Assembly: GCA_965198235.1 (NCBI GenBank) | Contig: OZ240248.1 | Span: forward strand, 3,360,001 to 3,424,000 | From: Candidatus Poribacteria bacterium | Lineage (GTDB): Bacteria > Poribacteria > WGA-4E > WGA-3G | Reading direction: 5' to 3' | Length of the DNA: 64,000 bases | Part shown: in pieces, positions 1 through 64,000 of the stretch | Numbering within the stretch: the stretch's first letter is position 1 | Layout: every line of letters starts with the position of its first letter | Made by a program: the position numbers and the translations under genes | The notes under the pieces: generated by a model | Database searches by the model: none | Seen by the model: only the letters and a program-made list of their open reading frames with translations | What the model was told of the DNA's origin: nothing

Positions 1-1
1 G

Positions 2-502
2 AAAAAACACGGTAAGGGTGCTATAGCAATTGCAGCACGGATTAAAGGAGGTGTGTTATTCTACTGTAGTTTTGCGGACCTAGTGATCTTCGGTAATGAC
101 GATCCTCTCCTCGTATCATTTTTGAGTTGTATGAGGGGCGATTGGCACGATTTAGAATTTGCAGTCCTCTACTTTGAATCCTATCCGCTTTTAAGAGTGA
201 ACAAGTGGTCGCATCTAAAGTTAAGCGTTAAAGGGAAACACTTCATTTTTTCGTTAAATGGTAAGAAAATTGCGGAAACCGGAGATGATTTTGCTCTGAT
301 GCATAACGGTAAAAAAATTAAGACAAAGGCAGGTAAACTGACTCACTCTCTGACAGGCGGGGTCGGTATCGGTCTTACAAATTACACGGCACTCTTTGAT
401 AACATTACTGTCACCGGCGATGGCATTCCGAACAGCGGTGGATTCGCCGTAACGCCTAGCGGAAAACTCGCGACGGTGTGGGGACAGTTGAAGAAGTTTT
501 AG
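2..502 (+). CDS. C-terminal part of a putative secreted concanavalin-like/DUF1080-like beta-sandwich protein with C-terminal 'AVTPSGKLATVWGQLKK' motif; truncated by window start
   Basis: Frame 2 is open from base 2 (KKHGKGAIAIAARIKGG...) to TAG 502. 'KWSHLKLSVKG...GGVGIG...FDNITVTG' resembles a concanavalin-like fold. Confidence 0.6.
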   Translation, partial: KKHGKGAIAIAARIKGGVLFYCSFADLVIFGNDDPLLVSFLSCMRGDWHDLEFAVLYFESYPLLRVNKWSHLKLSVKGKHFIFSLNGKKIAETGDDFALMHNGKKIKTKAGKLTHSLTGGVGIGLTNYTALFDNITVTGDGIPNSGGFAVTPSGKLATVWGQLKKF

Positions 503-643
503 ACATAGGAATAAGAGGCTATCTTCTCCAATTTGATTTGGATTTATGTTGGCAGTCTTAATTTCAAAACTAAGGCTTTAGCAAACCAAACGAATTGGCT
601 CTGAGGAATTTGTAAATACTTTATATTTTTTTCTAAAAAAAAC

Positions 644-672
644 TTGACAATGTTTTTGAAATATGAGAAACT
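644..672 (+). promoter_or_regulatory. Putative sigma70 promoter of the nuo operon
   Basis: TTGACA 644-649, 17-bp spacer, TGa-GAAACT extended -10-like at 664-672. Confidence 0.45.
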
Positions 673-779
673 ATTAAGCATATTAGAAAAATGTGTTTGT
701 GAGTCGGCATTAACCTTTCACTTTGGCAAAGTTTGCGAGCCATTATTAAGATGTGTGAGGGCAAAATAGATTAGAAACA

Positions 780-1148
780 ATGTTAATAGATTATCTTCCA
801 ATCTTGTTGTTAGGACTCTTTGCAGTCCTCTTTGCGGGTATTAATCTCGCCCTAACCCATATTCTTGGACCCAAACGCCCAACCCGCGCTAAACTCTCCG
901 TTTACGAATCTGGTGTCCGCCCAGTCGGCGATGCGAGGCAACGGTTTACGATCCGGTTTGACCTCATCGCGATGCTCTTTATCATCTTCGATATTGAGGT
1001 GGTGTTCCTCTACCCGTGGGCAGTGGTCTTCAAGAAATTCTCTGAAACGAGTGGTTTATTTATTTTACTTGAAATGCTGGTGTTTATCGGTATTCTTCTT
1101 CTCGGCTATATCTATGCTTGGAAGAAAGGAGGCTTAACATGGGATTAG
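780..1148 (+). CDS. nuoA: NADH-quinone oxidoreductase subunit A
   Basis: 3 TM segments, YESG and [16 protein letters not shown] motifs, ends WKKGGLTWD. Confidence 0.96.
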
Positions 1149-1648
1149 ATTTTGTTGGACAGGGTGCCGAAGAGACGGATGGGAACATCATCACAACGAC
1201 TATTGATAAGGTCGTCAACTGGGGACGGAAAAATTCGTTGTGGCCCATGCCGTTCGGGACAGCGTGCTGCGCAATTGAGATGATGGCGACCTTGGCGGCC
1301 AAATTCGACCTCTCTCGATTCGGTTCTGAAGCCATCCGTTTTTCACCCCGCCAATCCGATCTGCTCATCGTTTCCGGTAGGATTTCCATCAAAATGATGC
1401 CGGTACTAAAACGTATCTATGACCAAATGCCGGATCCGAAGTGGGTGATTTCGATGGGGGCATGCGCTTCCTGCGGCGGCGTGTTTGATACCTATACCCT
1501 CATCCAAGGCGTTGATCAGTTCATCCCCGTAGATGTTTACATACCCGGATGCCCGCCGCGCCCCGAAGATCTCATTGATGCGGTGCTACAGGTGCAGCAG
1601 AAAATCACCAGTGGTGCCTCACCTAAAGGAGTAGAGGCAGTTGTATGA
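1139..1648 (+). CDS. nuoB: NADH-quinone oxidoreductase subunit B
   Basis: [35 protein letters not shown] 1139 follows AAAGGAGG. Confidence 0.96.
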
Positions 1649-2193
1649 ATGAAGAGAAAGAAGTTGAAGAACAGTCGAGACCTCTTGTCCTTGAAAAATT
1701 AGAGGAGCATCACGCAGATGCCCTATTGGCACAGGGCGAAACGCGTGGAACTGTCGTTGTTGTTGTCCGTAAAGACCAAGTTTACGCTGTTTTGGAGTAT
1801 CTGAAAACAGACCCTGAACTCGCCTATACCTTTCTCGTTGATGTTACTGCTGTCGACAATTCTCGAATGGAATCCGAATTGATGCAGTTTGATTATGCGA
1901 GGTTCATGGTTGTCTATCAGCTCTATTCCTATCAGGGACAGTGTCGCGTCCGAGTGAGGGTCCCTGTCCATGAAAATGACCTGAGTATTCCATCTGTTAC
2001 CGCATTGTGGAAAGGTGCGAACTGGTTAGAGCGTGAAACATACGACATGTTCGGAATTAATTTTGAGGGACACCCCGATCTTAGCCGGATCTTGATGCCG
2101 GACGATTTTGAAGGACACCCGCTCCGAAAGGATTATCCGCTCCGCGGACGTGGCGAACGCGAAACCTTTAATTTTGATAAACAGAATGCCTAA
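1645..2193 (+). CDS. nuoC: NADH-quinone oxidoreductase subunit C
   Basis: [26 protein letters not shown]...[10 protein letters not shown]. Confidence 0.96.
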
Positions 2194-2198
2194 AACAA

Positions 2199-2320
2199 AA
2201 TAGCGATCAGCGATCAGCGATCAGCAGTCAGTAGAAGAGGTTATCGTTTAACGAAGGTCTCTTTGCTGATTGCTGAAAGGATTTTTTTCAAAAAATCCGA
2301 CCTGACTGCTGACTGCTCAT
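2199..2320. repeat. Palindromic heptamer-repeat element (CAGCGAT/CAGCAGT arms, inverted CTGACTG arm)
   Basis: AATAG(CGATCAG)3CAGTCAG...AAGAGGTTATCGTTTAACGAAGGTCTCTTT...CTGACTGCTGACTGC. Related copies at 14456-14555 and 51544-51684. Confidence 0.8.
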
Positions 2321-2336
2321 AAAAAAGGAGTATTCT

Positions 2337-3533
2337 ATGCAAGGTGGGCTGGAACGCGCCACAGGTGAGAGGATGGTTCTCAGCTTCGGTCCGCAACATC
2401 CGGCAACGCACGGCACCCTTCGCATTGTGTTAGAACTTGATGGCGAATCCGTTTTGAAGGCGATACCACATGCCGGCTACCTGCATACCGGGTTTGAGAA
2501 ACTTGGTGAACACTTGGATTACAACCAGTACATTGTTGTAACCGACCGGATGAACTATCTGTCGCCGTTGTCTAACAATTTCGGATATGTGCTTGCTGTT
2601 GAGCAGTTGCTCGACATTGAAGTCCCGAAACGGTGTCAATACATCCGTATTTTGATGGCGGAGCTCTCACGAGTCGCAGATCATCTATTATGGTTGGGAA
2701 CTGCTGCCCTGGACTTAGGGGCATTCTCTGTATTCCTCTATAGTTTCCGTGAACGTGAGAAATTGTATAGCATCTTTGAAAAGACGACTGGAGCACGGTT
2801 GACGACCAGTTACACGCGCGTTGGCGGTGTGCTTCGCGATCTCTATGCTGGGTGTGAAGAAGATGTCCGGCAATTCGTCAGCAACTTCCCAAAAGCGTTG
2901 AAAGAGACCCATACGCTGCTCACACGGAACCGTATCTGGATGGATCGGACAAAAGGTGTCGGACCCATTTCACCTGATGATGCCATCAGTTACGGGTTAA
3001 CAGGTCCCTGTCTCCGAGCCACCGGTGTAGCGCATGACATACGCAAAGTTGAACCGTATTCCAGTTACGATGAGGTCACATTTGATGTGCCAGTTGGAAC
3101 CAATGGCGATGCCTACGACCGCTATCTCGTCCGGATGGAAGAGATGATTCAGAGTTGTGGTATCGTTACCCAAGCCTTGGATAATATGCCTGATGGACCG
3201 GTCAACATTGAGGATAACAAGATTACGATGCCGAATAAGTCCGATGCTTATGGACATATTGAGGGCTTAATCCACCATTTTAAGGTTGTTATGGACGGAC
3301 ACGGCGTGGAGACTCCAAAGGGTGAGCATTATTGTGCAACCGAATCACCGAACGGGGAACTCGGATTTTATATTGTCAGTGATGGCAGCGGAACCGCTTA
3401 TCGTATCCGCATCCGTCCACCGAGTTTTTTTCACTTCCAAGCACTTCCACACATGTTAGAGGGCGGAATGGTTTCCGATACTGTGGCTGTCTTGGGAAGT
3501 CTGAATGTTATTGCCGGGGAGTTGGATCGTTAA
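2337..3533 (+). CDS. nuoD: NADH-quinone oxidoreductase subunit D
   Basis: FGPQHPATHGTLR, GYLHTGFEK, ESPNGELG, C-terminal GELDR. Confidence 0.96.
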   Translation: MQGGLERATGERMVLSFGPQHPATHGTLRIVLELDGESVLKAIPHAGYLHTGFEKLGEHLDYNQYIVVTDRMNYLSPLSNNFGYVLAVEQLLDIEVPKRCQYIRILMAELSRVADHLLWLGTAALDLGAFSVFLYSFREREKLYSIFEKTTGARLTTSYTRVGGVLRDLYAGCEEDVRQFVSNFPKALKETHTLLTRNRIWMDRTKGVGPISPDDAISYGLTGPCLRATGVAHDIRKVEPYSSYDEVTFDVPVGTNGDAYDRYLVRMEEMIQSCGIVTQALDNMPDGPVNIEDNKITMPNKSDAYGHIEGLIHHFKVVMDGHGVETPKGEHYCATESPNGELGFYIVSDGSGTAYRIRIRPPSFFHFQALPHMLEGGMVSDTVAVLGSLNVIAGELDR

Positions 3534-3565
3534 GCGGGTCATTGCACTCCTATTTGAGGGATTAA

Positions 3566-3907
3566 ATGGAGTTGGGCGGCATTATACTTTTTGTCAAGAA
3601 CATGAAATCTGTAATCGCGTTTTACAGAGATGTTGTCGGATTGTTTCCTGACAAAGATCAACCGTTCTCGGAACACCGTTTTTTTCGCTTTAACACAGGG
3701 GCTTGCAAGTTGTGCCTCCATAGCGCGAGCAAACCGAACGAGGGAAGGCAAAAAATTGTCTTTCATGTTGAAAGCGTCAGTGCCGTTCATCAGAAACTGA
3801 GGTCCAAAGGGTTGCGATTACGGAAACTTGAGAACGACGATGGGCTTGCCTGTTTCGGTATTTCCGACCCCGAAGGCAACCGTATTCAGTTTTGGGGCAA
3901 TTATTAG
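3566..3907 (+). CDS. VOC/glyoxalase family protein
   Basis: 'ILFVKNM...AFYRDVVG', 'IVFHVESV', 'DPEGNRIQF' match the VOC pattern. Confidence 0.8.
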   Translation: MELGGIILFVKNMKSVIAFYRDVVGLFPDKDQPFSEHRFFRFNTGACKLCLHSASKPNEGRQKIVFHVESVSAVHQKLRSKGLRLRKLENDDGLACFGISDPEGNRIQFWGNY

Positions 3908-3930
3908 GACACACTTTCAAGAAACAGAGA

Positions 3931-4031
3931 AATAGTTATCAGTGCCGTGGCATGCAAGACGCTTTGGCAGTCCACACGCCTTAACTGACTGTTCTCACTG
4001 CGAAACAAACTGATGGTTTCCGATAACTATT
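3931..4031. repeat. Palindromic intergenic element with AATAGTTATC/GATAACTATT terminal inverted repeat
   Basis: 10-bp perfect TIR; internal CTCACTGCGAA also seen inverted at about 9297-9307 and 58601-58614. Confidence 0.6.
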
Positions 4032-4045
4032 CCAAGGAAACACTT

Positions 4046-4570
4046 ATGTCAGATGAACTCATTCAAATTGAAACGTCTTTCGCGTTTAATGAAGAAAACC
4101 AACGTGAATTCGACGGGTTGATAGGGCGGTATCCAATTAAGGAAGCGGCGATGCTTCCGACGCTCCATCTCGCGCAAAGGCAGGCAGGCTACATTACCCC
4201 TGCCGTCATGAAGTATGTCGCAGAACAACTTGAGGTTTCTGTGATGAAGGTCAAGGATGTCGTTACTTTTTATCCGATGTTCTTTGAAGAGCCGGTAGGA
4301 GAGTACGTCATTCGGGTATGCCACACCCTTCCTTGTGCATTGCGAGACTGTCAGGACGTTTTGGACCACCTTAAGGCGAAGTTGGACACAGATGTCGCTT
4401 CCGAAACCAATCTCGCGAAAGGCACAACTGCTGATGGTAAGTTCACGCTCATGAAAGTGGAATGTCTCGCCTCGTGTGATGTTGCTCCTGTTATCATGGT
4501 GAATGACGATTTGTATAAGAATTTGACCCCGGAAAAGGTTGATGAACTTTTAGCGAAACTTGAAGCATAA
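4046..4570 (+). CDS. nuoE: NADH-quinone oxidoreductase subunit E
   Basis: [2Fe-2S] ligands VCHTLPC...ECLASC and TFYPMF. ATG 4046 follows AAGGA. Confidence 0.94.
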   Translation: MSDELIQIETSFAFNEENQREFDGLIGRYPIKEAAMLPTLHLAQRQAGYITPAVMKYVAEQLEVSVMKVKDVVTFYPMFFEEPVGEYVIRVCHTLPCALRDCQDVLDHLKAKLDTDVASETNLAKGTTADGKFTLMKVECLASCDVAPVIMVNDDLYKNLTPEKVDELLAKLEA

Positions 4571-4679
4571 GCAGATTCTGTTATTAGCACACAGTCGTTG
4601 ACTATCAACTCGTGCCTTTATATGATGCAGACCTCTAATTGATGACCAATTTGCTTTACATTTGTTGTCCAAATTCATC

Positions 4680-4721
4680 GAAAACCCGATTTTGACAACG
4701 GAAAAATCGGAGCGAAAACCC
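4680..4721. repeat. Short copy of the 'AAACCCGATTTT...AAAAATCGGAGCGAAAACCC' palindromic repeat
   Basis: Matches longer copies at 30552-30640 and 41399-41490. Confidence 0.75.
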
Positions 4722-4723
4722 GC

Positions 4724-6208
4724 ATGATTAAAAAAATTGAAGAAAGACGAATTCTCTACGAGCATCTGGATGTGCCTGATATTAACACGTTCGATGTCTT
4801 TCGGCAATACGACGGCTACACGCATTTTGAAAAGGCAATTGCGGAATATCAGCCAGAAGATATTGCTAAAATGGTGATGGATTCCGGGTTGAAGGGTAGA
4901 GGCGGTGCCGGATTTTCGACAGGCTTGAAATGGAGTTTCGTTCCAAGAGATATAAAACCGTGTTATCTCTGTTGCAACGCCGACGAAAGTGAGCCGGGGA
5001 CATTCAGTAACCGCTACGTTTTGGAAAAGAATCCACACCTATTGATTGAGGGTATCCTGATTTGCTGCTATGCAATGGGTATTGAGACCACTTATATCTA
5101 CATTCGCGGTGAATTCACACTTGGGAAAAAGATGTTGGATGCCGCTATCAAGGAAGCATACGAAAAAGGATACCTCGGTAAAGACATCCGTGGCACTGGA
5201 CTCAATATTGACATCTATTCGCACCCAGGAGCCGGTGCCTATATCTGTGGCGAGGAGACAGGACTCATTGAGTCGCTTGAGGGCAAACGCGGGCAACCTC
5301 GGAACAGACCCCCGTTCCCTGCTGTCGAAGGTGTGTTTGGAAAGCCAACGGTCGTACAGAATGTTGAGACATTGTGTAACCTGCCTTTCATCGTTGGGAA
5401 CGGTGTTGAATGGTACACCCAAATGGGACCGACGTATGCCGATACGCGATCTGATCCGCCGACACCCGATCCTAACACAGGCACGAAGCTTTATTGCATC
5501 AGTGGTGATGTTAACGAACCCGGTGTTTATGAACTTGATCTCGGCTTGACATGCGCAGAGCTTATTGAGGTCGCAGGTGGACTGCGCGGCGAAGAGGTGA
5601 AAGCGGTTATTCCTGGTGGTAGTTCCGCACCGATTTTAACGCACTATGAATTGGACACGCGGCTCGATTTTACCTCACTCACGCTCGCAAAATCGATGCT
5701 CGGTTCCGGCGGCATCATTGTCATGAACGAGACACGGAATATCGTCGATTGCCTGCTCAATATTATGAAGTTCTACGCGCATGAATCTTGTGGGCAGTGT
5801 ACGCCGTGCCGCTGGGGGACCCCATGGGTACGAGATATTGTCCAACGCATTGCCGACGGAAACGGACGAAAAAGTACTATGACACGCCCCAAATTCGGGG
5901 TCGCTGAAAATGGTAGATGGGGCGATACCGGTGAGACAGAAGATATTTACGAAGACTTAGATTTGCTGGAAAGTGTCGCCAACAACATTGCGAATGTGGA
6001 TACGATGACGTGGAATACGATTTGTGTCTTTGGCATCGCAGTTTCCTGGCCCGCCGTGAGTTATATGCGCAAGTTCCGTCCCGAATTTGAAGCCGCCATC
6101 CGAGAAGGTGAACTCGTCACTCTGCCTGTTGCCGAGGCAACGGTCCCACCGGAGGAAAATTACGCGTATCAACAGCGATTTGTTCCGAAAGAGTTCGCTG
6201 ACCTGTAG
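4724..6208 (+). CDS. nuoF: NADH-quinone oxidoreductase subunit F
   Basis: GRGGAGF.TGLKW, NADESEPGT, GAGAYICGEETGL.ESLEG, ESCGQCTPCR...TIC. Confidence 0.96.
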   Translation: MIKKIEERRILYEHLDVPDINTFDVFRQYDGYTHFEKAIAEYQPEDIAKMVMDSGLKGRGGAGFSTGLKWSFVPRDIKPCYLCCNADESEPGTFSNRYVLEKNPHLLIEGILICCYAMGIETTYIYIRGEFTLGKKMLDAAIKEAYEKGYLGKDIRGTGLNIDIYSHPGAGAYICGEETGLIESLEGKRGQPRNRPPFPAVEGVFGKPTVVQNVETLCNLPFIVGNGVEWYTQMGPTYADTRSDPPTPDPNTGTKLYCISGDVNEPGVYELDLGLTCAELIEVAGGLRGEEVKAVIPGGSSAPILTHYELDTRLDFTSLTLAKSMLGSGGIIVMNETRNIVDCLLNIMKFYAHESCGQCTPCRWGTPWVRDIVQRIADGNGRKSTMTRPKFGVAENGRWGDTGETEDIYEDLDLLESVANNIANVDTMTWNTICVFGIAVSWPAVSYMRKFRPEFEAAIREGELVTLPVAEATVPPEENYAYQQRFVPKEFADL

Positions 6209-6269
6209 GATCGACTTCTCGGTTGAATATACGGAACACTGAAGGCTGAAAGCCATTGGAGTAGAATTT

Positions 6270-7982
6270 ATGGCATTTGTTAAACTGGATGACCTTGAGA
6301 TAGAGGTTGAAGATGGAACGAATGTAGTCGAGGCAGCAAGGCAGCATGGCATTGAAGTGCCTCACTATTGTTATCACCCAGGGTTGAGCCGTCCAGCAAA
6401 TTGCAGGATGTGCCTCGTTGAACCTCACGTTTTCTTTCCACCCGCTGGTGCAATCGTCCCTGATCGACAACTCGCAACCGGGTGCACCACGGTGCTTAGA
6501 ACAGCACCGCCCAATAGGAAACTTGATGGGAAATACGACTTTATTGTCCGTACAGATAGCCCACGCGTGAAAAAGGCACGAGCGGATATACTTGAATTTC
6601 TCCTTGTACATCATCCCCTTGACTGTCCAGTCTGTGATCAGGCAGGCGAGTGCGACTTGCAAGACTACTCGCATCGACACGGATACGATCAGAGTCGCTA
6701 TCTTGAGGTCAAAAATGTCCCACCTAAGAAAGACTTAGGACCCGATGTGCTGCTCTACGCAACGCGCTGTGTTGTCTGCACCCGGTGTATTCGGTTTGCT
6801 GAAGAAGTTTCTGGAACAGGTGAGTTAGGCTTAGTTCACCGCGGCTCCTACGACGAAATTGATATTCCCCGAAGCCACGAAGGTGTCCCTTTGCAAGTAC
6901 TGGATAATAAATTGGCAGGAAATGTCGTTGATATTTGTCCCGTTGGGGCATTGATTAGTAAGGACTTCTTGTTCAAGTCTCGTCCGTGGTTTTTGGAGAA
7001 AGCGAACAGCGTCTGTTCAGGATGTAGTGTCGGTTGCAATATCACCGTAGAATATAAAGCCGATGGCGTGTACAGACTCAAGCCGCGCTTCCACGAGGAC
7101 ATTAACCAACATTGGATGTGTGACGATGGTCGCCTCGGTTACCACTATGTCAACAGCGATGATCGGCTCCAACTCCCGCTTAAACGGGTTGATGATGAAC
7201 TCACTCCAACGCATTGGGCAGATGCCTTAGCGGTAATTACAGAAAAATTGTCGGAAATAGAAACTGAAGGCATTGTTGTTATCGGCTCTGCGCAGGGAAC
7301 GAATGAAGACAACTACGTTTTACAGCAGTTCGCGCATGATGTGCTGAAAACAACCCAGTTGGGGCTCTTTGGGCAGCTGCTTGGTGAAGAACACAAATTC
7401 CCACAGTTTACAATTGAAGCCGACAAGAATCCAAACACGGCGGGTGCACGCACGATACTCGGTTCTGCGAATGGCAACATCGTTTTGGAAGGTGATGCGC
7501 TTTGGGAAAAGGTATCGGGTACAAAAGTCGTTTACCTCGTGAGTGGTGGACCGGAACGTCCTCTTGAAGATGCTGAAAAAGCGGCGTTGGAGAGTGTTGA
7601 TTTCCTTATCGTGCAAGACGTTTTGCCTTCAGAAGTAACGCAGTTAGCAGATGTGGTTCTACCGGGAACAACCTTTGCCGAGAAAGATGGCACCTTCACT
7701 AATTCAACAGGTTGGGTGCAACGGGTTCGTAAGACGATTGATCCGCCGGGTGAAGCGCGTGTAGATTGGGAAATTACGCAGCAGCTTGCCAAGCAGTTAG
7801 GCGGTGAGATGAACTATCATTTTGCTGGTGAGATTGCCCTTGCAATTGCAGAGAATGTTCTTGGGTATGGTGATGCAACGCATCAAAAAATTGGGGATAC
7901 GGGAATTAAGTTAGCAGGCAGCGCAGACTCGCCCACGCCTACTGATACAAAGCTTTTGAAGCGCGTGGGAGAGTCTGAGTAA
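6270..7982 (+). CDS. nuoG: NADH-quinone oxidoreductase subunit G (570 aa)
   Basis: PHYCYH...NCRMC, HPLDCPVCDQAGECDLQ, RCVVCTRCIRF, DICPVGAL, CSGCSVGC...CDDG. Confidence 0.93.
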   Translation: MAFVKLDDLEIEVEDGTNVVEAARQHGIEVPHYCYHPGLSRPANCRMCLVEPHVFFPPAGAIVPDRQLATGCTTVLRTAPPNRKLDGKYDFIVRTDSPRVKKARADILEFLLVHHPLDCPVCDQAGECDLQDYSHRHGYDQSRYLEVKNVPPKKDLGPDVLLYATRCVVCTRCIRFAEEVSGTGELGLVHRGSYDEIDIPRSHEGVPLQVLDNKLAGNVVDICPVGALISKDFLFKSRPWFLEKANSVCSGCSVGCNITVEYKADGVYRLKPRFHEDINQHWMCDDGRLGYHYVNSDDRLQLPLKRVDDELTPTHWADALAVITEKLSEIETEGIVVIGSAQGTNEDNYVLQQFAHDVLKTTQLGLFGQLLGEEHKFPQFTIEADKNPNTAGARTILGSANGNIVLEGDALWEKVSGTKVVYLVSGGPERPLEDAEKAALESVDFLIVQDVLPSEVTQLADVVLPGTTFAEKDGTFTNSTGWVQRVRKTIDPPGEARVDWEITQQLAKQLGGEMNYHFAGEIALAIAENVLGYGDATHQKIGDTGIKLAGSADSPTPTDTKLLKRVGESE

Positions 7983-8027
7983 AGAGGTTGTCTTGCTGAT
8001 TGCTGACCCTTGATGGCTGTTGAAAGA

Positions 8028-8146
8028 GATCGTAAGCGCAACCGGGGTCCCCGCCCGTTACTGGGAAGGGGCGGGCGCACTGGATAGACGGGGAGCAACG
8101 TTATTATTCCGACTCCCCTCACCGAACCGCAAGGAAAATTAAAAAT
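8028..8146 (+). repeat. 'ACCGAACCGCAAGG' family intergenic element ending at the nuoH start codon
   Basis: Aligns with 59505-59605 (minus strand); ends ACCGAACCGCAAGGAAAATTAAAAAT-ATG. Confidence 0.8.
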
Positions 8147-9334
8147 ATGGAAAATTTCCCTCTCGTTTTAATCATCAGTTCAATCGTCAAGATTCTCATC
8201 ATTGTCCATCTGCTGCTTATTGGTGTGATGATAATGATCTGGGCAGAACGACGGGTGAGCGGATGGATGCAGGATCGGTTGGGACCTAACCGGGTTGGAC
8301 CACAAGGACTGCTCCAACCTGTTGCAGATGGGCTTAAGTTCCTGTTTAAAGAGGATCTCATCCCGGATCACGTAGATAAGCCGCTTTATGTGCTTGCGCC
8401 AGCAATGCTGTTAGTCCCGGCACTTGTTACGGTTGCAGTCGTGCCATTTGGGAGTTCTATTACGGTATTTGGGCATGAAATACCGCTCCAGATTGCAGAT
8501 ATCAATATCGGTATTCTGTATGTTTTGGCGATAACATCCCTCGGAGTCTACGGGGTTGTGCTCGGCGCATGGGCATCCAATAACAAGTACTCACTTTTGG
8601 GTGGTTTACGTTCATCTGCGCAGATGATTAGTTACGAGCTAACACTCGGATTGGCAATCATCGGTGTGCTGATGCTAACGAGTTCTCTCAGCCTTCGTGA
8701 GATCGCAAAGGTACAAGGCGGATATCCGTGGCAGTGGAATTTCCTGATTCACTTCCCCGCATTTCTGGCGTTTACAACAGCAATGTTTGCAGAAACCAAC
8801 CGATTGCCCTTTGACCTCGCTGAAGCGGAGCAGGAACTTGTTGCAGGGTATCATACCGAATACAGTAGTATGAAGTTCGCGATGTTTTTCATGGCAGAAT
8901 ACATGAACATGATTGTCGGCTCTGCCGTAACAGTGACGCTCTTCTTAGGAGGATGGCATTTCTTCGGTTTAGAAAATGTCGGTGGTCCCGTCTGGAGTGG
9001 GCTTATCTCGTTCGGTATCTTTTTTGTCAAAACAGCAATTTTCCTGTTCGTGTTTATCTGGGTTCGATGGACATTTCCTCGGTTCCGTTATGACCAACTC
9101 ATGAACTTAGGTTGGAAATTCCTATTGCCTGTCGCCTTGACTTCAATCGTCGTGACCGGCACTCTATGGATAACGACCAGCTCTCGCCTGATCGTGGGTA
9201 TCGGCAATGTGGTTTCCGCGTTTATTGTTGTATCTATTGTGGCTGGACTCCTTGTGATGAAGACACCTAAGCCAGCAATCCAGGATAGCGATATGCTTCG
9301 CAGTGAGAACTCACACCAACCGTTTTTTAAATAA
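8147..9334 (+). CDS. nuoH: NADH-quinone oxidoreductase subunit H
   Basis: ERRVSGWMQDRLGPNRVGP.GLLQP.ADGLK, ETNRLPFDLAEAEQELVAGY, PRFRYDQLM. Confidence 0.96.
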   Translation: MENFPLVLIISSIVKILIIVHLLLIGVMIMIWAERRVSGWMQDRLGPNRVGPQGLLQPVADGLKFLFKEDLIPDHVDKPLYVLAPAMLLVPALVTVAVVPFGSSITVFGHEIPLQIADINIGILYVLAITSLGVYGVVLGAWASNNKYSLLGGLRSSAQMISYELTLGLAIIGVLMLTSSLSLREIAKVQGGYPWQWNFLIHFPAFLAFTTAMFAETNRLPFDLAEAEQELVAGYHTEYSSMKFAMFFMAEYMNMIVGSAVTVTLFLGGWHFFGLENVGGPVWSGLISFGIFFVKTAIFLFVFIWVRWTFPRFRYDQLMNLGWKFLLPVALTSIVVTGTLWITTSSRLIVGIGNVVSAFIVVSIVAGLLVMKTPKPAIQDSDMLRSENSHQPFFK

Positions 9335-9546
9335 TTGGACTCCTAGGCCGCCCTCCATTACATTTCGGGCAAGTTTCAGGTCAATTTCAACGGAGTTGGA
9401 GACAAGTAAGATTCTTAAACATTTCATAACCCAGGAGGAGTTAGAATTCACCGGAAACCACCGCGTAATGAAATTATGCCTTAAATGGCATAATTTGTCT
9501 TTGCTTTACATTTGGAGCGGTGCTCAGGTTGCTAATCGTTAAAAAA
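9324..9546. mobile_element. MITE-like element with imperfect terminal inverted repeats at the usual nuoI position
   Basis: Left TTTTTTAAATAATTGGACTCCTAGGCCGC vs right GCGGTGCTCAGGTTGCTAATCGTTAAAAAA. Right half closely matches 18776-18885; left half resembles 58555-58672. Confidence 0.6.
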
Positions 9547-10074
9547 ATGAATGCAGAACAGATTCTATTTATTCTCTTTGGAGCGGTCTCGCTGATTGGC
9601 GCGATTGCTGTAATTTCGTTTCGACATCCGATTTATAGCGCGCTTTCGCTTATTGTAACGTTTTTCGCACAAGCAGGGCTTTTTGTCCTGCTGGGCGCAC
9701 ATTTCGTTGCGGCTGTTCAAGTAATTGTCTATGCCGGCGCGATTATGGTCCTGTTCCTCTTTGTGATTATGCTCCTGAACTTGGGTACACTCTCGGCGAA
9801 AGGGGCTATTGGGGGGAAACTGAAGGGATTCGCTATAATCTTAGGCATTCTCTTTGCCGCCGAAGGCATCTATATCGCAGTGAATGCGCTCAACGACACC
9901 GCAGTGGCATCGGCAGAATCCACGGCGGCAGCGGTAACGACAACCACTTATGACATTGGCGAACTCTTGTTCAGCAAGTACCTCTTACCGTTTGAGGTTA
10001 CTTCGCTTATTTTGTTGGCGGCATTGATTGGCGTTATCGTCTTGGTAAAACGCGAAGGTCAAGAAGAAAACTAA
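9547..10074 (+). CDS. nuoJ: NADH-quinone oxidoreductase subunit J
   Basis: HPIYSAL, QVIVYAGAIMVLFLFVIMLL, YLLPFEVTS. Confidence 0.95.
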   Translation: MNAEQILFILFGAVSLIGAIAVISFRHPIYSALSLIVTFFAQAGLFVLLGAHFVAAVQVIVYAGAIMVLFLFVIMLLNLGTLSAKGAIGGKLKGFAIILGILFAAEGIYIAVNALNDTAVASAESTAAAVTTTTYDIGELLFSKYLLPFEVTSLILLAALIGVIVLVKREGQEEN

Positions 10075-10107
10075 AGTCAGTAATCAGCAGTCAGTAGGTG
10101 AGGTGTT

Positions 10108-10285
10108 TATCTTCATAGCATCAAAGACGTAGCCTGTAATGTAATGGAAGGGTTTTTGCTTGGGGTCTTTGATAGGGGTTTTTGATAGGGTGTTTCTGCG
10201 GATTTCTGCGGATTTCTTCAGATTTACGCTAGGGAATGTCAAAGTCCTAAAGCCACTTGACCGAACCGCAAGGAAAATTAAAAAT
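10108..10285 (+). repeat. 'ACCGAACCGCAAGG' family element ending at the nuoK start, with nested GTTTTTG(C/A)T.GGG units
   Basis: 5' part matches 62976-63110 (minus); 3' part matches 54180-54280 (minus). Confidence 0.8.
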
Positions 10286-10585
10286 ATGTCATTAGAGTAT
10301 TATCTCATTTTGAGCGCGCTCTTGTTTACAACGGGAGTCATCGGGGTCCTTATCCGCAGGAACGCTATCATCATCTTTATGTGTATTGAACTGATGCTAA
10401 ATGCGGCGAATCTCGCCTTTGTAGCTATCAGTCGTAGTCTCGGTGAGGCAACGGGCCAGGTGTTCGTTTTCTTTGTGATGACTGTCGCTGCCGCCGAGGT
10501 CGCGATTGGGCTCGCAATTATTGTGAGCGTCTTCAAACATCGACAGACAGTTAATGTGGATGAAGTTAATTCCTTGAAGGGCTAA
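10286..10585 (+). CDS. nuoK: NADH-quinone oxidoreductase subunit K
   Basis: [28 protein letters not shown]; ATG 10286. Confidence 0.96.
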
Positions 10586-10589
10586 TTTC

Positions 10590-10783
10590 TAATTATTGGG
10601 TTTTTGCTCTGCTCTCCACTTCGTTTCGAGCAGGTTTTTGGTCAGGTTGCAGCGTGTTTGAGAATCTGTGCAATGTTCACAAAACGCTTTAAGAAATCCG
10701 ACAAGTGCCCAGTGCCGCCGTAAATTAACCGAAAACCATCGTGAAACGAAGTGGAACGATGAGCAAAAACTTAATAGTTAAAA
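10590..10783. mobile_element. MITE-like element with about 55-bp imperfect TIRs containing TCCACTTCGTTTC / GAAACGAAGTGGA hairpins
   Basis: Inverted arms at about 10590-10645 and 10726-10783. The right arm nearly matches 62000-62058 (minus). Confidence 0.7.
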
Positions 10784-10794
10784 GGGTTTAAAAA

Positions 10795-12684
10795 ATGTCA
10801 CTTGAACTCATTAGTGTTCTGTTAGTTGCCCCGCTTGTTGGGTTTCTGATTAACGGGTTGTTAGGAAAATGGCTAAAAGGTAACGAGCAACTGAGTGGAT
10901 GGATAGGTTCGCTTGCAGTGCTTGTTTCTTTAGTCTGTTCGATTATCGCTTTTGCCAGTTTGCACGGCGGTGCTGCCCCGTTCGATGAAACGCTGTATGA
11001 ATGGATTACAGGCGAGTCGTTCGCTTTCAATATCGGGTTCCGTGTGGACGCACTAACGTCAGTGATGTTGTTGGTGATTACAGGTGTTGGGTTTCTCATC
11101 CACGTCTATTCGATCGGCTACATGCATGGCGATGCAGGATATACACGCTATTTTGCCTATCTGAATCTGTTCATCTTTGCGATGCTAATCTTGGTCCTCG
11201 GAAACAACTATCTGATGATGTTCGTCGGATGGGAAGGGGTTGGACTCTGCTCATATCTCCTCATAGGATTCTGGTATGAGAAGCAAACGGCGACAGATGC
11301 TGGAAAAAAAGCGTTTATCGTGAACCGAATCGGTGATTTCGGGTTTCTGCTGGGGATGTTTACTCTGTTTGCTGCTTTCGGAACTCTCGATTTCGCATCG
11401 ATATTTGATGCCGCTGAGGCAGATAATTTTCAGAAAGTCTTTGGTGCCAGTACCCTCGTAATTGCGACCTTGTTACTTTTCGTTGGCGCGATAGGTAAAT
11501 CGGCACAAATTCCGCTCTATGTATGGCTCCCGGACGCAATGGAAGGTCCCACCCCTGTCAGTGCCTTGATTCACGCCGCTACAATGGTGACGGCGGGCGT
11601 ATATATGATAGCACGCTCCGCTGTGCTTTATAATATAGCACATACCGGCGAAGTGGTCGCTTGGATCGGCGTTTTGACTGCCTTCTTCGCTGCAACGATA
11701 GCACTTACCCAGAACGATATTAAACGCATCCTCGCTTATTCCACTGTGAGCCAACTCGGGTATATGTTCCTTGGTGTTGGTGTTGGTGCTTATGCATCTG
11801 GCATTTTCCATTTAGTAACGCATGCCTTCTTTAAAGGACTGATGTTCCTTACCGCTGGTAGTGTGATGCACGCAATGGCAAATGAATTGGATGTGCGGAA
11901 GATGGGCGGCTTAAAGGCAAAGATGCCGATAACGCACTGGACCTTTTTAGTAGGTGCCCTTGCTATTGCCGGGTTTCCGTTTCTGAGTGGTTTCTGGAGC
12001 AAAGATGAAATCTTGCACAGTGCGTGGGGGAGTTCACCTATTATTTACGTCATCGGTTTAGTCACGGCGTTCTTGACGGCGTTTTATATGTTCCGCTTGA
12101 TCTTTGTGACGTTTTATGGTGAATCTCGTGTTGAATCCGAAGTTGCTTCGCATCTGCACGAATCGCCACCGGTCATGTGGGTGCCGTTGGCAATTCTGGC
12201 GATCCCTTCTGCCTTAATCGGTTTGCTGTTGGGGTGGGGTGGACATGACAGTTGGTTCCACCACTTCACGAAGAGTGTTTTTCCAGAGGCACACCATGAG
12301 GCATCGGGTAATGTGATCTTATTTATGGTGATTTCATCGGTTGTGGGTTTGGCAGGGATTGCGTTCGCGTGGTCGCGCTATCGCGAAAGGACACCGTCTG
12401 ACGAACCTACCAATGCACTACATAAGCTTCTTGCGAACAAGTACTATGTTGATGAGGTATATAACGCACTCATCGTGCAACCGATTAAAAACGGTTCTCA
12501 CTACCTACTCTGGCGGATTATAGATAACGGTATTATTGATGGGATTGTCAACGGTGTCGGGTCTATTATTCGATTTATTGGTGGAACGTTGCGCCGCCTC
12601 CAGACAGGACTTGTCCAAGTGTACATTGTATCAATGGTTCTCGGAATTGTGTTATTCCTCGCATACTATCTGTTTTTTACTTAA
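10795..12684 (+). CDS. nuoL: NADH-quinone oxidoreductase subunit L
   Basis: GWEGVGLCSYLLIGFW, KSAQIPLYVWLPDAMEGPTPVSALIHAATMV, HAFFK. Confidence 0.97.
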   Translation: MSLELISVLLVAPLVGFLINGLLGKWLKGNEQLSGWIGSLAVLVSLVCSIIAFASLHGGAAPFDETLYEWITGESFAFNIGFRVDALTSVMLLVITGVGFLIHVYSIGYMHGDAGYTRYFAYLNLFIFAMLILVLGNNYLMMFVGWEGVGLCSYLLIGFWYEKQTATDAGKKAFIVNRIGDFGFLLGMFTLFAAFGTLDFASIFDAAEADNFQKVFGASTLVIATLLLFVGAIGKSAQIPLYVWLPDAMEGPTPVSALIHAATMVTAGVYMIARSAVLYNIAHTGEVVAWIGVLTAFFAATIALTQNDIKRILAYSTVSQLGYMFLGVGVGAYASGIFHLVTHAFFKGLMFLTAGSVMHAMANELDVRKMGGLKAKMPITHWTFLVGALAIAGFPFLSGFWSKDEILHSAWGSSPIIYVIGLVTAFLTAFYMFRLIFVTFYGESRVESEVASHLHESPPVMWVPLAILAIPSALIGLLLGWGGHDSWFHHFTKSVFPEAHHEASGNVILFMVISSVVGLAGIAFAWSRYRERTPSDEPTNALHKLLANKYYVDEVYNALIVQPIKNGSHYLLWRIIDNGIIDGIVNGVGSIIRFIGGTLRRLQTGLVQVYIVSMVLGIVLFLAYYLFFT

Positions 12685-12738
12685 TTTTTAACTATGGACC
12701 TATGGGCACCGTTCCACTTCGTTACACGGTGGTTTACG
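12685..12738. repeat. Arm of the TCCACTTCGTT hairpin repeat family
   Basis: TTTTTAACTATGG...CACCGTTCCACTTCGTTACACGGTG directly after the nuoL stop. Confidence 0.65.
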
Positions 12739-12970
12739 GAGAAGTAGAGAGCCTGCTTTAGGTTTAGAAAGGTTTCTGACCTTACCGATTTTCAAAACGC
12801 CGACGCGAATTGCATCAGAAAGATGAAGATCGTTGGCTTTTTTGGTGCTTCCCTTCGATGTGGCTCTGGAAGACTTGGTTCAAGCGATAACCTATTCCTT
12901 CAAAAGAGGGAAGTGCAACCAGTGAATTATTCCTATTGATGAAAGTTAATTTGTCCTAAAGGAGGTTTCC

Positions 12971-14629
12971 TTGTTACTTTCAATAGTCATTTTTTTACCA
13001 CTGCTCGGTGTGATAGCGATTGCCTTGCTCAGAGGACTCGGTGCCTCCGCTGTCAAAGGCATCGCGCTTGTCATTGGGCTCCTAACTTTTATTGTCTCAT
13101 TGGGGCTTTACACCGGGTTTGACACAACGACTGCAACGTTCCAAAATGTCGCGCAGCAAGAGTGGATTCCCGGTTTAGGTACAAGTTACCACATCGGCAT
13201 TGATGGTATTTCGCTATGGTTAGTGTTGCTTACAACTTTCCTGACACCGGTGTGTATCCTCGCCGCATGGAATTCGGTCGAGAAAGGGCTAAGCGGTTTT
13301 ATGATGTCGCTCCTCGCTCTTGAGACCGGGATGTTGGGTGTCTTCTGTGCTTTGGATCTGTTCCTCTTTTTTGTATTTTGGGAGTCGATGCTAATTCCGA
13401 TGTACTTCCTCATCGGTATTTGGGGTGGAGAACGTCGAATTTATGCAACCGTGAAGTTCGTTCTTTATACAATGGCGGGCAGTGCGCTAATGCTGGTTGG
13501 CATCTTGGTGCTGTACTTCCAAAACAACAATAGTTTCGATCTCACGACGCTTAGCGGTCCGTTTGAACATTCACATCTATTGTTCTTGGCGTTTTTCATT
13601 GCATTTGCGATTAAGGTTCCGCTCTTTCCGTTCCATACTTGGCTACCAGATGCCCACGTTGAAGCCCCCACGGTGGGAAGTGTAATCCTTGCCGGAGTAC
13701 TGCTAAAGATGGGAACCTATGGGATAATCCGATTTTGCCTACCACTCTTTCCCGATGCAGCGGCTGAATTTACTCCGTTGATAGTGCCACTCGCTGTAAT
13801 TGGCATCATTTACGGCGCATTGGTGGCGATGGTCCAACCAGATCTGAAAAAACTGGTCGCATATTCCAGTGTGAGTCACCTCGGTTTTGTAGTGTTGGGG
13901 TTGTTTTCAAAAAATCCCGCTGGTATTCAAGGAAGCGTCTTACAAATGATTAATCACGGTTTAAGCACAGGCGCGTTGTTCCTTTTGGTCGGAATGATTT
14001 ATGAGCGACGACACAGCAGGATGATTGTAGATTTCGGTGGCTTGGCGAAGCGAATGCCGATCTTTGCTACAATTTTTATGATTGTGACATTATCATCAAT
14101 TGGGCTACCGGGTTTGAATGGATTCGTTGGTGAATATATGATACTGTTTGGCAGTTTTGTTCAGGGAGCCTTCTCGAAGATATATGTAGTTTTGGCAACA
14201 GCAGGTGTGATTCTGGCAGCTGTATATATGCTGTGGATGTTCCAACGGGTGATGTTTGGGACACTGGATAAGACAAATGAAGCTTTGCCTGACTTGAACG
14301 CACGTGAGATCGTTGTGATGCTTCCGATACTGCTGTTCATCGTCTGGATCGGCGTTTATCCGAAACCTTTCCTGAGTAAGATGGAGAAATCAGTAGGACT
14401 TGTCGTGACGCAGGTACAAACTGAACCTGCTATGGGGCGCGCGGGAGAACAGGAGAATAGCAGTCAGCAGTCAGTGGTCAGCAGTCAGCAAGACGGAGAC
14501 ACTTTAATAAAAAACCTCTTTCCTGATAGCCGACAGCCGATGGCTGATAGCCAATATACCGAACTCGCTCTACACGGGACACAGCGCGCCCAGCATGAAA
14601 AGATTGAAAAGGAGGCAGAGACGAAGTAA
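12971..14629 (+). CDS. nuoM: NADH-quinone oxidoreductase subunit M with repeat-derived C-terminal extension
   Basis: FWESMLIPMY, KVPLFPFHTWLPDAHVEAPT, LLKMGTYG, AYSSVSHLG. TTG start follows AAGGAGG. Confidence 0.95.
   Translation: MLLSIVIFLPLLGVIAIALLRGLGASAVKGIALVIGLLTFIVSLGLYTGFDTTTATFQNVAQQEWIPGLGTSYHIGIDGISLWLVLLTTFLTPVCILAAWNSVEKGLSGFMMSLLALETGMLGVFCALDLFLFFVFWESMLIPMYFLIGIWGGERRIYATVKFVLYTMAGSALMLVGILVLYFQNNNSFDLTTLSGPFEHSHLLFLAFFIAFAIKVPLFPFHTWLPDAHVEAPTVGSVILAGVLLKMGTYGIIRFCLPLFPDAAAEFTPLIVPLAVIGIIYGALVAMVQPDLKKLVAYSSVSHLGFVVLGLFSKNPAGIQGSVLQMINHGLSTGALFLLVGMIYERRHSRMIVDFGGLAKRMPIFATIFMIVTLSSIGLPGLNGFVGEYMILFGSFVQGAFSKIYVVLATAGVILAAVYMLWMFQRVMFGTLDKTNEALPDLNAREIVVMLPILLFIVWIGVYPKPFLSKMEKSVGLVVTQVQTEPAMGRAGEQENSSQQSVVSSQQDGDTLIKNLFPDSRQPMADSQYTELALHGTQRAQHEKIEKEAETK
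14456..14555. repeat. Heptamer palindromic element inside the nuoM coding sequence
   Basis: AATAGCAGTCAGCAGTCAGTGGTCAGCAGTCAGC...CCTCTTTCCTGATAGCCGACAGCCGATGGCTGATAGCC. Confidence 0.75.
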
Positions 14630-16123
14630 TTGAAGTTTAAATTTACAACTTGTCTTATTCTTTGTGTGATTTTGGGGCTCGCGTTGTCAGTTTCAATGGG
14701 AGCCTTCGGAGCAGATGACGCACACGGTGACGAAGGCGCACACCACGGTCATGGGGTAGACGGGGCAAAATTGCCTATTTGGAGTATCATACCATTTGTT
14801 GGTATATTACTCTCTATTGCGATTTTCCCACTTGTGTTGGATTCCCATTTTCTTGTCCACCACGGCGGAAAAATGTCATTGATATGGGCGTTAGTCTTCG
14901 CAATCCCGTACCTTGTAGCATTTCGAGGAGAAGCCTTTTACGACATTCTGCATATTTATCTGATAGACTATATCCCGTTCATTATTCTGTTGTGGGGGTT
15001 GTTCACGGTTGCGGGTGGGATTCTCGTGCGTGGGACATTGCGTGGCACGCCGATAGTTAACACACTCTTACTACTTATCGGCACTGCTATCGCCTCATGG
15101 GTAGGCACAACAGGCGCATCAATGCTCCTCATCCGCCCGCTAATTCGAGCAAACGCGTATCGGCAGAACAAGATCCATCTGATTATCTTCTTCATCTTTC
15201 TCGTGAGTAACATCGGTGGTTCTTTGACACCGTTGGGTGATCCACCACTCTTTTTGGGGTTCTTGCACGGAGTGCCTTTCTTCTGGACAACAACGGCGCT
15301 CTTCCCACACATGCTGTTTATTAGCATCATCTTAATTGTGCTTTTCTTTGTAGTAGACACAGTCTTTTTCAAACGGGAAGGCGGTGTAGTTCCAGATGAT
15401 GGTACCAGTGAACCTATTCGTGTAAGTGGACTGTTTAACCTAATCTTCCTGCTCGGAATTGTCGCCGCTGTCCTGATGAGCGGTACCGCGAAATGGGGAG
15501 AGGTCAACATCCTCGGTGTGCATGTGACCTGGCAGAATATCGCTCGTGATGTGTTGATTGTCGTCATGGGGCTGTTATCCCTCAGGTTTACACCCTTTAG
15601 TGGTGAGTTGCGTCAAGCGAATGAGTTTTCATGGGAGCCGATTGAAGAGGTGGCAAAAGTGTTCGCCGGTATCTTTATGACCATTGTTCCAGCGTTGGCG
15701 ATTCTGAAAGCCGGTGAAAACGGCGAGTTACGTGGGTTAATTGGGGCGATAAAAGAACCATTGCACTATTTCTGGGTAACTGGAGTTCTGTCGAGTTTCT
15801 TAGATAATGCTCCGACCTATTTGACGTTTTTCAACACAGCACTTGGCAAATTGCATCTCACTGAAGCCGTAGTACCGGAAATTTTGTCTGGACAGTTGAC
15901 AGGTGCCGAGCACTTAGAATTTGTGAACCTGCTAACTGCCATTTCTGTTGGGGCTGTTTTTATGGGGGCAAATACCTATATCGGCAATGCCCCGAACTTC
16001 ATGGTGAAGGCAATCGCAGAACAAAGCGGTATCCGCATGCCGAGTTTCTTTGGATATATGCTCTGGTCGATAGGGATTTTAGTCCCGCTCTTTGTGATTG
16101 TGACGTTAGTGTTCCTACGCTAA
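14630..16123 (+). CDS. IT-superfamily membrane transporter (putative Na+/H+ antiporter, CitMHS_2-like)
   Basis: VSNIGGSLTPLGDPPLFLGFL.GVPFFW, LSSFLDNAPTYL, GANTYIGNAPNFMVK. His-rich N-terminal loop. Confidence 0.85.
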   Translation: MKFKFTTCLILCVILGLALSVSMGAFGADDAHGDEGAHHGHGVDGAKLPIWSIIPFVGILLSIAIFPLVLDSHFLVHHGGKMSLIWALVFAIPYLVAFRGEAFYDILHIYLIDYIPFIILLWGLFTVAGGILVRGTLRGTPIVNTLLLLIGTAIASWVGTTGASMLLIRPLIRANAYRQNKIHLIIFFIFLVSNIGGSLTPLGDPPLFLGFLHGVPFFWTTTALFPHMLFISIILIVLFFVVDTVFFKREGGVVPDDGTSEPIRVSGLFNLIFLLGIVAAVLMSGTAKWGEVNILGVHVTWQNIARDVLIVVMGLLSLRFTPFSGELRQANEFSWEPIEEVAKVFAGIFMTIVPALAILKAGENGELRGLIGAIKEPLHYFWVTGVLSSFLDNAPTYLTFFNTALGKLHLTEAVVPEILSGQLTGAEHLEFVNLLTAISVGAVFMGANTYIGNAPNFMVKAIAEQSGIRMPSFFGYMLWSIGILVPLFVIVTLVFLR

Positions 16124-16195
16124 GCCATTCAAGGTTATACTCAGCTACCACTGTACTCGGAAACTTGGACAGAAAACTATCAAAGGAGGTTTTGA

Positions 16196-17629
16196 ATGCC
16201 AATAGAGATTAACTGGCAATTACTGATGCCGGAGCTGATTATCGCTTTAACGCTACTCATCGTCCTCGTTTTTGACCTGTTTGACTCCATTTCAAAAGCA
16301 ATTCTCGGCTGGATGACGATCGTTGGTTCTGGGATTGCGCTATGGGTCTCCATCCAGATGCATCAAGCAGGCACAGTTGGCACCCAGTTCAACGAAATGT
16401 TCAAGGTGGATAATTTTTCCCTTTTCTTCAATACTGTTTTCCTTGTTTCGACGATTTTGGTCGCTTTGATTTCGATGAGCTATTTGGACAGGGACGACAG
16501 AAAGCAGGGACCTTACTACCTACTTATTCTGCTGGCGACCCTCGGTATGATGTTGATGGCTGCTGGCAATGAGTTGATTATTGTCTTCCTTGGCTTGGAA
16601 CTGATGTCATTATCGTTGTATGTGTTGGCAGGTTATTTTCGAGATAATCCTGCTTCAAGCGAGGCGGGCATGAAATACTTATTGCTCGGCGCGTTTGCAA
16701 GCGCGTTCTTCCTTTACGGGATCGCTCTGATTTACGGTGGTGCCGGAACGACGAGTGTCCCCGCAATTGCTGAGGCAATTACTGCTCCGAATAAATCGCC
16801 GCTGTTGTTAGCAGGAATGTTCCTTCTGATTGTTGGATTCGGATTTAAGGTCGCCATTGTTCCATTCCATCAATGGGCACCAGATGTTTACGAAGGCGCG
16901 CCCACAACGATAGCAGCGTTTATCTCTGCCGGACCAAAGGCGGCTGGGTTTGCGGCGTTCCTCAGAATTTTTATGGAAGCCCTACCAACCCTGCAAGTCG
17001 AATGGAGTGGTGTTATCATTGTATTGGCGATGTTAACGATGACAGTCGGAAATGTCATTGCGATCGCGCAGACAAACATCAAGCGGATGCTCGCTTATTC
17101 AAGTATTGCCCACGCAGGTTATGTCCTAATAGGCTTGGCGGCTGCAAATAATGACGGAATTTCGAGTGCGATGCTTTATCTGCTCGTTTACTGTGTGATG
17201 AACATCGGTGCGTTCGGTGCGGTCATCTTGGCAAAAACGGAGGATGGCGAGAGCCTTATGATTTCCGATTACGCAGGGCTTGGTCTCCGAAAGCCGTTAC
17301 TTGCTATGTTTATGACAATAATGCTTTTGTCACTCGCCGGTTTTCCGCCGACTGCTGGGTTCGTCGGAAAATTCTATATCTTCAAATCAGCAGTTCAGGC
17401 AGGGCATATCTGGCTCGTTATTGTGGGTGCCATCAACACAGCAATATCAGCATTCTACTACCTCCGAGTTGTTGTGACAATGTATATGCGTGAACCGGAA
17501 GAGGAGCTAACATTTACGTCGTACCCAAGTACCCTCGTAGTTGGGCTAATCCTCGCCGCGATTGGTGTGTTGCTTATCGGTATTCTGCCGTCGCTCATGC
17601 TGAATCCAGCACAGAATTCCGTTTTTTAA
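16196..17629 (+). CDS. nuoN: NADH-quinone oxidoreductase subunit N
   Basis: LGLELMSL, EAGMKY, FKVAIVPFHQWAPDVYEGAPT, KRMLAYSSIAHAGY. Confidence 0.96.
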   Translation: MPIEINWQLLMPELIIALTLLIVLVFDLFDSISKAILGWMTIVGSGIALWVSIQMHQAGTVGTQFNEMFKVDNFSLFFNTVFLVSTILVALISMSYLDRDDRKQGPYYLLILLATLGMMLMAAGNELIIVFLGLELMSLSLYVLAGYFRDNPASSEAGMKYLLLGAFASAFFLYGIALIYGGAGTTSVPAIAEAITAPNKSPLLLAGMFLLIVGFGFKVAIVPFHQWAPDVYEGAPTTIAAFISAGPKAAGFAAFLRIFMEALPTLQVEWSGVIIVLAMLTMTVGNVIAIAQTNIKRMLAYSSIAHAGYVLIGLAAANNDGISSAMLYLLVYCVMNIGAFGAVILAKTEDGESLMISDYAGLGLRKPLLAMFMTIMLLSLAGFPPTAGFVGKFYIFKSAVQAGHIWLVIVGAINTAISAFYYLRVVVTMYMREPEEELTFTSYPSTLVVGLILAAIGVLLIGILPSLMLNPAQNSVF

Positions 17630-17634
17630 GCGAT

Positions 17635-17798
17635 TAAGGTTGCTCGGTTTTGTCCGTTGTCCAAAACCGAATCCGTGATGAAAAGTGAGTTGTTGGGCAG
17701 GACCCCAATTATTGCACTTTTAATCACGAAACCAAGAATTAATAAACCATCCGTTTCTCGACAACGGAGAGAAACGAGCAAGGACAATAGCTTAAAAA
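17635..17798. repeat. Long imperfect inverted-repeat element between nuoN and the next gene
   Basis: Nested pairs TTGCTCG/CGAGCAA, TCCGTTGTC/GACAACGGA and CGTGATGAAAAGTG/CACTTTTAATCACG; ends TTAAAAA-ATG. Confidence 0.6.
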
Positions 17799-18773
17799 AT
17801 GTCAGACATTAGGTTAGGCTTTATCGGCACGGGTGGCAACATGAATCGCCACTTGCGCGAGTTAACCGAGATTGGCGGTTCAACATTCGTCGCCTTCTGT
17901 GATATTGTAGTTGAGAAAGCGGAGCAGGCTGTCACACAGTATGGTGGTAAAGCCTACGCCGACTATAACCAGATGCTCGCGCACGAGGAATTGGATGCCG
18001 TTTATATCTCAATCCCACCTTTTGCCCACGGCGCGCCTGAGCGTGCTGTTGTTGCCGCCGGACTACCGATGTTTGTGGAAAAACCTGTCCACATGGATGC
18101 CGATGAGGCGAAAGACATCGCAGCGGAAGTAGAAGAAAAGGGCATCATCACCGCTACCGGGTATCAGGAACGTTATCTTGACATCATCGACAAAGCGCAG
18201 GAACTCCTCGCTTCCCGACGTGTCGGATTCTTCATGGGCTACTGGATGGGCGGCATGCCCGGCCCCGGCAGTTGGTGGCGAGAAAAGGCAAAATCTGGTG
18301 GACAACTCATGGAGCAGACGACACACGAATTTGATATGGCGAGATACCTCTTCGGCGAGGTTAAAACTGTCTATGCCGTCGCACGCTATGATCTGATTCC
18401 CGATACCGATTACGATATTGAGGAAGCGTCTGCGGTCTCTTTGCAATTTGAGAGTGGGGTCTTTGGTATTATGTTCTCCGCCTGCTTCACAACAAATGGG
18501 ATGAGTCGTTCTGGATTGGACATTTTCTGTGAGGACGGTTCTCTTGAATACCATCTCCGTAGTGCGCTCGTACTCTCTACTGCTGAAGAGACGACCACGT
18601 GGAATCCGCAAAATAATTGCACGATTGATATGGATAGCACTTTTATTGAAGCAGTTCGCACAGGCGATGGCAGTGCGATCCGATCACCCTATTCGGATGC
18701 CGCCAAAACCGCAATTTTGTCAATCGCTGCCAACGAATCTCTTGAAACGGGTCTACCTGTCCACTTAGGCTAA
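17799..18773 (+). CDS. Gfo/Idh/MocA family oxidoreductase
   Basis: GFIGTGG Rossmann motif, VEKP, GGQLMEQTTHEFD. Confidence 0.9.
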   Translation: MSDIRLGFIGTGGNMNRHLRELTEIGGSTFVAFCDIVVEKAEQAVTQYGGKAYADYNQMLAHEELDAVYISIPPFAHGAPERAVVAAGLPMFVEKPVHMDADEAKDIAAEVEEKGIITATGYQERYLDIIDKAQELLASRRVGFFMGYWMGGMPGPGSWWREKAKSGGQLMEQTTHEFDMARYLFGEVKTVYAVARYDLIPDTDYDIEEASAVSLQFESGVFGIMFSACFTTNGMSRSGLDIFCEDGSLEYHLRSALVLSTAEETTTWNPQNNCTIDMDSTFIEAVRTGDGSAIRSPYSDAAKTAILSIAANESLETGLPVHLG

Positions 18774-18775
18774 AG

Positions 18776-18885
18776 ACGGTTGGAATTAACTGAGAACGCT
18801 GCGAAATGAAATTAGGTTTCCTTAAATGGCATAATTTGTCTTTGCCTTACATTTGGAGCAGTGCCCAGAATTAATCGTTTAGAAA
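18776..18885 (+). repeat. Copy of the element found upstream of nuoJ
   Basis: CCTTAAATGGCATAATTTGTCTTTGC.TTACATTTGGAGC.GTGC shared with 9479-9525. Confidence 0.8.
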
Positions 18886-21120
18886 ATGGAACACCAACTT
18901 AACCTCCCCATCACTGGGATGCACTGCGAAAACTGTGCAAGCACCATCACACGGCATCTTAAAAAAATGGATGGCATCCTTGCCGCAGAAGTCAGCCTCG
19001 CCACCGAATATGCCGCGGTCGCCTTTGATGCGTCCACGCTCAGCGAGGAAACCATCGTTGATAAGATCCGAGACCTCGGTTTTGACGTTGTTGATGAGGA
19101 CGAAGAAGACGCAGCTCGCGCTGAGGAACTCCGACGGCAAAAGATGCAATTTACTTTCGGGGTAATCTTCACGCTCCCACTTTTTCTCCTCAGCATGGGT
19201 AGAGATTTGGGTATCGTCGGCGATTGGGCACACGCGCACTGGGTTAACTGGCTAATGTTTGGTTTAGCATTACCGGTGCAGGGTTATGTTGCGTGGGACT
19301 ATTACATCGGCGGTTTTAAGGCACTGCGCAACCGATCCGCCAATATGGATGTGCTCGTCGCTATGGGGTCATCCGTGGCGTTTCTCTATAGCCTTGCTGT
19401 AACGATTGCACTAACAGCGGGCGTGGGGGAACGCTTCGGCGCGCATGTCTATTTTGAGACAGCCGCGGTTATCATTACGTTGATTAAGTTGGGGAAACTG
19501 CTTGAAGCACGTGCCAAAGGTAAGATAAACGCAGCCCTCAAAAAACTCCCGCAACTTTCACCCAAAATAGCGTGCCGCTTAAAAAATGGCGAAGAACAAC
19601 ACATCCCTATTGAACAGGTCGGTGTAGGAGATGTCCTTCTTGTACGTCCCGGCGAAAGTATTCCTGTTGATGGCGTGGTACGCAGCGGCAAAAGTGCCAT
19701 TGATGAAAGCGTCTTCACCGGAGAAAGCCTACCTGTAGATAAGGAACCGGGCGACCCTGTGACCACTGCAACGATGAACCAGAGTGGGATGCTCACGATC
19801 GAAGCCACACACGTGGGTGCCGAAACATCCCTTGCCCGCCTCGTCCAATTAGTATACACGACGCAACAGAGCAAACCCCCCATCCAACGCGCTGCCGACG
19901 CAGTCACAAATGTGTTTGTACCCGTCGTCAGCGGGATTGCCATTGTGACGTTCCTTGTGTGGTGGTTCCTCCTCGGAGAAGGGTTCACCCCGGCAATGCT
20001 CCGCTTAGTTGCAATCCTCGTCACAGCCTGCCCGTGTGCATTGGGACTTGCCACCCCAACCGCTGTTATGATGGGAACCGGCATCGGCGCGCAGCGCGGC
20101 ATCCTCTTCCGAAACGGCGAAGCACTTGAACGCGCAGGAGACTTGACCACAATTGTTCTCGATAAAACAGGCACCTTGACAGAGGGGAAACTCACACTTA
20201 CCGATATTCTCACGGATAAAGACGAATCAGAACTCCTACAGCTATCTGCCGCTGCGGAGCGTGGCAGTGAACATCCTATTGGCAAAGCAATTGTTCAAGC
20301 AGCTGAGGAACGTGGACTTGACATCGCTACGCCAAGTGCGTTTAAAGCGGTTACTGGACACGGTATCGCCGCACAGGTCGGTGAAAATAGTGTCGTCATA
20401 GGCAATTTATCCTTAATTCAACAACACAACATTGCGACCAGGAGATTTGAAGAAGAAGCAGAGCGTCTACAGACCGAGGCGAAAACCGTCCTATGGGTTG
20501 TCGTTGACGGGCACGTTGTTGGGCTTCTGGCGGTCGCGGACACATTGAGATCGGAAGCGCAAGTTGCAGTCGCGGAACTCTACGAACTTGGGTGTACTGT
20601 AGTAATGATGACAGGGGATAACCGCGTTACGGCTGATGCGATCGCCAAGGCTACGCGGATTGGCGATGTCATGGCAGAACTCAAACCCGGAGATAAAGCG
20701 GCAGCCGTTGAAAAGCTACAGGCGGAAAATAGTGGACTCGTCGCGATGGTAGGCGACGGCATTAACGACACCCCCGCATTGGCACAAGCCGATATCGGAA
20801 TCTCACTCGGCACAGGCACCGATATTGCCAGGGAGACGGCACACGTGACGCTCATGCACAGCGATTTGCGTGGACTCCCCGATGCAATTCGGCTAAGCCG
20901 CTCGACGATGCGCACGATTAAACAGAACCTTTTCTGGGCGTTCTTCTACAATGTGCTTTTAATTCCTGTCGCAGCGGGCGCGCTTTATCCGCTATCTTTC
21001 GTGCCGATGATGTTTCGGGAACTACACCCGATGCTTGCGGCGTTCGCGATGGCGTTTAGCAGTGTATCTGTCGTGCTAAACAGCCTGCGTCTGCAATGGA
21101 AGAAGAATTCCTCTCTTTAA
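18886..21120 (+). CDS. copA: Cu(I)-translocating P1B-type ATPase
   Basis: GMHCENC metal-binding domain, TGES, CPC, DKTGT, SEHP, GDGIND, FFYN, MAFSS. Confidence 0.9.
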
Positions 21121-21374
21121 TGGGAGCAGGCATAAAGCGTGGGAATTAAATCCTTGAAGATCGAAGAAGCCTGGTTCTGACCATGAACTCCCGAACGCCC
21201 GATTTGCGTCCTTGAATCTTCAGGAAGTTGTACCTATTAGTAACTGATAACTGACCACTGGCAAGCGAAAACTGAATGCCTCTGGGAATGTTCCAAAACC
21301 TCTTGATGTCCAATAATTGTTGTGATGTAATTGTTTTACAAATTGAGGCTATTACAGAAACGGGAGGTAGCGCG

Positions 21375-22046
21375 ATGGAGAAAAAAATAAAGGCTGCACC
21401 GACGGTCGTCTATCCCGAGTCGGACGGTAAACCTATGGCAGAGACTGAATACCATCGAGACATCATGATAGATTTCATTCAGATGCTCAAATACTATTTC
21501 CGCGACGTTAATGATGCGTATGTCTCCGGTAATCTATTGATGTATTATGAGGAAGGCAACATCAGAAAGTCTGTCTCTCCTGATGTATTTGTTGTTTTTG
21601 GGGTGAGTAAGAAGCGGCGGCGCATTTATAGAACTTGGGAGGAGGGACACACTCCCGATTTTGTATTGGAGGTCGCGAGTCCAAGCACATACAGGCAGGA
21701 CCTAACGCGGAAAAAAGAACTTTACGCGTCGGTTCTCGGTGTCCGCGAGTATTATATCTACGATCCGTATCATGAAGTTGATCCCTATTTTCTCGGGTAT
21801 CGTCTTGTGGATGGTGTGTATGAAGAGATAGGATTTGTGGATGAACGTTTACCCTCTCTTGTGCTGGGTCTGGAATTAGGTGAGCGTGATGGTGTTTTTG
21901 GACTCTATGATCCAAGCCGTTCAGTCTGGTTGCAACCGCTGGAGAAACAGGTTGAACAGGAAGCAGAGGCACGGCAGCGCGCTGAGGCCGAACTTGCTAA
22001 GGCTTTAACCGCTCTTAAACGCCTGCAAGGGAAAACCGATGACTGA
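21375..22046 (+). CDS. Uma2-family (PDDEXK) endonuclease
   Basis: YPESDGKPMAET, SPDVFVV, PDFVLEVASPST, C-terminal coiled coil. GGGAGG RBS. Confidence 0.88.
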   Translation: MEKKIKAAPTVVYPESDGKPMAETEYHRDIMIDFIQMLKYYFRDVNDAYVSGNLLMYYEEGNIRKSVSPDVFVVFGVSKKRRRIYRTWEEGHTPDFVLEVASPSTYRQDLTRKKELYASVLGVREYYIYDPYHEVDPYFLGYRLVDGVYEEIGFVDERLPSLVLGLELGERDGVFGLYDPSRSVWLQPLEKQVEQEAEARQRAEAELAKALTALKRLQGKTDD

Positions 22047-22048
22047 TA

Positions 22049-23032
22049 TTAGATTGAAGAAGTATAACGTTCTATTGCCCGCACCACCTGTTCCACCGTA
22101 ATCCCTGCAATCACGGCACAACTACCAGCACCGCATCCGCCCGGATGCCTCCCCGGATGGCAAGGATTGCAACCCAAATTTATTCCACTCTGAACAACTT
22201 TATGCTTATCGCCGTAGGGACCGCTCCGAGTGTGGTTTGTTGAACCGAAAAGCGCAACTACAGGTGTGTCCACAGCTGCAGCGATATGCATCGGTCCTGT
22301 GTCGTTTCCGACATACACATCGCATGCAGAGATTAACGCCGCGAGGTGCCGAAGATCGTCCGTTTGGACGAGCATTGGTGGGACATCCATCATTTCTGCA
22401 ACCTGCGTTTGGAGTTCCCGTTCATTCGGACCAGCAAAGAGTAGGATCGCTGCGTTAAGTTTCTGTGCTAAAATACTCGCGACATCCGAATAGTTTTTTC
22501 TGTCCCACAATTTGTATTCCCAATTCCCACCCGGATGGATCCCGATTAACAATCGTTCTGACGTGAGACCTGCTTCAGCGAGAAAGTGATGCGCCACAGC
22601 ACGTTCTGTTTCCGTCAATTCTAAGCGTGGGTGTGCATCCGTTGTGTCAACATCGTGCCTCTGAAGCACCTCCAGATATCGAGTCACGGCGTGGCGATTG
22701 CTGTCACCGTGTGCCATCCCCCAATGTTCCGCACCGATACATCGAGCCATGAGGCTGTCCCGCAAGTTGACAACGAGATCGAATTTGCCAAGTCGTAAGG
22801 TTTTTATGAGACGCAGTCTCCCTTTCCAACCGGTGTGTTCACCTCGGTTGTCATAAACAGCAGTTGCGTCGATGTTGGGATTCGCAGTCGCAAGGAGATC
22901 AAATGCTCGCGGTCCGACAAGGAAGGTAATATGGGCATCTGGGAAGTGTCTTCGCAATGGTTGGATAACAGCAGTGGATAGGACTGCATCGCCGATGAAA
23001 CTGAAACTAAAGACGAGAATTTTCTTCAGCAT
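22049..23032 (-). CDS. Glycosyltransferase family 9 (heptosyltransferase-like)
   Basis: IGDAVL, GIHPG, GNDTGPMHIAAA, LFGST, C.PC. Confidence 0.9.
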   Translation of the reverse strand: MLKKILVFSFSFIGDAVLSTAVIQPLRRHFPDAHITFLVGPRAFDLLATANPNIDATAVYDNRGEHTGWKGRLRLIKTLRLGKFDLVVNLRDSLMARCIGAEHWGMAHGDSNRHAVTRYLEVLQRHDVDTTDAHPRLELTETERAVAHHFLAEAGLTSERLLIGIHPGGNWEYKLWDRKNYSDVASILAQKLNAAILLFAGPNERELQTQVAEMMDVPPMLVQTDDLRHLAALISACDVYVGNDTGPMHIAAAVDTPVVALFGSTNHTRSGPYGDKHKVVQSGINLGCNPCHPGRHPGGCGAGSCAVIAGITVEQVVRAIERYTSSI

Positions 23033-23051
23033 TTTTTATCAAAGGTTTTTT

Positions 23052-23073
23052 AATCAGGACTTACGCAAATTGA
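23052..23073 (+). repeat. Solo AATCAGGACTTACGCAAATTGA end
   Basis: Identical to the left end of the 45624-45792 element. Confidence 0.7.
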
Positions 23074-23108
23074 GTAAATAGAAGAAACAACATTGAAGTG
23101 GAGAGGGT

Positions 23109-23615
23109 TTAACGCTTCTCGTCTTTTAACCACGCATCCATTGCTTCCCGCCTTGCGTTTTCACAGAACCTGTGAACGCTCTCTATGCTACCAAAAGGAA
23201 TACTATAGACTTTTAGAACGGTGTGCATCTCCTCAAGTATTTCAGAAACGGCTTTGTTTTGAAAAAGGTTCTCAAGTGTTTCGCGATCTTTTTCTAATAC
23301 CTCCCACCATTCATAAAGACTGTAAAGATACTGAACGTCACTGAGCGGATCCCGTCCCTGCATGTCCATCGCGTCGCTACTGACACCTATAGGGTCAAAA
23401 GTTGTTAGAGCCAACATTTCTTCCAAGGTTAAGTCAAGTTCTACTTCGGCGATATCAAACCAGCACAGCCCGTCGAACGCCTCATCGTCAGCAACGCCGG
23501 GAATCTCACGCTCCAAAAACTCCCACGCAACAGCAGTTGTTTTTGCGTCAAGTTTTTCTAAAGCTTCAATAAAGCCTTCTCTGTCGTGCATTGGAATGTC
23601 AAACAAGTTTAGCAT
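23109..23615 (-). CDS. Hypothetical acidic protein
   Basis: 168-aa ORF with AAGGAG RBS, co-oriented within the glycosyltransferase cluster. Confidence 0.7.
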   Translation of the reverse strand: MLNLFDIPMHDREGFIEALEKLDAKTTAVAWEFLEREIPGVADDEAFDGLCWFDIAEVELDLTLEEMLALTTFDPIGVSSDAMDMQGRDPLSDVQYLYSLYEWWEVLEKDRETLENLFQNKAVSEILEEMHTVLKVYSIPFGSIESVHRFCENARREAMDAWLKDEKR

Positions 23616-23627
23616 TTTTCTAGCTCC

Positions 23628-24860
23628 TTAAAAAGATTCAATCAGGTCAACAGCTGCAGTCAAACCATCTTCCGTTTCCATCTGTTCTCCCAAAATCTGT
23701 GCCCGCGCAGTCATCGCGGGGGTCGCAAGGACTTGCTGGATCCGTTTCGCCAAACGTTTGGCATTGAGGCTGCGGCGATGCAAGTGCCTCGGTGCCACCC
23801 CTAAATCCGATAGGCGTTTTCCCCAATACGGTTGGTCTGCGTGGTGTGCTACGACAACGGAAGGAACTTTAGCGCGACACACTGATGCCGTTGTTCCGGC
23901 TCCACCATGGTGCACAACGCAGCACCCCTTTGGAAACAGCCACTGGTGTGGCACATACTCCGTACAGAAGATATCCGGTAGTGCATCTTCTGTGCCGAGT
24001 TGTCCCCACCCCGCTTGGATGATCGCGCGTTGCCTTGTTTTCTTAACAGTATCAATCAAGATTTCTGTTGTTTCACGTCCATTTGAACCTCCCATTGAGC
24101 CGAAGGAGATAATAATGGGTGGTGGCCCCTTCGCTAAAAAATTGACGAGTTCAGGGGGCGGAATATAGGATGGCGACGCAAGATGCCATACACCCGTGAA
24201 TTTGTGATTCGATGGGAAGTAACTTGGTGGGCAGAGAGATGGAGATGCGGCAATGAGATTCAGATGTGGTGAGTACATTCCGTCTAATGCTACTGAAGCC
24301 CGTGGTTCTCCACCGACAGACGCGATAAATTGATTGAAAAGCACGTCCACACTTGAAGCAAGGCGAAGCTGCACCAATTTCCACACAATAGCGTTGAAGG
24401 TGCGTCCCCAATTTGGAAATGGATGCGGCGCGAAGTCGAAGGACTTGATGAAACCCGGGCAATATGTTACAGTTAACCACGGGACACCGTTGCGAATTGC
24501 AGCCTCTTGGGCAGGGATGTCCACGGAATGGCAGATTACTATATCAAACCCTTTCATTGCAGCCAAGCAGTCGTGATACCACTTTTCGCCACGGCGCACA
24601 ATTCCCTCCTCCACGATGAGCCGTAACATAGCAAGCGGGTCGCGCTTGGGAATAATCGCGTCCATCGCCGCGTGAAATTCTGACAGATCAAAAACGATAC
24701 CTATCTCATAGAATTCTGCGCCGATCTCAAGAGCCTTGTCTCTATAAAGGGCGGGTGCACAAACACGCACCTGATGTCCTCTTTCAAGCAAGCGTTCCGA
24801 TAGTGCCAAGACAGGATAGACATCTCCCGTTGAGCCCCACCCTACTACGACAATTTTCAT
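23628..24860 (-). CDS. GT1-family glycosyltransferase (sterol glucosyltransferase/UGT-like)
   Basis: GSTGDVYP, SFGSM, VPHQWLF...VVHHGGAGTT, DQPYWG. Confidence 0.9.
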   Translation of the reverse strand: MKIVVVGWGSTGDVYPVLALSERLLERGHQVRVCAPALYRDKALEIGAEFYEIGIVFDLSEFHAAMDAIIPKRDPLAMLRLIVEEGIVRRGEKWYHDCLAAMKGFDIVICHSVDIPAQEAAIRNGVPWLTVTYCPGFIKSFDFAPHPFPNWGRTFNAIVWKLVQLRLASSVDVLFNQFIASVGGEPRASVALDGMYSPHLNLIAASPSLCPPSYFPSNHKFTGVWHLASPSYIPPPELVNFLAKGPPPIIISFGSMGGSNGRETTEILIDTVKKTRQRAIIQAGWGQLGTEDALPDIFCTEYVPHQWLFPKGCCVVHHGGAGTTASVCRAKVPSVVVAHHADQPYWGKRLSDLGVAPRHLHRRSLNAKRLAKRIQQVLATPAMTARAQILGEQMETEDGLTAAVDLIESF

Positions 24861-25909
24861 TTTCGTCTCGCTTCTATGGCTATCGTCGTTGCATTCCAAA
24901 CCGGTTCAACAGGAAGTTTTTTCGTGCATTCCCATCCGATTTTACACTTGTGCGCGCTACAGGGCCAGCACGGCATATCCCGCCGCACGATAGAGGCGTT
25001 TTCGCTCAACGGATGCCACGCCACATGATCGGTGGGACCGAAGATCGCTATTGTCGGTACGTCCACTGCTGCAGCGAGATGCATCGGACCGGAATCGTTG
25101 CAAACGACCAAGTCGCAACAGGAGAGCAGTGCCCCTAATTCGCGGATCGTTTCTGGCGCGTGGATAATAGCAGCGGACTGCATCGCTTTCTGAATATTGT
25201 CCGTTAATGCCTTTTCTCCGGGACCCTGTAAAAGAAGTATCGTAGCGTTATAGTGGTGTGCGAGTCTGTCAGCAAGTTCAGCATACTGATTTTCGGGCCA
25301 GCGTTTATCGAACGAACTGCCGCCCGGATGGATGCCGATGAGAAATGAATCGCCATCAATACCGCACGATGCCAGCCGTGCTTTGGCAGTGGCAATCTCA
25401 TCAGGCGACAAGTGGAATATAAGTTCCCGTTTGCCTTCTCCATTACAGATTAATCGGACGAGTTCTAAGTTTCTGTCAACTTCGTGGGTTTCGCCTTTTG
25501 GATATTTACCACGCCACGCGTGTGTGAGGGTGGATTTGAAGCGTTTCTGATAACGTCCTAAACGGTATGGTGCACCAGAAAGAACAGCAACGAGATGCGA
25601 CCACATCGCTGTCTGCATGGCAACGATGAGTTGAAACCGCTCACGACGTAACTCGCGGTAGAATTGGAATTGTGCTAAAAACCCTCGGTGTTTTCCATCC
25701 CGATCAAAGACAAGAATCCTATCCACATCGGGGTTACCGATTAACACAGAGGCATTAAGTGGGCGCGCTAATACTGTGATTTCCGCTGATGGATAGTTTT
25801 CTCGCAACAGCGCGATCGCCGGAGTCGAGTTCAGCAAATCTCCAATCCCGTCAACGCGGATGACGAGTATTTTATTGATGTTAGGAAGCGTGTCGCTCTC
25901 GGGTAGCAT
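24857..25909 (-). CDS. Glycosyltransferase family 9 (heptosyltransferase II-like)
   Basis: IGDLL, HEVDRNL, HPGGS..KRWP, NDSGPMHLAAA, FGPT, CWPC. Confidence 0.9.
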   Translation of the reverse strand: MLPESDTLPNINKILVIRVDGIGDLLNSTPAIALLRENYPSAEITVLARPLNASVLIGNPDVDRILVFDRDGKHRGFLAQFQFYRELRRERFQLIVAMQTAMWSHLVAVLSGAPYRLGRYQKRFKSTLTHAWRGKYPKGETHEVDRNLELVRLICNGEGKRELIFHLSPDEIATAKARLASCGIDGDSFLIGIHPGGSSFDKRWPENQYAELADRLAHHYNATILLLQGPGEKALTDNIQKAMQSAAIIHAPETIRELGALLSCCDLVVCNDSGPMHLAAAVDVPTIAIFGPTDHVAWHPLSENASIVRRDMPCWPCSAHKCKIGWECTKKLPVEPVWNATTIAIEARRK

Positions 25910-26050
25910 AACGTTTCCCTTACGTGCGAAGTTAAAGTTTTGTTTATTATAACACGAAGCAAAGGAAATGGCAAATCCCAAAGCCGTAAACATGAAGCAG
26001 GCACACATCGTTCGTTGTATCAACACTGACGAATGTGGTATACTATAACT

Positions 26051-27943
26051 ATGCATCACAGAGCATCGCGCACAACTGCGGATAACCAGAAATCCTCAGT
26101 GCTCCGCTTTCTTTTCGGGACGCTCATCTTCGGTTCGCTCCTCATTATCCTCACTTGTTATTGGATTATCTCTGCAGAAAACCGGGTGGTATGGGAACTG
26201 ACCGATTTTTCTATCTTTCCAACGGTACTCTTCACCTTTTTTCTACTTGCTCTCATCACTCCGTTCCTCAAAAAGGTTTTCAGCGGTTTCGCGCCGACAG
26301 CACGTGAACTTGCCCTGACGTATACGATGGTATCCGTAGCAACTGCACTCGCGGGACACGATATTGTTCGACAGTTGGTGCCGATGATTGCCAACGCGGG
26401 ATGGTTTGCAACGCCTGAAAATGAATGGTCAGATCTCTTCTTCCGCTTCATGCCGACATGGCTAACGATTACCGATCGGCGGATTCTACAGGGATACTTT
26501 GAGGGCGATGATACGTTTTGGCGGGAATCCTATCTAAATGCATGGATGTGGCCCATTGTGGCGTGGAGTGGGTTGGTGATTGTCATCCTGTTTATGATGC
26601 TTTGTGTCAATATCATCATCAGGAGACAGTGGATTGACCACGAGAAGTTGAGTTATCCTTTGACGACACTTCCAGTTGAATTGCTCGGTAATACGTCTAC
26701 ACTCTTTCGCAATAAATTGTTTTGGCTCGGTTTGGGAATCGCATTTGGACTGGAGATTCTGGCGGGATTGAACTATCTTTTTCCGGTGATACCTGCGCTC
26801 AAAATCAAGTATCAACTCTACTTTTCTGACCGACCTTGGAACGCAGTGGGGCGTTTACCTATCTACGTCTATCCATTTGCGATTGGGTTTGGATATCTCA
26901 TGCCGCTGGAATTGTCGCTATCATTTTGGTTTTTCTACCTGTTTTGGGGTGCGCAGCGCGTCTTTTTCAGTGCAACGGGGTGGACGACTGCCATCGGTTT
27001 ACAAACCGAGCAACGCGCTGGGGCATGGCTCGGCATTGGGACACTTGCCCTCATCACAAGTCGACGACAGATTCTTGAGGTCCTCGGTGGTGTGTTTTCT
27101 TTTAGATCCAAAGATGGCTTATATCGGCTTGCTGTTTTTGGATTGATAATTGGCATGGCGTTTGTGTTAGCGTTCTGGTATTTCGCGGGATTGTCGCCAT
27201 GGGTTGTGCTCGGCTATTTCAGTATCTATTTGGTATTATGTCTTGGGATGACGCGCATGCGCGCCGAACTCGGACCCCCGACACATGAACTGCACAATGT
27301 GCATCCCGACAAGATTATGTTGCTGTTTGCTGGAAGTCGACCGCTGGGTGTGCAAAACCTAACGAACACGACCTTACTCTCATGGCTTGCGTATGGTTAC
27401 CGATGCCATCCGATGCCGCATCAGTTGGAGGCGTTCAAAATCGGCAGACACTTCCGTTTGAGTGAAAATCGGTTGGTTGTTGCCCTAATTGTGGCATCAA
27501 TTGTTGGAGCGATCGTTTCGATTGTTGGGCATGTGGCACTCTATTATGAATACCGATTCGCACAATGGGGTGTTGGTGAGTTTAACCGCTTGCAAAGTTG
27601 GATTATCGCGCCGCGGGTGCCGAATTTACCTGCTATCCAGCATATAGTGTTTGGTTTCCTGTTCACCGGTGTGCTAACGTTTCTGAAACGTCAATTTTTG
27701 TGGTGGCCCCTCTATCCTGTGGGCTATGCTGTCGGTAACGGTTGGGCTATCGGTTGGATGTGGTTCTCAATATTTTTGGGGTGGCTCTTCAAGCAGTTAC
27801 TTTTCACAGGGGGTGGGGTACGAGCCTATCGCAGAGCATTACCGCTATTTTTAGGCTTAGTATTCGGTCAGTTCCTCGCGGGGAGCCTTTGGAGTTTGAT
27901 AGGTGTGGTATTGAATATGAACATGTACACGCTTTTCCCATGA
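26051..27943 (+). CDS. DUF6785/DUF6784-like polytopic membrane protein, paralog 1
   Basis: Many TM segments; FATPENEW, RRQW..HEKLSYPL, HPMPH.LE.FK, WWPLYPVGY, LFLGLVFG. Confidence 0.75.
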   Translation: MHHRASRTTADNQKSSVLRFLFGTLIFGSLLIILTCYWIISAENRVVWELTDFSIFPTVLFTFFLLALITPFLKKVFSGFAPTARELALTYTMVSVATALAGHDIVRQLVPMIANAGWFATPENEWSDLFFRFMPTWLTITDRRILQGYFEGDDTFWRESYLNAWMWPIVAWSGLVIVILFMMLCVNIIIRRQWIDHEKLSYPLTTLPVELLGNTSTLFRNKLFWLGLGIAFGLEILAGLNYLFPVIPALKIKYQLYFSDRPWNAVGRLPIYVYPFAIGFGYLMPLELSLSFWFFYLFWGAQRVFFSATGWTTAIGLQTEQRAGAWLGIGTLALITSRRQILEVLGGVFSFRSKDGLYRLAVFGLIIGMAFVLAFWYFAGLSPWVVLGYFSIYLVLCLGMTRMRAELGPPTHELHNVHPDKIMLLFAGSRPLGVQNLTNTTLLSWLAYGYRCHPMPHQLEAFKIGRHFRLSENRLVVALIVASIVGAIVSIVGHVALYYEYRFAQWGVGEFNRLQSWIIAPRVPNLPAIQHIVFGFLFTGVLTFLKRQFLWWPLYPVGYAVGNGWAIGWMWFSIFLGWLFKQLLFTGGGVRAYRRALPLFLGLVFGQFLAGSLWSLIGVVLNMNMYTLFP

Positions 27944-28006
27944 AGTTGTGCCATCAAGATATAATTTGTGTGTTTAATCCAATGTCGTTTAACAACAAAC
28001 AACACA

Positions 28007-28351
28007 TCAGAAGTCTTCCAATGCGTTTGCTTCGGATTCAAAGACACCTATACTCTGTGTGAGCCCAATGGTATTGAAAATATTTCGGACTTGTGTAGAG
28101 GGATGCGCAACTCGCAGAGCCTGTCCTTTTTCCCGCATCTTCCAAAGCAATCTAATTATCTCACCAAACCCACTACTTGTGATAAAACTGCGCCGTTCAA
28201 AATTAAGTAAAACCTTTTCTGCGTCCTGAACTTCAGCGTTGGCGTAAGCCTCACTCAACATAGATTCTGAGGCATCGGTGAGATAGCCTGTAATGTCAAA
28301 TATAGCGATCTTTCCTTCGTGCCGAATAGAGATTTGAGAATTTGCCCTCAC
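28007..28351 (-). CDS. STAS-domain anti-sigma factor antagonist
   Basis: 114 aa with FITSSG (SpoIIAA-like), GGAGG RBS. Confidence 0.85.
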   Translation of the reverse strand: MRANSQISIRHEGKIAIFDITGYLTDASESMLSEAYANAEVQDAEKVLLNFERRSFITSSGFGEIIRLLWKMREKGQALRVAHPSTQVRNIFNTIGLTQSIGVFESEANALEDF

Positions 28352-28415
28352 AATTTCCTCCTGTAAGATTAGTCCTGAATTCGTTAAATTTAATTATTAG
28401 TTGTAGTGCGGTCCG

Positions 28416-29360
28416 TTAATCTTCGGTAAAAGTTCGCTGAAGCGGCGTATGTTCTGGTTGCTCCCGGACTATTGTCCCATCATCCAGATGAAGCCATGTT
28501 TCAAATTGACGCTCACCTTCCTGTAATGCTATGACACGTGCGCCGCGGGGAAACCTGTCTCTACCGTAAGTATTGTAGCCAGAAGCGCGTCCATAGCACA
28601 GGCGGATCCCGTGCAAATCACCCCAGAAATCGTTGATATGTTCGTGTCCGACAAACGTTCCCATGACATCGCCGGCTTCATGCATTGCTGCAAAAAAACC
28701 GGTATTCAGCCGAGGTGCACAGACGTTTTCGTATTTTACCCCATAGCAGGTATGAAAGTCCCATACCTCGTCGTATTCGGGAATTGGGATGTGGAAAAAG
28801 GCGAGGGCAGGAAGTGGATGTTCCGCTTCAGCGGTGAACTTTGCGGATTCTTGTAAGTACCATGCAATTTGCTCCCGTTTGATCCAATCGTAGCCATCAA
28901 TATCTGTTAGGGCGTAGCTGCCGGAATCGATGAAATAGAGGAGTGCTGCAGACACATCTTCCTCAGAATTTTGGATGGGTAAAATATAATTCCCGACACC
29001 GGGTATCTCTGCCGGTCCTGGTTCCGTGAGAGATAACGTACCTTCTTGCATGACTGCCATCAATTCGTGGCGATCGGCGGTGCCTTCATCATCGTGGTTG
29101 CCGAAAACCGCCGCCCACGGTGTTCCGCACCTTTCTACAATTTTAACAACTTCTCGGAGGGAATTGGCGGCATCGTTGCACCCACCACCTGCTAAAATAT
29201 CGCCCGTTAGCACAATTAAATCCGGAGATTCATCTTTCGCGACTCGTTCTATCAACGCCGCTGATTGTTGATCGGGTGGTTCACCGTTATGCCAGTGAAT
29301 ATCGGTGAATTGCACGATTTTGAAACGCCGATCGCTGCGGAACTTCAATGCGTTTTTCAC
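28416..29360 (-). CDS. Calcineurin-like metallophosphoesterase (Dcr2-like)
   Basis: FKIVQFTDIH, TGD, GNHD, FFHIP, GHEHIND, RGARV. Confidence 0.9.
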   Translation of the reverse strand: MKNALKFRSDRRFKIVQFTDIHWHNGEPPDQQSAALIERVAKDESPDLIVLTGDILAGGGCNDAANSLREVVKIVERCGTPWAAVFGNHDDEGTADRHELMAVMQEGTLSLTEPGPAEIPGVGNYILPIQNSEEDVSAALLYFIDSGSYALTDIDGYDWIKREQIAWYLQESAKFTAEAEHPLPALAFFHIPIPEYDEVWDFHTCYGVKYENVCAPRLNTGFFAAMHEAGDVMGTFVGHEHINDFWGDLHGIRLCYGRASGYNTYGRDRFPRGARVIALQEGERQFETWLHLDDGTIVREQPEHTPLQRTFTED

Positions 29361-29604
29361 TCTCTTTTACTCTCCTTTGCGCGTAATCATAACATAATTC
29401 CCAAAAATTGCAAGCGAATTCTTTATGCAAGAATCATTTGGCTTGGTATTCTGTAACAGAATATCGCACTCACTCTCATAGAGACATTAATCCTTGAAAA
29501 GATAGTGAAAAAATTCATATCTCTTCTTTTCCTGAATGAGCAAACTCAACATCTGTACTACAATAATCTTGCCATATCCAACTTTTTATGATAGCATATA
29601 TGGT

Positions 29605-30423
29605 ATGCGAAGTAACCGTTTGTCGAATGCTTATGACATCCACACCGCTGTACTCTCCAATGAAGAGGTAGCGGAAGCGCATTATCTATTGCGTTGTGAG
29701 TGTGCTGAGATCGCGCGGCATGCGCGTCCGGGGCAGTTCGTCCACGTCATGATTTCGCAGGATACAGGAATGTTGCTCCGTCGTCCTTTCACTATCTATA
29801 CGGTGGAAGGGCCCGAGATAACGATGCTCTATCAGATCATCGGCGAAGGGACAAAGCAATTGTCGGAGATGCCGACAGGCACATCTTTACAAGTCTTAGG
29901 ACCGCTCGGCAATACGTTTAATCTTACCACAGAGCCTGAGCCAGCGATTCTTGTTGGTGGGGGTGCCGGTATTGCCTCGCTCATGTTACTGGCTGCTGCC
30001 TTGCGCGAAAAAGATATACAAACGCTTGGATTAGTAGGAGCACAACATCGTTCTCGACTTTTGAGCGTGACAGATTTGGAATCTATCGGCATCGCAGTAC
30101 ATATCGCTACAGACGATGGGAGCATCGGACATCACGGGTATGTAACGGATGTCCTCGCAGGCCTCCTTGGGAAAACCGACTGGTGCCGTCCGACGATTTA
30201 TGCATGTGGACCTCATGGAATGCTCGCTGCTGTTACAAAAATTGCCGCTGACTTTGAGGTGCCAGCCCAAATTGCTATGGAGAATCGGATGGGGTGCGCG
30301 ATGGGGGTGTGTCTCGGCTGTGTTTGCCCTGTCCGAATAGACACGAATCGTGTTGAATACCAACGTGTTTGCACCGAAGGTCCGGTCTTTAATGCTACCG
30401 ACATTGCGTGGAACGTTTTTTAG
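29605..30423 (+). CDS. pyrK: Dihydroorotate dehydrogenase electron transfer subunit
   Basis: PGQFV, LRRPF, GPLGN, GGGAG, CGP, MGCAMGVCLGC...CTEGPVF. Confidence 0.85.
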   Translation: MRSNRLSNAYDIHTAVLSNEEVAEAHYLLRCECAEIARHARPGQFVHVMISQDTGMLLRRPFTIYTVEGPEITMLYQIIGEGTKQLSEMPTGTSLQVLGPLGNTFNLTTEPEPAILVGGGAGIASLMLLAAALREKDIQTLGLVGAQHRSRLLSVTDLESIGIAVHIATDDGSIGHHGYVTDVLAGLLGKTDWCRPTIYACGPHGMLAAVTKIAADFEVPAQIAMENRMGCAMGVCLGCVCPVRIDTNRVEYQRVCTEGPVFNATDIAWNVF

Positions 30424-30551
30424 TTGGACGCAAGACGTAAAAGGGACCGTTAAATATCGGCTTCATCTCAGGATCTACAGGCTGCCGTTGTTGCCTGCTT
30501 GCATCATTCTTAAACTGGTTTAATTATAACCAATCTGATTGAGATTGATCG

Positions 30552-30640
30552 GAAACCCGATTTTTTGACCCTCAACTCGTCTTCCACATTTTGTGAAGGC
30601 ACGAGTTGATGATCAAAACGGAAAAATCGGAGCGGAAACC
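30552..30640. repeat. Palindromic 'CCCGATTTTTTGAC..TCAACTCG...CGAGTTGATGATCAAAAC.GAAAAATCGG' element upstream of bioB
   Basis: Arms closely match 41399-41490. Confidence 0.8.
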
Positions 30641-30654
30641 CAATTGTTAAAAAC

Positions 30655-31734
30655 ATGGAAACAACATTTTATCAAGAATTAACAACCATTAGCCTCAACG
30701 GCGAGTTTCTTTCCGATGCTACTTGTGAGAAACTTTTAACTGCATCGGAAATAGAATTACTCCCGCTTCTGGATGCAGCGTATCAGGTTCGCAAAACCTA
30801 CTTTCAGAATGAGGTACAACTGCATATCCTCAACAACGCCCAGAACGGCTACTGTCCAGAGGATTGCCACTATTGCGCCCAGGCGAGTTCCGCAACGACA
30901 GACATTGAAGCCTACCCCTTAAAACCTGATACCGAGATTCTGGCAGAAGCTGAACGTGCTTATGAATCCGGCGCGTATCGCTACTGCATTGTAATGAGTG
31001 GACGCGGTCCCTCACCAAAACGAGTCGCTCACCTTGCAAAACTCATCCGCACTGTAAAAGCGCGCTACCCGATCGAAGTGTGTCTCTCCGCTGGATTGAT
31101 TGATGTAGAATCTGCTGGTATCTTAAAGTCCGCGGGATTGGACAGACTGAACCATAACCTGAATACTTCCGAAGCCCATTATCCAAAGATATGTAGCACG
31201 CATAGCTATCAGGATAGGATGGATACATTGCAAGCCGCCCAAACGGTCGGGCTTGCCTGTTGTTCAGGTGTGATCGTGGGAATGGGTGAAGGGATAGATG
31301 ATTTAATTAAGGTGGCAAAAGCACTTCGACAACTTGAGGTAGCCTCACTCCCCGTAAACTTTTTCTTGCCAATATCTGGCACGCAACTGCTGGAAACGCC
31401 TACGCTAACGCCTGATTATTGTCTACGCGTTTTATGTCTTTACCGATTCCTGAATCCGCGGGCTGAAATACGGGTCGCTGCAGGCAGGGAACACCATTTT
31501 CGGAGCATGGAGGTAATGGCACTCTATCCAGCAAATTCGATGTTTATAGACGGCTACCTGAATGCGGAAGGCTCGACAGCATCTCGCACGCTTCAGATGA
31601 TCAGAGATGCCGGGTTTACGGTGAAAACAAACGATGATGATGCGGAACAACTCAAGCAGGAAGAGACAGAAAAAAGAGATGTGCTTCTCAAGGAGTTGAA
31701 AGTACTTCGCCCGCACATGGAATCCGATGCTTAG
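30655..31734 (+). CDS. bioB: Biotin synthase
   Basis: CPEDCHYCAQ radical SAM motif, NHNLNTS, VPVN-like LPVNF, IRVAAGRE. Confidence 0.93.
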   Translation: METTFYQELTTISLNGEFLSDATCEKLLTASEIELLPLLDAAYQVRKTYFQNEVQLHILNNAQNGYCPEDCHYCAQASSATTDIEAYPLKPDTEILAEAERAYESGAYRYCIVMSGRGPSPKRVAHLAKLIRTVKARYPIEVCLSAGLIDVESAGILKSAGLDRLNHNLNTSEAHYPKICSTHSYQDRMDTLQAAQTVGLACCSGVIVGMGEGIDDLIKVAKALRQLEVASLPVNFFLPISGTQLLETPTLTPDYCLRVLCLYRFLNPRAEIRVAAGREHHFRSMEVMALYPANSMFIDGYLNAEGSTASRTLQMIRDAGFTVKTNDDDAEQLKQEETEKRDVLLKELKVLRPHMESDA

Positions 31735-31764
31735 TTTAGGCGGAAATGGTATTAAGGGAAGGAC

Positions 31765-32739
31765 CTAATAGCAGTCGCAGTGTTCTTCCTCATGGATGTC
31801 CATGTATTGTTGGGGTGTTTGAGGTGCTGTTGCTATTACTCCACCACCGGTTTTGATTTTTTCAAAATCAATACGCCTTATGTCTTGTGGAATCACAAAA
31901 TCTGACTGCAACAGATCCCAATCTTTATCGGCAATTGTAACGATTTCATCGCGATAGAAACTTACCCAAACGTCCCCAATTTTAGAGTTTGGTGATTCTT
32001 GTGCCAATTTGCGTTGTGTGATTTCTACGTATTGGGGATCCAAATCTATACCGATAACTTTTCTTCCTAATCTCGCGGCAGCCACGGCTGTTGTGCCGGT
32101 TCCCATAAATGGATCTAAGACTATATCTCCCTCGTCCGTGCTCATCAAGATGAGACGTTCTAAAAGATGAACTGGGAGTTGGCAAGGGTGCGGATCCCTA
32201 TGTTTATTATGACGGATGCGATGAATATCCGACCAGTTATCAGAAACAAGCGGTCCAAAGGGATGCAAAATCTTCTTTTTTCCGCCATAGTCTTTCAACA
32301 AATATTCACACTTCCTGCACCGTCTATGTGGATAGCGAATTTCATAAAATTTGTTTTCCTGTTGATTCTTGGCATAAAACAGAATGCCATAATGGGATGG
32401 TTGCAAAGTTTTGCCCATTGGAGAGGTTGGAGCATCCCATGCAATCCAGTGTCGAAAATCTGCGACTTCGTTTAGGAAACCGGCATAGTAGAGGAGCCAC
32501 TTTGGAATGTTGTGGACAAAGATGGAGCCACTTGGTTTCGTAATCCTGACCATCTCGTGTATCCACTGCCTGCACCAATTGAGATAATCGTCTGTCTCTT
32601 TTTTGTCTTTGTAAGTTCCGTACTTCTTTTTGAGATTGAAGGGTGGGTCGGCAAATGTAACGTCGATGCTGTCTGACGGTATGTCCTGCATGACCTCTAT
32701 ACAATCACCGTGAATGATTTTATTGATATATTTTTCCAT
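31765..32739 (-). CDS. Site-specific DNA amino-methyltransferase (N6_N4_Mtase, beta class)
   Basis: DPPF (motif IV) precedes HPCQLP and VLDPFMGTGTT (motif I). Confidence 0.9.
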   Translation of the reverse strand: MEKYINKIIHGDCIEVMQDIPSDSIDVTFADPPFNLKKKYGTYKDKKETDDYLNWCRQWIHEMVRITKPSGSIFVHNIPKWLLYYAGFLNEVADFRHWIAWDAPTSPMGKTLQPSHYGILFYAKNQQENKFYEIRYPHRRCRKCEYLLKDYGGKKKILHPFGPLVSDNWSDIHRIRHNKHRDPHPCQLPVHLLERLILMSTDEGDIVLDPFMGTGTTAVAAARLGRKVIGIDLDPQYVEITQRKLAQESPNSKIGDVWVSFYRDEIVTIADKDWDLLQSDFVIPQDIRRIDFEKIKTGGGVIATAPQTPQQYMDIHEEEHCDCY

Positions 32740-32778
32740 AAGGCACCTCAAATGATTCCGGAATTTGTTAACACAGAC

Positions 32779-33004
32779 GTAGGTTGGGTTGAGCGGGAAA
32801 AGACAAGGGAGCACGTTGTTTATGCAGAAGTTTCCGCTTTTCTATGCCCATCCATATAGATATAGCGAAACCCAACTCCCCAAACTATAGATGTAAGGAG
32901 GTGTTGGGTTTCACTTGTATTCGGGTAATTTTAGATTTCTCTGCGAAGCGTGAAAGTTATTTTCTGTGTGCGGCTTTCATAGGTCCCCGTTCAACCCAAC
33001 CTAC
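32779..33004. repeat. REPIN-like doublet of GTAG-type REP palindromes
   Basis: GTAGGTTGGGTTGAGCGGG ... GCGAAACCCAAC ... GTTGGGTTTCAC ... CCCGTTCAACCCAACCTAC. Confidence 0.75.
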
Positions 33005-33032
33005 ACACTACAGCAAATTGAATCCCCTAACC

Positions 33033-34322
33033 TTACCCAATCTGCGTCAGACCGCCCATATAGGATTGTAGCACCGCCGGAATACGGACTGTTCCGTCTG
33101 GATTCTGATACGTCTCAAGGAGTGCGATGACAACACGTGGTAATGCTGTACCAGACGCATTCAGCGTGTGAACAAACTCTGGTCTCGCACCGGCTTCACG
33201 GCGGAAGCGGATATTTGCACGACGTGCTTGAAATGCCTCAAAGTTGCTACAGGAGGAGACCTCTAAAAACCGCTGCCGTGCGGGTGCCCAAACCTCAATA
33301 TCGTAGCATTTCGCCGCGGCAAAAGAGAGTTCCACTGTGCAATGTTGCACGACACGATAAGGCAAACCGAGAGCCTGCAGAACGCTTTCGGCGTTCGCCA
33401 ATAGCGTCTTGTGTTCAGCGTACGAGTTTTCAGGCGTGGTAAACTTCACCATCTCCACCTTGTCAAATTGGTGGATACGTTGTAAACCGCGTGTGTCCTT
33501 GCCGTAAGCACCCGCCTCACGCCGGAAACAGGGTGTATAGGCGGTGTAGTAGATAGGCAGTTCATCACCAGAAAGGATCTCACCTGCGAAGATATTTGTC
33601 ATGGGGACCTCGGCAGTCGGAATCAGAAACAGATCGCTGTCCGGGTTCTCCGCATCCCTATCACATCGGTACATATCCGCCTCAAGTTTAGGAATTTGCC
33701 CTGTCCCTGTCATTGCAGGACGGTTGGCGAGGAATGGTGGTGAGATTTCGGTGTAGCCGTGTTGGGTTGTGTGCAAATCAAGCATGAACTGAATCAACGC
33801 ACGCTCCAACCGCGCCCCTAAACCTTTGAAAAGCACAAAATTGCTCCCTGCGACCTTAGTACCGCGTTGAAAATCGACAATATCCAACTCTTCCGCGATT
33901 TCCCAGTGCGGTTTCAACTCAAAATCGAAACTGGGCAATTCACCCCACGTTTTAATTTCGATGTTGTCATCTTCGCTGGTGCCGACGGGTGTGCTTGCCT
34001 CCGGCATATTCGGGATTGTCAACAGGATGGCATCTATCTCGGTTTTAGTGGTGTTGGCTTCGGCGGTGAGTTCCTTGATTTTTTGGGAAAGTTCCCGCAT
34101 CTCCGCGATAGTTTCTGTCGCGTCCTGTTTCGCCTTTTTACGTTCAGCGATTTGTTGTGAGACTTGGTTCTGGTGCGCTTTGAGGGATTGTGTATGTGTC
34201 AAATTCTCGCGCCAGCGTGTATCTAATTCTACCAACCTGTCCAAGTCGGCTTCCGTATGGCGATCTGTTAACATCTGGCGGACATCTTCGATATTTTCGC
34301 GAATAAACTTAAGATCAATCAC
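33033..34322 (-). CDS. serS: Serine--tRNA ligase
   Basis: LIPTAEVP, CFRREAG..GKDTRGL.R.HQFDKVEM, EVSSCSN, HTLNASG. Confidence 0.97.
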   Translation of the reverse strand: MIDLKFIRENIEDVRQMLTDRHTEADLDRLVELDTRWRENLTHTQSLKAHQNQVSQQIAERKKAKQDATETIAEMRELSQKIKELTAEANTTKTEIDAILLTIPNMPEASTPVGTSEDDNIEIKTWGELPSFDFELKPHWEIAEELDIVDFQRGTKVAGSNFVLFKGLGARLERALIQFMLDLHTTQHGYTEISPPFLANRPAMTGTGQIPKLEADMYRCDRDAENPDSDLFLIPTAEVPMTNIFAGEILSGDELPIYYTAYTPCFRREAGAYGKDTRGLQRIHQFDKVEMVKFTTPENSYAEHKTLLANAESVLQALGLPYRVVQHCTVELSFAAAKCYDIEVWAPARQRFLEVSSCSNFEAFQARRANIRFRREAGARPEFVHTLNASGTALPRVVIALLETYQNPDGTVRIPAVLQSYMGGLTQIG

Positions 34323-34472
34323 GGCGGTGCCGCTCCTCTATTGTCGGTGTTGCTTGAATACCTATATTCAGAAGTGAGATTCGTAGATTGCTGCTATGTG
34401 GTGGATCGTCTTGTAACGAAAAAACCACAGCATTGTAAAACACAACCTGTGGCTAATTCAGCATAATAGAAA

Positions 34473-34547
34473 CGGGCCCGACGGGACTTGAACCCGCGAC
34501 CTCCTGCGTGACAGGCAGGCGCGCTAAACCAACTGCGCCACGAGCCC
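34473..34547 (-). tRNA. tRNA-Asp(GTC)
   Basis: GGGCTCGTGGCGCAGTTGGTTTAGCGCGCCTGCCTGTCACGCAGGAGGTCGCGGGTTCAAGTCCCGTCGGGCCCG cloverleaf; no encoded CCA. Confidence 0.95.
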
Positions 34548-34612
34548 ATAGTATTTTCTGTCTTTCAACCTCGAAATCGAGAGACTTTTCATTTTAAGGC
34601 GGTCACGGCAGA

Positions 34613-34686
34613 TAGGCGGGACAGGACTTGAACCTGTGACCTACAGCTTGTAAGGCTGTCGCTCTAGCCACCTGAGCTACCCGCCC
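34613..34686 (-). tRNA. tRNA-Val(TAC)
   Basis: GGGCGGGTAGCTCAGGTGGCTAGAGCGACAGCCTTACAAGCTGTAGGTCACAGGTTCAAGTCCTGTCCCGCCTA. Confidence 0.93.
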
Positions 34687-34751
34687 AGAATCTTTCAATT
34701 CCGCAATCGGAGAAACTTTTCAGCATCACCTCATCTCTAAGGACACTATTA

Positions 34752-34780
34752 AGTATACCACAGAGTTTGGTATTTGTCAA
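34752..34780 (-). promoter_or_regulatory. sigma70 promoter of the tRNA-Val/Asp operon
   Basis: TTGACA, 17 bp, TATACT with extended TG and an upstream A/T-rich UP-like tract. Confidence 0.8.
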
Positions 34781-34895
34781 GAAAAAATTGTATTTTTTTG
34801 AAAAAAATGAAAAAGAATAACTTTTTTCAAAAAAATGGGTTTTCAGGCACTCATTTCGGATGAGTCCTATGCACTATAACCCAATTCCGGTAGAA

Positions 34896-35600
34896 TTATT
34901 CACGTGGCTTGTCATTTCCGCGGTAGGGTCGCTCGCCACGCACCAGCACTTTCTTTGGATTATCTTCCGATGCGAGTTCATCGGTGCTATGGTAACCGAG
35001 TGTCATACTCATCCGCGTGCTATCCGTTTGATTAATCCCAGCCGAATGGATTATCATGCTATCTATAGCGAGCAAACCCCCGGCTGGCATCGGTAACGGA
35101 ATCGCTTGGTTTGCAGCGATTTGCTGAATTGTTTCGTCCTTAACACTCGCGAACGCAGGTAGATGGTGTGAGCCAGGGACAATCCGTGTGCAACCATTCT
35201 CTAAGTTTGTGTCCTCCAGATAAATCAAGACAGTCGCAATTGTCCGGGACCAATGATGTACATCGCGATGCAACTCAAGCGAATGCGTTGAACCTGCGTC
35301 TCGGAGATAGACGTGATTGTGGCGATTCAACACAAATTCTATATTTGAACCCAATAATGATTCCAACGGGTTGAGGATTTCGTCGCAAGTAATCGTTTCT
35401 TGGAAGATGCCACCACGCTGCCAAACAGCAGAGATTCGGATAATTCTACCGTCTTGTCGGGCAACAGGTTCCACGCCTTCTTCCATGTCTTTCAGCGCGG
35501 CCGCTTTAAGTGCCTCCACATGATCCTTAGAGAGTTGCGTCGGAAACCTGATAAAGCCGTTGTGGCGAAACATCTGGATTTCTTGGGGAGTCAGTTCCAT
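34896..35600 (-). CDS. Phytanoyl-CoA dioxygenase (PhyH) family Fe(II)/2OG oxygenase
   Basis: LHRD...ENGCT..VPGSH...IHSA..N...R. Confidence 0.88.
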   Translation of the reverse strand: MELTPQEIQMFRHNGFIRFPTQLSKDHVEALKAAALKDMEEGVEPVARQDGRIIRISAVWQRGGIFQETITCDEILNPLESLLGSNIEFVLNRHNHVYLRDAGSTHSLELHRDVHHWSRTIATVLIYLEDTNLENGCTRIVPGSHHLPAFASVKDETIQQIAANQAIPLPMPAGGLLAIDSMIIHSAGINQTDSTRMSMTLGYHSTDELASEDNPKKVLVRGERPYRGNDKPRE

Positions 35601-35829
35601 CGGTTCTCCTTACCTTGTTTTTAGAATCAATTATAGGATGTTAGTTTAACGTAAATTGATAAGGAAGTCAACAGAGAAATAAGGGAGGTGGGGTTTTCTG
35701 AGAAAGCGGAGACAATTACGCCTTGATAGCGCAATTTGGTAACGAAAGATGAGAATATTTCGTTTTGTTTTATAGGATATGAAATAAAAAATCGGAGAAA
35801 AACAACATCGTGCCAGAGGAGAAAGAATA

Positions 35830-37293
35830 ATGAAAATATGGTGTTCTTGCCTGCTAATCCTTTCTTTGGTAGTATTATCCGGATGTGTAAGCATGTCCGG
35901 TTATAGAGCGGCTTCATCGCGCCATCACGCATATGCCAGCGGACAAATACATGCGACTGCCGCTGAATGGCGTACGCTTATTTCAGAGTTTCAGGAAGTT
36001 ATTGATACAAATACGCAAGGTCCCGCGGCTGATGACGCACAATACGCGATCGCTTCCAGTTGGGTTTGGAGCATCAAAGCCGGTGACACTGAAGCACCTC
36101 AGCAGGCGATTGAGGCTTTCCAGAAACTGATTCGCAGCTATCCTAACTCACGGTATGTACCACGAGCACACTACTGGTTGGGACGTTGCTATACCTATAT
36201 CGGTGACGATTACCAAGCCATCACGCAGTATCAGATTGTGGAGAGTCGCTATGCGGGTTCTGAAATATCCGACCCCGCCCAATTAGAATTGGCACGCGTA
36301 TACATGAGGCAAGGTTACGTCACACGCGCCGAGACGCTCTATGCTAATCTTATCGAATCTTCAACAGATCGGGAAATTATTGTTGCTGCCACTGAGGAAC
36401 TACGACCTCTCAAAACTCAACCATTCAAAATACAACGAAAATCGGTAGTATCGTCTCCTGAAAGTTTAGTTCAAACACAAACGCAATCCAAACCTCAACC
36501 AGAGCCTGCATTACCTATTCCCGAAACGAAAAAACCTTTGGTTCCCGAATCACTGACACGTGAATTTGGATTAACCGCGAAGACGATTGTTATTGATCCT
36601 GGTCATGGAGGCAAAGACCCAGGAGCATTGGGCAGGGGGTCCTTACAAGAGAAAGCCATTGTTCTCAGCATCTCTGAAAAACTTCGTGAGGTATTAACGC
36701 AAAAAGGCTACACTGTCCTGATGACACGTGATACCAATCGTTTCATTCCGCTCAAGGAGCGTACTGCATTCGCAACGCAACGCAAAGCGGACCTCTTTCT
36801 GAGCATTCATGTTAACGGGAGTGAAAGTCCTAAAGCAAAAGGTATCGAAACCTACTATCTGAGCGTCACCAGTACAGACAAAGCCTCAGAAGATATTGCA
36901 TCGCGGGAAAATGCAGACTCAGGCTATAGTATTCAAGAACTGGAAGCACTGCTGAAGGAAATCATACAGGAGAGCAAAAGCGGAGATAGTAAGCGATTGG
37001 CAAGACACGTACAACAAGCATTGGTACAAGCTACAGGCGCGGTCGACCGTGGGGTCAAACACGCGCGGTTTGTCGTTTTGATCGGAACAAACGTACCTGC
37101 TGTCCTCATCGAGACCGGATTTGTATCGAATCCGACGGAAGGACAAAAACTCACAACACAGGCGTATCAACATAAAATCGCCACTGCTATCGCACAGGGC
37201 ATCGAGAAGTTTTTGGGGAAGACCGAGGGAGCACCTCTTGTCAAAGGTGGGAACCCAAAATTTGCCTCTACAAGTGTTGAGAGAAACAGGTAG
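35830..37293 (+). CDS. Lipoprotein: TPR repeats + N-acetylmuramoyl-L-alanine amidase (Amidase_3)
   Basis: LSGC lipobox, TPRs (YPNS.YVP.AHYWLG), IDPGHGGKDPGA, EK, SIH, LIETGF.SN. Confidence 0.9.
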   Translation: MKIWCSCLLILSLVVLSGCVSMSGYRAASSRHHAYASGQIHATAAEWRTLISEFQEVIDTNTQGPAADDAQYAIASSWVWSIKAGDTEAPQQAIEAFQKLIRSYPNSRYVPRAHYWLGRCYTYIGDDYQAITQYQIVESRYAGSEISDPAQLELARVYMRQGYVTRAETLYANLIESSTDREIIVAATEELRPLKTQPFKIQRKSVVSSPESLVQTQTQSKPQPEPALPIPETKKPLVPESLTREFGLTAKTIVIDPGHGGKDPGALGRGSLQEKAIVLSISEKLREVLTQKGYTVLMTRDTNRFIPLKERTAFATQRKADLFLSIHVNGSESPKAKGIETYYLSVTSTDKASEDIASRENADSGYSIQELEALLKEIIQESKSGDSKRLARHVQQALVQATGAVDRGVKHARFVVLIGTNVPAVLIETGFVSNPTEGQKLTTQAYQHKIATAIAQGIEKFLGKTEGAPLVKGGNPKFASTSVERNR

Positions 37294-37303
37294 GGTGTGG
37301 TCA

Positions 37304-39361
37304 ATGAAGTTTTTTCCAGCAAGTTCCCAAACCCAGTTGCACTCTTCGCGAAAACCTGCCCGAAACGAAGTGGAGGGCAGAGCGGATGTCCATAGTTTAA
37401 AAATCTTGCTCGTATGTGTGCTTTTCTGGTGCATCGGTGGACTCAACCCTGCCGTCCCACAGCAAGCACAGATTGCGATTGTCCTACCGACAGCCACATC
37501 CGGGGTATCAGAGGGAGACGTTCAATATGCTCGTTCTGTCGCTAAGCGATTCAGTCGCATGCTCGGCCTCATCGGGTTCACTGCCGACACTTTTGAAGAA
37601 TCATCGCTCTCTAAGGCTCAACTGAAATCCGTTAAGTTGATTGTTCTTCCATTGAACGCTGTCCTGTCAACACAGACGGCGAGCCTCTTGAAAAATTTCG
37701 TTGCGGGTGGTGGTAAACTTTTCGTAACCTATAACTTAGCGGACACGGTGGCACCGATCTTGGGTTTGCGGCAAACGGATTGGTTAAAAGAGGAATCACC
37801 TGGACAGTTTGCTTCAATTCAGCTGAGCGCGCCCGAAATACCTGATATGCCGGCATCTATTAGACAAGTATCGTGGAACATTACAGTCGCAGCACTGACA
37901 GCACCTCAGACGAAAGTTATCGGGTATTGGCACAATATGGCAGGAGAATCGACAAATTTGCCTGCTCTTTTTATGGGCGAAGCGGGTGTATTCTTCAGCC
38001 ACATTTTCCTTCCAGACGACATCCTAACCAAGACACGAATGCTTGCCGCACTTTTGGGACATCTCGTTCCAGAATTTCGGCAGACACTTGCCAAACGGGC
38101 TATAGAGACGATGACCACTGTGGGGCATACAGATGGTCTTGAGGTTTTGGCGATGTTTGTCCAGGAAAGTGGGGTGCCGGAAGCGATAGGTGCCTTGGAA
38201 ACAGGAAAACGTTTGATGGAGAAGGCGCGCGCCGAGTATAACAGTAGGGTTTATAGTCCTGCGATAACTACAGCACGTGCAAGCCGAGAGGCATTTTCAA
38301 AAGCCTATTTCTTGTCGCATATTAGCCTTGAAACCGAGGGGCGCGCCGTGTGGAATCATTCTGGTCTCGGTGCCTATCCCGGCGATTGGGACAGATCCGC
38401 CAAAGAATTGGCAGAGGCAGGCGTGAATATGATTCTCCCAAACATGGCATGGGCAGGGGTGGCGCATTATCCCAGTAAAGTCTTACCACAGAGCAAAACC
38501 TTTACGCAATATGGAGATCAGTTAGCACAGTGCGTTACGGCGGCACGCACGTACGGTTTAGAAGTGCATGTGTGGAAGATTACATGGAATTTGGAAGGTG
38601 CACCGAAAGGATTCGTTGAAAAGATGCGGGAAGATGGACGAACCCAAGTCTCCGCAACCGGAAAGCCACTCAATTGGCTCTGCCCATCACACCCGAAAAA
38701 CGTCCAGTTGGAATTAGAGAGCATACTGGAGATTGTAGCGAATTACGATGTAGATGGCATCCATCTGGATTATATCCGTTATCCCGGAAGCCATGCGTGT
38801 TACTGTGAGGAATGCCGTAAAAGATTCATGCTTGCGACGCGACAGCAGATTGACGAATGGCCCGCCTCGGTTTTGCCGAAGAGTGGGACTTATAGCGATA
38901 AATATATTGAGTGGCGGTCGCAACAAATCACCCGCTTGGTTCGCTTGCTACACAAACGGCTGCGAGAGGCGAACCCTGACATCAAACTTTCTACAGCCGT
39001 CTTCGGAGGTTACCCAGCGTGTGTCACTTCTATCGGACAGGACTGGATTGCATGGGCAAAGGCAGGTTATGTCGATTTCGTGTGCCCAATGAACTATACA
39101 GAGGATACGAACTATTTCACAGAGTTATTAGCCAATCAACTCGCTCTGATGCCGAAGGGGGTAGCCATTTATCCCGGTATTGGCGCGACTGCCACTAATT
39201 CGCTACTGACCTCAGATGCGGTGGTTGAGCAGATATACCGCTCGCGTTCCTTAGGGGCTTCAGGGTGGACAATTTTTGACTATTCCCTTGATATTTCTGA
39301 AACTGTGTTACCCGCACTCGGAATGGGTGTCGGGAAACACAAGGCAGACCCGCCACATTGA
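37304..39361 (+). CDS. Glycosyl hydrolase-like 10 (DUF187/DigH-like) protein with N-terminal extra domain
   Basis: EGRAVW, GLEVHVW, WLCPSHP, YDVDGIHLDYIRYP, QDW..W...G.VD...PMNY. Confidence 0.82.
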   Translation: MKFFPASSQTQLHSSRKPARNEVEGRADVHSLKILLVCVLFWCIGGLNPAVPQQAQIAIVLPTATSGVSEGDVQYARSVAKRFSRMLGLIGFTADTFEESSLSKAQLKSVKLIVLPLNAVLSTQTASLLKNFVAGGGKLFVTYNLADTVAPILGLRQTDWLKEESPGQFASIQLSAPEIPDMPASIRQVSWNITVAALTAPQTKVIGYWHNMAGESTNLPALFMGEAGVFFSHIFLPDDILTKTRMLAALLGHLVPEFRQTLAKRAIETMTTVGHTDGLEVLAMFVQESGVPEAIGALETGKRLMEKARAEYNSRVYSPAITTARASREAFSKAYFLSHISLETEGRAVWNHSGLGAYPGDWDRSAKELAEAGVNMILPNMAWAGVAHYPSKVLPQSKTFTQYGDQLAQCVTAARTYGLEVHVWKITWNLEGAPKGFVEKMREDGRTQVSATGKPLNWLCPSHPKNVQLELESILEIVANYDVDGIHLDYIRYPGSHACYCEECRKRFMLATRQQIDEWPASVLPKSGTYSDKYIEWRSQQITRLVRLLHKRLREANPDIKLSTAVFGGYPACVTSIGQDWIAWAKAGYVDFVCPMNYTEDTNYFTELLANQLALMPKGVAIYPGIGATATNSLLTSDAVVEQIYRSRSLGASGWTIFDYSLDISETVLPALGMGVGKHKADPPH

Positions 39362-39530
39362 CAAGTGTATTCGCTTTCGTTTCTGTATCAGAATTGTAAA
39401 ACATCTTTATTATTACCGCTCCCTAGTTGCGAAATAGAACCCAATTTTTTATGTATCTTACCCCCAGATTCTCCTTGCATACCGTTGATAAATCGTGTAA
39501 ACTAAATTGAAAGAAGAAAAAGGTGATACC

Positions 39531-39785
39531 ATGGCTCTCAATAAGGATAGACTTAAAATTGTCTATGACCGAGAGGCGGATGTGCTGTATGTAACAAAAG
39601 GCACCCCCGAGCACACCGACTACGTCGAATACACCGAGGATGTTATTCTGCGCTTCCATCCAGAGACGAAACAACTGGTAGGTTTTACGCTCATTGATTT
39701 TTCTGAGCACTTCGCCCAGAAGGACTCGGACATCGCGCTGCCTTTCGGTGTGGATTTTCATGTGCGCACTGTGCCGCGTGCCTAA
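39531..39785 (+). CDS. DUF2283 family protein
   Basis: YDREADVLYV ... LVGFTLID. Confidence 0.75.
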   Translation: MALNKDRLKIVYDREADVLYVTKGTPEHTDYVEYTEDVILRFHPETKQLVGFTLIDFSEHFAQKDSDIALPFGVDFHVRTVPRA

Positions 39786-39853
39786 AAATGTTCTAACTAC
39801 AGATTATAGAAGTTTCCTATCCTACGAAAAATTAAAGGAGGTTTTTTGAATTA

Positions 39854-41314
39854 ATGGCGCAAAAACCGAATATCCTATTTTTGATGAGCGATGAGCATAG
39901 TCCCCATGCTATAGGATGTGAGGGCAATGATATTGTCCAAACACCAAATCTTGACCGACTTGCGGGGTCTGGAACCTATTTTGAGAGTGCGTACTGCCAA
40001 GTACCGCTCTGCACTCCTTCCCGGATGTGTATGCTAACTGGGAAACACGCACACCGATGTTCAGCGTGGAATAACGGGTCTGTCCTGTTTCCTGAACATC
40101 TCACGATGCCTGCGCATTTTGCACAGCACGGTTATGCGACTGCACTCGTTGGGAAGATGCACTTTGGTGGGAAAGAGCAGAATAACGGTTTCCAATCTCG
40201 ACCTTACGGCGACCTACGCGGGTATGCCGGGCACCAAACAGATCCGTTGAAGACTCCATCTGGGACGCGACAGCGAACACGATTTGCTGGAGTCACTGAA
40301 ATCCCGACCAGCATGCTACAAGAACGGGTTATCAATACGGAAACACTTGAATACTTAAGATCACAACCCTCAGAACAGCCATGGTTTCTGCTGGCAAGTT
40401 ATAGTCGCCCACATTTCCCTCTCACAGCCCCCAAACGACTCTTTGATAAGTATTGGCCCGATACTGTGGATATGCCCAACGTTCCAGAGGGACACTTGGA
40501 GCAGACGCACCGCTTCGCGAAAGGTTTGCGGGACAACTTCAAAACGGATGAAATACCCATGGAAGAAGCTCGTAAAGCGCGAGCGGCGTACTACGCCTGT
40601 TGCGAATTCCTTGACGAGACCATCGGAGACCTGCTCACTCTTTTGGAGCGTGACGGTTTACTGGATAACACTATCATCGTTTATACAACCGATCATGGTG
40701 AAATGGCAGGAGAACATGGACAGTGGTGGAAATCAAGTTACTATGAAGCAGCCGCACGGGTGCCTTTAATTTTATGGGACAGACATCTGCCGCAGTCACA
40801 CGGAGAGCGAGTGACTGCACCTGTCGAGTTGAACGATCTCTTCCCAACACTATGTGCCAGAGCCGATATTCCTATCCCCGCAGATTTAGATGGCGCAGAT
40901 CTGACAAATCTTATGTCGGGTAACACTGAAGGTTGGCGTAACACCGCAATCACCGAATACTGGTCGAACCAGACCACGGGACCAATGCGTATGCTCCGAA
41001 CGCCTCGCTATAAATATGTCGCTTTCCCTGAAGATGAATCCATTCTCTTTGATTTAGAAACAGACCCAGGTGAATTTGAGAATCTCGCAGGTCAAGCAGC
41101 GTCCCAAGAACTTGAGGCATCTCTCCATGAACAACTTATGGATGGGTTCTCATGGGAGTCTGTTGAGGAACAGATGGCTATGGATAAAGAGCGGAGTCGA
41201 GATTTCAAAGAACCGTGGGGCGGAGGCACTCCGAATCAATACACACTACCTGATGGACGTGTTGTTGATGCGGAAACCTGTCTCTATCGTCCTTCAGTGA
41301 GAGACGAAGGCTGA
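39854..41314 (+). CDS. Sulfatase (choline-sulfatase-like)
   Basis: SDEH, CTPSR formylglycine motif, GKMH, PHFP, DHGE. Confidence 0.92.
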   Translation: MAQKPNILFLMSDEHSPHAIGCEGNDIVQTPNLDRLAGSGTYFESAYCQVPLCTPSRMCMLTGKHAHRCSAWNNGSVLFPEHLTMPAHFAQHGYATALVGKMHFGGKEQNNGFQSRPYGDLRGYAGHQTDPLKTPSGTRQRTRFAGVTEIPTSMLQERVINTETLEYLRSQPSEQPWFLLASYSRPHFPLTAPKRLFDKYWPDTVDMPNVPEGHLEQTHRFAKGLRDNFKTDEIPMEEARKARAAYYACCEFLDETIGDLLTLLERDGLLDNTIIVYTTDHGEMAGEHGQWWKSSYYEAAARVPLILWDRHLPQSHGERVTAPVELNDLFPTLCARADIPIPADLDGADLTNLMSGNTEGWRNTAITEYWSNQTTGPMRMLRTPRYKYVAFPEDESILFDLETDPGEFENLAGQAASQELEASLHEQLMDGFSWESVEEQMAMDKERSRDFKEPWGGGTPNQYTLPDGRVVDAETCLYRPSVRDEG

Positions 41315-41379
41315 TAGTGCTTTAAGCGTTAAAAAATCATATTGCAAAGCGCAAAGTCGAGACACCATAATTACCCCCG

Positions 41380-43464
41380 ATGTTGCTAAATACGCGTCAA
41401 AAACCCGATTTTTTGACCATCAACTCGACTCCGATACAAAACGGAAAAGCACGAGTTGATGATCAAAACAGAAAAATCGGAGCGAAAACCCAAGCGTTAA
41501 AAAACCAAAAAATCCGACTCCCTGCTATTCTCGTAGGACTGCTTTTGATAGGGGCGATGTGTGCAATCACACCCTACAACAACTATTTCCTACAAAATAC
41601 TAAGATCGCAGGCAATCATCTCCCTGTTGGTTCAATCTTCGGGCTTCTCATTTTGGTGTTTCTCGTCAACGTGCCGTTGCGTAAGTTGATGCGAAATGGG
41701 CGTTTCGCCTTTTCCGCACTTGAGTTAACCGTTGTCTGGATGATGCTAATCGTTGCAGTCGGTATTCCGTCAATGGGTTTGTTGCAGTTTCTGCTTCCGT
41801 CTCTTGTTGCGCTGCAGTATTTTGCGACGACGGAAAATGATTGGGCAGAAACACTCCATCCGCACGTCCCAGAATGGCTCGTCGTCACGGAACCCGGCGC
41901 GGTAACAGACTTCTATGAAGGGATTTCTCCGGGTGAAAGTGTTCCATGGGTGATCTGGCTCAAGCCCTTACTCGTCTGGGGCCTTTTCGTCCTGGTCTTT
42001 TATTTTACGACGCTCTGTCTTTCCACAATTCTCCGAAAGCAATGGGTAGAACGCGAAAGGTTTTCGTTCCCTTTAATTCAGATTCCGATACAGCTCGCTG
42101 CTGAACCAGCGCGCGGCACACTGCTCAATACTTTTTTCAAAAGCAGGCTCCTTTGGGCAGGAATGGCACTACCAGTGGTGTTGCACCTTATCAACGGGTT
42201 GCATGCGCATTTCCCAAGGGTGCCGGAGATTCCACTTATTTATAACATCTACACCGTCTTCACCGAAAAACCGTGGTATACGCTTGGATGGTGGCCCGCG
42301 ATGCGGTTCGTCATCTATTTTTCGGTCATCGGGATAGCCTCTTTACTCACGCTTGAGGTGTCGTTTAGCCTCTGGTTCTTTTATCTTTTTTTCAAACTCC
42401 AATATATCATCATGAATGCGATCGGACTCAGCATCGGTCCATGGATTAGCTGTAGCCGTCAAGTGATGGGCGGCTATCTCATTTTTGTTCCCGCTGTTTT
42501 CTGGATAGGGCGTGAACACATCATCGCTGTTTTTAGAAAGACGTTTGGTCTCGGACACGCAAGAACGAGCCACGACACCGTAGGAGGTCAACCGATAGAC
42601 GATTCAAACGAACCGGTCTCGTATCGTGTGGCGCTGCTTGGATTTCTCTTAGGATTTGCCGTTCTTGTCGTGTTTTTGGTCGTCGCGGGTGTAACAACGT
42701 GGGTTGCGGTCGTAACGCTGCTCTCTATCTTTATCACATCAATTGTTTTGTCTTGGATGGTCGTTAACGGAGGGCTATTGCTGGTGCAGGCTCCTTTTTT
42801 CCCTTCGGAATACATTGATATTACTTTGGGTTCCAACGCATTAGGGCATAAGAGTCTTGCGATCCTGAGTTTTCAGCGCACCTTCTTGCGCGATTGGGGC
42901 GAGTTTATGATGCCAAACTTCCTTCATAGCTTCAAGGCAGCGGATGAGGTGAAACTTGCCCGTCGGCGTGTTATGCCGATCCTATGGGTTGCAATTGTCT
43001 TCGCACTCCTTGTGTCTGTTTATGCCTCGTTGACGCTAATTTATGGCAAGGGTGCCCTATTTTTACAGAGTTGGTCTTTCGTGGTCGCGCCGCGGAACTA
43101 TTTCCAACGGATGAGTAGCCTTATCCAATTCCCTATTGAAACGAAGTGGGACGAGGTGTACAGCATGATTGCTGGCGCAGGGTTTACTGGTTTCATGCTC
43201 TGGATGCGGCAGAACTTTGTCTGGTGGTCCCTACATCCGATCGGTTATCTGCTGGGGGCGACCTACCCACCCTTTCACCTCTGGTCGTCAATTTTAATCG
43301 GATGGTTCATTAAGTATATGGCACTTAAGTTTGGCGGTGCCTCGACGTATCGAAAGATTCGACCCGTCGCATTCGGCTTGATTTTCGGTGAATATGTGAT
43401 GGTGGGGCTGTGGATGATAGTTGGGTTCTTCACAGGAATCGGTTATTTTGCGTTGCCATCATGA
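41380..43464 (+). CDS. DUF6785/DUF6784-like polytopic membrane protein, paralog 2
   Basis: YFATTENDW, RKQWVERERFSFPL, WWSLHPIGY, AFGLIFGE. Confidence 0.75.
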   Translation: MLLNTRQKPDFLTINSTPIQNGKARVDDQNRKIGAKTQALKNQKIRLPAILVGLLLIGAMCAITPYNNYFLQNTKIAGNHLPVGSIFGLLILVFLVNVPLRKLMRNGRFAFSALELTVVWMMLIVAVGIPSMGLLQFLLPSLVALQYFATTENDWAETLHPHVPEWLVVTEPGAVTDFYEGISPGESVPWVIWLKPLLVWGLFVLVFYFTTLCLSTILRKQWVERERFSFPLIQIPIQLAAEPARGTLLNTFFKSRLLWAGMALPVVLHLINGLHAHFPRVPEIPLIYNIYTVFTEKPWYTLGWWPAMRFVIYFSVIGIASLLTLEVSFSLWFFYLFFKLQYIIMNAIGLSIGPWISCSRQVMGGYLIFVPAVFWIGREHIIAVFRKTFGLGHARTSHDTVGGQPIDDSNEPVSYRVALLGFLLGFAVLVVFLVVAGVTTWVAVVTLLSIFITSIVLSWMVVNGGLLLVQAPFFPSEYIDITLGSNALGHKSLAILSFQRTFLRDWGEFMMPNFLHSFKAADEVKLARRRVMPILWVAIVFALLVSVYASLTLIYGKGALFLQSWSFVVAPRNYFQRMSSLIQFPIETKWDEVYSMIAGAGFTGFMLWMRQNFVWWSLHPIGYLLGATYPPFHLWSSILIGWFIKYMALKFGGASTYRKIRPVAFGLIFGEYVMVGLWMIVGFFTGIGYFALPS
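41399..41490. repeat. Palindromic repeat inside the 5' end of the DUF6785-like ORF
   Basis: Copy of the 30552-30640 element, read in frame. Confidence 0.75.
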
Positions 43465-43579
43465 CCTATAGGTACGCTTGCAAACAGAAGTTGTGAATCA
43501 AACCAGACTTCATCTGAGTTATCAATGGCTCTTTAACGATTAGAATATTGTGAGGACAAAGTGTCCTCTTAAAATTGGT

Positions 43580-43678
43580 ATAGAAAACCAAGCTTGAAAC
43601 GGAGTTTCAAGCGGAACCAAGGAAAAGCACGTCAAATCACAAACCCACGTGCCTTAACCGCAAGGGAAATTAGAAAAC
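43580..43678 (+). repeat. 'AACCGCAAGG' family element ending at a start codon
   Basis: GCGGAACCAAGGAAAAGCACGTCAAA..ACCCACGT..TTAACCGCAAGG aligns with 62976-63060 (minus). Confidence 0.7.
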
Positions 43679-44881
43679 ATGCAATCGAATCAATGTCCGC
43701 TCACTGAGACGTGGAAAACACGTGCGAAAACTCGGCATACTGTTGTTGGGATTCGGACGTGGCACGTCAACTTGAACCCTCGCGCCATGCCCAGTTTAGG
43801 GTTCGCCAAGGGTCAGTGGCAAAAATCCACTACTCAGACAGCACATGTCGATTGGCGCGGTCCCTTCGCTGCACAAGCCGGGGCGTTAATCGTAGAAATT
43901 ACCACCGATAAGGGTTTGAAAGGATACGGTCTTGGGGGTGGAGGGCTTGCTGGCGCGCTAATTATTGAAAAACACCTCCAGAACTTCGTCATCGGACGCG
44001 ATCCGCTTGATGTTGAGGAGATTTGGGAGCGTCTGTATCATATCACCTCAATTTATGGGCGACGCGGCTTGGTTATTTACGTCTTGAGCGGTATAGAACT
44101 CGCGCTTGTTGACCTGTGTGGGAAGATTGTGGACGCGCCTGTCTATAGTCTTATTACGGATACACCACGCTTTAAGATTCCTGCCTATGCTACTGGTGCC
44201 GATGTCGGCTATTACGCAGAAAACGGGTTTTCCGCTTGCAAGCTGCCGCTCCGCAATGGTCTTGCTGAGGGTGAGGATGGATTTGCGGAAAACGTCGAGC
44301 TGATACACGCTGCGCGAGACGCTGTCGGAGCAGAAACAGAATTGATGGCAGACATCTATCTCCGTTGGGATGTGGATTACACGCGCCGTTTCGCTGATGC
44401 CGCCACCGACGCGCGCCTCAAGTGGATCGAAGAACCTATCCCACTTGACGACTATGCAGGCATGGCACAATTAGTGCGTGAAGTTCAACCGGCTTGGATT
44501 GTCTCTGGTGAACATGAATTCACACGATACGGATTTCGTGAGTTGTTGCGTTGGAAGGCAGCGGATATGATTCAACCGGACATTAGTTGGGCGGGTGGGT
44601 TCACGGAATGCCTACGCATCGCATGTGAAGCCGCTGAACAGGATATCCCGACATGGCTCCACCAAGCGGGTACGCCATGGGGATTGCATCTCACTGCGTG
44701 TCTTCCGATACCGTGTATGGCAGAAACCTTCGGTCCCTCCCGCGACGGCGTTGAAAATGAACTGTATCGCCGCTTGCGTCCCGTGCCCCAGGATGGATTT
44801 TTCACTCTCAACGATGCTCCCGGTTTCGGTGTAGAACTTGACGAGGCATTATTAGAGGCATACACAGTTGATCGGCTATAG
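43679..44881 (+). CDS. Mandelate racemase/enolase superfamily acid-sugar dehydratase (rhamnonate dehydratase-like)
   Basis: YGRRG...SGIELAL.DL.GK, LMAD, WIEEP, GEHE, QPD, PGFG. Confidence 0.88.
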   Translation: MQSNQCPLTETWKTRAKTRHTVVGIRTWHVNLNPRAMPSLGFAKGQWQKSTTQTAHVDWRGPFAAQAGALIVEITTDKGLKGYGLGGGGLAGALIIEKHLQNFVIGRDPLDVEEIWERLYHITSIYGRRGLVIYVLSGIELALVDLCGKIVDAPVYSLITDTPRFKIPAYATGADVGYYAENGFSACKLPLRNGLAEGEDGFAENVELIHAARDAVGAETELMADIYLRWDVDYTRRFADAATDARLKWIEEPIPLDDYAGMAQLVREVQPAWIVSGEHEFTRYGFRELLRWKAADMIQPDISWAGGFTECLRIACEAAEQDIPTWLHQAGTPWGLHLTACLPIPCMAETFGPSRDGVENELYRRLRPVPQDGFFTLNDAPGFGVELDEALLEAYTVDRL

Positions 44882-45076
44882 GGCGGTCAACCTGTAGCGG
44901 CATGGTTTGACGCTGACCATGCTTTATATGATGCACACGCAACGCTTTGATACGCCCTTTCATTGCAATATCTTATAGGAACTGTCTCGTTCTGTGCTGC
45001 CGAATAGCCTTTTGCTGCGGTTAATCCTCACGGATTTAGATATTGCTGACATCTATCAAACAGCCTACACCCGTTA

Positions 45077-45205
45077 CTATTCACCCTTCCTCCGCTTCAC
45101 ATGCATCGGTTTGAACATAATGCCTGCTGCTTCAAGTGCCTTTTCACTGGCATAGTTGCAATAGGCTTTACCCGCATATACCACAGAACACTCACCGCTG
45201 CCACC
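45077..45205 (-). pseudogene. Fragment of a DDE transposase (IS982-like)
   Basis: Translates SVVYAGKAYCNYASEKALEAAGIMFKPM, resembling the 'VYADKAY' region of IS982-family transposases (recalled, not searched). Confidence 0.45.
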
Positions 45206-45383
45206 AGTCTACTGATGCTTGATTGCTGATTGCTGATGTCTGTTGGCGATAGGAGCGGTTTCCTTTGATTTTTCTATACCCTGGAAACGCTGCGGTTGCA
45301 ACAATTTATGAACCCCTTCCATCCTTAAATGTGTGTCATTTTTTAGATTTTGACATTTTTTTCGTGAATATGTGTTATTTTTC

Positions 45384-45412
45384 TTGACATTTTTTACCAA
45401 TTTTTGTATTCT
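45384..45412 (+). promoter_or_regulatory. sigma70 promoter with no intact downstream gene
   Basis: TTGACA 45384-45389, 17 bp, TATTCT 45407-45412. Confidence 0.7.
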
Positions 45413-45417
45413 TCTAA

Positions 45418-45560
45418 GTGGCAGCCTTTTTTTAGAGGTGCGTCGACGGTGGTTGCAACACCAGCCGACGCGGCACTGCCATAATTCGACTATGACAGCA
45501 CTAACCTAATTGTAGCATGAAACCCATTTATTTTGTGAGACTTTTAGGTTAGCACCTTAT
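45418..45560 (+). ncRNA. Candidate structured leader/small RNA
   Basis: Stems GCGTCG.CGGTGG/CCAGCCGACGC, CTGCCATA/TATGACAG, CTAACCTAA/TTAGGTTAG, AGGTGC/GCACCT. Confidence 0.4.
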
Positions 45561-45623
45561 ACGCGAAAGGATTGCCCAAGAACGCACACCTTACCGTTTG
45601 CCTTCCCAAAGCAATTCCAAGGA

Positions 45624-45792
45624 AATCAGGACTTACGCAAATTGAACAGAGAAACGGTATATTTTGCTGAAAATGCCTCCCAGTGAGAGTATTTCGTTAT
45701 ATTTAACCCCCTAAAGAATCAACGGTATGAATGCCTTATGGCATTCCCCGCCCCTTATCAGGGGGACTTTAAGAGGAAATGCGTAAGTCCTA
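45624..45792. mobile_element. MITE-like element with AGGACTTACGCA / TGCGTAAGTCCT terminal inverted repeats
   Basis: Perfect 12-bp TIR; internal CCCCCTTATCAGGGGG hairpin. Confidence 0.7.
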
Positions 45793-45933
45793 ATGAATAT
45801 TGAAGCGTTTACATGGGATCGTGTGGTTCTCAGCGATTGGTTGCTTCCACCGAGTGAGTCGTCTGCACCGGGTGCCCCCTCGGCGATCCAGCGAAAACTC
45901 GTCACGACGTGGGGCGCGTTGAAAAAACAGTGA
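45793..45933 (+). pseudogene. C-terminal remnant of a protein carrying the 'KLVTTWGALKK' motif
   Basis: MNIEAFTWDRVVLSDWLLPPSESSAPGAPSAIQRKLVTTWGALKKQ*; same motif as ORF 2-502. Confidence 0.6.
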
Positions 45934-46030
45934 TGTTATTTAGCAATGAAAACCTACACGCTGATGCAACCGGGGATACATGTTCTCCCATAGCAACTTC
46001 GCTGTTGCTGTGTTCTCGACCAAGAGGTAT

Positions 46031-46873
46031 TTAAACGGTTCCATCAGGATGTTTCTCTTTCATCCGTTTGACAGAATCCAATTTCGTCTGTTGCCAATCG
46101 GTCCAGTCTTTCTTTCCTTCATAGCGGACGACATCGTGAATCGTTGCGCGCGGTTGATAGGTAATATAGTTTCCCGTGTGCCAAGCGAGGTTCCGATACA
46201 CCATGAAATCTCCCGGTCCCAGATGCACTTGAACCGCACCCGGAAACTGTCTACAGTGCTCTAAACAGAATCTTTCAGCTTCAGCGTTAGATTGCCCTTC
46301 AGCAGGTTTCCGCAGCTTCGGATCGTTTGTTGATTGTTCTTCGCCGGGCATGTTCCATTGGCGTAGATGACTGCCGGGGACGAACCATGTACAGGAGTCG
46401 GCATAAATCGCGCAGTTGACCTGATTGAAATGGCGTAGGTCGTACCAGACTTCCGCTAACTTCGCGTTGACAATCTCGTCACGCGCCTCGGGAGGGACCT
46501 CGACAACGCCATCTCGGTGCCAACCGATATGCCATGGATGCTCAAGCGGCTCAACGAGGAGTCCCATGATGTCAACGTGTCCATGTGTATAATTGGCACC
46601 GAGCAATTTTTCGATAGCGTCTCGGAGTTCCGGTAACTCTGTGTAGTCGTAGAAGGGCTTCAGATCCAATTCATCGCCGTAATTGGATAGCGGTTGAATT
46701 CGTTGCGTTTGCGGTCCGTTGAGTTTATGTGCCAGATCGCGGGCTTTCTCTGCCTCTCGGCGCAGATCGCTGAGCAACGCTGGTGGAACAATCCCTCGAA
46801 AGATGAGATACCCTTCCGAGAGGTATTCATTGACCATAGAATCTTGAAATTGAAATGCCATTGTCCTGCCCAA
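46031..46873 (-). CDS. PhyH-like Fe(II)/2OG dioxygenase
   Basis: WHRD, FVPGSH, WHTG.Y...R. Confidence 0.8.
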   Translation of the reverse strand: MGRTMAFQFQDSMVNEYLSEGYLIFRGIVPPALLSDLRREAEKARDLAHKLNGPQTQRIQPLSNYGDELDLKPFYDYTELPELRDAIEKLLGANYTHGHVDIMGLLVEPLEHPWHIGWHRDGVVEVPPEARDEIVNAKLAEVWYDLRHFNQVNCAIYADSCTWFVPGSHLRQWNMPGEEQSTNDPKLRKPAEGQSNAEAERFCLEHCRQFPGAVQVHLGPGDFMVYRNLAWHTGNYITYQPRATIHDVVRYEGKKDWTDWQQTKLDSVKRMKEKHPDGTV

Positions 46874-47001
46874 TACAAGCAGAGTTTACGCGCTTGTTGT
46901 TATTTGCTACGTTTTGAAGTTTGGCTTCACAATAGATGCGATTTCTTCTGCACGTTCCCAAGATACTGTTACCTTCCGCTTCATTCTTCGCGATCCTCCG
47001 G

Positions 47002-47406
47002 TTAGACCGTCACGCCACGCCATTCATCCTTCGCGCATGTAATATCGACAACATTTCCATCCGGATCGGCAACCTTGAAGGAGCGTTCCGGTGGTTTATT
47101 ATCGTTGATATCATCTCCCTTTTTCACATTATCCATGATCAATTCAAAACCGCCATCTCGGAGAGTGTTGTAGATTTTCGCTAAATCCTCAACAATGATA
47201 CCGAAGTGGATAAACTCTGTTCCCTCCTCAAACGGTGGACGTTCCGCACCGTTGTATTGGAGAATCGTCATGTTCAGCGTGCCGTCCGAGAGATCTAACC
47301 CACCGCGTCCCCGGTATCCGACAAACTCAAAACCGATGGTTTCGTAAAAAAGGCGCGAGGATTCCATATCCTTTGTCCGAAGCGCGATGTGTCTCAAAAA
47401 TGCCAT
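47002..47406 (-). CDS. VOC/glyoxalase family protein
   Basis: LRHIALR, HFGIIVED, DPDGNVVDI. Confidence 0.85.
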   Translation of the reverse strand: MAFLRHIALRTKDMESSRLFYETIGFEFVGYRGRGGLDLSDGTLNMTILQYNGAERPPFEEGTEFIHFGIIVEDLAKIYNTLRDGGFELIMDNVKKGDDINDNKPPERSFKVADPDGNVVDITCAKDEWRGVTV

Positions 47407-47547
47407 TGTGGTTACTCCTTTTGGGTGAGATGAACTTAATCTATCAAAGACTTGTTGGAATTAGGCTTCATTTTACAATAAAAGCCGTTCAAATGTCAAT
47501 AGGAACATACAACTGAATCAGGGCTATTTAGTTTTCCCGTATCCACG

Positions 47548-47571
47548 GTAGGCGAGGTTTGTAACCTCGCC
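47548..47571 (+). repeat. GTAG-type REP hairpin
   Basis: GTAGGCGAGGTTTGTAACCTCGCC. Confidence 0.6.
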
Positions 47572-47669
47572 GATCATCAAGTGCACACTTAATTGTCGGT
47601 TTTAATATAAAATCCTTAATCATCACAAACCCGTACCTACTGAAAACTGAAAACTAAATAACCCTTCTC

Positions 47670-47697
47670 TTGACAAAAACCTATATCTGTTTATAAT
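47670..47697 (+). promoter_or_regulatory. sigma70 promoter of the sulfatase-PhyH-amidase genes
   Basis: TTGACA, 16 bp, TATAAT. Confidence 0.7.
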
Positions 47698-47732
47698 GAA
47701 GGAAATCCAATGAAGTTCACGAGGGATTTTAG

Positions 47733-49190
47733 ATGCGTTCTCAGGGTCCCAATCTGCTCTATATCCATTCCGACCAGCATAACCCTTATGTGACCGGTTG
47801 CTACGGTGACCCATTGGTGCAGACCCCCAATCTCGATGGTCTCGCCGCCGAGGGGGTGGTGTTTGAAAACGTCTATTGTCCATCTCCGATCTGTGTGCCA
47901 TCCCGGATGTCGATGTTGAGTGGACGCTACCCTCATGAGAATGCAGTCTGGACCAATAGTCACATCCTCGATTCCAGTATTCCTACTTTTGCACATGCGA
48001 TGGGGGGCGCGGGCTATAAACCAGTACTTATCGGACGAATGCACGCACTCGGACCGGATCAACTGCACGGGTATGCTGAGCGTCTCGTCGGAGACCACGG
48101 TCCGAACTATCAGGGTGGACGTGGTGTTGATCATGGCGAATTGTCCGGCACAGCAGGACCGGCGCGTGTGAGTCTCCAAAAATCGGGGGCAGGGCAGAGC
48201 GCCTATCAGGTGCACGATGAGGATGTGACTGCTGCAACAGTTGATTACCTGAATCGACTCGGAGTCCAGAAACGGGCAGGGCTTTTAGACGCTCCATTTT
48301 CGATTTCCGTCGGGTTTATGCTGCCGCATCAACCTTTCGTTGCCCGTCAGGAGGATTATCGACTGTATGAAGCGCAGATGACGATGCCTCAAAATCTTGA
48401 ACCTTTCTCAGAGGCGTTGCATCCCTACTTTCGGTGGTGGCGTGAAAAATGTGGCGTTGTTGAAGTTTCCGATGCTGAGGTCCTTCGCGCACGCACGGCG
48501 TATTGGGCGTTGGTAACCCGAATGGACATGATGATTGGGCAGATCTTAACAGCACTCCGAGAAAACGGGTTGGATGAGGACACCCTCATCCTCTATAGTT
48601 CAGATCACGGCGAGCAGGTCGGTGAACATGGGCTCTGGTGGAAGCAGACGTTTTATGAACATTCCGTGAAAGTCCCCGCAATTTTATCGTGGCGCGGTGC
48701 TTTACCGGAAGGCGTACGGTGTGATCGGGTTGTTAGTTCGCTTGATTTGAATGCCACGATGCTTGAGGCACTCGGGACACCACCTTTACCACACTCTCGT
48801 GGACGGAGCACCTTACCGCTTCTCCGCGACTCGGGCGCGCCGTGGGAAGACCTCGCCTTCTCCGAATATTGTACCGATGATGGTTGCTATCATCGGATGG
48901 TCCGTGATGGCGAATGGAAGTTGAATTACTATCACGGTCAACCCACGCAGTTTTTCAACTTAAACGAAGACCCAAACGAATTGCAAGACCGAGCAGACGA
49001 TCCCGCATGCCAAGACATTTTGGCACATTTGACACAAAAGGTATTGGACGGTTGGGACCCGGATTCGGTTGCAGAGCAGATGGCAGCGAAGCGTGCAGAC
49101 ACACAAATCCTCGGCAGGTGGGGACGAAATACACAACCCGCAGACCAGTACCGTTGGAACTTGTTACCAGAAATGGATTATCTGGATTGA
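47733..49190 (+). CDS. Sulfatase (choline-sulfatase-like)
   Basis: SDQH, CVPSR, GRMH, PHQP, SDHGE. Confidence 0.92.
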   Translation: MRSQGPNLLYIHSDQHNPYVTGCYGDPLVQTPNLDGLAAEGVVFENVYCPSPICVPSRMSMLSGRYPHENAVWTNSHILDSSIPTFAHAMGGAGYKPVLIGRMHALGPDQLHGYAERLVGDHGPNYQGGRGVDHGELSGTAGPARVSLQKSGAGQSAYQVHDEDVTAATVDYLNRLGVQKRAGLLDAPFSISVGFMLPHQPFVARQEDYRLYEAQMTMPQNLEPFSEALHPYFRWWREKCGVVEVSDAEVLRARTAYWALVTRMDMMIGQILTALRENGLDEDTLILYSSDHGEQVGEHGLWWKQTFYEHSVKVPAILSWRGALPEGVRCDRVVSSLDLNATMLEALGTPPLPHSRGRSTLPLLRDSGAPWEDLAFSEYCTDDGCYHRMVRDGEWKLNYYHGQPTQFFNLNEDPNELQDRADDPACQDILAHLTQKVLDGWDPDSVAEQMAAKRADTQILGRWGRNTQPADQYRWNLLPEMDYLD

Positions 49191-49251
49191 ATTGACAACA
49201 TGACACAGCCTTGGATAATAGGTTCAATTTTCACGTAGAAGGAGATACAAC

Positions 49252-50115
49252 ATGGCAAACAGTCCAATTCTCAAGGGTGAACCTTTTAGCGAAGAGAAAA
49301 CGGCACAGATTGCCGAACAGTTCTTCCGCGATGGGTTCGTTTACATTCCGGGTGTGTTGACTGAGGGAGAGGTCACCGCGCTACGAGAGAAATCAGATGA
49401 ACTTTTCACTGACCCACAACTTGCAGAGCGAACGAATCCCGACCTCGCGGATGTCAGATACATCCAGATGGGCGCGCACGCCGAATCTAAAGATCCGTTA
49501 CCGTTCATTTTACGGAACACGATTGAGATCGATCCAATCTTTCGGGATATGCTCCTCCGCGAACCGATTCTGAGTTTGGCAGAGGCGATCGTCGGCGAGA
49601 ACTGCAAATTTTGTGGGCAGAATGTCCTACGGAATCTCCCTGGACTCTCGATTGACCAGTGGCATGTTGACGGCTCGGTTCACTTTCCTGTCACCGAGGA
49701 AATGCCGCGCCACGATCTGCGCCTGCGGATGCCTGTGATGTGGTTCACCGTCCAGATGGCGTTGAGCGATATTGATACGCTTGAGGAGGGACCGACGCAA
49801 TACGTCCGTGGCAGTCATTACTCCGGCAGACATCCCAACGATCAGGAAGATCCTGAATTTGAGGGAAATAAGCCGACCTCTATTCTCTGCAAGGCGGGCG
49901 ACATCTACCTACAGGACCCGCAGTGTTGGCATCGCGGCGCACCGAACCTTTCTGGTAAAACACGCTATATCTTACAATCGCAGTACGCCGCCTACTGGGC
50001 CTATTGGCGGTTTAGTCTCTGCAACGGCGTGCCTGTTCCTGAAGACGTTCTGGAAAATGCAGATGATCGGTTGATGAGTCTTTTAGGACGCCCGCGTGTG
50101 AGTGACTTGAATTAA
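49252..50115 (+). CDS. PhyH family dioxygenase
   Basis: WHVD, GPT.YV.GSH, WHRG..N...R. Confidence 0.88.
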   Translation: MANSPILKGEPFSEEKTAQIAEQFFRDGFVYIPGVLTEGEVTALREKSDELFTDPQLAERTNPDLADVRYIQMGAHAESKDPLPFILRNTIEIDPIFRDMLLREPILSLAEAIVGENCKFCGQNVLRNLPGLSIDQWHVDGSVHFPVTEEMPRHDLRLRMPVMWFTVQMALSDIDTLEEGPTQYVRGSHYSGRHPNDQEDPEFEGNKPTSILCKAGDIYLQDPQCWHRGAPNLSGKTRYILQSQYAAYWAYWRFSLCNGVPVPEDVLENADDRLMSLLGRPRVSDLN

Positions 50116-50138
50116 GGGACCAGGAAACGAGGAAAAAT

Positions 50139-51539
50139 ATGGCTAAAACACCACTTCACTTCAGAACGATTACCGAGATCTCGGAAGCGATCGCCTCAAA
50201 ACAGGTGTCGCCTGTAGATATTACGACTGCAATGTTGCAGCGTATCCACGAGCTTGACGGTCGATTGAAGAGTTACGCCACAGTGATGGCGGATTCTGCA
50301 ATGGCTGCCGCACAGAAAGCGGAACGGGAAATTGACGCGGGAATGTCCCGGGGTCCCCTGCACGGTGTGCCGATTGCAGTAAAGGATCTCTGCTTCACGA
50401 AGGGGGTCCGCACAATGGGTGCCGCGAAAGTACTCGCGGATCACGTCCCATCGTTTGATGGTACGGTCATCGCAAAACTTGAAGCAGCGGGTGCCGTTCT
50501 GCTTGGCAAGCTCAACCTGACTGAAGGCGCGATGGGTGGCTACAATCCTGAATTCGACATCCCAAAAAACCCGTGGAATCCTGACCGGTGGACAGGTTCA
50601 TCGTCGAGCGGTTCTGGGGTCGCGACAGCCGCAGGATTATGTTTCGGTTCGCTCGGCAGCGACACAGGCGGTTCAATTCGCTTTCCTTCAGCGGCGTGTG
50701 GGCTTGTAGGTCTGAAGCCGACGTGGGGGAGAGTCAGTCGTTACGGTGTACTCGCGCTCGCCGAATCGATGGACCATGTCGGTCCAATGACGCGAAGTGT
50801 CGCTGATGCCGGGATTATGCTTGAGGTGATCGCTGGATTCGATCCGAACGATCCAACCTCTCTGCCAAATCCTGTACCGAATATGCTTGAGGGAATTGGG
50901 CAAGACATCCAAGAGGTCCGTATCGGGTTCGACGAGAACTATGCTACCAACGATATTGATACTGAACTCGCCGAAGCGGTTCGTGCTGGTGTAGAAGTCT
51001 TGGCAGACCAAGGGGCTGAAATTGTTGAAGTTCAAGTGCCCGATGTGGATGAATACGTCTCTGCATGGCCCACGCTGTGTTCAGCAGAGGCAGTGTTAGC
51101 ACACGCAGCCACCTATCCCTCCCAACGAGATGATTATGCTCCTTGGTTCCGGGGCTGGCTTGATATGGGCGCGAAGGTGACAGGCGCGGGATATGCGAAA
51201 GCGAACAATTTGAGAGCCGCCTGCACGGGACATTTCAGGAGTGTGTTTGAGGGGATTGATGTACTGGTGTGTCCGTCAATGTCTGCCCCACCGCATGTCG
51301 TCACGCCAGAGATGTTATACGGAGCGTACGGAGCCCGGGATCCGAAGTTCCAGCGGTTCACCGTGCCGTTTGACTACAACGGTGCCCCGACGCTATCTGT
51401 GCCGTGTGGCATGAACAGCGAAGGGCTACCGTTGAGCATTCAGTTTGTTGGAAAACACTTGTCAGAGCCGTTGTTATGTCAGGTTGGACACGCTTATGAG
51501 AGTGCTACACCGTGGCACAATCTTCATCCCGATGTATGA
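50139..51539 (+). CDS. Amidase signature family enzyme
   Basis: GVPIAVKD, GSSSGS, GSDTGGSIRFP (Ser-cisSer-Lys triad). Confidence 0.92.
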   Translation: MAKTPLHFRTITEISEAIASKQVSPVDITTAMLQRIHELDGRLKSYATVMADSAMAAAQKAEREIDAGMSRGPLHGVPIAVKDLCFTKGVRTMGAAKVLADHVPSFDGTVIAKLEAAGAVLLGKLNLTEGAMGGYNPEFDIPKNPWNPDRWTGSSSSGSGVATAAGLCFGSLGSDTGGSIRFPSAACGLVGLKPTWGRVSRYGVLALAESMDHVGPMTRSVADAGIMLEVIAGFDPNDPTSLPNPVPNMLEGIGQDIQEVRIGFDENYATNDIDTELAEAVRAGVEVLADQGAEIVEVQVPDVDEYVSAWPTLCSAEAVLAHAATYPSQRDDYAPWFRGWLDMGAKVTGAGYAKANNLRAACTGHFRSVFEGIDVLVCPSMSAPPHVVTPEMLYGAYGARDPKFQRFTVPFDYNGAPTLSVPCGMNSEGLPLSIQFVGKHLSEPLLCQVGHAYESATPWHNLHPDV

Positions 51540-51543
51540 GCGG

Positions 51544-51684
51544 AATAGCGATCAGCGGTCAGGTGTTTTTGATAGGGTGTTTCCCCAGGTTGCTACGCAA
51601 CCCTTTCAGCAATCAGTGGAAGAGACGTTCGGTTAACCGAAGACCTCTTTACCAACTGCTGACTGCTGACTGCTGATAGCCATT
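51544..51684. repeat. Heptamer palindromic element between convergent genes
   Basis: AATAGCGATCAGCGGTCAG...AAGAGACGTTCGGTTAACCGAAGACCTCTTT...CTGCTGACTGCTGACTGCTGATAGCC. Confidence 0.8.
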
Positions 51685-52702
51685 AAAGGTGATACCCCTC
51701 TTTCATCGTTTGGATGCTGTAGAGGCAATTTTCTGCGGTTATATAGAGCGTCTTGCTTGTTTTGCCACGTCCGAAGGCGACGTTAGTGGGTTTATCAGGG
51801 GTCTTGACATAAGCCAGTTCCTCCCCTTCAGGCGAGTACACGCGAACTCCTGGTCGGGTTTCATCTCGCACCGCTACGAAGAGATTTCCTTCAGCATCAA
51901 CCACCATACCGTCTGGACCGTCTTGTGGGGCGTAGTCAACCAGCACTTTTCGGAAAGTCGCTGTGCCTTCCGGTGAGAGGTCATAGGCGAGTAGTGCCAT
52001 ACGTCCTTTACGCAGTGGTACATCATCAGGAAAACTATCCATCGCACCGTTGTCATGACTGATAACGTAAAGGGTTTGCTGATCAGGGGAAACGGCGACA
52101 CCATTCGGTTTGCCAGCATCCGTAACGACGAGATAAATAGAGCCATCTGGATCGATCCGGTAGACTCCAAAGATGGGTTGTTCAACGGGCTCATGCCCGG
52201 CGTACCGGGGGTCGGTAAAATAGATGCGTCCCTGCTCATCAATTGACAAATCGTTGGGCGAATTAAGGGGGCTTCCGTTATACAGACCCGCAATAATTTC
52301 GCTTTTACCCGTCGTTAGATCTGTCCGAGTAATCCTACGTCCCCCAAAATCCGCGCCTTCCGCGATAACCAAGCGACCCTGTGCATCAAACTTCGTACCA
52401 TTAGACATCCCACTCGGAGAACGGAAAACGGTTGTTTCTCCAGTTTCTGGATTGTGTTTCCAGATATGTCCAGCTTGCATATTCGTCTGATCGGTGAAGG
52501 TGATGTCGCTGAAATAGACCGTCCCGTCCGGCGCGACGGAAACGCCTTCCGTAAAATGTGCCCCGTTGAAGAGTTCCTTAAGTTCGGCATCCGGGGCAAA
52601 GATAGTATCATGGCTTGCAGCGTTTCCAATCAACATAGGTGCTAACGCGAAACCTGCCGCAATAGCAGATATGAGAGATTGTGACATATTTAGATTCGGC
52701 AT
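51683..52702 (-). CDS. SMP-30/gluconolactonase family protein, probably exported
   Basis: FTEG, SNG, NSPND, PNG, GPDG, PTN; N-terminal signal-like segment. Confidence 0.9.
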   Translation of the reverse strand: MPNLNMSQSLISAIAAGFALAPMLIGNAASHDTIFAPDAELKELFNGAHFTEGVSVAPDGTVYFSDITFTDQTNMQAGHIWKHNPETGETTVFRSPSGMSNGTKFDAQGRLVIAEGADFGGRRITRTDLTTGKSEIIAGLYNGSPLNSPNDLSIDEQGRIYFTDPRYAGHEPVEQPIFGVYRIDPDGSIYLVVTDAGKPNGVAVSPDQQTLYVISHDNGAMDSFPDDVPLRKGRMALLAYDLSPEGTATFRKVLVDYAPQDGPDGMVVDAEGNLFVAVRDETRPGVRVYSPEGEELAYVKTPDKPTNVAFGRGKTSKTLYITAENCLYSIQTMKEGYHL

Positions 52703-52886
52703 ATTTACTCTCCTTTGTTGTTAACTGTAAACAACGATCCCCGCGCGTATGCCAAAAAGTATACGTTATTTATGCCCCCTTGTCAACAGAAATTCTGTAA
52801 AAAAAATTGCATTTTAATCTAAGTATCACGTATAATATCCATAGAGTATTAACCATGATATAGTGATATGAAAGGAGACTTTGAAG

Positions 52887-53105
52887 ATGAAATTTAACGC
52901 AGTTTTCAAAAAAGTCCCAGAGGGTTACATCGGATTTGTCGAAGAATTGCCCGGTGCGAATACACAAGGTAAAACGCTTGAGGAAACGAGGGCGAATCTC
53001 CGAGAGGCAATCGAACTGACACTTGAGGCGAATCGCGCACTTGCTGAAGAAGACATCGCCGAGTTACAAGATGTCATTCGTGAGCCTATTTCTGTGCGTT
53101 TATGA
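52887..53105 (+). CDS. hicB: HicB-family antitoxin
   Basis: GYIGFVEELPGANTQGKTLEE.R.NLREAI. Confidence 0.85.
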   Translation: MKFNAVFKKVPEGYIGFVEELPGANTQGKTLEETRANLREAIELTLEANRALAEEDIAELQDVIREPISVRL

Positions 53106-53191
53106 AAAGACGCGAGTTCGTTCGCCATCTTGACAGAATCCTACCACACATCAAAAACGGTATTAACCCATTGGATGCGGACCGTGGGTGA
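53102..53191 (+). pseudogene. Truncated HicA toxin
   Basis: ATGA overlap with the hicB stop. MKRREFVRHL is a HicA-like N-terminus, followed by unrelated sequence and a stop after 29 aa. Confidence 0.6.
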
Positions 53192-54179
53192 TCACTCCCT
53201 GACGGGCGTATGCGTAAACGGCATCTTGGATTTCAAGGATACGCACCGCATCTACAACTGTCGGCTCGAAGGTGCCACCGTCTCGGATTGCGTCGAATGC
53301 TTTTCCCATCACACCCTGTGTACGCGCACCGTGAGAGATGTCCTCGCTGAACTGGACCCCTTCGGTTGTATGTACTTCGATCAGAGGTTCACCGTTGCGA
53401 CCGTACTGTTCAAATACGGATGCCTTCGTTCCAATGAATCGAAAGAAATGATCGCCACCGCGTTTACCGGACGGATACGAATAACCGGATTCAATAATCC
53501 CAGTAGTGCCGTCTTCCGTTCGTAGGACACCAATACCACTGTCCTCTACGCCGCGGTTATGCATGGCGTTGGACATAACCCCACCGACGACTGTTATTTC
53601 TCGATTGCCGACAAATTGAAGAAATGTATCGATACCGTGTGCTGCCTCGACTGCCCAACAACCGCCACCCGATATACTCGGAGTGTTATGCCAAGCCGAA
53701 GGGGTCGGATCGTAGCGGGATGGGGGGCCGTTGTTCAACCGGCTGTTGTATAGGACGAGGTCCCCCAAGCTACCGTCAGCGACCATCTCTTTGACGACAC
53801 TCACGATTCGACTCGCACGATTGGGTAGTACAAGCGCGCTGAAGACACCGTGCTTTTCAGATGCCTCAGCGGCTGGACGCAACCGATCGGCACAATCCGC
53901 GAACGGTTTGTCCAAGAGGTAAGGGATACGCCGGTCTACGCATGCCTGCGCATGATCCGGCATCTCAATGTGCTTACCCGCAACGAGAGCCGCGTCCGGT
54001 TTGCTTGCATCAAGACATGCTGCTGCTGTCTCAAATCCGGGACATTGAAAATCGTCTGACAACTGTTGTCGAGGTTCCGCTTCGGCATCCATGACCCCTA
54101 CAATCTCGTGTTCGAGTCCATGCGCCGTGCGTGCCATACTGCGTCCGTGGTGACTATAGGAAAGAACAACCAATTTCAT
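53163..54179 (-). CDS. Gfo/Idh/MocA family oxidoreductase
   Basis: DKPFA, GGGCWAVEAAHGID, VEDSG. Confidence 0.82.
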   Translation of the reverse strand: MKLVVLSYSHHGRSMARTAHGLEHEIVGVMDAEAEPRQQLSDDFQCPGFETAAACLDASKPDAALVAGKHIEMPDHAQACVDRRIPYLLDKPFADCADRLRPAAEASEKHGVFSALVLPNRASRIVSVVKEMVADGSLGDLVLYNSRLNNGPPSRYDPTPSAWHNTPSISGGGCWAVEAAHGIDTFLQFVGNREITVVGGVMSNAMHNRGVEDSGIGVLRTEDGTTGIIESGYSYPSGKRGGDHFFRFIGTKASVFEQYGRNGEPLIEVHTTEGVQFSEDISHGARTQGVMGKAFDAIRDGGTFEPTVVDAVRILEIQDAVYAYARQGVITHGPHPMG

Positions 54180-54300
54180 TTTTTAATTATTCCTTGCGGT
54201 TCGGTAAGGGGAGTTAGGGATTTCACGTGCCCTTGCGTAGATCTGCCTGCACCGTTGTTGCAGGCTACGGCTCCGTTAAACCCATTTTCAATTATTCCTT
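54180..54300 (-). repeat. 'ACCGAACCGCAAGG' family element flanked by a duplicated AAGGAATAATT.AAAATG
   Basis: Direct repeats at 54177-54195 and 54283-54300. Confidence 0.75.
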
Positions 54301-54321
54301 AAAGCAATACATTAAAAACTT

Positions 54322-56271
54322 TCATCTATAAAATGAATACATCGGCATCCCTGTGAAGAGTCGAATCAGCACCCATACGCCACCTACCATGAATTCGCCG
54401 AGAATTAAACCTAAAAAGAGCGGATACGCTTTGCGATAAAGGCGAATTCCACCCACTTTCAGTAAGATTGTTTTGACCCCCCAACTGATGAGTATCGAAA
54501 ACCACAGCCGACCGATCGTCGATCTTTCGCCAGCGACCATATAACCGGCAGGATGGAGGGGCCAGAACGGAAACAGCGTTCGTAACCACCAAAAGAAACC
54601 GGTGAAAAGTGCGCCGATGCCTATAAAAATCACGGCAGGAATATCGGTATCAACGGGGTGGTAGATCCAACTTTGCAAAAGGTTATAACCACCAGTGCCA
54701 AGGTCACTCACAACACCGATTTTGTATCCAACGACGAAATATGCCCAAAACGATGCCAGGATCCCGATCACCGCGGCGAACATCATCGCTACAATTAATC
54801 TGCCGGAGCGCATGCCTGTCTCCTCGGCGAGTTTGAAACCTTCAAGTGTATGCGGCATCGGATGCGCGCGCGAGCCACGATTGAAGGTGAGATAGAGACG
54901 CATCATCGTTAAACTGCCATGCGAAATCAATCGGGTCCCAAAAATATCTGTGAGGATATCGTGAGGCGTTGCATAAGTGCGTATCGTCGGCGGTCCGACT
55001 TCAGCACGGATACGCGCCAGACTCATCGCTAACAGGTAATAGATTAAAAAGTAGAGCCCGATTGTCCAGAGTTCCATCCCACCGTGTCGTGAAAAGGCGA
55101 ACAGGAAAAACAAGCCGCAGACTAACCCAATTGCCGCCCAGCGATAGCGTATCGGTTCTTTGCTGTCGTCGATGTCGCCTGGTGACTTACGCCACCGAAA
55201 AATATACTTGAGAAGCCTAAGAAAGTAGCGGCGTCCGCCCCAAAGTGCGAGACAAGCAAGCACAAGGTAACCCCCCATAACTTGTTGCCAGTCGTAGGGG
55301 AACCCCGGCATAACGTCAAGTCCGAGTGCACTACCCAGTATCCGTTGTGCTTTCCAGAACCAGTAAAAAAACCAAATTGAAAATGACATTTCCAGTGGCA
55401 TCAGATAAGCGAGTCCAACGGCGAACGAACGGATATAAACCGGGGTCCAACCGATCGAATTCCACGGTTTCTGTGTGAAGTATTGACCAATTTCGGCGTG
55501 CCGCACCGGGATTTCAGGAATCTCTGGGAAAAGGACCTGGAGACCATTGATGAGGTTGATACCGCCTGCAATTGAAAACCCAAGCCACATCATCGGTGAT
55601 CGAAAAAGTCGTCCGTCGAGCCTTGTCATTTCCAACGGCAATTGCACAATAGGGTAGGTCAACCGTTCATGCTCGATCCACTGTTTTCGGAGAAAAACAT
55701 CCAAGCAGATCATCACCCAGATGAGGACGGTCAGAAAGATAGTCCACCAGAGAATCGGACGTAACCACCCCCGCAGATGCACCATCCTGTAAATAGTGCT
55801 CTCTCCGTCATAGAACGCCTGCAGGCTTGCCTCATCGTTGGATGTGAGCCATGGCGGGAGATACCGCCAGAACAGTTGTCTCCATTCATTTTCAGGGGTT
55901 GCGAACCAGTAACCGTCGGATATCGTTGGAATAACTGTTTGCATCATGTCGTGTCCCGCGATCGCCGATGAGAGTGATAATATCACGAAGACCGTCAGGA
56001 GTTCACCCTGTCTCAGAGCGAACCGGGGCAGAAACCGATTCAGCAAAAGGTTGAAGGGGATGAGCACCATCAACGTGATAATCACGTTATAGATGAGGGA
56101 CATCGTCGTCGGGAGGGTGCTCCAGAATTTGAGGTGGTTTGCCATGATGAAGTAGGTATTCGCTGGAATCAGTAGCAAACCGAGTATAATGGCACGAAAT
56201 GTTACGCCGGGATGGGAATTTTGATTGGCACAAGCCTTTATAGGCTTGTGGGACAATGTTGCGTTTGCCAT
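54322..56271 (-). CDS. DUF6785/DUF6784-like polytopic membrane protein, paralog 3
   Basis: GHDMMQ, WFATPENEW, RKQWIEHERLTYP, HPMPHTLEGFK, WPLHPAGY, LFLGLILGE. Confidence 0.75.
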   Translation of the reverse strand: MANATLSHKPIKACANQNSHPGVTFRAIILGLLLIPANTYFIMANHLKFWSTLPTTMSLIYNVIITLMVLIPFNLLLNRFLPRFALRQGELLTVFVILSLSSAIAGHDMMQTVIPTISDGYWFATPENEWRQLFWRYLPPWLTSNDEASLQAFYDGESTIYRMVHLRGWLRPILWWTIFLTVLIWVMICLDVFLRKQWIEHERLTYPIVQLPLEMTRLDGRLFRSPMMWLGFSIAGGINLINGLQVLFPEIPEIPVRHAEIGQYFTQKPWNSIGWTPVYIRSFAVGLAYLMPLEMSFSIWFFYWFWKAQRILGSALGLDVMPGFPYDWQQVMGGYLVLACLALWGGRRYFLRLLKYIFRWRKSPGDIDDSKEPIRYRWAAIGLVCGLFFLFAFSRHGGMELWTIGLYFLIYYLLAMSLARIRAEVGPPTIRTYATPHDILTDIFGTRLISHGSLTMMRLYLTFNRGSRAHPMPHTLEGFKLAEETGMRSGRLIVAMMFAAVIGILASFWAYFVVGYKIGVVSDLGTGGYNLLQSWIYHPVDTDIPAVIFIGIGALFTGFFWWLRTLFPFWPLHPAGYMVAGERSTIGRLWFSILISWGVKTILLKVGGIRLYRKAYPLFLGLILGEFMVGGVWVLIRLFTGMPMYSFYR

Positions 56272-56333
56272 AAATGGACTGGACTTAGGGTTTGTAATGG
56301 AGCAATTTATTATTGATGATTATAGCACAATTC

Positions 56334-58109
56334 CTATTTTACATCTCCCACTTTTTTCAGTTTCCTTCTCGTATGCCAATACGCAAACTGCCGGAGATAG
56401 TAACCGACATTTTTGGGAATTTTCTCAAACTCTGGCACGAACGGACACACCCCACCGAGTACCACTAATTCCACCTTGGCACGCGTCATCGCGACATAGA
56501 AGACGCGACGCTCCTCTGCAAGTTTATTATCACGACGCGGGAAACGCCGCTCCAATGTGTTATGGATGAGAATAACCTTTTCCCATTCCCTACCTTTGGC
56601 TTTATGGATTGTCGTCACCTCAACAGAGTTCGCGTGTTTGGCAAGCATCTCTTGAATCTGGTCGGTTTCGTAGTTCGTGCGCGCCAAAACAGCGGTTTCC
56701 TGAGACGGTTTCAATTCACGGCGTAAGAGGGTTTCTATAGTTTGAGGGGTTGTCTCAACGATTTTTATCTCCTGCTGTAGCGGATTGTGAGCGCGAAGGT
56801 TTTTACGAATTCGTTGCTCGTTTCGCTCAATCAAGGCTCTTGCGTGTTCAACAATCGTTGATGTAGAGCGATAGTTACGCGTGATTTCGTATTTTGTGAC
56901 ATCCCGCTGATCGGTGAATGTTTGCATGATTTCGGAATCGCCACCACGAAATCCGTAAATGGCTTGATCGTCGTCGCCGACAGCAAAGAGGTTCTCTGAT
57001 AAGAGCGAAATCAGTCGGAAGTCGGCTGGTGCAATATCTTGGAATTCATCAACGAGCAGATACGGGTATGTGTCGCGGTAGGTTTGGCGGAGATCCGGAC
57101 ACGTCTCAAGCAAGTTCGCGGCATGGATAATCATATCCTCAAAATCGACAGCGTTTGCCTCGGTTTTGAGCGTTTCGTATTTTACAGCAAACGCTTGCGC
57201 TACGGGATCATCAAGCGTCGTTGGGTCGAACAATCCTGTGGTAACCTGTCGTTTCGCTCGCATGACGGTCTCTTTTATGTCGTTGAAGCGGTCCCGGAGG
57301 TTCTCAAAGTCGGGATCTCTATCGAGGTGTTCTTTGTATGGAATCTCAAAATGCTGGCAGAACATTTCGAGAATGAGTTGGTTGCTATACTGCACACGCA
57401 AGGGATCGGCACGATTAAACACGGCTGCACGCTTTCTGTAGAACGCAATCCAGTGTGCCTCGCGAAGATTCGCCTTTCTCCCTGGAACCCGTTCAAGCAC
57501 CTCAAAACTGAATTGTAACTCACCTTCAGATCGGATTGCTTGTCGAAGTCTATCGTTTGATGAGTGGTCGAAGTGCTCCTTCCGTCGCCGATCTGGGTTT
57601 ATGGTCTGTCCGATGTAACACCTGCCGGTCCTTTTGCTTTCTATTTTATAGATGGCGACTGAGGTGGTGGAGGCTTCCCACTCAATCTGTGTCTGTTCTT
57701 CTGCGATGATTTCGTCTATCTGTCCCGTCCAGATATCAGGCTCTTGATTAAATCCTGCGCGTTCATAGTTTTCAGTGATAATATCTTTACCGAAGGCATG
57801 AAGTGTCCGGATTTCAGGTTTTTTATATGTTTCAATTTTATTATAGGGTTTTGATAATGCGGGTTCGCGCGCTTCGGTCAAGTAAGATTTGGCTTGCAAG
57901 CTGCGCAAAATGCGCGTCTCCATCTCTTCGACTGCTTTTCTATTAAAGGCAATAGCGAGGATCTGTGAGGGTGGGATGTTGTGCGTCTGGATAAGGTTCA
58001 GAATCCGTGCCGTTACGACTGTCGTTTTACCGCTGCCGGGTCCTGCGATGACGATAGCGGGACCTGTAACGTGATTCACGGCTTTTTCTTGGTTTCTATC
58101 AAGTCTCAT
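56334..58109 (-). CDS. UvrD/Rep-like SF1A helicase with inserted GIY-YIG nuclease domain
   Basis: AGPGSGKT, AFNRKA, TLHAFG, DEFQD, VGDDDQAIYGFRG, NYRS, TIHKAKGREW, EERRVFYVAMTRA; insert AIYKIE...CYIGQT...RR.EH...E...FN. Confidence 0.88.
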   Translation of the reverse strand: MRLDRNQEKAVNHVTGPAIVIAGPGSGKTTVVTARILNLIQTHNIPPSQILAIAFNRKAVEEMETRILRSLQAKSYLTEAREPALSKPYNKIETYKKPEIRTLHAFGKDIITENYERAGFNQEPDIWTGQIDEIIAEEQTQIEWEASTTSVAIYKIESKRTGRCYIGQTINPDRRRKEHFDHSSNDRLRQAIRSEGELQFSFEVLERVPGRKANLREAHWIAFYRKRAAVFNRADPLRVQYSNQLILEMFCQHFEIPYKEHLDRDPDFENLRDRFNDIKETVMRAKRQVTTGLFDPTTLDDPVAQAFAVKYETLKTEANAVDFEDMIIHAANLLETCPDLRQTYRDTYPYLLVDEFQDIAPADFRLISLLSENLFAVGDDDQAIYGFRGGDSEIMQTFTDQRDVTKYEITRNYRSTSTIVEHARALIERNEQRIRKNLRAHNPLQQEIKIVETTPQTIETLLRRELKPSQETAVLARTNYETDQIQEMLAKHANSVEVTTIHKAKGREWEKVILIHNTLERRFPRRDNKLAEERRVFYVAMTRAKVELVVLGGVCPFVPEFEKIPKNVGYYLRQFAYWHTRRKLKKVGDVK

Positions 58110-58119
58110 ATAGTTAAAT

Positions 58120-58554
58120 TCACTTTGGCATGCGCCGTACCCATAACAGCAACGCTACATTCATCGCACCGATAAAGCCGAAAACATAGGATTGAATGCC
58201 TACCAATGTGTCAAGCGACCGGATGAGGATCGTACATAGGATTGGTAGACCGAGTGCCGAGCAGGTGTAAAAGGTCAGAAGTTTCGCACCTTTTGCTTCC
58301 CAGAAGGTTATCTGCCGCCTTAAAACCTGTAGATACGATTGATCCCACAGACGCGATGTCCACTTCCCCTGCATGAAACCCAAACCGATCCCTAAGCCGT
58401 AGCCGAAACTCGACCACCGGAGGTCAATCCGTACATCCTGTGAAACGACAACTATCCAAAGTAGTTGCCCCAACACCGAAAGAACGATGAATGCCCAAAA
58501 AACAGGCAATTTCATATAGAATGGAAGTAGATGTCGCGATAACTTGTTTTGCAT
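58120..58554 (-). CDS. Hypothetical membrane protein (about 4 TM)
   Basis: 144 aa with four hydrophobic segments; stop 10 bp before the helicase start. Confidence 0.7.
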   Translation of the reverse strand: MQNKLSRHLLPFYMKLPVFWAFIVLSVLGQLLWIVVVSQDVRIDLRWSSFGYGLGIGLGFMQGKWTSRLWDQSYLQVLRRQITFWEAKGAKLLTFYTCSALGLPILCTILIRSLDTLVGIQSYVFGFIGAMNVALLLWVRRMPK

Positions 58555-58672
58555 TTTTTAATTTATTGCTCCTGGGCTGCTGCTGCATCGCAGTGAGATT
58601 TTGCTTCGCAGTGAGAATGCAGGTTTCCGGTTAATTCGCGACAGGGTTTGGGGATCGGTCGGTTCTTTAAAT
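58555..58672. repeat. Copy of the left arm of the 9324-9546 element, abutting an ATG
   Basis: TTTTTAATT..CTCCTGGGCTGC..GCAGGTTTCCGGTTAATT vs TTTTTTAAAT..CTCCTAGGCCGC..GCAAGTTTCAGGTCAATT. Confidence 0.55.
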
Positions 58673-58718
58673 TAATGCTTATGGCTCAATGGGGTGTGGT
58701 CAGGCACAAGACTTGTCC

Positions 58719-59504
58719 CTACAAGAGGTTGGCTTTGACGTAATTAACCGCGTTTTTGAAAATCACCAATCCGTCGCCTTCTTCAGAACAGGTCTCTTGG
58801 GTTTTAGCAAGCCGTGTCCAACGTGGATGATTCCATTTTGTCAGGAACCGTTCTGGGTGGGGCATTAATCCGAAAATTTTGCCTGTTGCATCACAGATAC
58901 CCGCAATATTGCTATCGGAACCGTTCGGATTGTTAGGGTATCTACTCTCGGCGTACCGAAACACCACCTGATTGTTTGCTTCTAATTCTGACAGCACATT
59001 TGCTGGTGCAGTAAATCTACCTTCAGCGTGCGCAACGGGGAGATAAACACGCGCTTTGACCCCTTTTGTAAAGACACATGGACTCTCTTGTGTTTCCAGA
59101 TCCACCCACCGACACTCGAATTTCGCTGAGGTATTCATCGCTAACGTCGCGCGCTGCGCCATCTCTGAAGTACCGTTACCGGGCAATAAGCCTGTTCGCA
59201 CAAGCACCTGAAACCCATTGCAGATGCCGATTATTAACTTGTCATCTTCGACAAATTGATTCAGCGCATTCGCCAGTTTGTGTTTCATCTCGACCGCCAA
59301 CAGGATACCCGCCGCAATGTCATCGCCGTAAGAGAATCCACCGGGGATCGCGAGGATTTGATAGTCAGCAAGGTTAACTTTGTCTGATATGAGGTGTTGG
59401 ATATGGACTAACGCTGTCTCTGCACCGACGAGTTGGAACGCCATATCCGTTTCTGCATCGCAGTTAGTACCTGCAGTCCGTAAGATGAGTACCCTTGGTT
59501 TCAT
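58719..59504 (-). CDS. purQ: Phosphoribosylformylglycinamidine synthase subunit PurQ
   Basis: GTNCD, PGGFSYGD, GICNGFQ, AHAEG, NPNGS, MPHPER. Confidence 0.96.
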   Translation of the reverse strand: MKPRVLILRTAGTNCDAETDMAFQLVGAETALVHIQHLISDKVNLADYQILAIPGGFSYGDDIAAGILLAVEMKHKLANALNQFVEDDKLIIGICNGFQVLVRTGLLPGNGTSEMAQRATLAMNTSAKFECRWVDLETQESPCVFTKGVKARVYLPVAHAEGRFTAPANVLSELEANNQVVFRYAESRYPNNPNGSDSNIAGICDATGKIFGLMPHPERFLTKWNHPRWTRLAKTQETCSEEGDGLVIFKNAVNYVKANLL

Positions 59505-59605
59505 TTTTTTAATTTTCCTTGCGGTTCGGTTAGGATGGATATATCAAGAACATTCCTCTCCATATACCCAGCCCGCCCGTTAGTTGGGCTTACAAACTAT
59601 CGTTA
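59505..59605 (-). repeat. 'ACCGAACCGCAAGG' family element ending at the purQ start
   Basis: Homologous to 8028-8146. Confidence 0.8.
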
Positions 59606-62023
59606 ATTAAACAGAAGGGGTGCTTGCCATGCAGATTTGAGAATATCAATTGACGCTTCAACTATCGAGTGTCCAGTCTTTCCTTTGATGACGAATTCTG
59701 ATGTGTCTGAAACGGTGCCAAGACAGCCAAGCGGTATTCCCGCCATGTGGTTTTCGTAGGCATGTTGGTGTTGCGGTTCAATCTCCACGAGAAAACGGCT
59801 ATTTGATTCTGAGAATAGGAGGAAGTCGTCAGCGCTGATCTCGTCGCCTGTAGGGATGTCGTCAAGACTCAGAGACATCCCGTACCCACCGGCAAATGAC
59901 ATTTCTGCTGCCGCTACACCGATACCGCCTTCAGAACAGTCATGACACGAGCGCACCAATCCGCTGTTGATGGCAGTACTGAGACGTTCCATTGTCAACT
60001 TGCCTTCACTTGGACGAACGACGGGGGCAGTGTTTCCGACAAAACCGTGGATGTTGAAGTAGTGCGAACCGCCTAATTCAGCGTAAGTGTTGCCGACAAC
60101 ATAAATGAAACTGCCAGGAGTTTTCACGTCCATTGTGACGGCGTGTTGAATGTCGGGCATAACACAGATGGCAGATATGAGGAGTGTTGATGGAATCGCA
60201 CGTTGTTCACCGGTTGTAGTGTCCCGGTATTCGTTGTAGAGGCTATCTTTACCGGAGATGAAAGGTGTGCCGTAAGCGGTTGCGATATCATAACATGCCC
60301 TCGCTGCCCGGACGAGTTCACCGAGTCGGTCGGGTTTGTCCGGATTTCCCCAACAGAAATTGTCCAGTAACGCGGTCTTTTCTAACGTTCCACCAACAGC
60401 GATGATATTCCGTAAAGCCTCATCAATCGCCGCTGCTGCGCTGAGATACGGATCCACGTCGCTATATCTCGGATTGATACCGTTCGCAACGATTACACCT
60501 GTTCGACTGCCTAAGACGGGAGTCGTTACGCATGCGTCGCTCGGTCCGTCGTTTTCCGTACCGACAAGCGGATTGATAACCATACCGCCTTGTACACCGT
60601 GATCGTATTGTCGGATAACCGATTCTTTACTCGCGATATTTGGACTTGCGAGAAGTCGCTCGAGGTCATTCGTGTAGGAGGGGTTTTCAACCCCGATTCC
60701 TCCATCTCGCGATGCCATATCCGGGTGCTTCGGCGGCTCCCAAACCGCCTCTTTCACAGGCATCGGTAGTCCGTTGTGGAGAAACTCCATCTCCAAGTCG
60801 GCAACCATTGTGCCTTCGTAGAAAACCTGTAACCTATGCGTATCTGTGAAAGTCCCGAGGACTGTGGCTTCAACGACTTCTGCCTCGCATATTTCCATGA
60901 GTTCATCCAGATTTTCAGGTGGCACAGCGATGACCATGCGCTCCTGTGCTTCGGAGAGCCAGATTTCCCACGGGGCGAGCCCTTCATATTTCAAAGAGAC
61001 GTGTTCCAGATGAACCTCTGCTCCTATATCTTCTCCCATCTCACCAACGGCAGACGAGAACCCTCCGGCACCGCAATCGGTTATGGAGCGATAAAGATTC
61101 CGATCCCGCGCCTGTAAAAGGGCATCGACAATCTTCTTTTCCATAATCGGGTTGCCGATCTGTACCACACTGCCAAGGCTTTCAGAAGTATCGTCCAATT
61201 CTGCAGAGGAGAAGGTCGCGCCGTGAATTCCATCGCGTCCGGTTTGTCCGCCGATTGCAACTACCAGATCACCGGGTTCAACGGATTTCTCGCATCTGTT
61301 TCTCGGTATTAAACCGACATTTCCACAGAAGACGAGTGGGTTTGCGGTATAGCGGGAGTCAAAAAGGATAGCACCGTTCGCCGTGGGAATACCCATTCGG
61401 TTGCCGTAATCACGCACACCAGCGACGACCCCTTTAAAGACACGTTTCGGGTGAAGGGTACCTTTCGGCAGCTGCGCGTAAGGCGTATCCGGCATCCCGA
61501 AACAGAATACGTCCGTGTTTAAAATCGGCTTTGCACCAAGCCCTGTACCGAGTGAGTCGCGAATTACACCGCCTATCCCAGTTCCGGCACCCCCATACGG
61601 TTCAATCGCTGATGGATGGTTATGTGTTTCGACTTTGAAAACGAGATTGAATTGCTCGTCAAATTCGATGATACCGGCGTTATCTGAAAAGACGGAGACA
61701 CACCACGGTTTCGCTATCTCCTCGGTTGCACGTTGAATGAAGGTTGGAAACAAGCCGTCAATCTGCTCTGGTGCTTTCCCTTCTTCGGAATAGAGGATAG
61801 TACTCTTAAAGGTCTTGTGAACACAATGCTCAGACCAAGTTTGGGCGATGGTCTCTATCTCTACATCGGTGGGATTGCGTCCGAGGGTTCCAAAGTGGGT
61901 CTGAATCGTCTGCATCTCGTTTAGATTCAGAGACAGTGTTCCTTCTCGGCTGATACGCATCAACTCGGTATCATCGGCAGTTAAAATCTCTATTTCTTTT
62001 TTTAAACTATTAAATCTGGTCAT
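59603..62023 (-). CDS. purL: Phosphoribosylformylglycinamidine synthase subunit PurL
   Basis: WSEHCVHK, KVETHNHPS, GRDGIHGATF, DCGAGG, SEAQERM, HDCSEGG. Start is ATG 62023 or GTG 62041. Confidence 0.95.
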   Translation of the reverse strand: MTRFNSLKKEIEILTADDTELMRISREGTLSLNLNEMQTIQTHFGTLGRNPTDVEIETIAQTWSEHCVHKTFKSTILYSEEGKAPEQIDGLFPTFIQRATEEIAKPWCVSVFSDNAGIIEFDEQFNLVFKVETHNHPSAIEPYGGAGTGIGGVIRDSLGTGLGAKPILNTDVFCFGMPDTPYAQLPKGTLHPKRVFKGVVAGVRDYGNRMGIPTANGAILFDSRYTANPLVFCGNVGLIPRNRCEKSVEPGDLVVAIGGQTGRDGIHGATFSSAELDDTSESLGSVVQIGNPIMEKKIVDALLQARDRNLYRSITDCGAGGFSSAVGEMGEDIGAEVHLEHVSLKYEGLAPWEIWLSEAQERMVIAVPPENLDELMEICEAEVVEATVLGTFTDTHRLQVFYEGTMVADLEMEFLHNGLPMPVKEAVWEPPKHPDMASRDGGIGVENPSYTNDLERLLASPNIASKESVIRQYDHGVQGGMVINPLVGTENDGPSDACVTTPVLGSRTGVIVANGINPRYSDVDPYLSAAAAIDEALRNIIAVGGTLEKTALLDNFCWGNPDKPDRLGELVRAARACYDIATAYGTPFISGKDSLYNEYRDTTTGEQRAIPSTLLISAICVMPDIQHAVTMDVKTPGSFIYVVGNTYAELGGSHYFNIHGFVGNTAPVVRPSEGKLTMERLSTAINSGLVRSCHDCSEGGIGVAAAEMSFAGGYGMSLSLDDIPTGDEISADDFLLFSESNSRFLVEIEPQHQHAYENHMAGIPLGCLGTVSDTSEFVIKGKTGHSIVEASIDILKSAWQAPLLFN

Positions 62024-62153
62024 CGTTCCACTTCGTTTCACGATGTTTTTCGGTTAAGTCTGTGACGCTTGGAGATCGGTACGGTTTTCAGAAGAAGACT
62101 CAAATTTTATTAGAAAAACATTTTTGGTTAAGTCTAATGGCTTTAATTCTGAC

Positions 62154-62975
62154 CTATTCCTTAAAGGAAGCCGTTACCCGCGGCATACTTTCCTCACAGG
62201 CAAACCGTTCAATGCTGGAGGCGCCCACGAAGCCGACGGCATCTGTTTTCTCGTTGATAAACGCTGCCTCTGGTGCTTTCGAGATGGGACCGCCGTGTGC
62301 CAAGCAGATAACGTCTGGGTTCACGGTTCTCGCGGCATCGCAAATCTCCTGCACTCGCACCGCCGCACCTTCAAGCGTGAAAGCCGTTTCCGCGCCGATA
62401 GTGCCACCTATCGTTGTTCCCATGTGTGCGATGATAACGTCCGCGCCGACCTTCGCCATATTCTCGGACTCTTCTGGATTGAAGACATAGACGATGGTGA
62501 AAAGATCCATCTCGTGCGCGATACCGATCGTTTCAACCTCTTTATAGAAGCCCATCCCTGTCTCTTCAAGCGTTACCCGAAAAGTTCCATCAATCACGCC
62601 AACGGTCGGGAAGTTATTAACGCCGTCGAAACCGACATCGCGGACCTGCTTAAGGAAGTTGCTCATCCTGCGCGTTGGGTCTGTGCCGTTGACCCCAGCG
62701 ATAACGGGGGTCTCTTTGACAACGGGTAGGACTTCACGCTCCCCCATCTCCATGACGATAGCGTTCGCATCACCGTAAGCCAAAAGTCCTGCACAGGAGC
62801 CGAACCCCGACATCCGATAGCGACCGGAATTGTAAATCACAATCAGGTCGGCGCCACCCTGTTCAGCGAATTTCGCTGTGATACCTGTTCCCGCGCCCAC
62901 AGCGAGTAAGGGTTTGTCTCTATTCAATTCTGTCTTCAGTCGTTCTAAAACCTGATCTCGTCTATAATCTGGCAT
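62154..62975 (-). CDS. Phosphoenolpyruvate hydrolase-like TIM-barrel protein (Tm-1/UPF0261 TIM domain)
   Basis: GAGTGITAK, YNSGRYRM.G.GS.AGLL.YGDAN, NNFPTVG, HGGPI, GASSIER. Confidence 0.85.
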   Translation of the reverse strand: MPDYRRDQVLERLKTELNRDKPLLAVGAGTGITAKFAEQGGADLIVIYNSGRYRMSGFGSCAGLLAYGDANAIVMEMGEREVLPVVKETPVIAGVNGTDPTRRMSNFLKQVRDVGFDGVNNFPTVGVIDGTFRVTLEETGMGFYKEVETIGIAHEMDLFTIVYVFNPEESENMAKVGADVIIAHMGTTIGGTIGAETAFTLEGAAVRVQEICDAARTVNPDVICLAHGGPISKAPEAAFINEKTDAVGFVGASSIERFACEESMPRVTASFKE

Positions 62976-63110
62976 TTTTTAATTATTCCTTGCGGTTAAA
63001 TAACGTGGGTGTTTTTGCTTGGGTGTTTCCCCAGAACTTTGACATGCCTTTCTTGAATCCGCTCTCCATTTCATTACGAGCTGCGTTTTTGGTGCTGTGA
63101 AGATCGGGGA
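62976..63110 (-). repeat. 'AACCGCAAGG' family element ending at a start codon
   Basis: GATCTTCACAGCACCAAAAACGCAGCTCGTAATGAAATGGA matches 10108-10148; ends TTAACCGCAAGGAATAATTAAAAA-ATG. Confidence 0.8.
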
Positions 63111-64000
63111 TTACGCCTCGCGGGATTTCGCCTGTAAACGCGCCGCCTGACCCGGATTCCCGATGTGCATTGTATTGTATGCCTGCTCGGATGACTTGAA
63201 AGGGCCAACACCTTTGTGTCCGTGCCAATCGCCCTGTGCCATAATCGGATTCGTCAAGCCTGTCTCCTGTTCTCGCTGAAGAATCCAGCTCTTCATCCGT
63301 GTTTCGAGAACATTGACGATGTCGGGGTGTGTCTCAGCGAGATTGTTGTTCTCATCGGGATCTTGGATAAGGTTGTAGAGTTCGACAGGGGGTTTGAAGT
63401 GGAAATCCGGTTCAAGCGCGACGATGAGTTTCCATTCAGGGGTACGCCAACCGTGCTTCCGCATCCACGTGCATTCTGTGATATAGAACTCGCTGTCGTA
63501 GGAGGTTATCTCGCCGTTCATTAACGGGGTGAGGCTCTTTCCATCGAATGCGATGTCTGTCTCGATATCTGCTAATTCAAGGAGTGTCGGCACAAGATCT
63601 TTATGTTGATTGTATCCAGCAACCCGTTTTCCGGCAGGTACACGTCCTGGATAACGGATAATGAGCGGTACGTGTAAGGTGACATCGTAAAGTCCATGAT
63701 GGTCGAACCAGCATTCATGGTCGTAGAGGGTTTCGCCGTGGTCTCCGTTGATAACGATGATTGTTTCGTCCAACACGCCGCGCGTTTCAAGCGCATTAAA
63801 GAGCGTCTGGATACACGCGTCCATATAAGCGACTGCGCCATCGTATTGCGCGATGACGTAATCTTTATCGGTAATTCCTTGTGGCATCCATGAAGCGAAG
63901 TAATCGCGAAACGGTTTAAACGCCATCACGGGTTCCATAGAGGTGTTGCTCGGATCGCACTCATCACCGTGGTAAAACACCCGTTCATAAGGGGCAGGCG
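63111..64000 (-). CDS. Sulfatase, C-terminal part (truncated by window end)
   Basis: YDGAVAYMD, GDHGE, HVPLIIR, ELYNL..DP.E..NL. Confidence 0.85.
   Translation of the reverse strand, partial: PAPYERVFYHGDECDPSNTSMEPVMAFKPFRDYFASWMPQGITDKDYVIAQYDGAVAYMDACIQTLFNALETRGVLDETIIVINGDHGETLYDHECWFDHHGLYDVTLHVPLIIRYPGRVPAGKRVAGYNQHKDLVPTLLELADIETDIAFDGKSLTPLMNGEITSYDSEFYITECTWMRKHGWRTPEWKLIVALEPDFHFKPPVELYNLIQDPDENNNLAETHPDIVNVLETRMKSWILQREQETGLTNPIMAQGDWHGHKGVGPFKSSEQAYNTMHIGNPGQAARLQAKSREA

Follow-up and report, generated by a model that had tools for sequence, protein, structure and literature searches.

How did related repeats come to end exactly on the start codons of genes in a Candidatus Poribacteria genome, and do those genes now depend on the repeats for their translation? 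For the window (the whole 64-kb stretch of DNA that was analysed), the initial annotation had described six related elements that end directly on an ATG, five of them with an AAGGA Shine-Dalgarno (SD) motif, and both observations are confirmed here. Exact matches of AACCGCAAGG occur six times, at 8125, 10264 and 43656 on the + strand and at 54192, 59517 and 62988 on the - strand. Every one of these type A sites reads ...AACCGCAAGG(N)AAAATTAAAAA and then, without a gap, the ATG of a long ORF (8147, 10286, 43679, 54179, 59504 and 62975); the tail at 43679 contains AAGGG and the other five contain AAGGA. The genes served are functionally unrelated, as had been proposed. Tails of the form TTA(A/G)AAA before an ATG, which had been assigned to other repeat families, are also real at nuoJ (9548), nuoL (10795), 17799, copA (18886) and 58554, and the ORF at 30655 has a tail of this type with one C between it and the ATG. 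By itself, the count of AACCGCAAGG in the window at ≤1 mismatch is not remarkable (7 vs a shuffle mean of 4.1, with a count of 7 attained in 13 of 100 shuffles). The whole genome has 206 exact copies vs ~8.9 expected from composition, with an ATG exactly 12 nt 3' of 65 of them and 10-14 nt 3' of 87, and the extent of the phenomenon had thus been understated. Similarly, the pattern TTA[AG]AA[AG]N0-3ATG is found 553 times in the genome, and 324 of these ATGs open at least 100 codons, a property shared by 18% of 20,000 random ATGs. Because genes were defined by ORFs alone and no gene finder was used, gene-based counts are approximate throughout.

The repeats follow a common plan, an arm of four parts: a head (..TTAACCAGAAACC), a hairpin of 4-6 bp whose stem varies freely around a conserved loop (GNAAYGNARTGGA or ACAACGG), a linker, and an A-rich tail (..ATWRTTAAAAAA). 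In type A, ~45 nt of linker end in ACCGAACCGCAAGG; in type B, the linker is CCCAGGAGCC, the type B module being a variable-stem hairpin with conserved loop followed by CCCAGGAGCCCATAGTTAAAAAA. Before the loop, the consensus of type A is CGTAGCCC and that of type B is AACC plus the stem, without GTAG. Arms are seen singly, as head-to-head doublets with their tails outward, in tandem, truncated or nested. Terminal inverted repeats are absent from single arms; in the doublets, two inverted arms, usually with different stems, have their tails as the outer termini, and among arm pairs ≤400 nt apart 58 have tails outward vs 2 with tails inward (spacing mode 83-87 nt). Dispersed type A copies show 75-92% identity and none of 169 reaches 95%, so nothing in this genome points to movement in the very recent past. 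The best-conserved stretch of type A is the 35 nt nearest the gene. It is also evident that the tail is part of the repeat and not a general translation-initiation region of the genome, because internal units of tandem arrays retain it and because repeated DNA is present at -80..-15 of 167 of the 244 tail-bearing starts vs 65 of 400 other starts. A left TTAA-like motif of type B was considered as a target duplication; its conservation does not differ between copies at starts, at stops and elsewhere, and it therefore belongs to the element.

In the nuo genes, a type A element with a 5' GTAAGCGC... hairpin module (8032..8146, +; left limit approximate) lies upstream of nuoH, and its tail ACCGAACCGCAAGGAAAATTAAAAAT is flush with ATG 8147. 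At the other end of nuoH, an inverted type B arm (9323..9390, -), whose tail reads TTTTTTAAATAA on the + strand, contributes the final codons (F F K) of the gene together with its TAA stop. A sense type B arm (9441..9547, +) with another repeat nested in its loop then leads with the tail GCTCAGGTTGCTAATCGTTAAAAAA to the orthologous nuoJ ATG (9548), and type A with a nested GGGTTTTTGCTTGGGG... module (10129..10285, +) is flush with the nuoK ATG (10286). The entire nuoK-nuoL spacer is occupied by a head-to-head doublet (10586..10794, unstranded), the inverted arm of which directly follows the nuoK TAA, with the sense-arm tail flush with the nuoL ATG (10795); a solo inverted type B arm (12685..12750, -) begins directly after the nuoL stop codon. 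Farther along the + strand are a related module made of a GACAACGGA-loop hairpin and AGCAAGGACAATAGCTTAAAAA (17735..17798), flush with ATG 17799; a type B arm with a nested CCTTAAATGGCATAATTTG... module (18780..18885), its tail flush with the copA ATG (18886); a GACAACGGA-type module with a nested inverted-repeat element (30553..30654), whose tail ...CCCAATTGTTAAAAAC ends before ATG 30655; and a type A copy of the ...CCTTAACCGCAAGGG variant (43588..43678), flush with ATG 43679. On the - strand, type A copies are flush with ATG 54179 (54180..54268, with an older tail-like remnant AAGGAATAATTGAAAAT farther upstream), with the purQ ATG at 59504 (59505..59593) and with ATG 62975 (62976..63084), and a type B-like arm (58555..58650) is flush with ATG 58554.

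Across the genome, type A tails (AACCGCAAGG plus an A-rich tail) are flush with a start codon in 88 of 178 cases (49%) and with an antisense stop in 20 of 178; among 253 type B tails, 79 are flush with starts and 80 are inverted and flush with stop codons. In the control, 19,992 random non-ORF positions gave 230 starts (1.15%) and 555 stops. The distance of the copies to start codons, which the initial annotation had proposed as a check, is therefore non-random, and type A and B tails together adjoin 167 distinct starts. As an independent replicate, 88 of 124 tail matches in other Poribacteria genomes have, within the next 0-3 nt, a start that opens at least 28 codons. It is only by their tails that the arms adjoin genes, and head ends do not peak close to gene boundaries; a link of the head end to the upstream stop codon was looked for and no peak was found. 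Because type B tails meet stops as often as starts, the special feature is a tail end at an ORF boundary: the enrichment at starts that had been read as targeting of start codons or survival at them stands, but the specificity for start codons does not. The two types also differ in polarity. Of 180 type A copies, 148 (82%) point the same way as the gene downstream, and the ratio of co-directional to divergent spacers for this type is 88:13, where ~1.6:1 is expected from intergenic lengths, and type B in co-directional spacers has 93 copies in one orientation vs 93 in the other. Some arms enter the coding sequence: 46 type B copies furnish the stop codon itself (C-terminal codons plus stop), 16 type A junctions lack a start codon, ~10 type A copies extend N-termini, and two type A copies are embedded in frame within genes (G000 C1:1196556 and C1:1715072). 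A replication-strand bias was also considered; no orientation pattern was seen, and the GC skew is too weak to define replichores.

In the genomes searched, both families are confined to a single Poribacteria genus. All 18 species examined from this genus have the type A tail pattern (6-243 copies), with 1 match in 12 genomes of other genera; matches to the type B hairpin pattern number 211 here and 2-55 in the 18 congeners, with none in the 12 other-genus genomes; reversed-pattern controls for both searches gave 0. The spread in copy number between species of one genus, up to 40-fold for type A and up to 100-fold for type B, indicates proliferation. We consider it probable that the arms are proliferating non-autonomous modules of the REP/MITE type with the tail as a portable translation-initiation region. 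They would form a genus-specific superfamily of small, polar, intergenic elements that may have multiplied to differing extents in different species.

Empty alleles at orthologous junctions, another check proposed earlier, are found in relatives, and they carry a native SD. The nuoH-nuoJ spacer is ≤12 nt in 24 of 28 relatives and has the form TAG-GAGGC....-ATGAAT; here, 31 nt of host sequence have given way to ~213 nt of repeat, whose tail runs exactly up to the conserved ATG. In another genus, nuoH and nuoJ are separated by 5 nt and nuoK and nuoL by 3 nt (GGATAAAAAATG), in comparison with 185-213 and 209 nt here. The nuoJ-nuoK spacer has 41 and 48 nt in two relatives (L033 and L018), and even at nuoG-H and nuoJ-K, where native spacers measure 41-48 nt, the tail reaches right up to the ATG and the native SD has been lost. 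At nuoH, 54179, purQ and 62975, relatives show an AAGGAG-type SD 5-9 nt upstream of the same ATG. At the nuoH site, relatives have a canonical SD or else type A elements of other subfamilies, which differ by species; orthologues of 54179 are filled in 5 of 10 relatives and empty with a canonical SD in the other 5; those of purQ, in 21 relatives, are filled at the ATG in 8, have the native SD only in 12 and have both in 1; and those of 62975, in 8 relatives, are filled in 4, empty in 2 and cut off in 2. Occupancy of a given gene differs even between sister species. The empty alleles share the same ATG and following codons, so the ATG is the gene's own and not repeat-borne, and in the filled alleles the repeat tail is the sole remaining upstream translation signal. 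Since placement is non-random and empty alleles exist, the repeats are neither randomly placed relative to ATGs nor a motif conserved at the same loci in all relatives; of the initial reading, the repeated non-coding modules, their non-random position at starts and the empty alleles remain, and restriction to start codons is lost.

The idea of insertion has to be modified as well. At the best-resolved junction, nuoH-nuoJ, the comparison of filled and empty alleles (one site) shows no target-site duplication, and the event looks like a replacement of 31 nt of host DNA, for which simple insertion and survivorship do not account. The elements could also be neutral debris that inserted anywhere and became flush through later deletion of dispensable DNA, in which case the tail would have no role in translation. 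The 31 nt lost at nuoH-nuoJ fit such a history, as does the intrusion of tails into ORF ends (the 46 type B stops and the 16 type A junctions without a start). However, trimming against genes is not seen at the head end, no part of the repeat is better conserved than the tail, and the served genes have lost their native SD yet are intact and conserved, so something in the tail would have to support initiation. We therefore regard neutral debris as a poor candidate.

The hairpins raise the question of whether the host selects the elements as RNA. The hairpin and the AACCGCAAGG tail would then be a cis-acting mRNA element, for instance one that stabilises the 5' end or is bound by an RNase or an RNA-binding protein, that spread by host benefit with mobility secondary, and hundreds of genes would be under common post-transcriptional control. 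In 364 hairpins there are 64 different 6-nt stem arms, with positions 1-3 Watson-Crick paired in 96-99% and an invariant loop, and a mini-stem of 2 bp within the loop covaries too (45 C-G vs 36 U-A). Sense-strand stem mismatches are more often of the G.U type than of the A.C type (80 vs 16, 55 of the 80 coming from one position in one subfamily), and AACCGCAAGG is exact in the 206 copies though the bodies differ by 8-25%. These features, together with the co-orientation of 82% of type A with the gene downstream, are what an RNA leader would lead one to expect. Complementary stems, however, are also kept by palindromic DNA repeats without RNA function, type B has no preferred orientation in co-directional spacers and is as frequent at stops as at starts, sister species differ in which genes are occupied, and the genes served have unrelated functions. 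Conserved structure throughout the type A body was dropped, as RNAalifold supports only the covarying 5' hairpin and an invariant CC-GCAA-GG; a covariance-model search of Rfam gives just 2 tRNAs in the window at gathering score, with no match in 7900-10900 up to E=5; and control of the CsrA type, with one GGA in the loop and another close to the start, was rejected because PF02599 gave no match. A host-selected leader of this kind seems unlikely to us.

The preferred reading, mobile modules with a portable initiation region, predicts that the tail is competent in translation. The 16S 3' end has the canonical CCUCC, and AAGGA or AGGAG occurs in the tail or linker. This SD-like motif stands ~10-11 nt from the ATG in type A and ~15 nt in type B, farther than the genome's usual G peak at -12..-9, and its use as an SD is therefore uncertain. 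Over -25..+20, the 167 element-served starts fold more weakly than 800 SD-bearing other starts (-3.49 vs -4.38 kcal/mol, p ~9e-7). Repeat tails appear to have replaced native ribosome-binding sites (RBSs) and thus to drive the translation of at least 4% of genes. Four sponge metatranscriptome runs cover the region as assembled contigs, with DNA carry-over possible; contigs end ≤30 nt from element/gene junctions (for example 8117-8632, 8128-8415 and 12655-12983) and none bridges them under a 31-letter rule, and contig X1 (9616-10190) extends from nuoJ 116 nt into the spacer.

Two other ways of serving the gene can be compared with initiation at the tail. In the first, a short ORF within the element would deliver ribosomes to the start with no need of an SD at the junction, as in mycobacterial interspersed repetitive units (MIRUs), for which PMC12548453 describes insertion at start codons and an internal ORF that is coupled. 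In 26 of 180 type A copies, ATG/GTG at motif position -25 comes after an SD-like GGAGGAGAAC/GGAAAGGAAC, and for the 16 genes without a start at the junction the internal start is in frame in 6-7 of the 9 in that frame and would add ~16 residues. This coupling is nevertheless very unlikely: the internal start is open through the tail in 5 of 62 canonical copies with ATG at +22, GTT or GTC stands at its position in most copies, and type B has no consistent internal ORF. In the second, the tail (TATAAT/ATAGTT-like, ~6-7 A) would be the -10 box of a promoter cassette for leaderless mRNA, with transcription from the A of the ATG. Some tails do read GGTATAATTAAAAAAATG, with TATAAT 7 nt before the ATG, and Neisseria REP2 repeats carry promoter and RBS according to their description in PMC3184786. 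A properly spaced -35 is absent from the elements, however, and sigma-70-like sites are in no excess (3 vs 3.7 in shuffles); many copies lie inside the conserved nuo operon, and, for type B, half of the copies face stop codons in inverted orientation. We give this promoter reading hardly any credence.

We return to the favoured modules, which would move, or have moved, by a DNA-level mechanism. The initial annotation had suggested looking for RAYT/HUH genes flanked by the same ends. Such genes are present (6 matches to PF01797, 3 RAYT-like and 3 of the IS200/IS605 type), but the repeats on either side of the three RAYT genes belong to another REP family, a hairpin plus TATGTCTATAGAAAA with 120 copies (GCACTCCAGCGGAGTGC plus TATGTCTATAG). 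A retro-element, suggested by the A-rich 3' end and the 5'-truncated stacked tails, was rejected because the genome, which is 96% complete, has no match to reverse transcriptase PF00078. The 19 pairs of inverted arms inspected, 400-4000 nt apart, enclose no transposase-like ORF, and with the two mobile-element enzyme profiles searched (PF01797 and PF00078) and the ORFs between inverted arms, no cognate enzyme for type A or B was found. An integron attC-like reading (AAC...GTT ends) was dropped because the flanked genes are syntenic core genes. It is conceivable, if rather doubtful, that the tail is the leading edge of a novel, boundary-seeking mobile DNA of a replacement type. This would integrate tail-first exactly at ORF start or stop boundaries and remove up to ~30 nt of host DNA including the native SD or stop codon, and would do so with neither inverted termini nor target duplication and with no reverse transcriptase or recognisable transposase; the host would then have adopted the tail and the hairpin with its conserved loop as a common translation and mRNA-processing module for 4-8% of genes. 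In the reading we prefer, the portable modules would persist where they are least harmful, in the few nucleotides between genes, and their outward-facing tail would suit a coding boundary in either orientation. In sense, it would provide an unstructured A-rich leader with an SD-like AAGGA/AGGAG that substitutes for the displaced native RBS, and when inverted, its TTAA would supply or adjoin a TAA stop. Most of the flushness may then be explained by selection, only RBS-carrying insertions surviving in tight operons, and not by active targeting.

To our knowledge, few cases of start-codon repeats that bring translation signals are known (MIRU, REP2), with tens of copies each, and MIRUs and Neisseria REP2 are the closest known cases. 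MIRUs were reportedly described by Supply et al. in 1997, Neisseria REP2 and Borrelia IR are said to go back to Morelle (2003) and Dunn (1994), and the REP/REPIN-RAYT systems reportedly to Bertels and Rainey (2011), Nunvar (2010) and Ton-Hoang (2012). The arms resemble REP/REPIN-RAYT systems and BIMEs in their palindromic units, covarying stems, inverted doublets, mosaics, tandem arrays and nesting. A GTAG-type tetranucleotide at the hairpin foot is the hallmark of REPs, and the GTAG before type A hairpins, which type B does not have, may correspond to it; the arms differ in that the genome's RAYT genes carry another REP and in being polar, with a long A-rich tail whose end is flush with ORFs. 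According to PMC12548453 and PMC3184786, MIRUs are 40-100 bp long, intercistronic in operons, gene-oriented, mobile and located at start codons with little harm to expression, and they have an internal ORF coupled at -4 nt and tetranucleotide direct repeats. As far as these published descriptions go, type A is similarly intercistronic and gene-oriented, and both show empty and filled sites between related species. The differences are an open internal ORF in just 5 of 62 canonical type A copies, no target duplication, an SD-like motif in the tail, a type B also inverted at stops, another phylum, and hundreds of copies vs 40-50 MIRUs. Neisseria REP2 and Borrelia IR, as summarised in PMC3184786, lack terminal inverted repeats, have stem-loops near the 5' end, lie immediately upstream of ORFs and bring the RBS, and also contain a promoter and the ATG. 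The arms likewise lie immediately upstream of ORFs (167 distinct starts) with AAGGA/AGGAG as the putative RBS, but there is no sigma-70-like promoter signal, the ATG belongs to the gene, and ~167-324 genes are concerned here vs 14-26 there. With MITEs (Correia), as outlined in PMC3184786, the arms share being non-autonomous, abundant and intergenic, altering the expression signals of neighbours, and having species-specific copy numbers; they differ as single arms without terminal inverted repeats, with no target-site duplication (at nuoH-nuoJ) and no matching transposase found (in 19 arm pairs). Some arms, in frame in genes or extending termini, recall the Rickettsia palindromic elements described in the same source (PMC3184786), but these are a minority, the bulk being intergenic and flush with gene boundaries. 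A literature search found nothing on Poribacteria repeats and, for MITE plus Shine-Dalgarno plus start codon, nothing closer than PMC12548453 and PMC3184786.

Judged from the genomes compared, the native RBSs of at least 167 genes, including subunits of the conserved NADH dehydrogenase operon, would have been swapped for repeat-borne ones. The inverted module rewrites ~100 gene ends, and the affected gene set differs between sister species. These genomes thus offer a natural experiment in how interchangeable translation initiation regions are, in how selfish DNA colonises intercistronic spacers of 3-11 nt without killing the operon, and in the turnover of intergenic DNA in uncultured sponge symbionts. 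For annotation, it means that repeats shape the start codons, the C-termini and the "intergenic" lengths in these genomes.

The initial annotation described repeats ending directly on start codons and supplying their ribosome-binding sites. In the window, six exact copies of AACCGCAAGG are each followed by (A/T)A(A/T)AATTA(A/G)AAA, part of an A-rich tail, which runs directly into the start of a long ORF (ATG at 8147, 10286, 43679, 54179, 59504 and 62975); five of the six read AAGGA, and the other tail-ATG families are present as claimed, at nuoJ, nuoL, 17799, copA, the ORF at 30655 and 58554. The window count alone is not significant, as seven copies of AACCGCAAGG occur at one mismatch or fewer and 13 of 100 shuffles reach seven. 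In the whole genome (5.17 Mb, 48% G+C, 2 contigs; the window is G000:C1:3360001-3424000), where long ORFs stood in for genes and all counts are thus approximate, 206 exact copies were found against about 8.9 expected, 65 of them with an ATG exactly 12 nt 3'. An alignment on these copies is conserved from about -68 to +22, conservation ending at the ATG, and TTA[AG]AA[AG]N0-3ATG precedes 324 ORFs of at least 100 codons.

Two modules of hairpin plus tail were distinguished. Type A consists of a 5' hairpin, often with GTAG before it, CTACGG, about 40 nt of moderate conservation, and ACCGAACCGCAAGG with the A-rich tail. Type B, the second and larger module, has its hairpin in common with type A and reads ..GAATTAACCAGAAACC, a stem of 5-6 bp, the loop G[ATG]AA[CT]GNA[AG]TGGA, the stem again, GCCCAGGAGCCCATAGTTAAAAAA and ATG; its loop pattern has 405 matches genome-wide, versus 4 for the reversed control. 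Among 364 hairpins 64 different stems are found, with Watson-Crick pairing of 96-99% at positions 1-3, and a mini-stem within the loop also covaries. The stem covariation favors a host RNA regulon, in which hairpin and tail would form an mRNA element selected by the host, but type B is indifferent to orientation (93 vs 93), and we regard this explanation as rather unlikely. No further structure in type A is supported by RNAalifold, and no Rfam family matches the repeats. The same tail is also joined to other hairpins (e.g., one with an ACAACGG loop) and loops carry nested repeats such as a RAYT-type REP; the whole repeat set is a mosaic system. Because two further modules, CCTTAAATGGCATAATTTGTCTTTGCTTTACATT and GGGGTTTTTGCTTGGGTGTTTCT with TTTCTGCGGA repeats, have repeatedly been inserted just before or after TGGA (window 9474-9512, 18812-18860 and 10150-10235), nesting seems to have a hotspot in the hairpin loop. 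Other repeats (window 30570-30615 and 41401-41470, and many type B loops genome-wide) also contain a small nested element that has TTAA on both sides and terminal inverted repeats, CCATCAACTCG...CGAGTTGATGG; it looks like a classical TTAA/TA-duplicating MITE.

To describe placement, a tail was called start-flush if it lies directly on a start codon opening 80 or more codons, and stop-flush if it abuts or supplies the stop codon of an ORF on the opposite strand with at least 100 codons. Among the 178 type A copies with a tail, 88 are start-flush and 20 antisense-stop-flush, and the 253 such copies of type B give 79 and 80, compared with 230 (1.15%) and 555 (2.8%) of 19,992 random non-ORF positions. 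The tails of both types serve 167 distinct starts. In 46 type B copies the TTAA of the tail forms the TAA that ends the antisense gene, and in 30 further copies the antisense gene's own stop touches the tail. The initial reading was largely right but too narrow in its start specificity, since type B tails are found equally at stops. The head, the opposite end of the repeat, shows no peak at gene boundaries; pure deletion bias, with the repeats as neutral debris, leaves this untrimmed end unexplained and is improbable. Within 400 nt, 58 pairs are head-to-head with tails outward (mode 83-87 nt) versus 2 in the opposite arrangement, so that one doublet can fill a spacer from stop to start, as at nuoK-nuoL. 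At longer range the arrangement is reversed, with 50 tails-inward pairs bracketing genes versus 19 tails-outward. Repeated DNA occupies -80 to -15 at 167 of 244 tail-bearing starts versus 65 of 400 other starts, and the usual leader of the genome has an ordinary purine peak at -12 to -9; because the tail goes with repeated DNA, it is not the general leader. Tails truncated at the 5' side are also stacked beside ATGs. Stop codons are also followed directly by another repeat class, which takes the form of CAGC(A/G)ATCAGC... runs and the inverse sequence (CTGATAGCCGA..), at window 2199-2231, 7993-8017, 10077-10104, 14456-14488, 14504-14556 and 51633-51685; this class occurs as well in spacers of relatives that lack the type A/B repeats. 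Two tRNA genes are located at 34473-34686 on the minus strand.

The type A tail pattern is present in all 18 congeneric species, ranging from 6 to 243 copies, with one match in 12 genomes of the order's other genera; the type B hairpin pattern was matched 211 times in this genome, 2-55 times in congeners and never in the other-genus genomes. The repeat feature is real, genome-wide and genus-specific. For the exact 24-nt tail in species-representative genomes, the matches listed (at least 80) comprise 78 from Poribacteria and 2 from unlabelled MAGs, and among the matches listed 88 of 124 tails again have an open start codon 0-3 nt after them. Dispersed type A copies share 75-92% identity, and none of 169 reaches 95%. 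On the putative viral IMG/VR contig IMGVR_UViG_3300012932_000188 (33.9 kb; database loci L235 and L236), two oppositely oriented type A elements lie 13 kb from each other, and each ends directly on an ATG. The contig may derive from a Poribacteria prophage or be a mis-binned fragment.

A search with the window's NuoH retrieved Candidatus Poribacteria MAGs, sponge symbionts, as relatives. Empty alleles, with a native Shine-Dalgarno sequence (SD) before the same ATG, were found at nuoH, nuoH-nuoJ, 54179, purQ and 62975. Upstream of nuoH, 29 Poribacteria loci include 5 with AACCGCAAGG and differing 5' modules, 7 in which a different A-rich tail occurs, and at least 10 with AAGGAG at 5-9 nt upstream of the same ATG. 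The 54179 site is filled in 5 of 10 relatives and empty in 5; at purQ, 8 of 21 carry an element directly on the ATG, 12 show just the native SD, and one combines the native SD with an element further upstream; the 62975 site is filled in 4, empty in 2 and cut off in 2. The nuo spacers G-H, H-J, J-K and K-L measure 41, 5, 41 and 3 nt in another genus versus 164-211 nt here. The cleanest comparison is nuoH-nuoJ, where the sequence in 24 of 28 relatives is ..GAATAG-GAGGC....-ATGAATGCAGAACAG and the spacer measures at most 12 nt. Homology here ends after ..CACCAACCG and restarts exactly at ATGAATGCAGAACAG, and an inverted and a sense arm (single repeat units), about 213 nt, occupy the gap. The 31 nt of host DNA that are gone comprise six C-terminal NuoH codons, the NuoH stop and the native SD, and NuoH now ends in ..FFK-TAA within the inverted tail. 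Its C-terminus is unlike that of all relatives: 11 inserted nucleotides, similar to part of another repeat, GCTTCGCAGTGAGAA, change the reading frame ahead of the FFK-stop (window 9296-9334).

We infer that the repeats are mobile and that the tail functions as a ribosome-binding site. They are probably proliferating, non-autonomous REP/MITE-like arms whose tail serves as an initiation region. In tight operons, spacers of a few nucleotides would be the sole tolerable landing sites, so insertions would be flush by necessity; an insertion would part the downstream ATG from its SD, located in or beside the end of the upstream gene, so that only elements carrying their own initiation region would survive, and an inverted tail would provide a quick TAA stop. 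The anti-SD of the genome is canonical, which fits such a tail, and the tail bears AAGGA or AGGAG, though 10-15 nt from the ATG. Folding is weaker at served starts (-3.49) than at other SD-bearing starts (-4.38 kcal/mol; P about 9e-7), conservation along the repeat is highest in its gene-proximal part, and at filled sites the orthologous ATG is kept and the native SD lost. A leaderless-promoter cassette is scarcely credible, as no sigma-70-like promoter signal was found. Survivorship fits poorly with tails that are flush even where native spacers were 41-48 nt, with the replacement of 31 nt at nuoH-nuoJ, and with the stacked truncated tails. These cases, together with the finding of neither a target duplication (at nuoH-nuoJ) nor a transposase for type A/B, leave some room for active tail-first integration directed to gene boundaries, though this is rather unlikely. 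No reverse transcriptase (PF00078) was found in the genome, and the region between distant inverted arms contains no transposase candidate. The search for RAYT/HUH transposases flanked by the same ends, suggested initially, did yield three RAYT-like Y1 transposase genes (G000 C1, the contig bearing the window: 606918-607262, 1898775-1899119 and 3853757-3854101), but they are flanked by their own inverted REPs (hairpin + TATGTCTATAGAAAA; about 120 in the genome), distinct from type A/B, and none is cognate to these. Three IS200/IS605-type tnpA copies are also present.

Sixteen genes run on directly from a type A tail, the junction lacking a start codon; genes of this kind include, among others, those at G000 C1:1881072, 4404109, 4375174, 2459788, 4867791, 898584 and 1162185. 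Within the element, most of the 16 have an in-frame ATG/GTG at motif position -25 (or -20) behind GGAGGAGAAC-like SDs; initiation there would add about 14-16 residues, for example to a shikimate-dehydrogenase-like ORF. Overall, no more than 26 of 180 type A copies contain such an internal start. An open internal ORF exists in only 5 of 62 canonical copies, which makes MIRU-like coupling through an internal ORF of the element very unlikely. Two long ORFs, a diacylglycerol-kinase-like and a hydantoinase-B-like one, each contain an in-frame type A element (G000 C1:1196556 and 1715072) that adds about 40 residues, like Rickettsia palindromic elements.

According to the excerpt of PMC12548453 (citing Supply 1997), MIRUs are mobile repeats, "insert themselves at start codons" and contain an internal ORF with coupling at -4 nt. 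An excerpt of PMC3184786 places Neisseria REP2 and Borrelia IR repeats immediately upstream of genes, containing promoter, RBS and ATG, and also records repeats fused in frame with genes. As far as these excerpts describe them, the Poribacteria elements operate like all three, but unlike MIRUs they have no general internal ORF, and unlike REP2 and Borrelia IR they show no sigma-70-like promoter signal and the ATG is the gene's own. They also differ from REP-RAYT systems in that no cognate RAYT was found, and a target duplication was likewise not seen. A literature search at the level of titles and abstracts gave nothing relevant on such repeats in Poribacteria. To the known systems these elements add polarity, placement at stops as well as starts, spacer-filling doublets, and a reach of 4-8% of genes.
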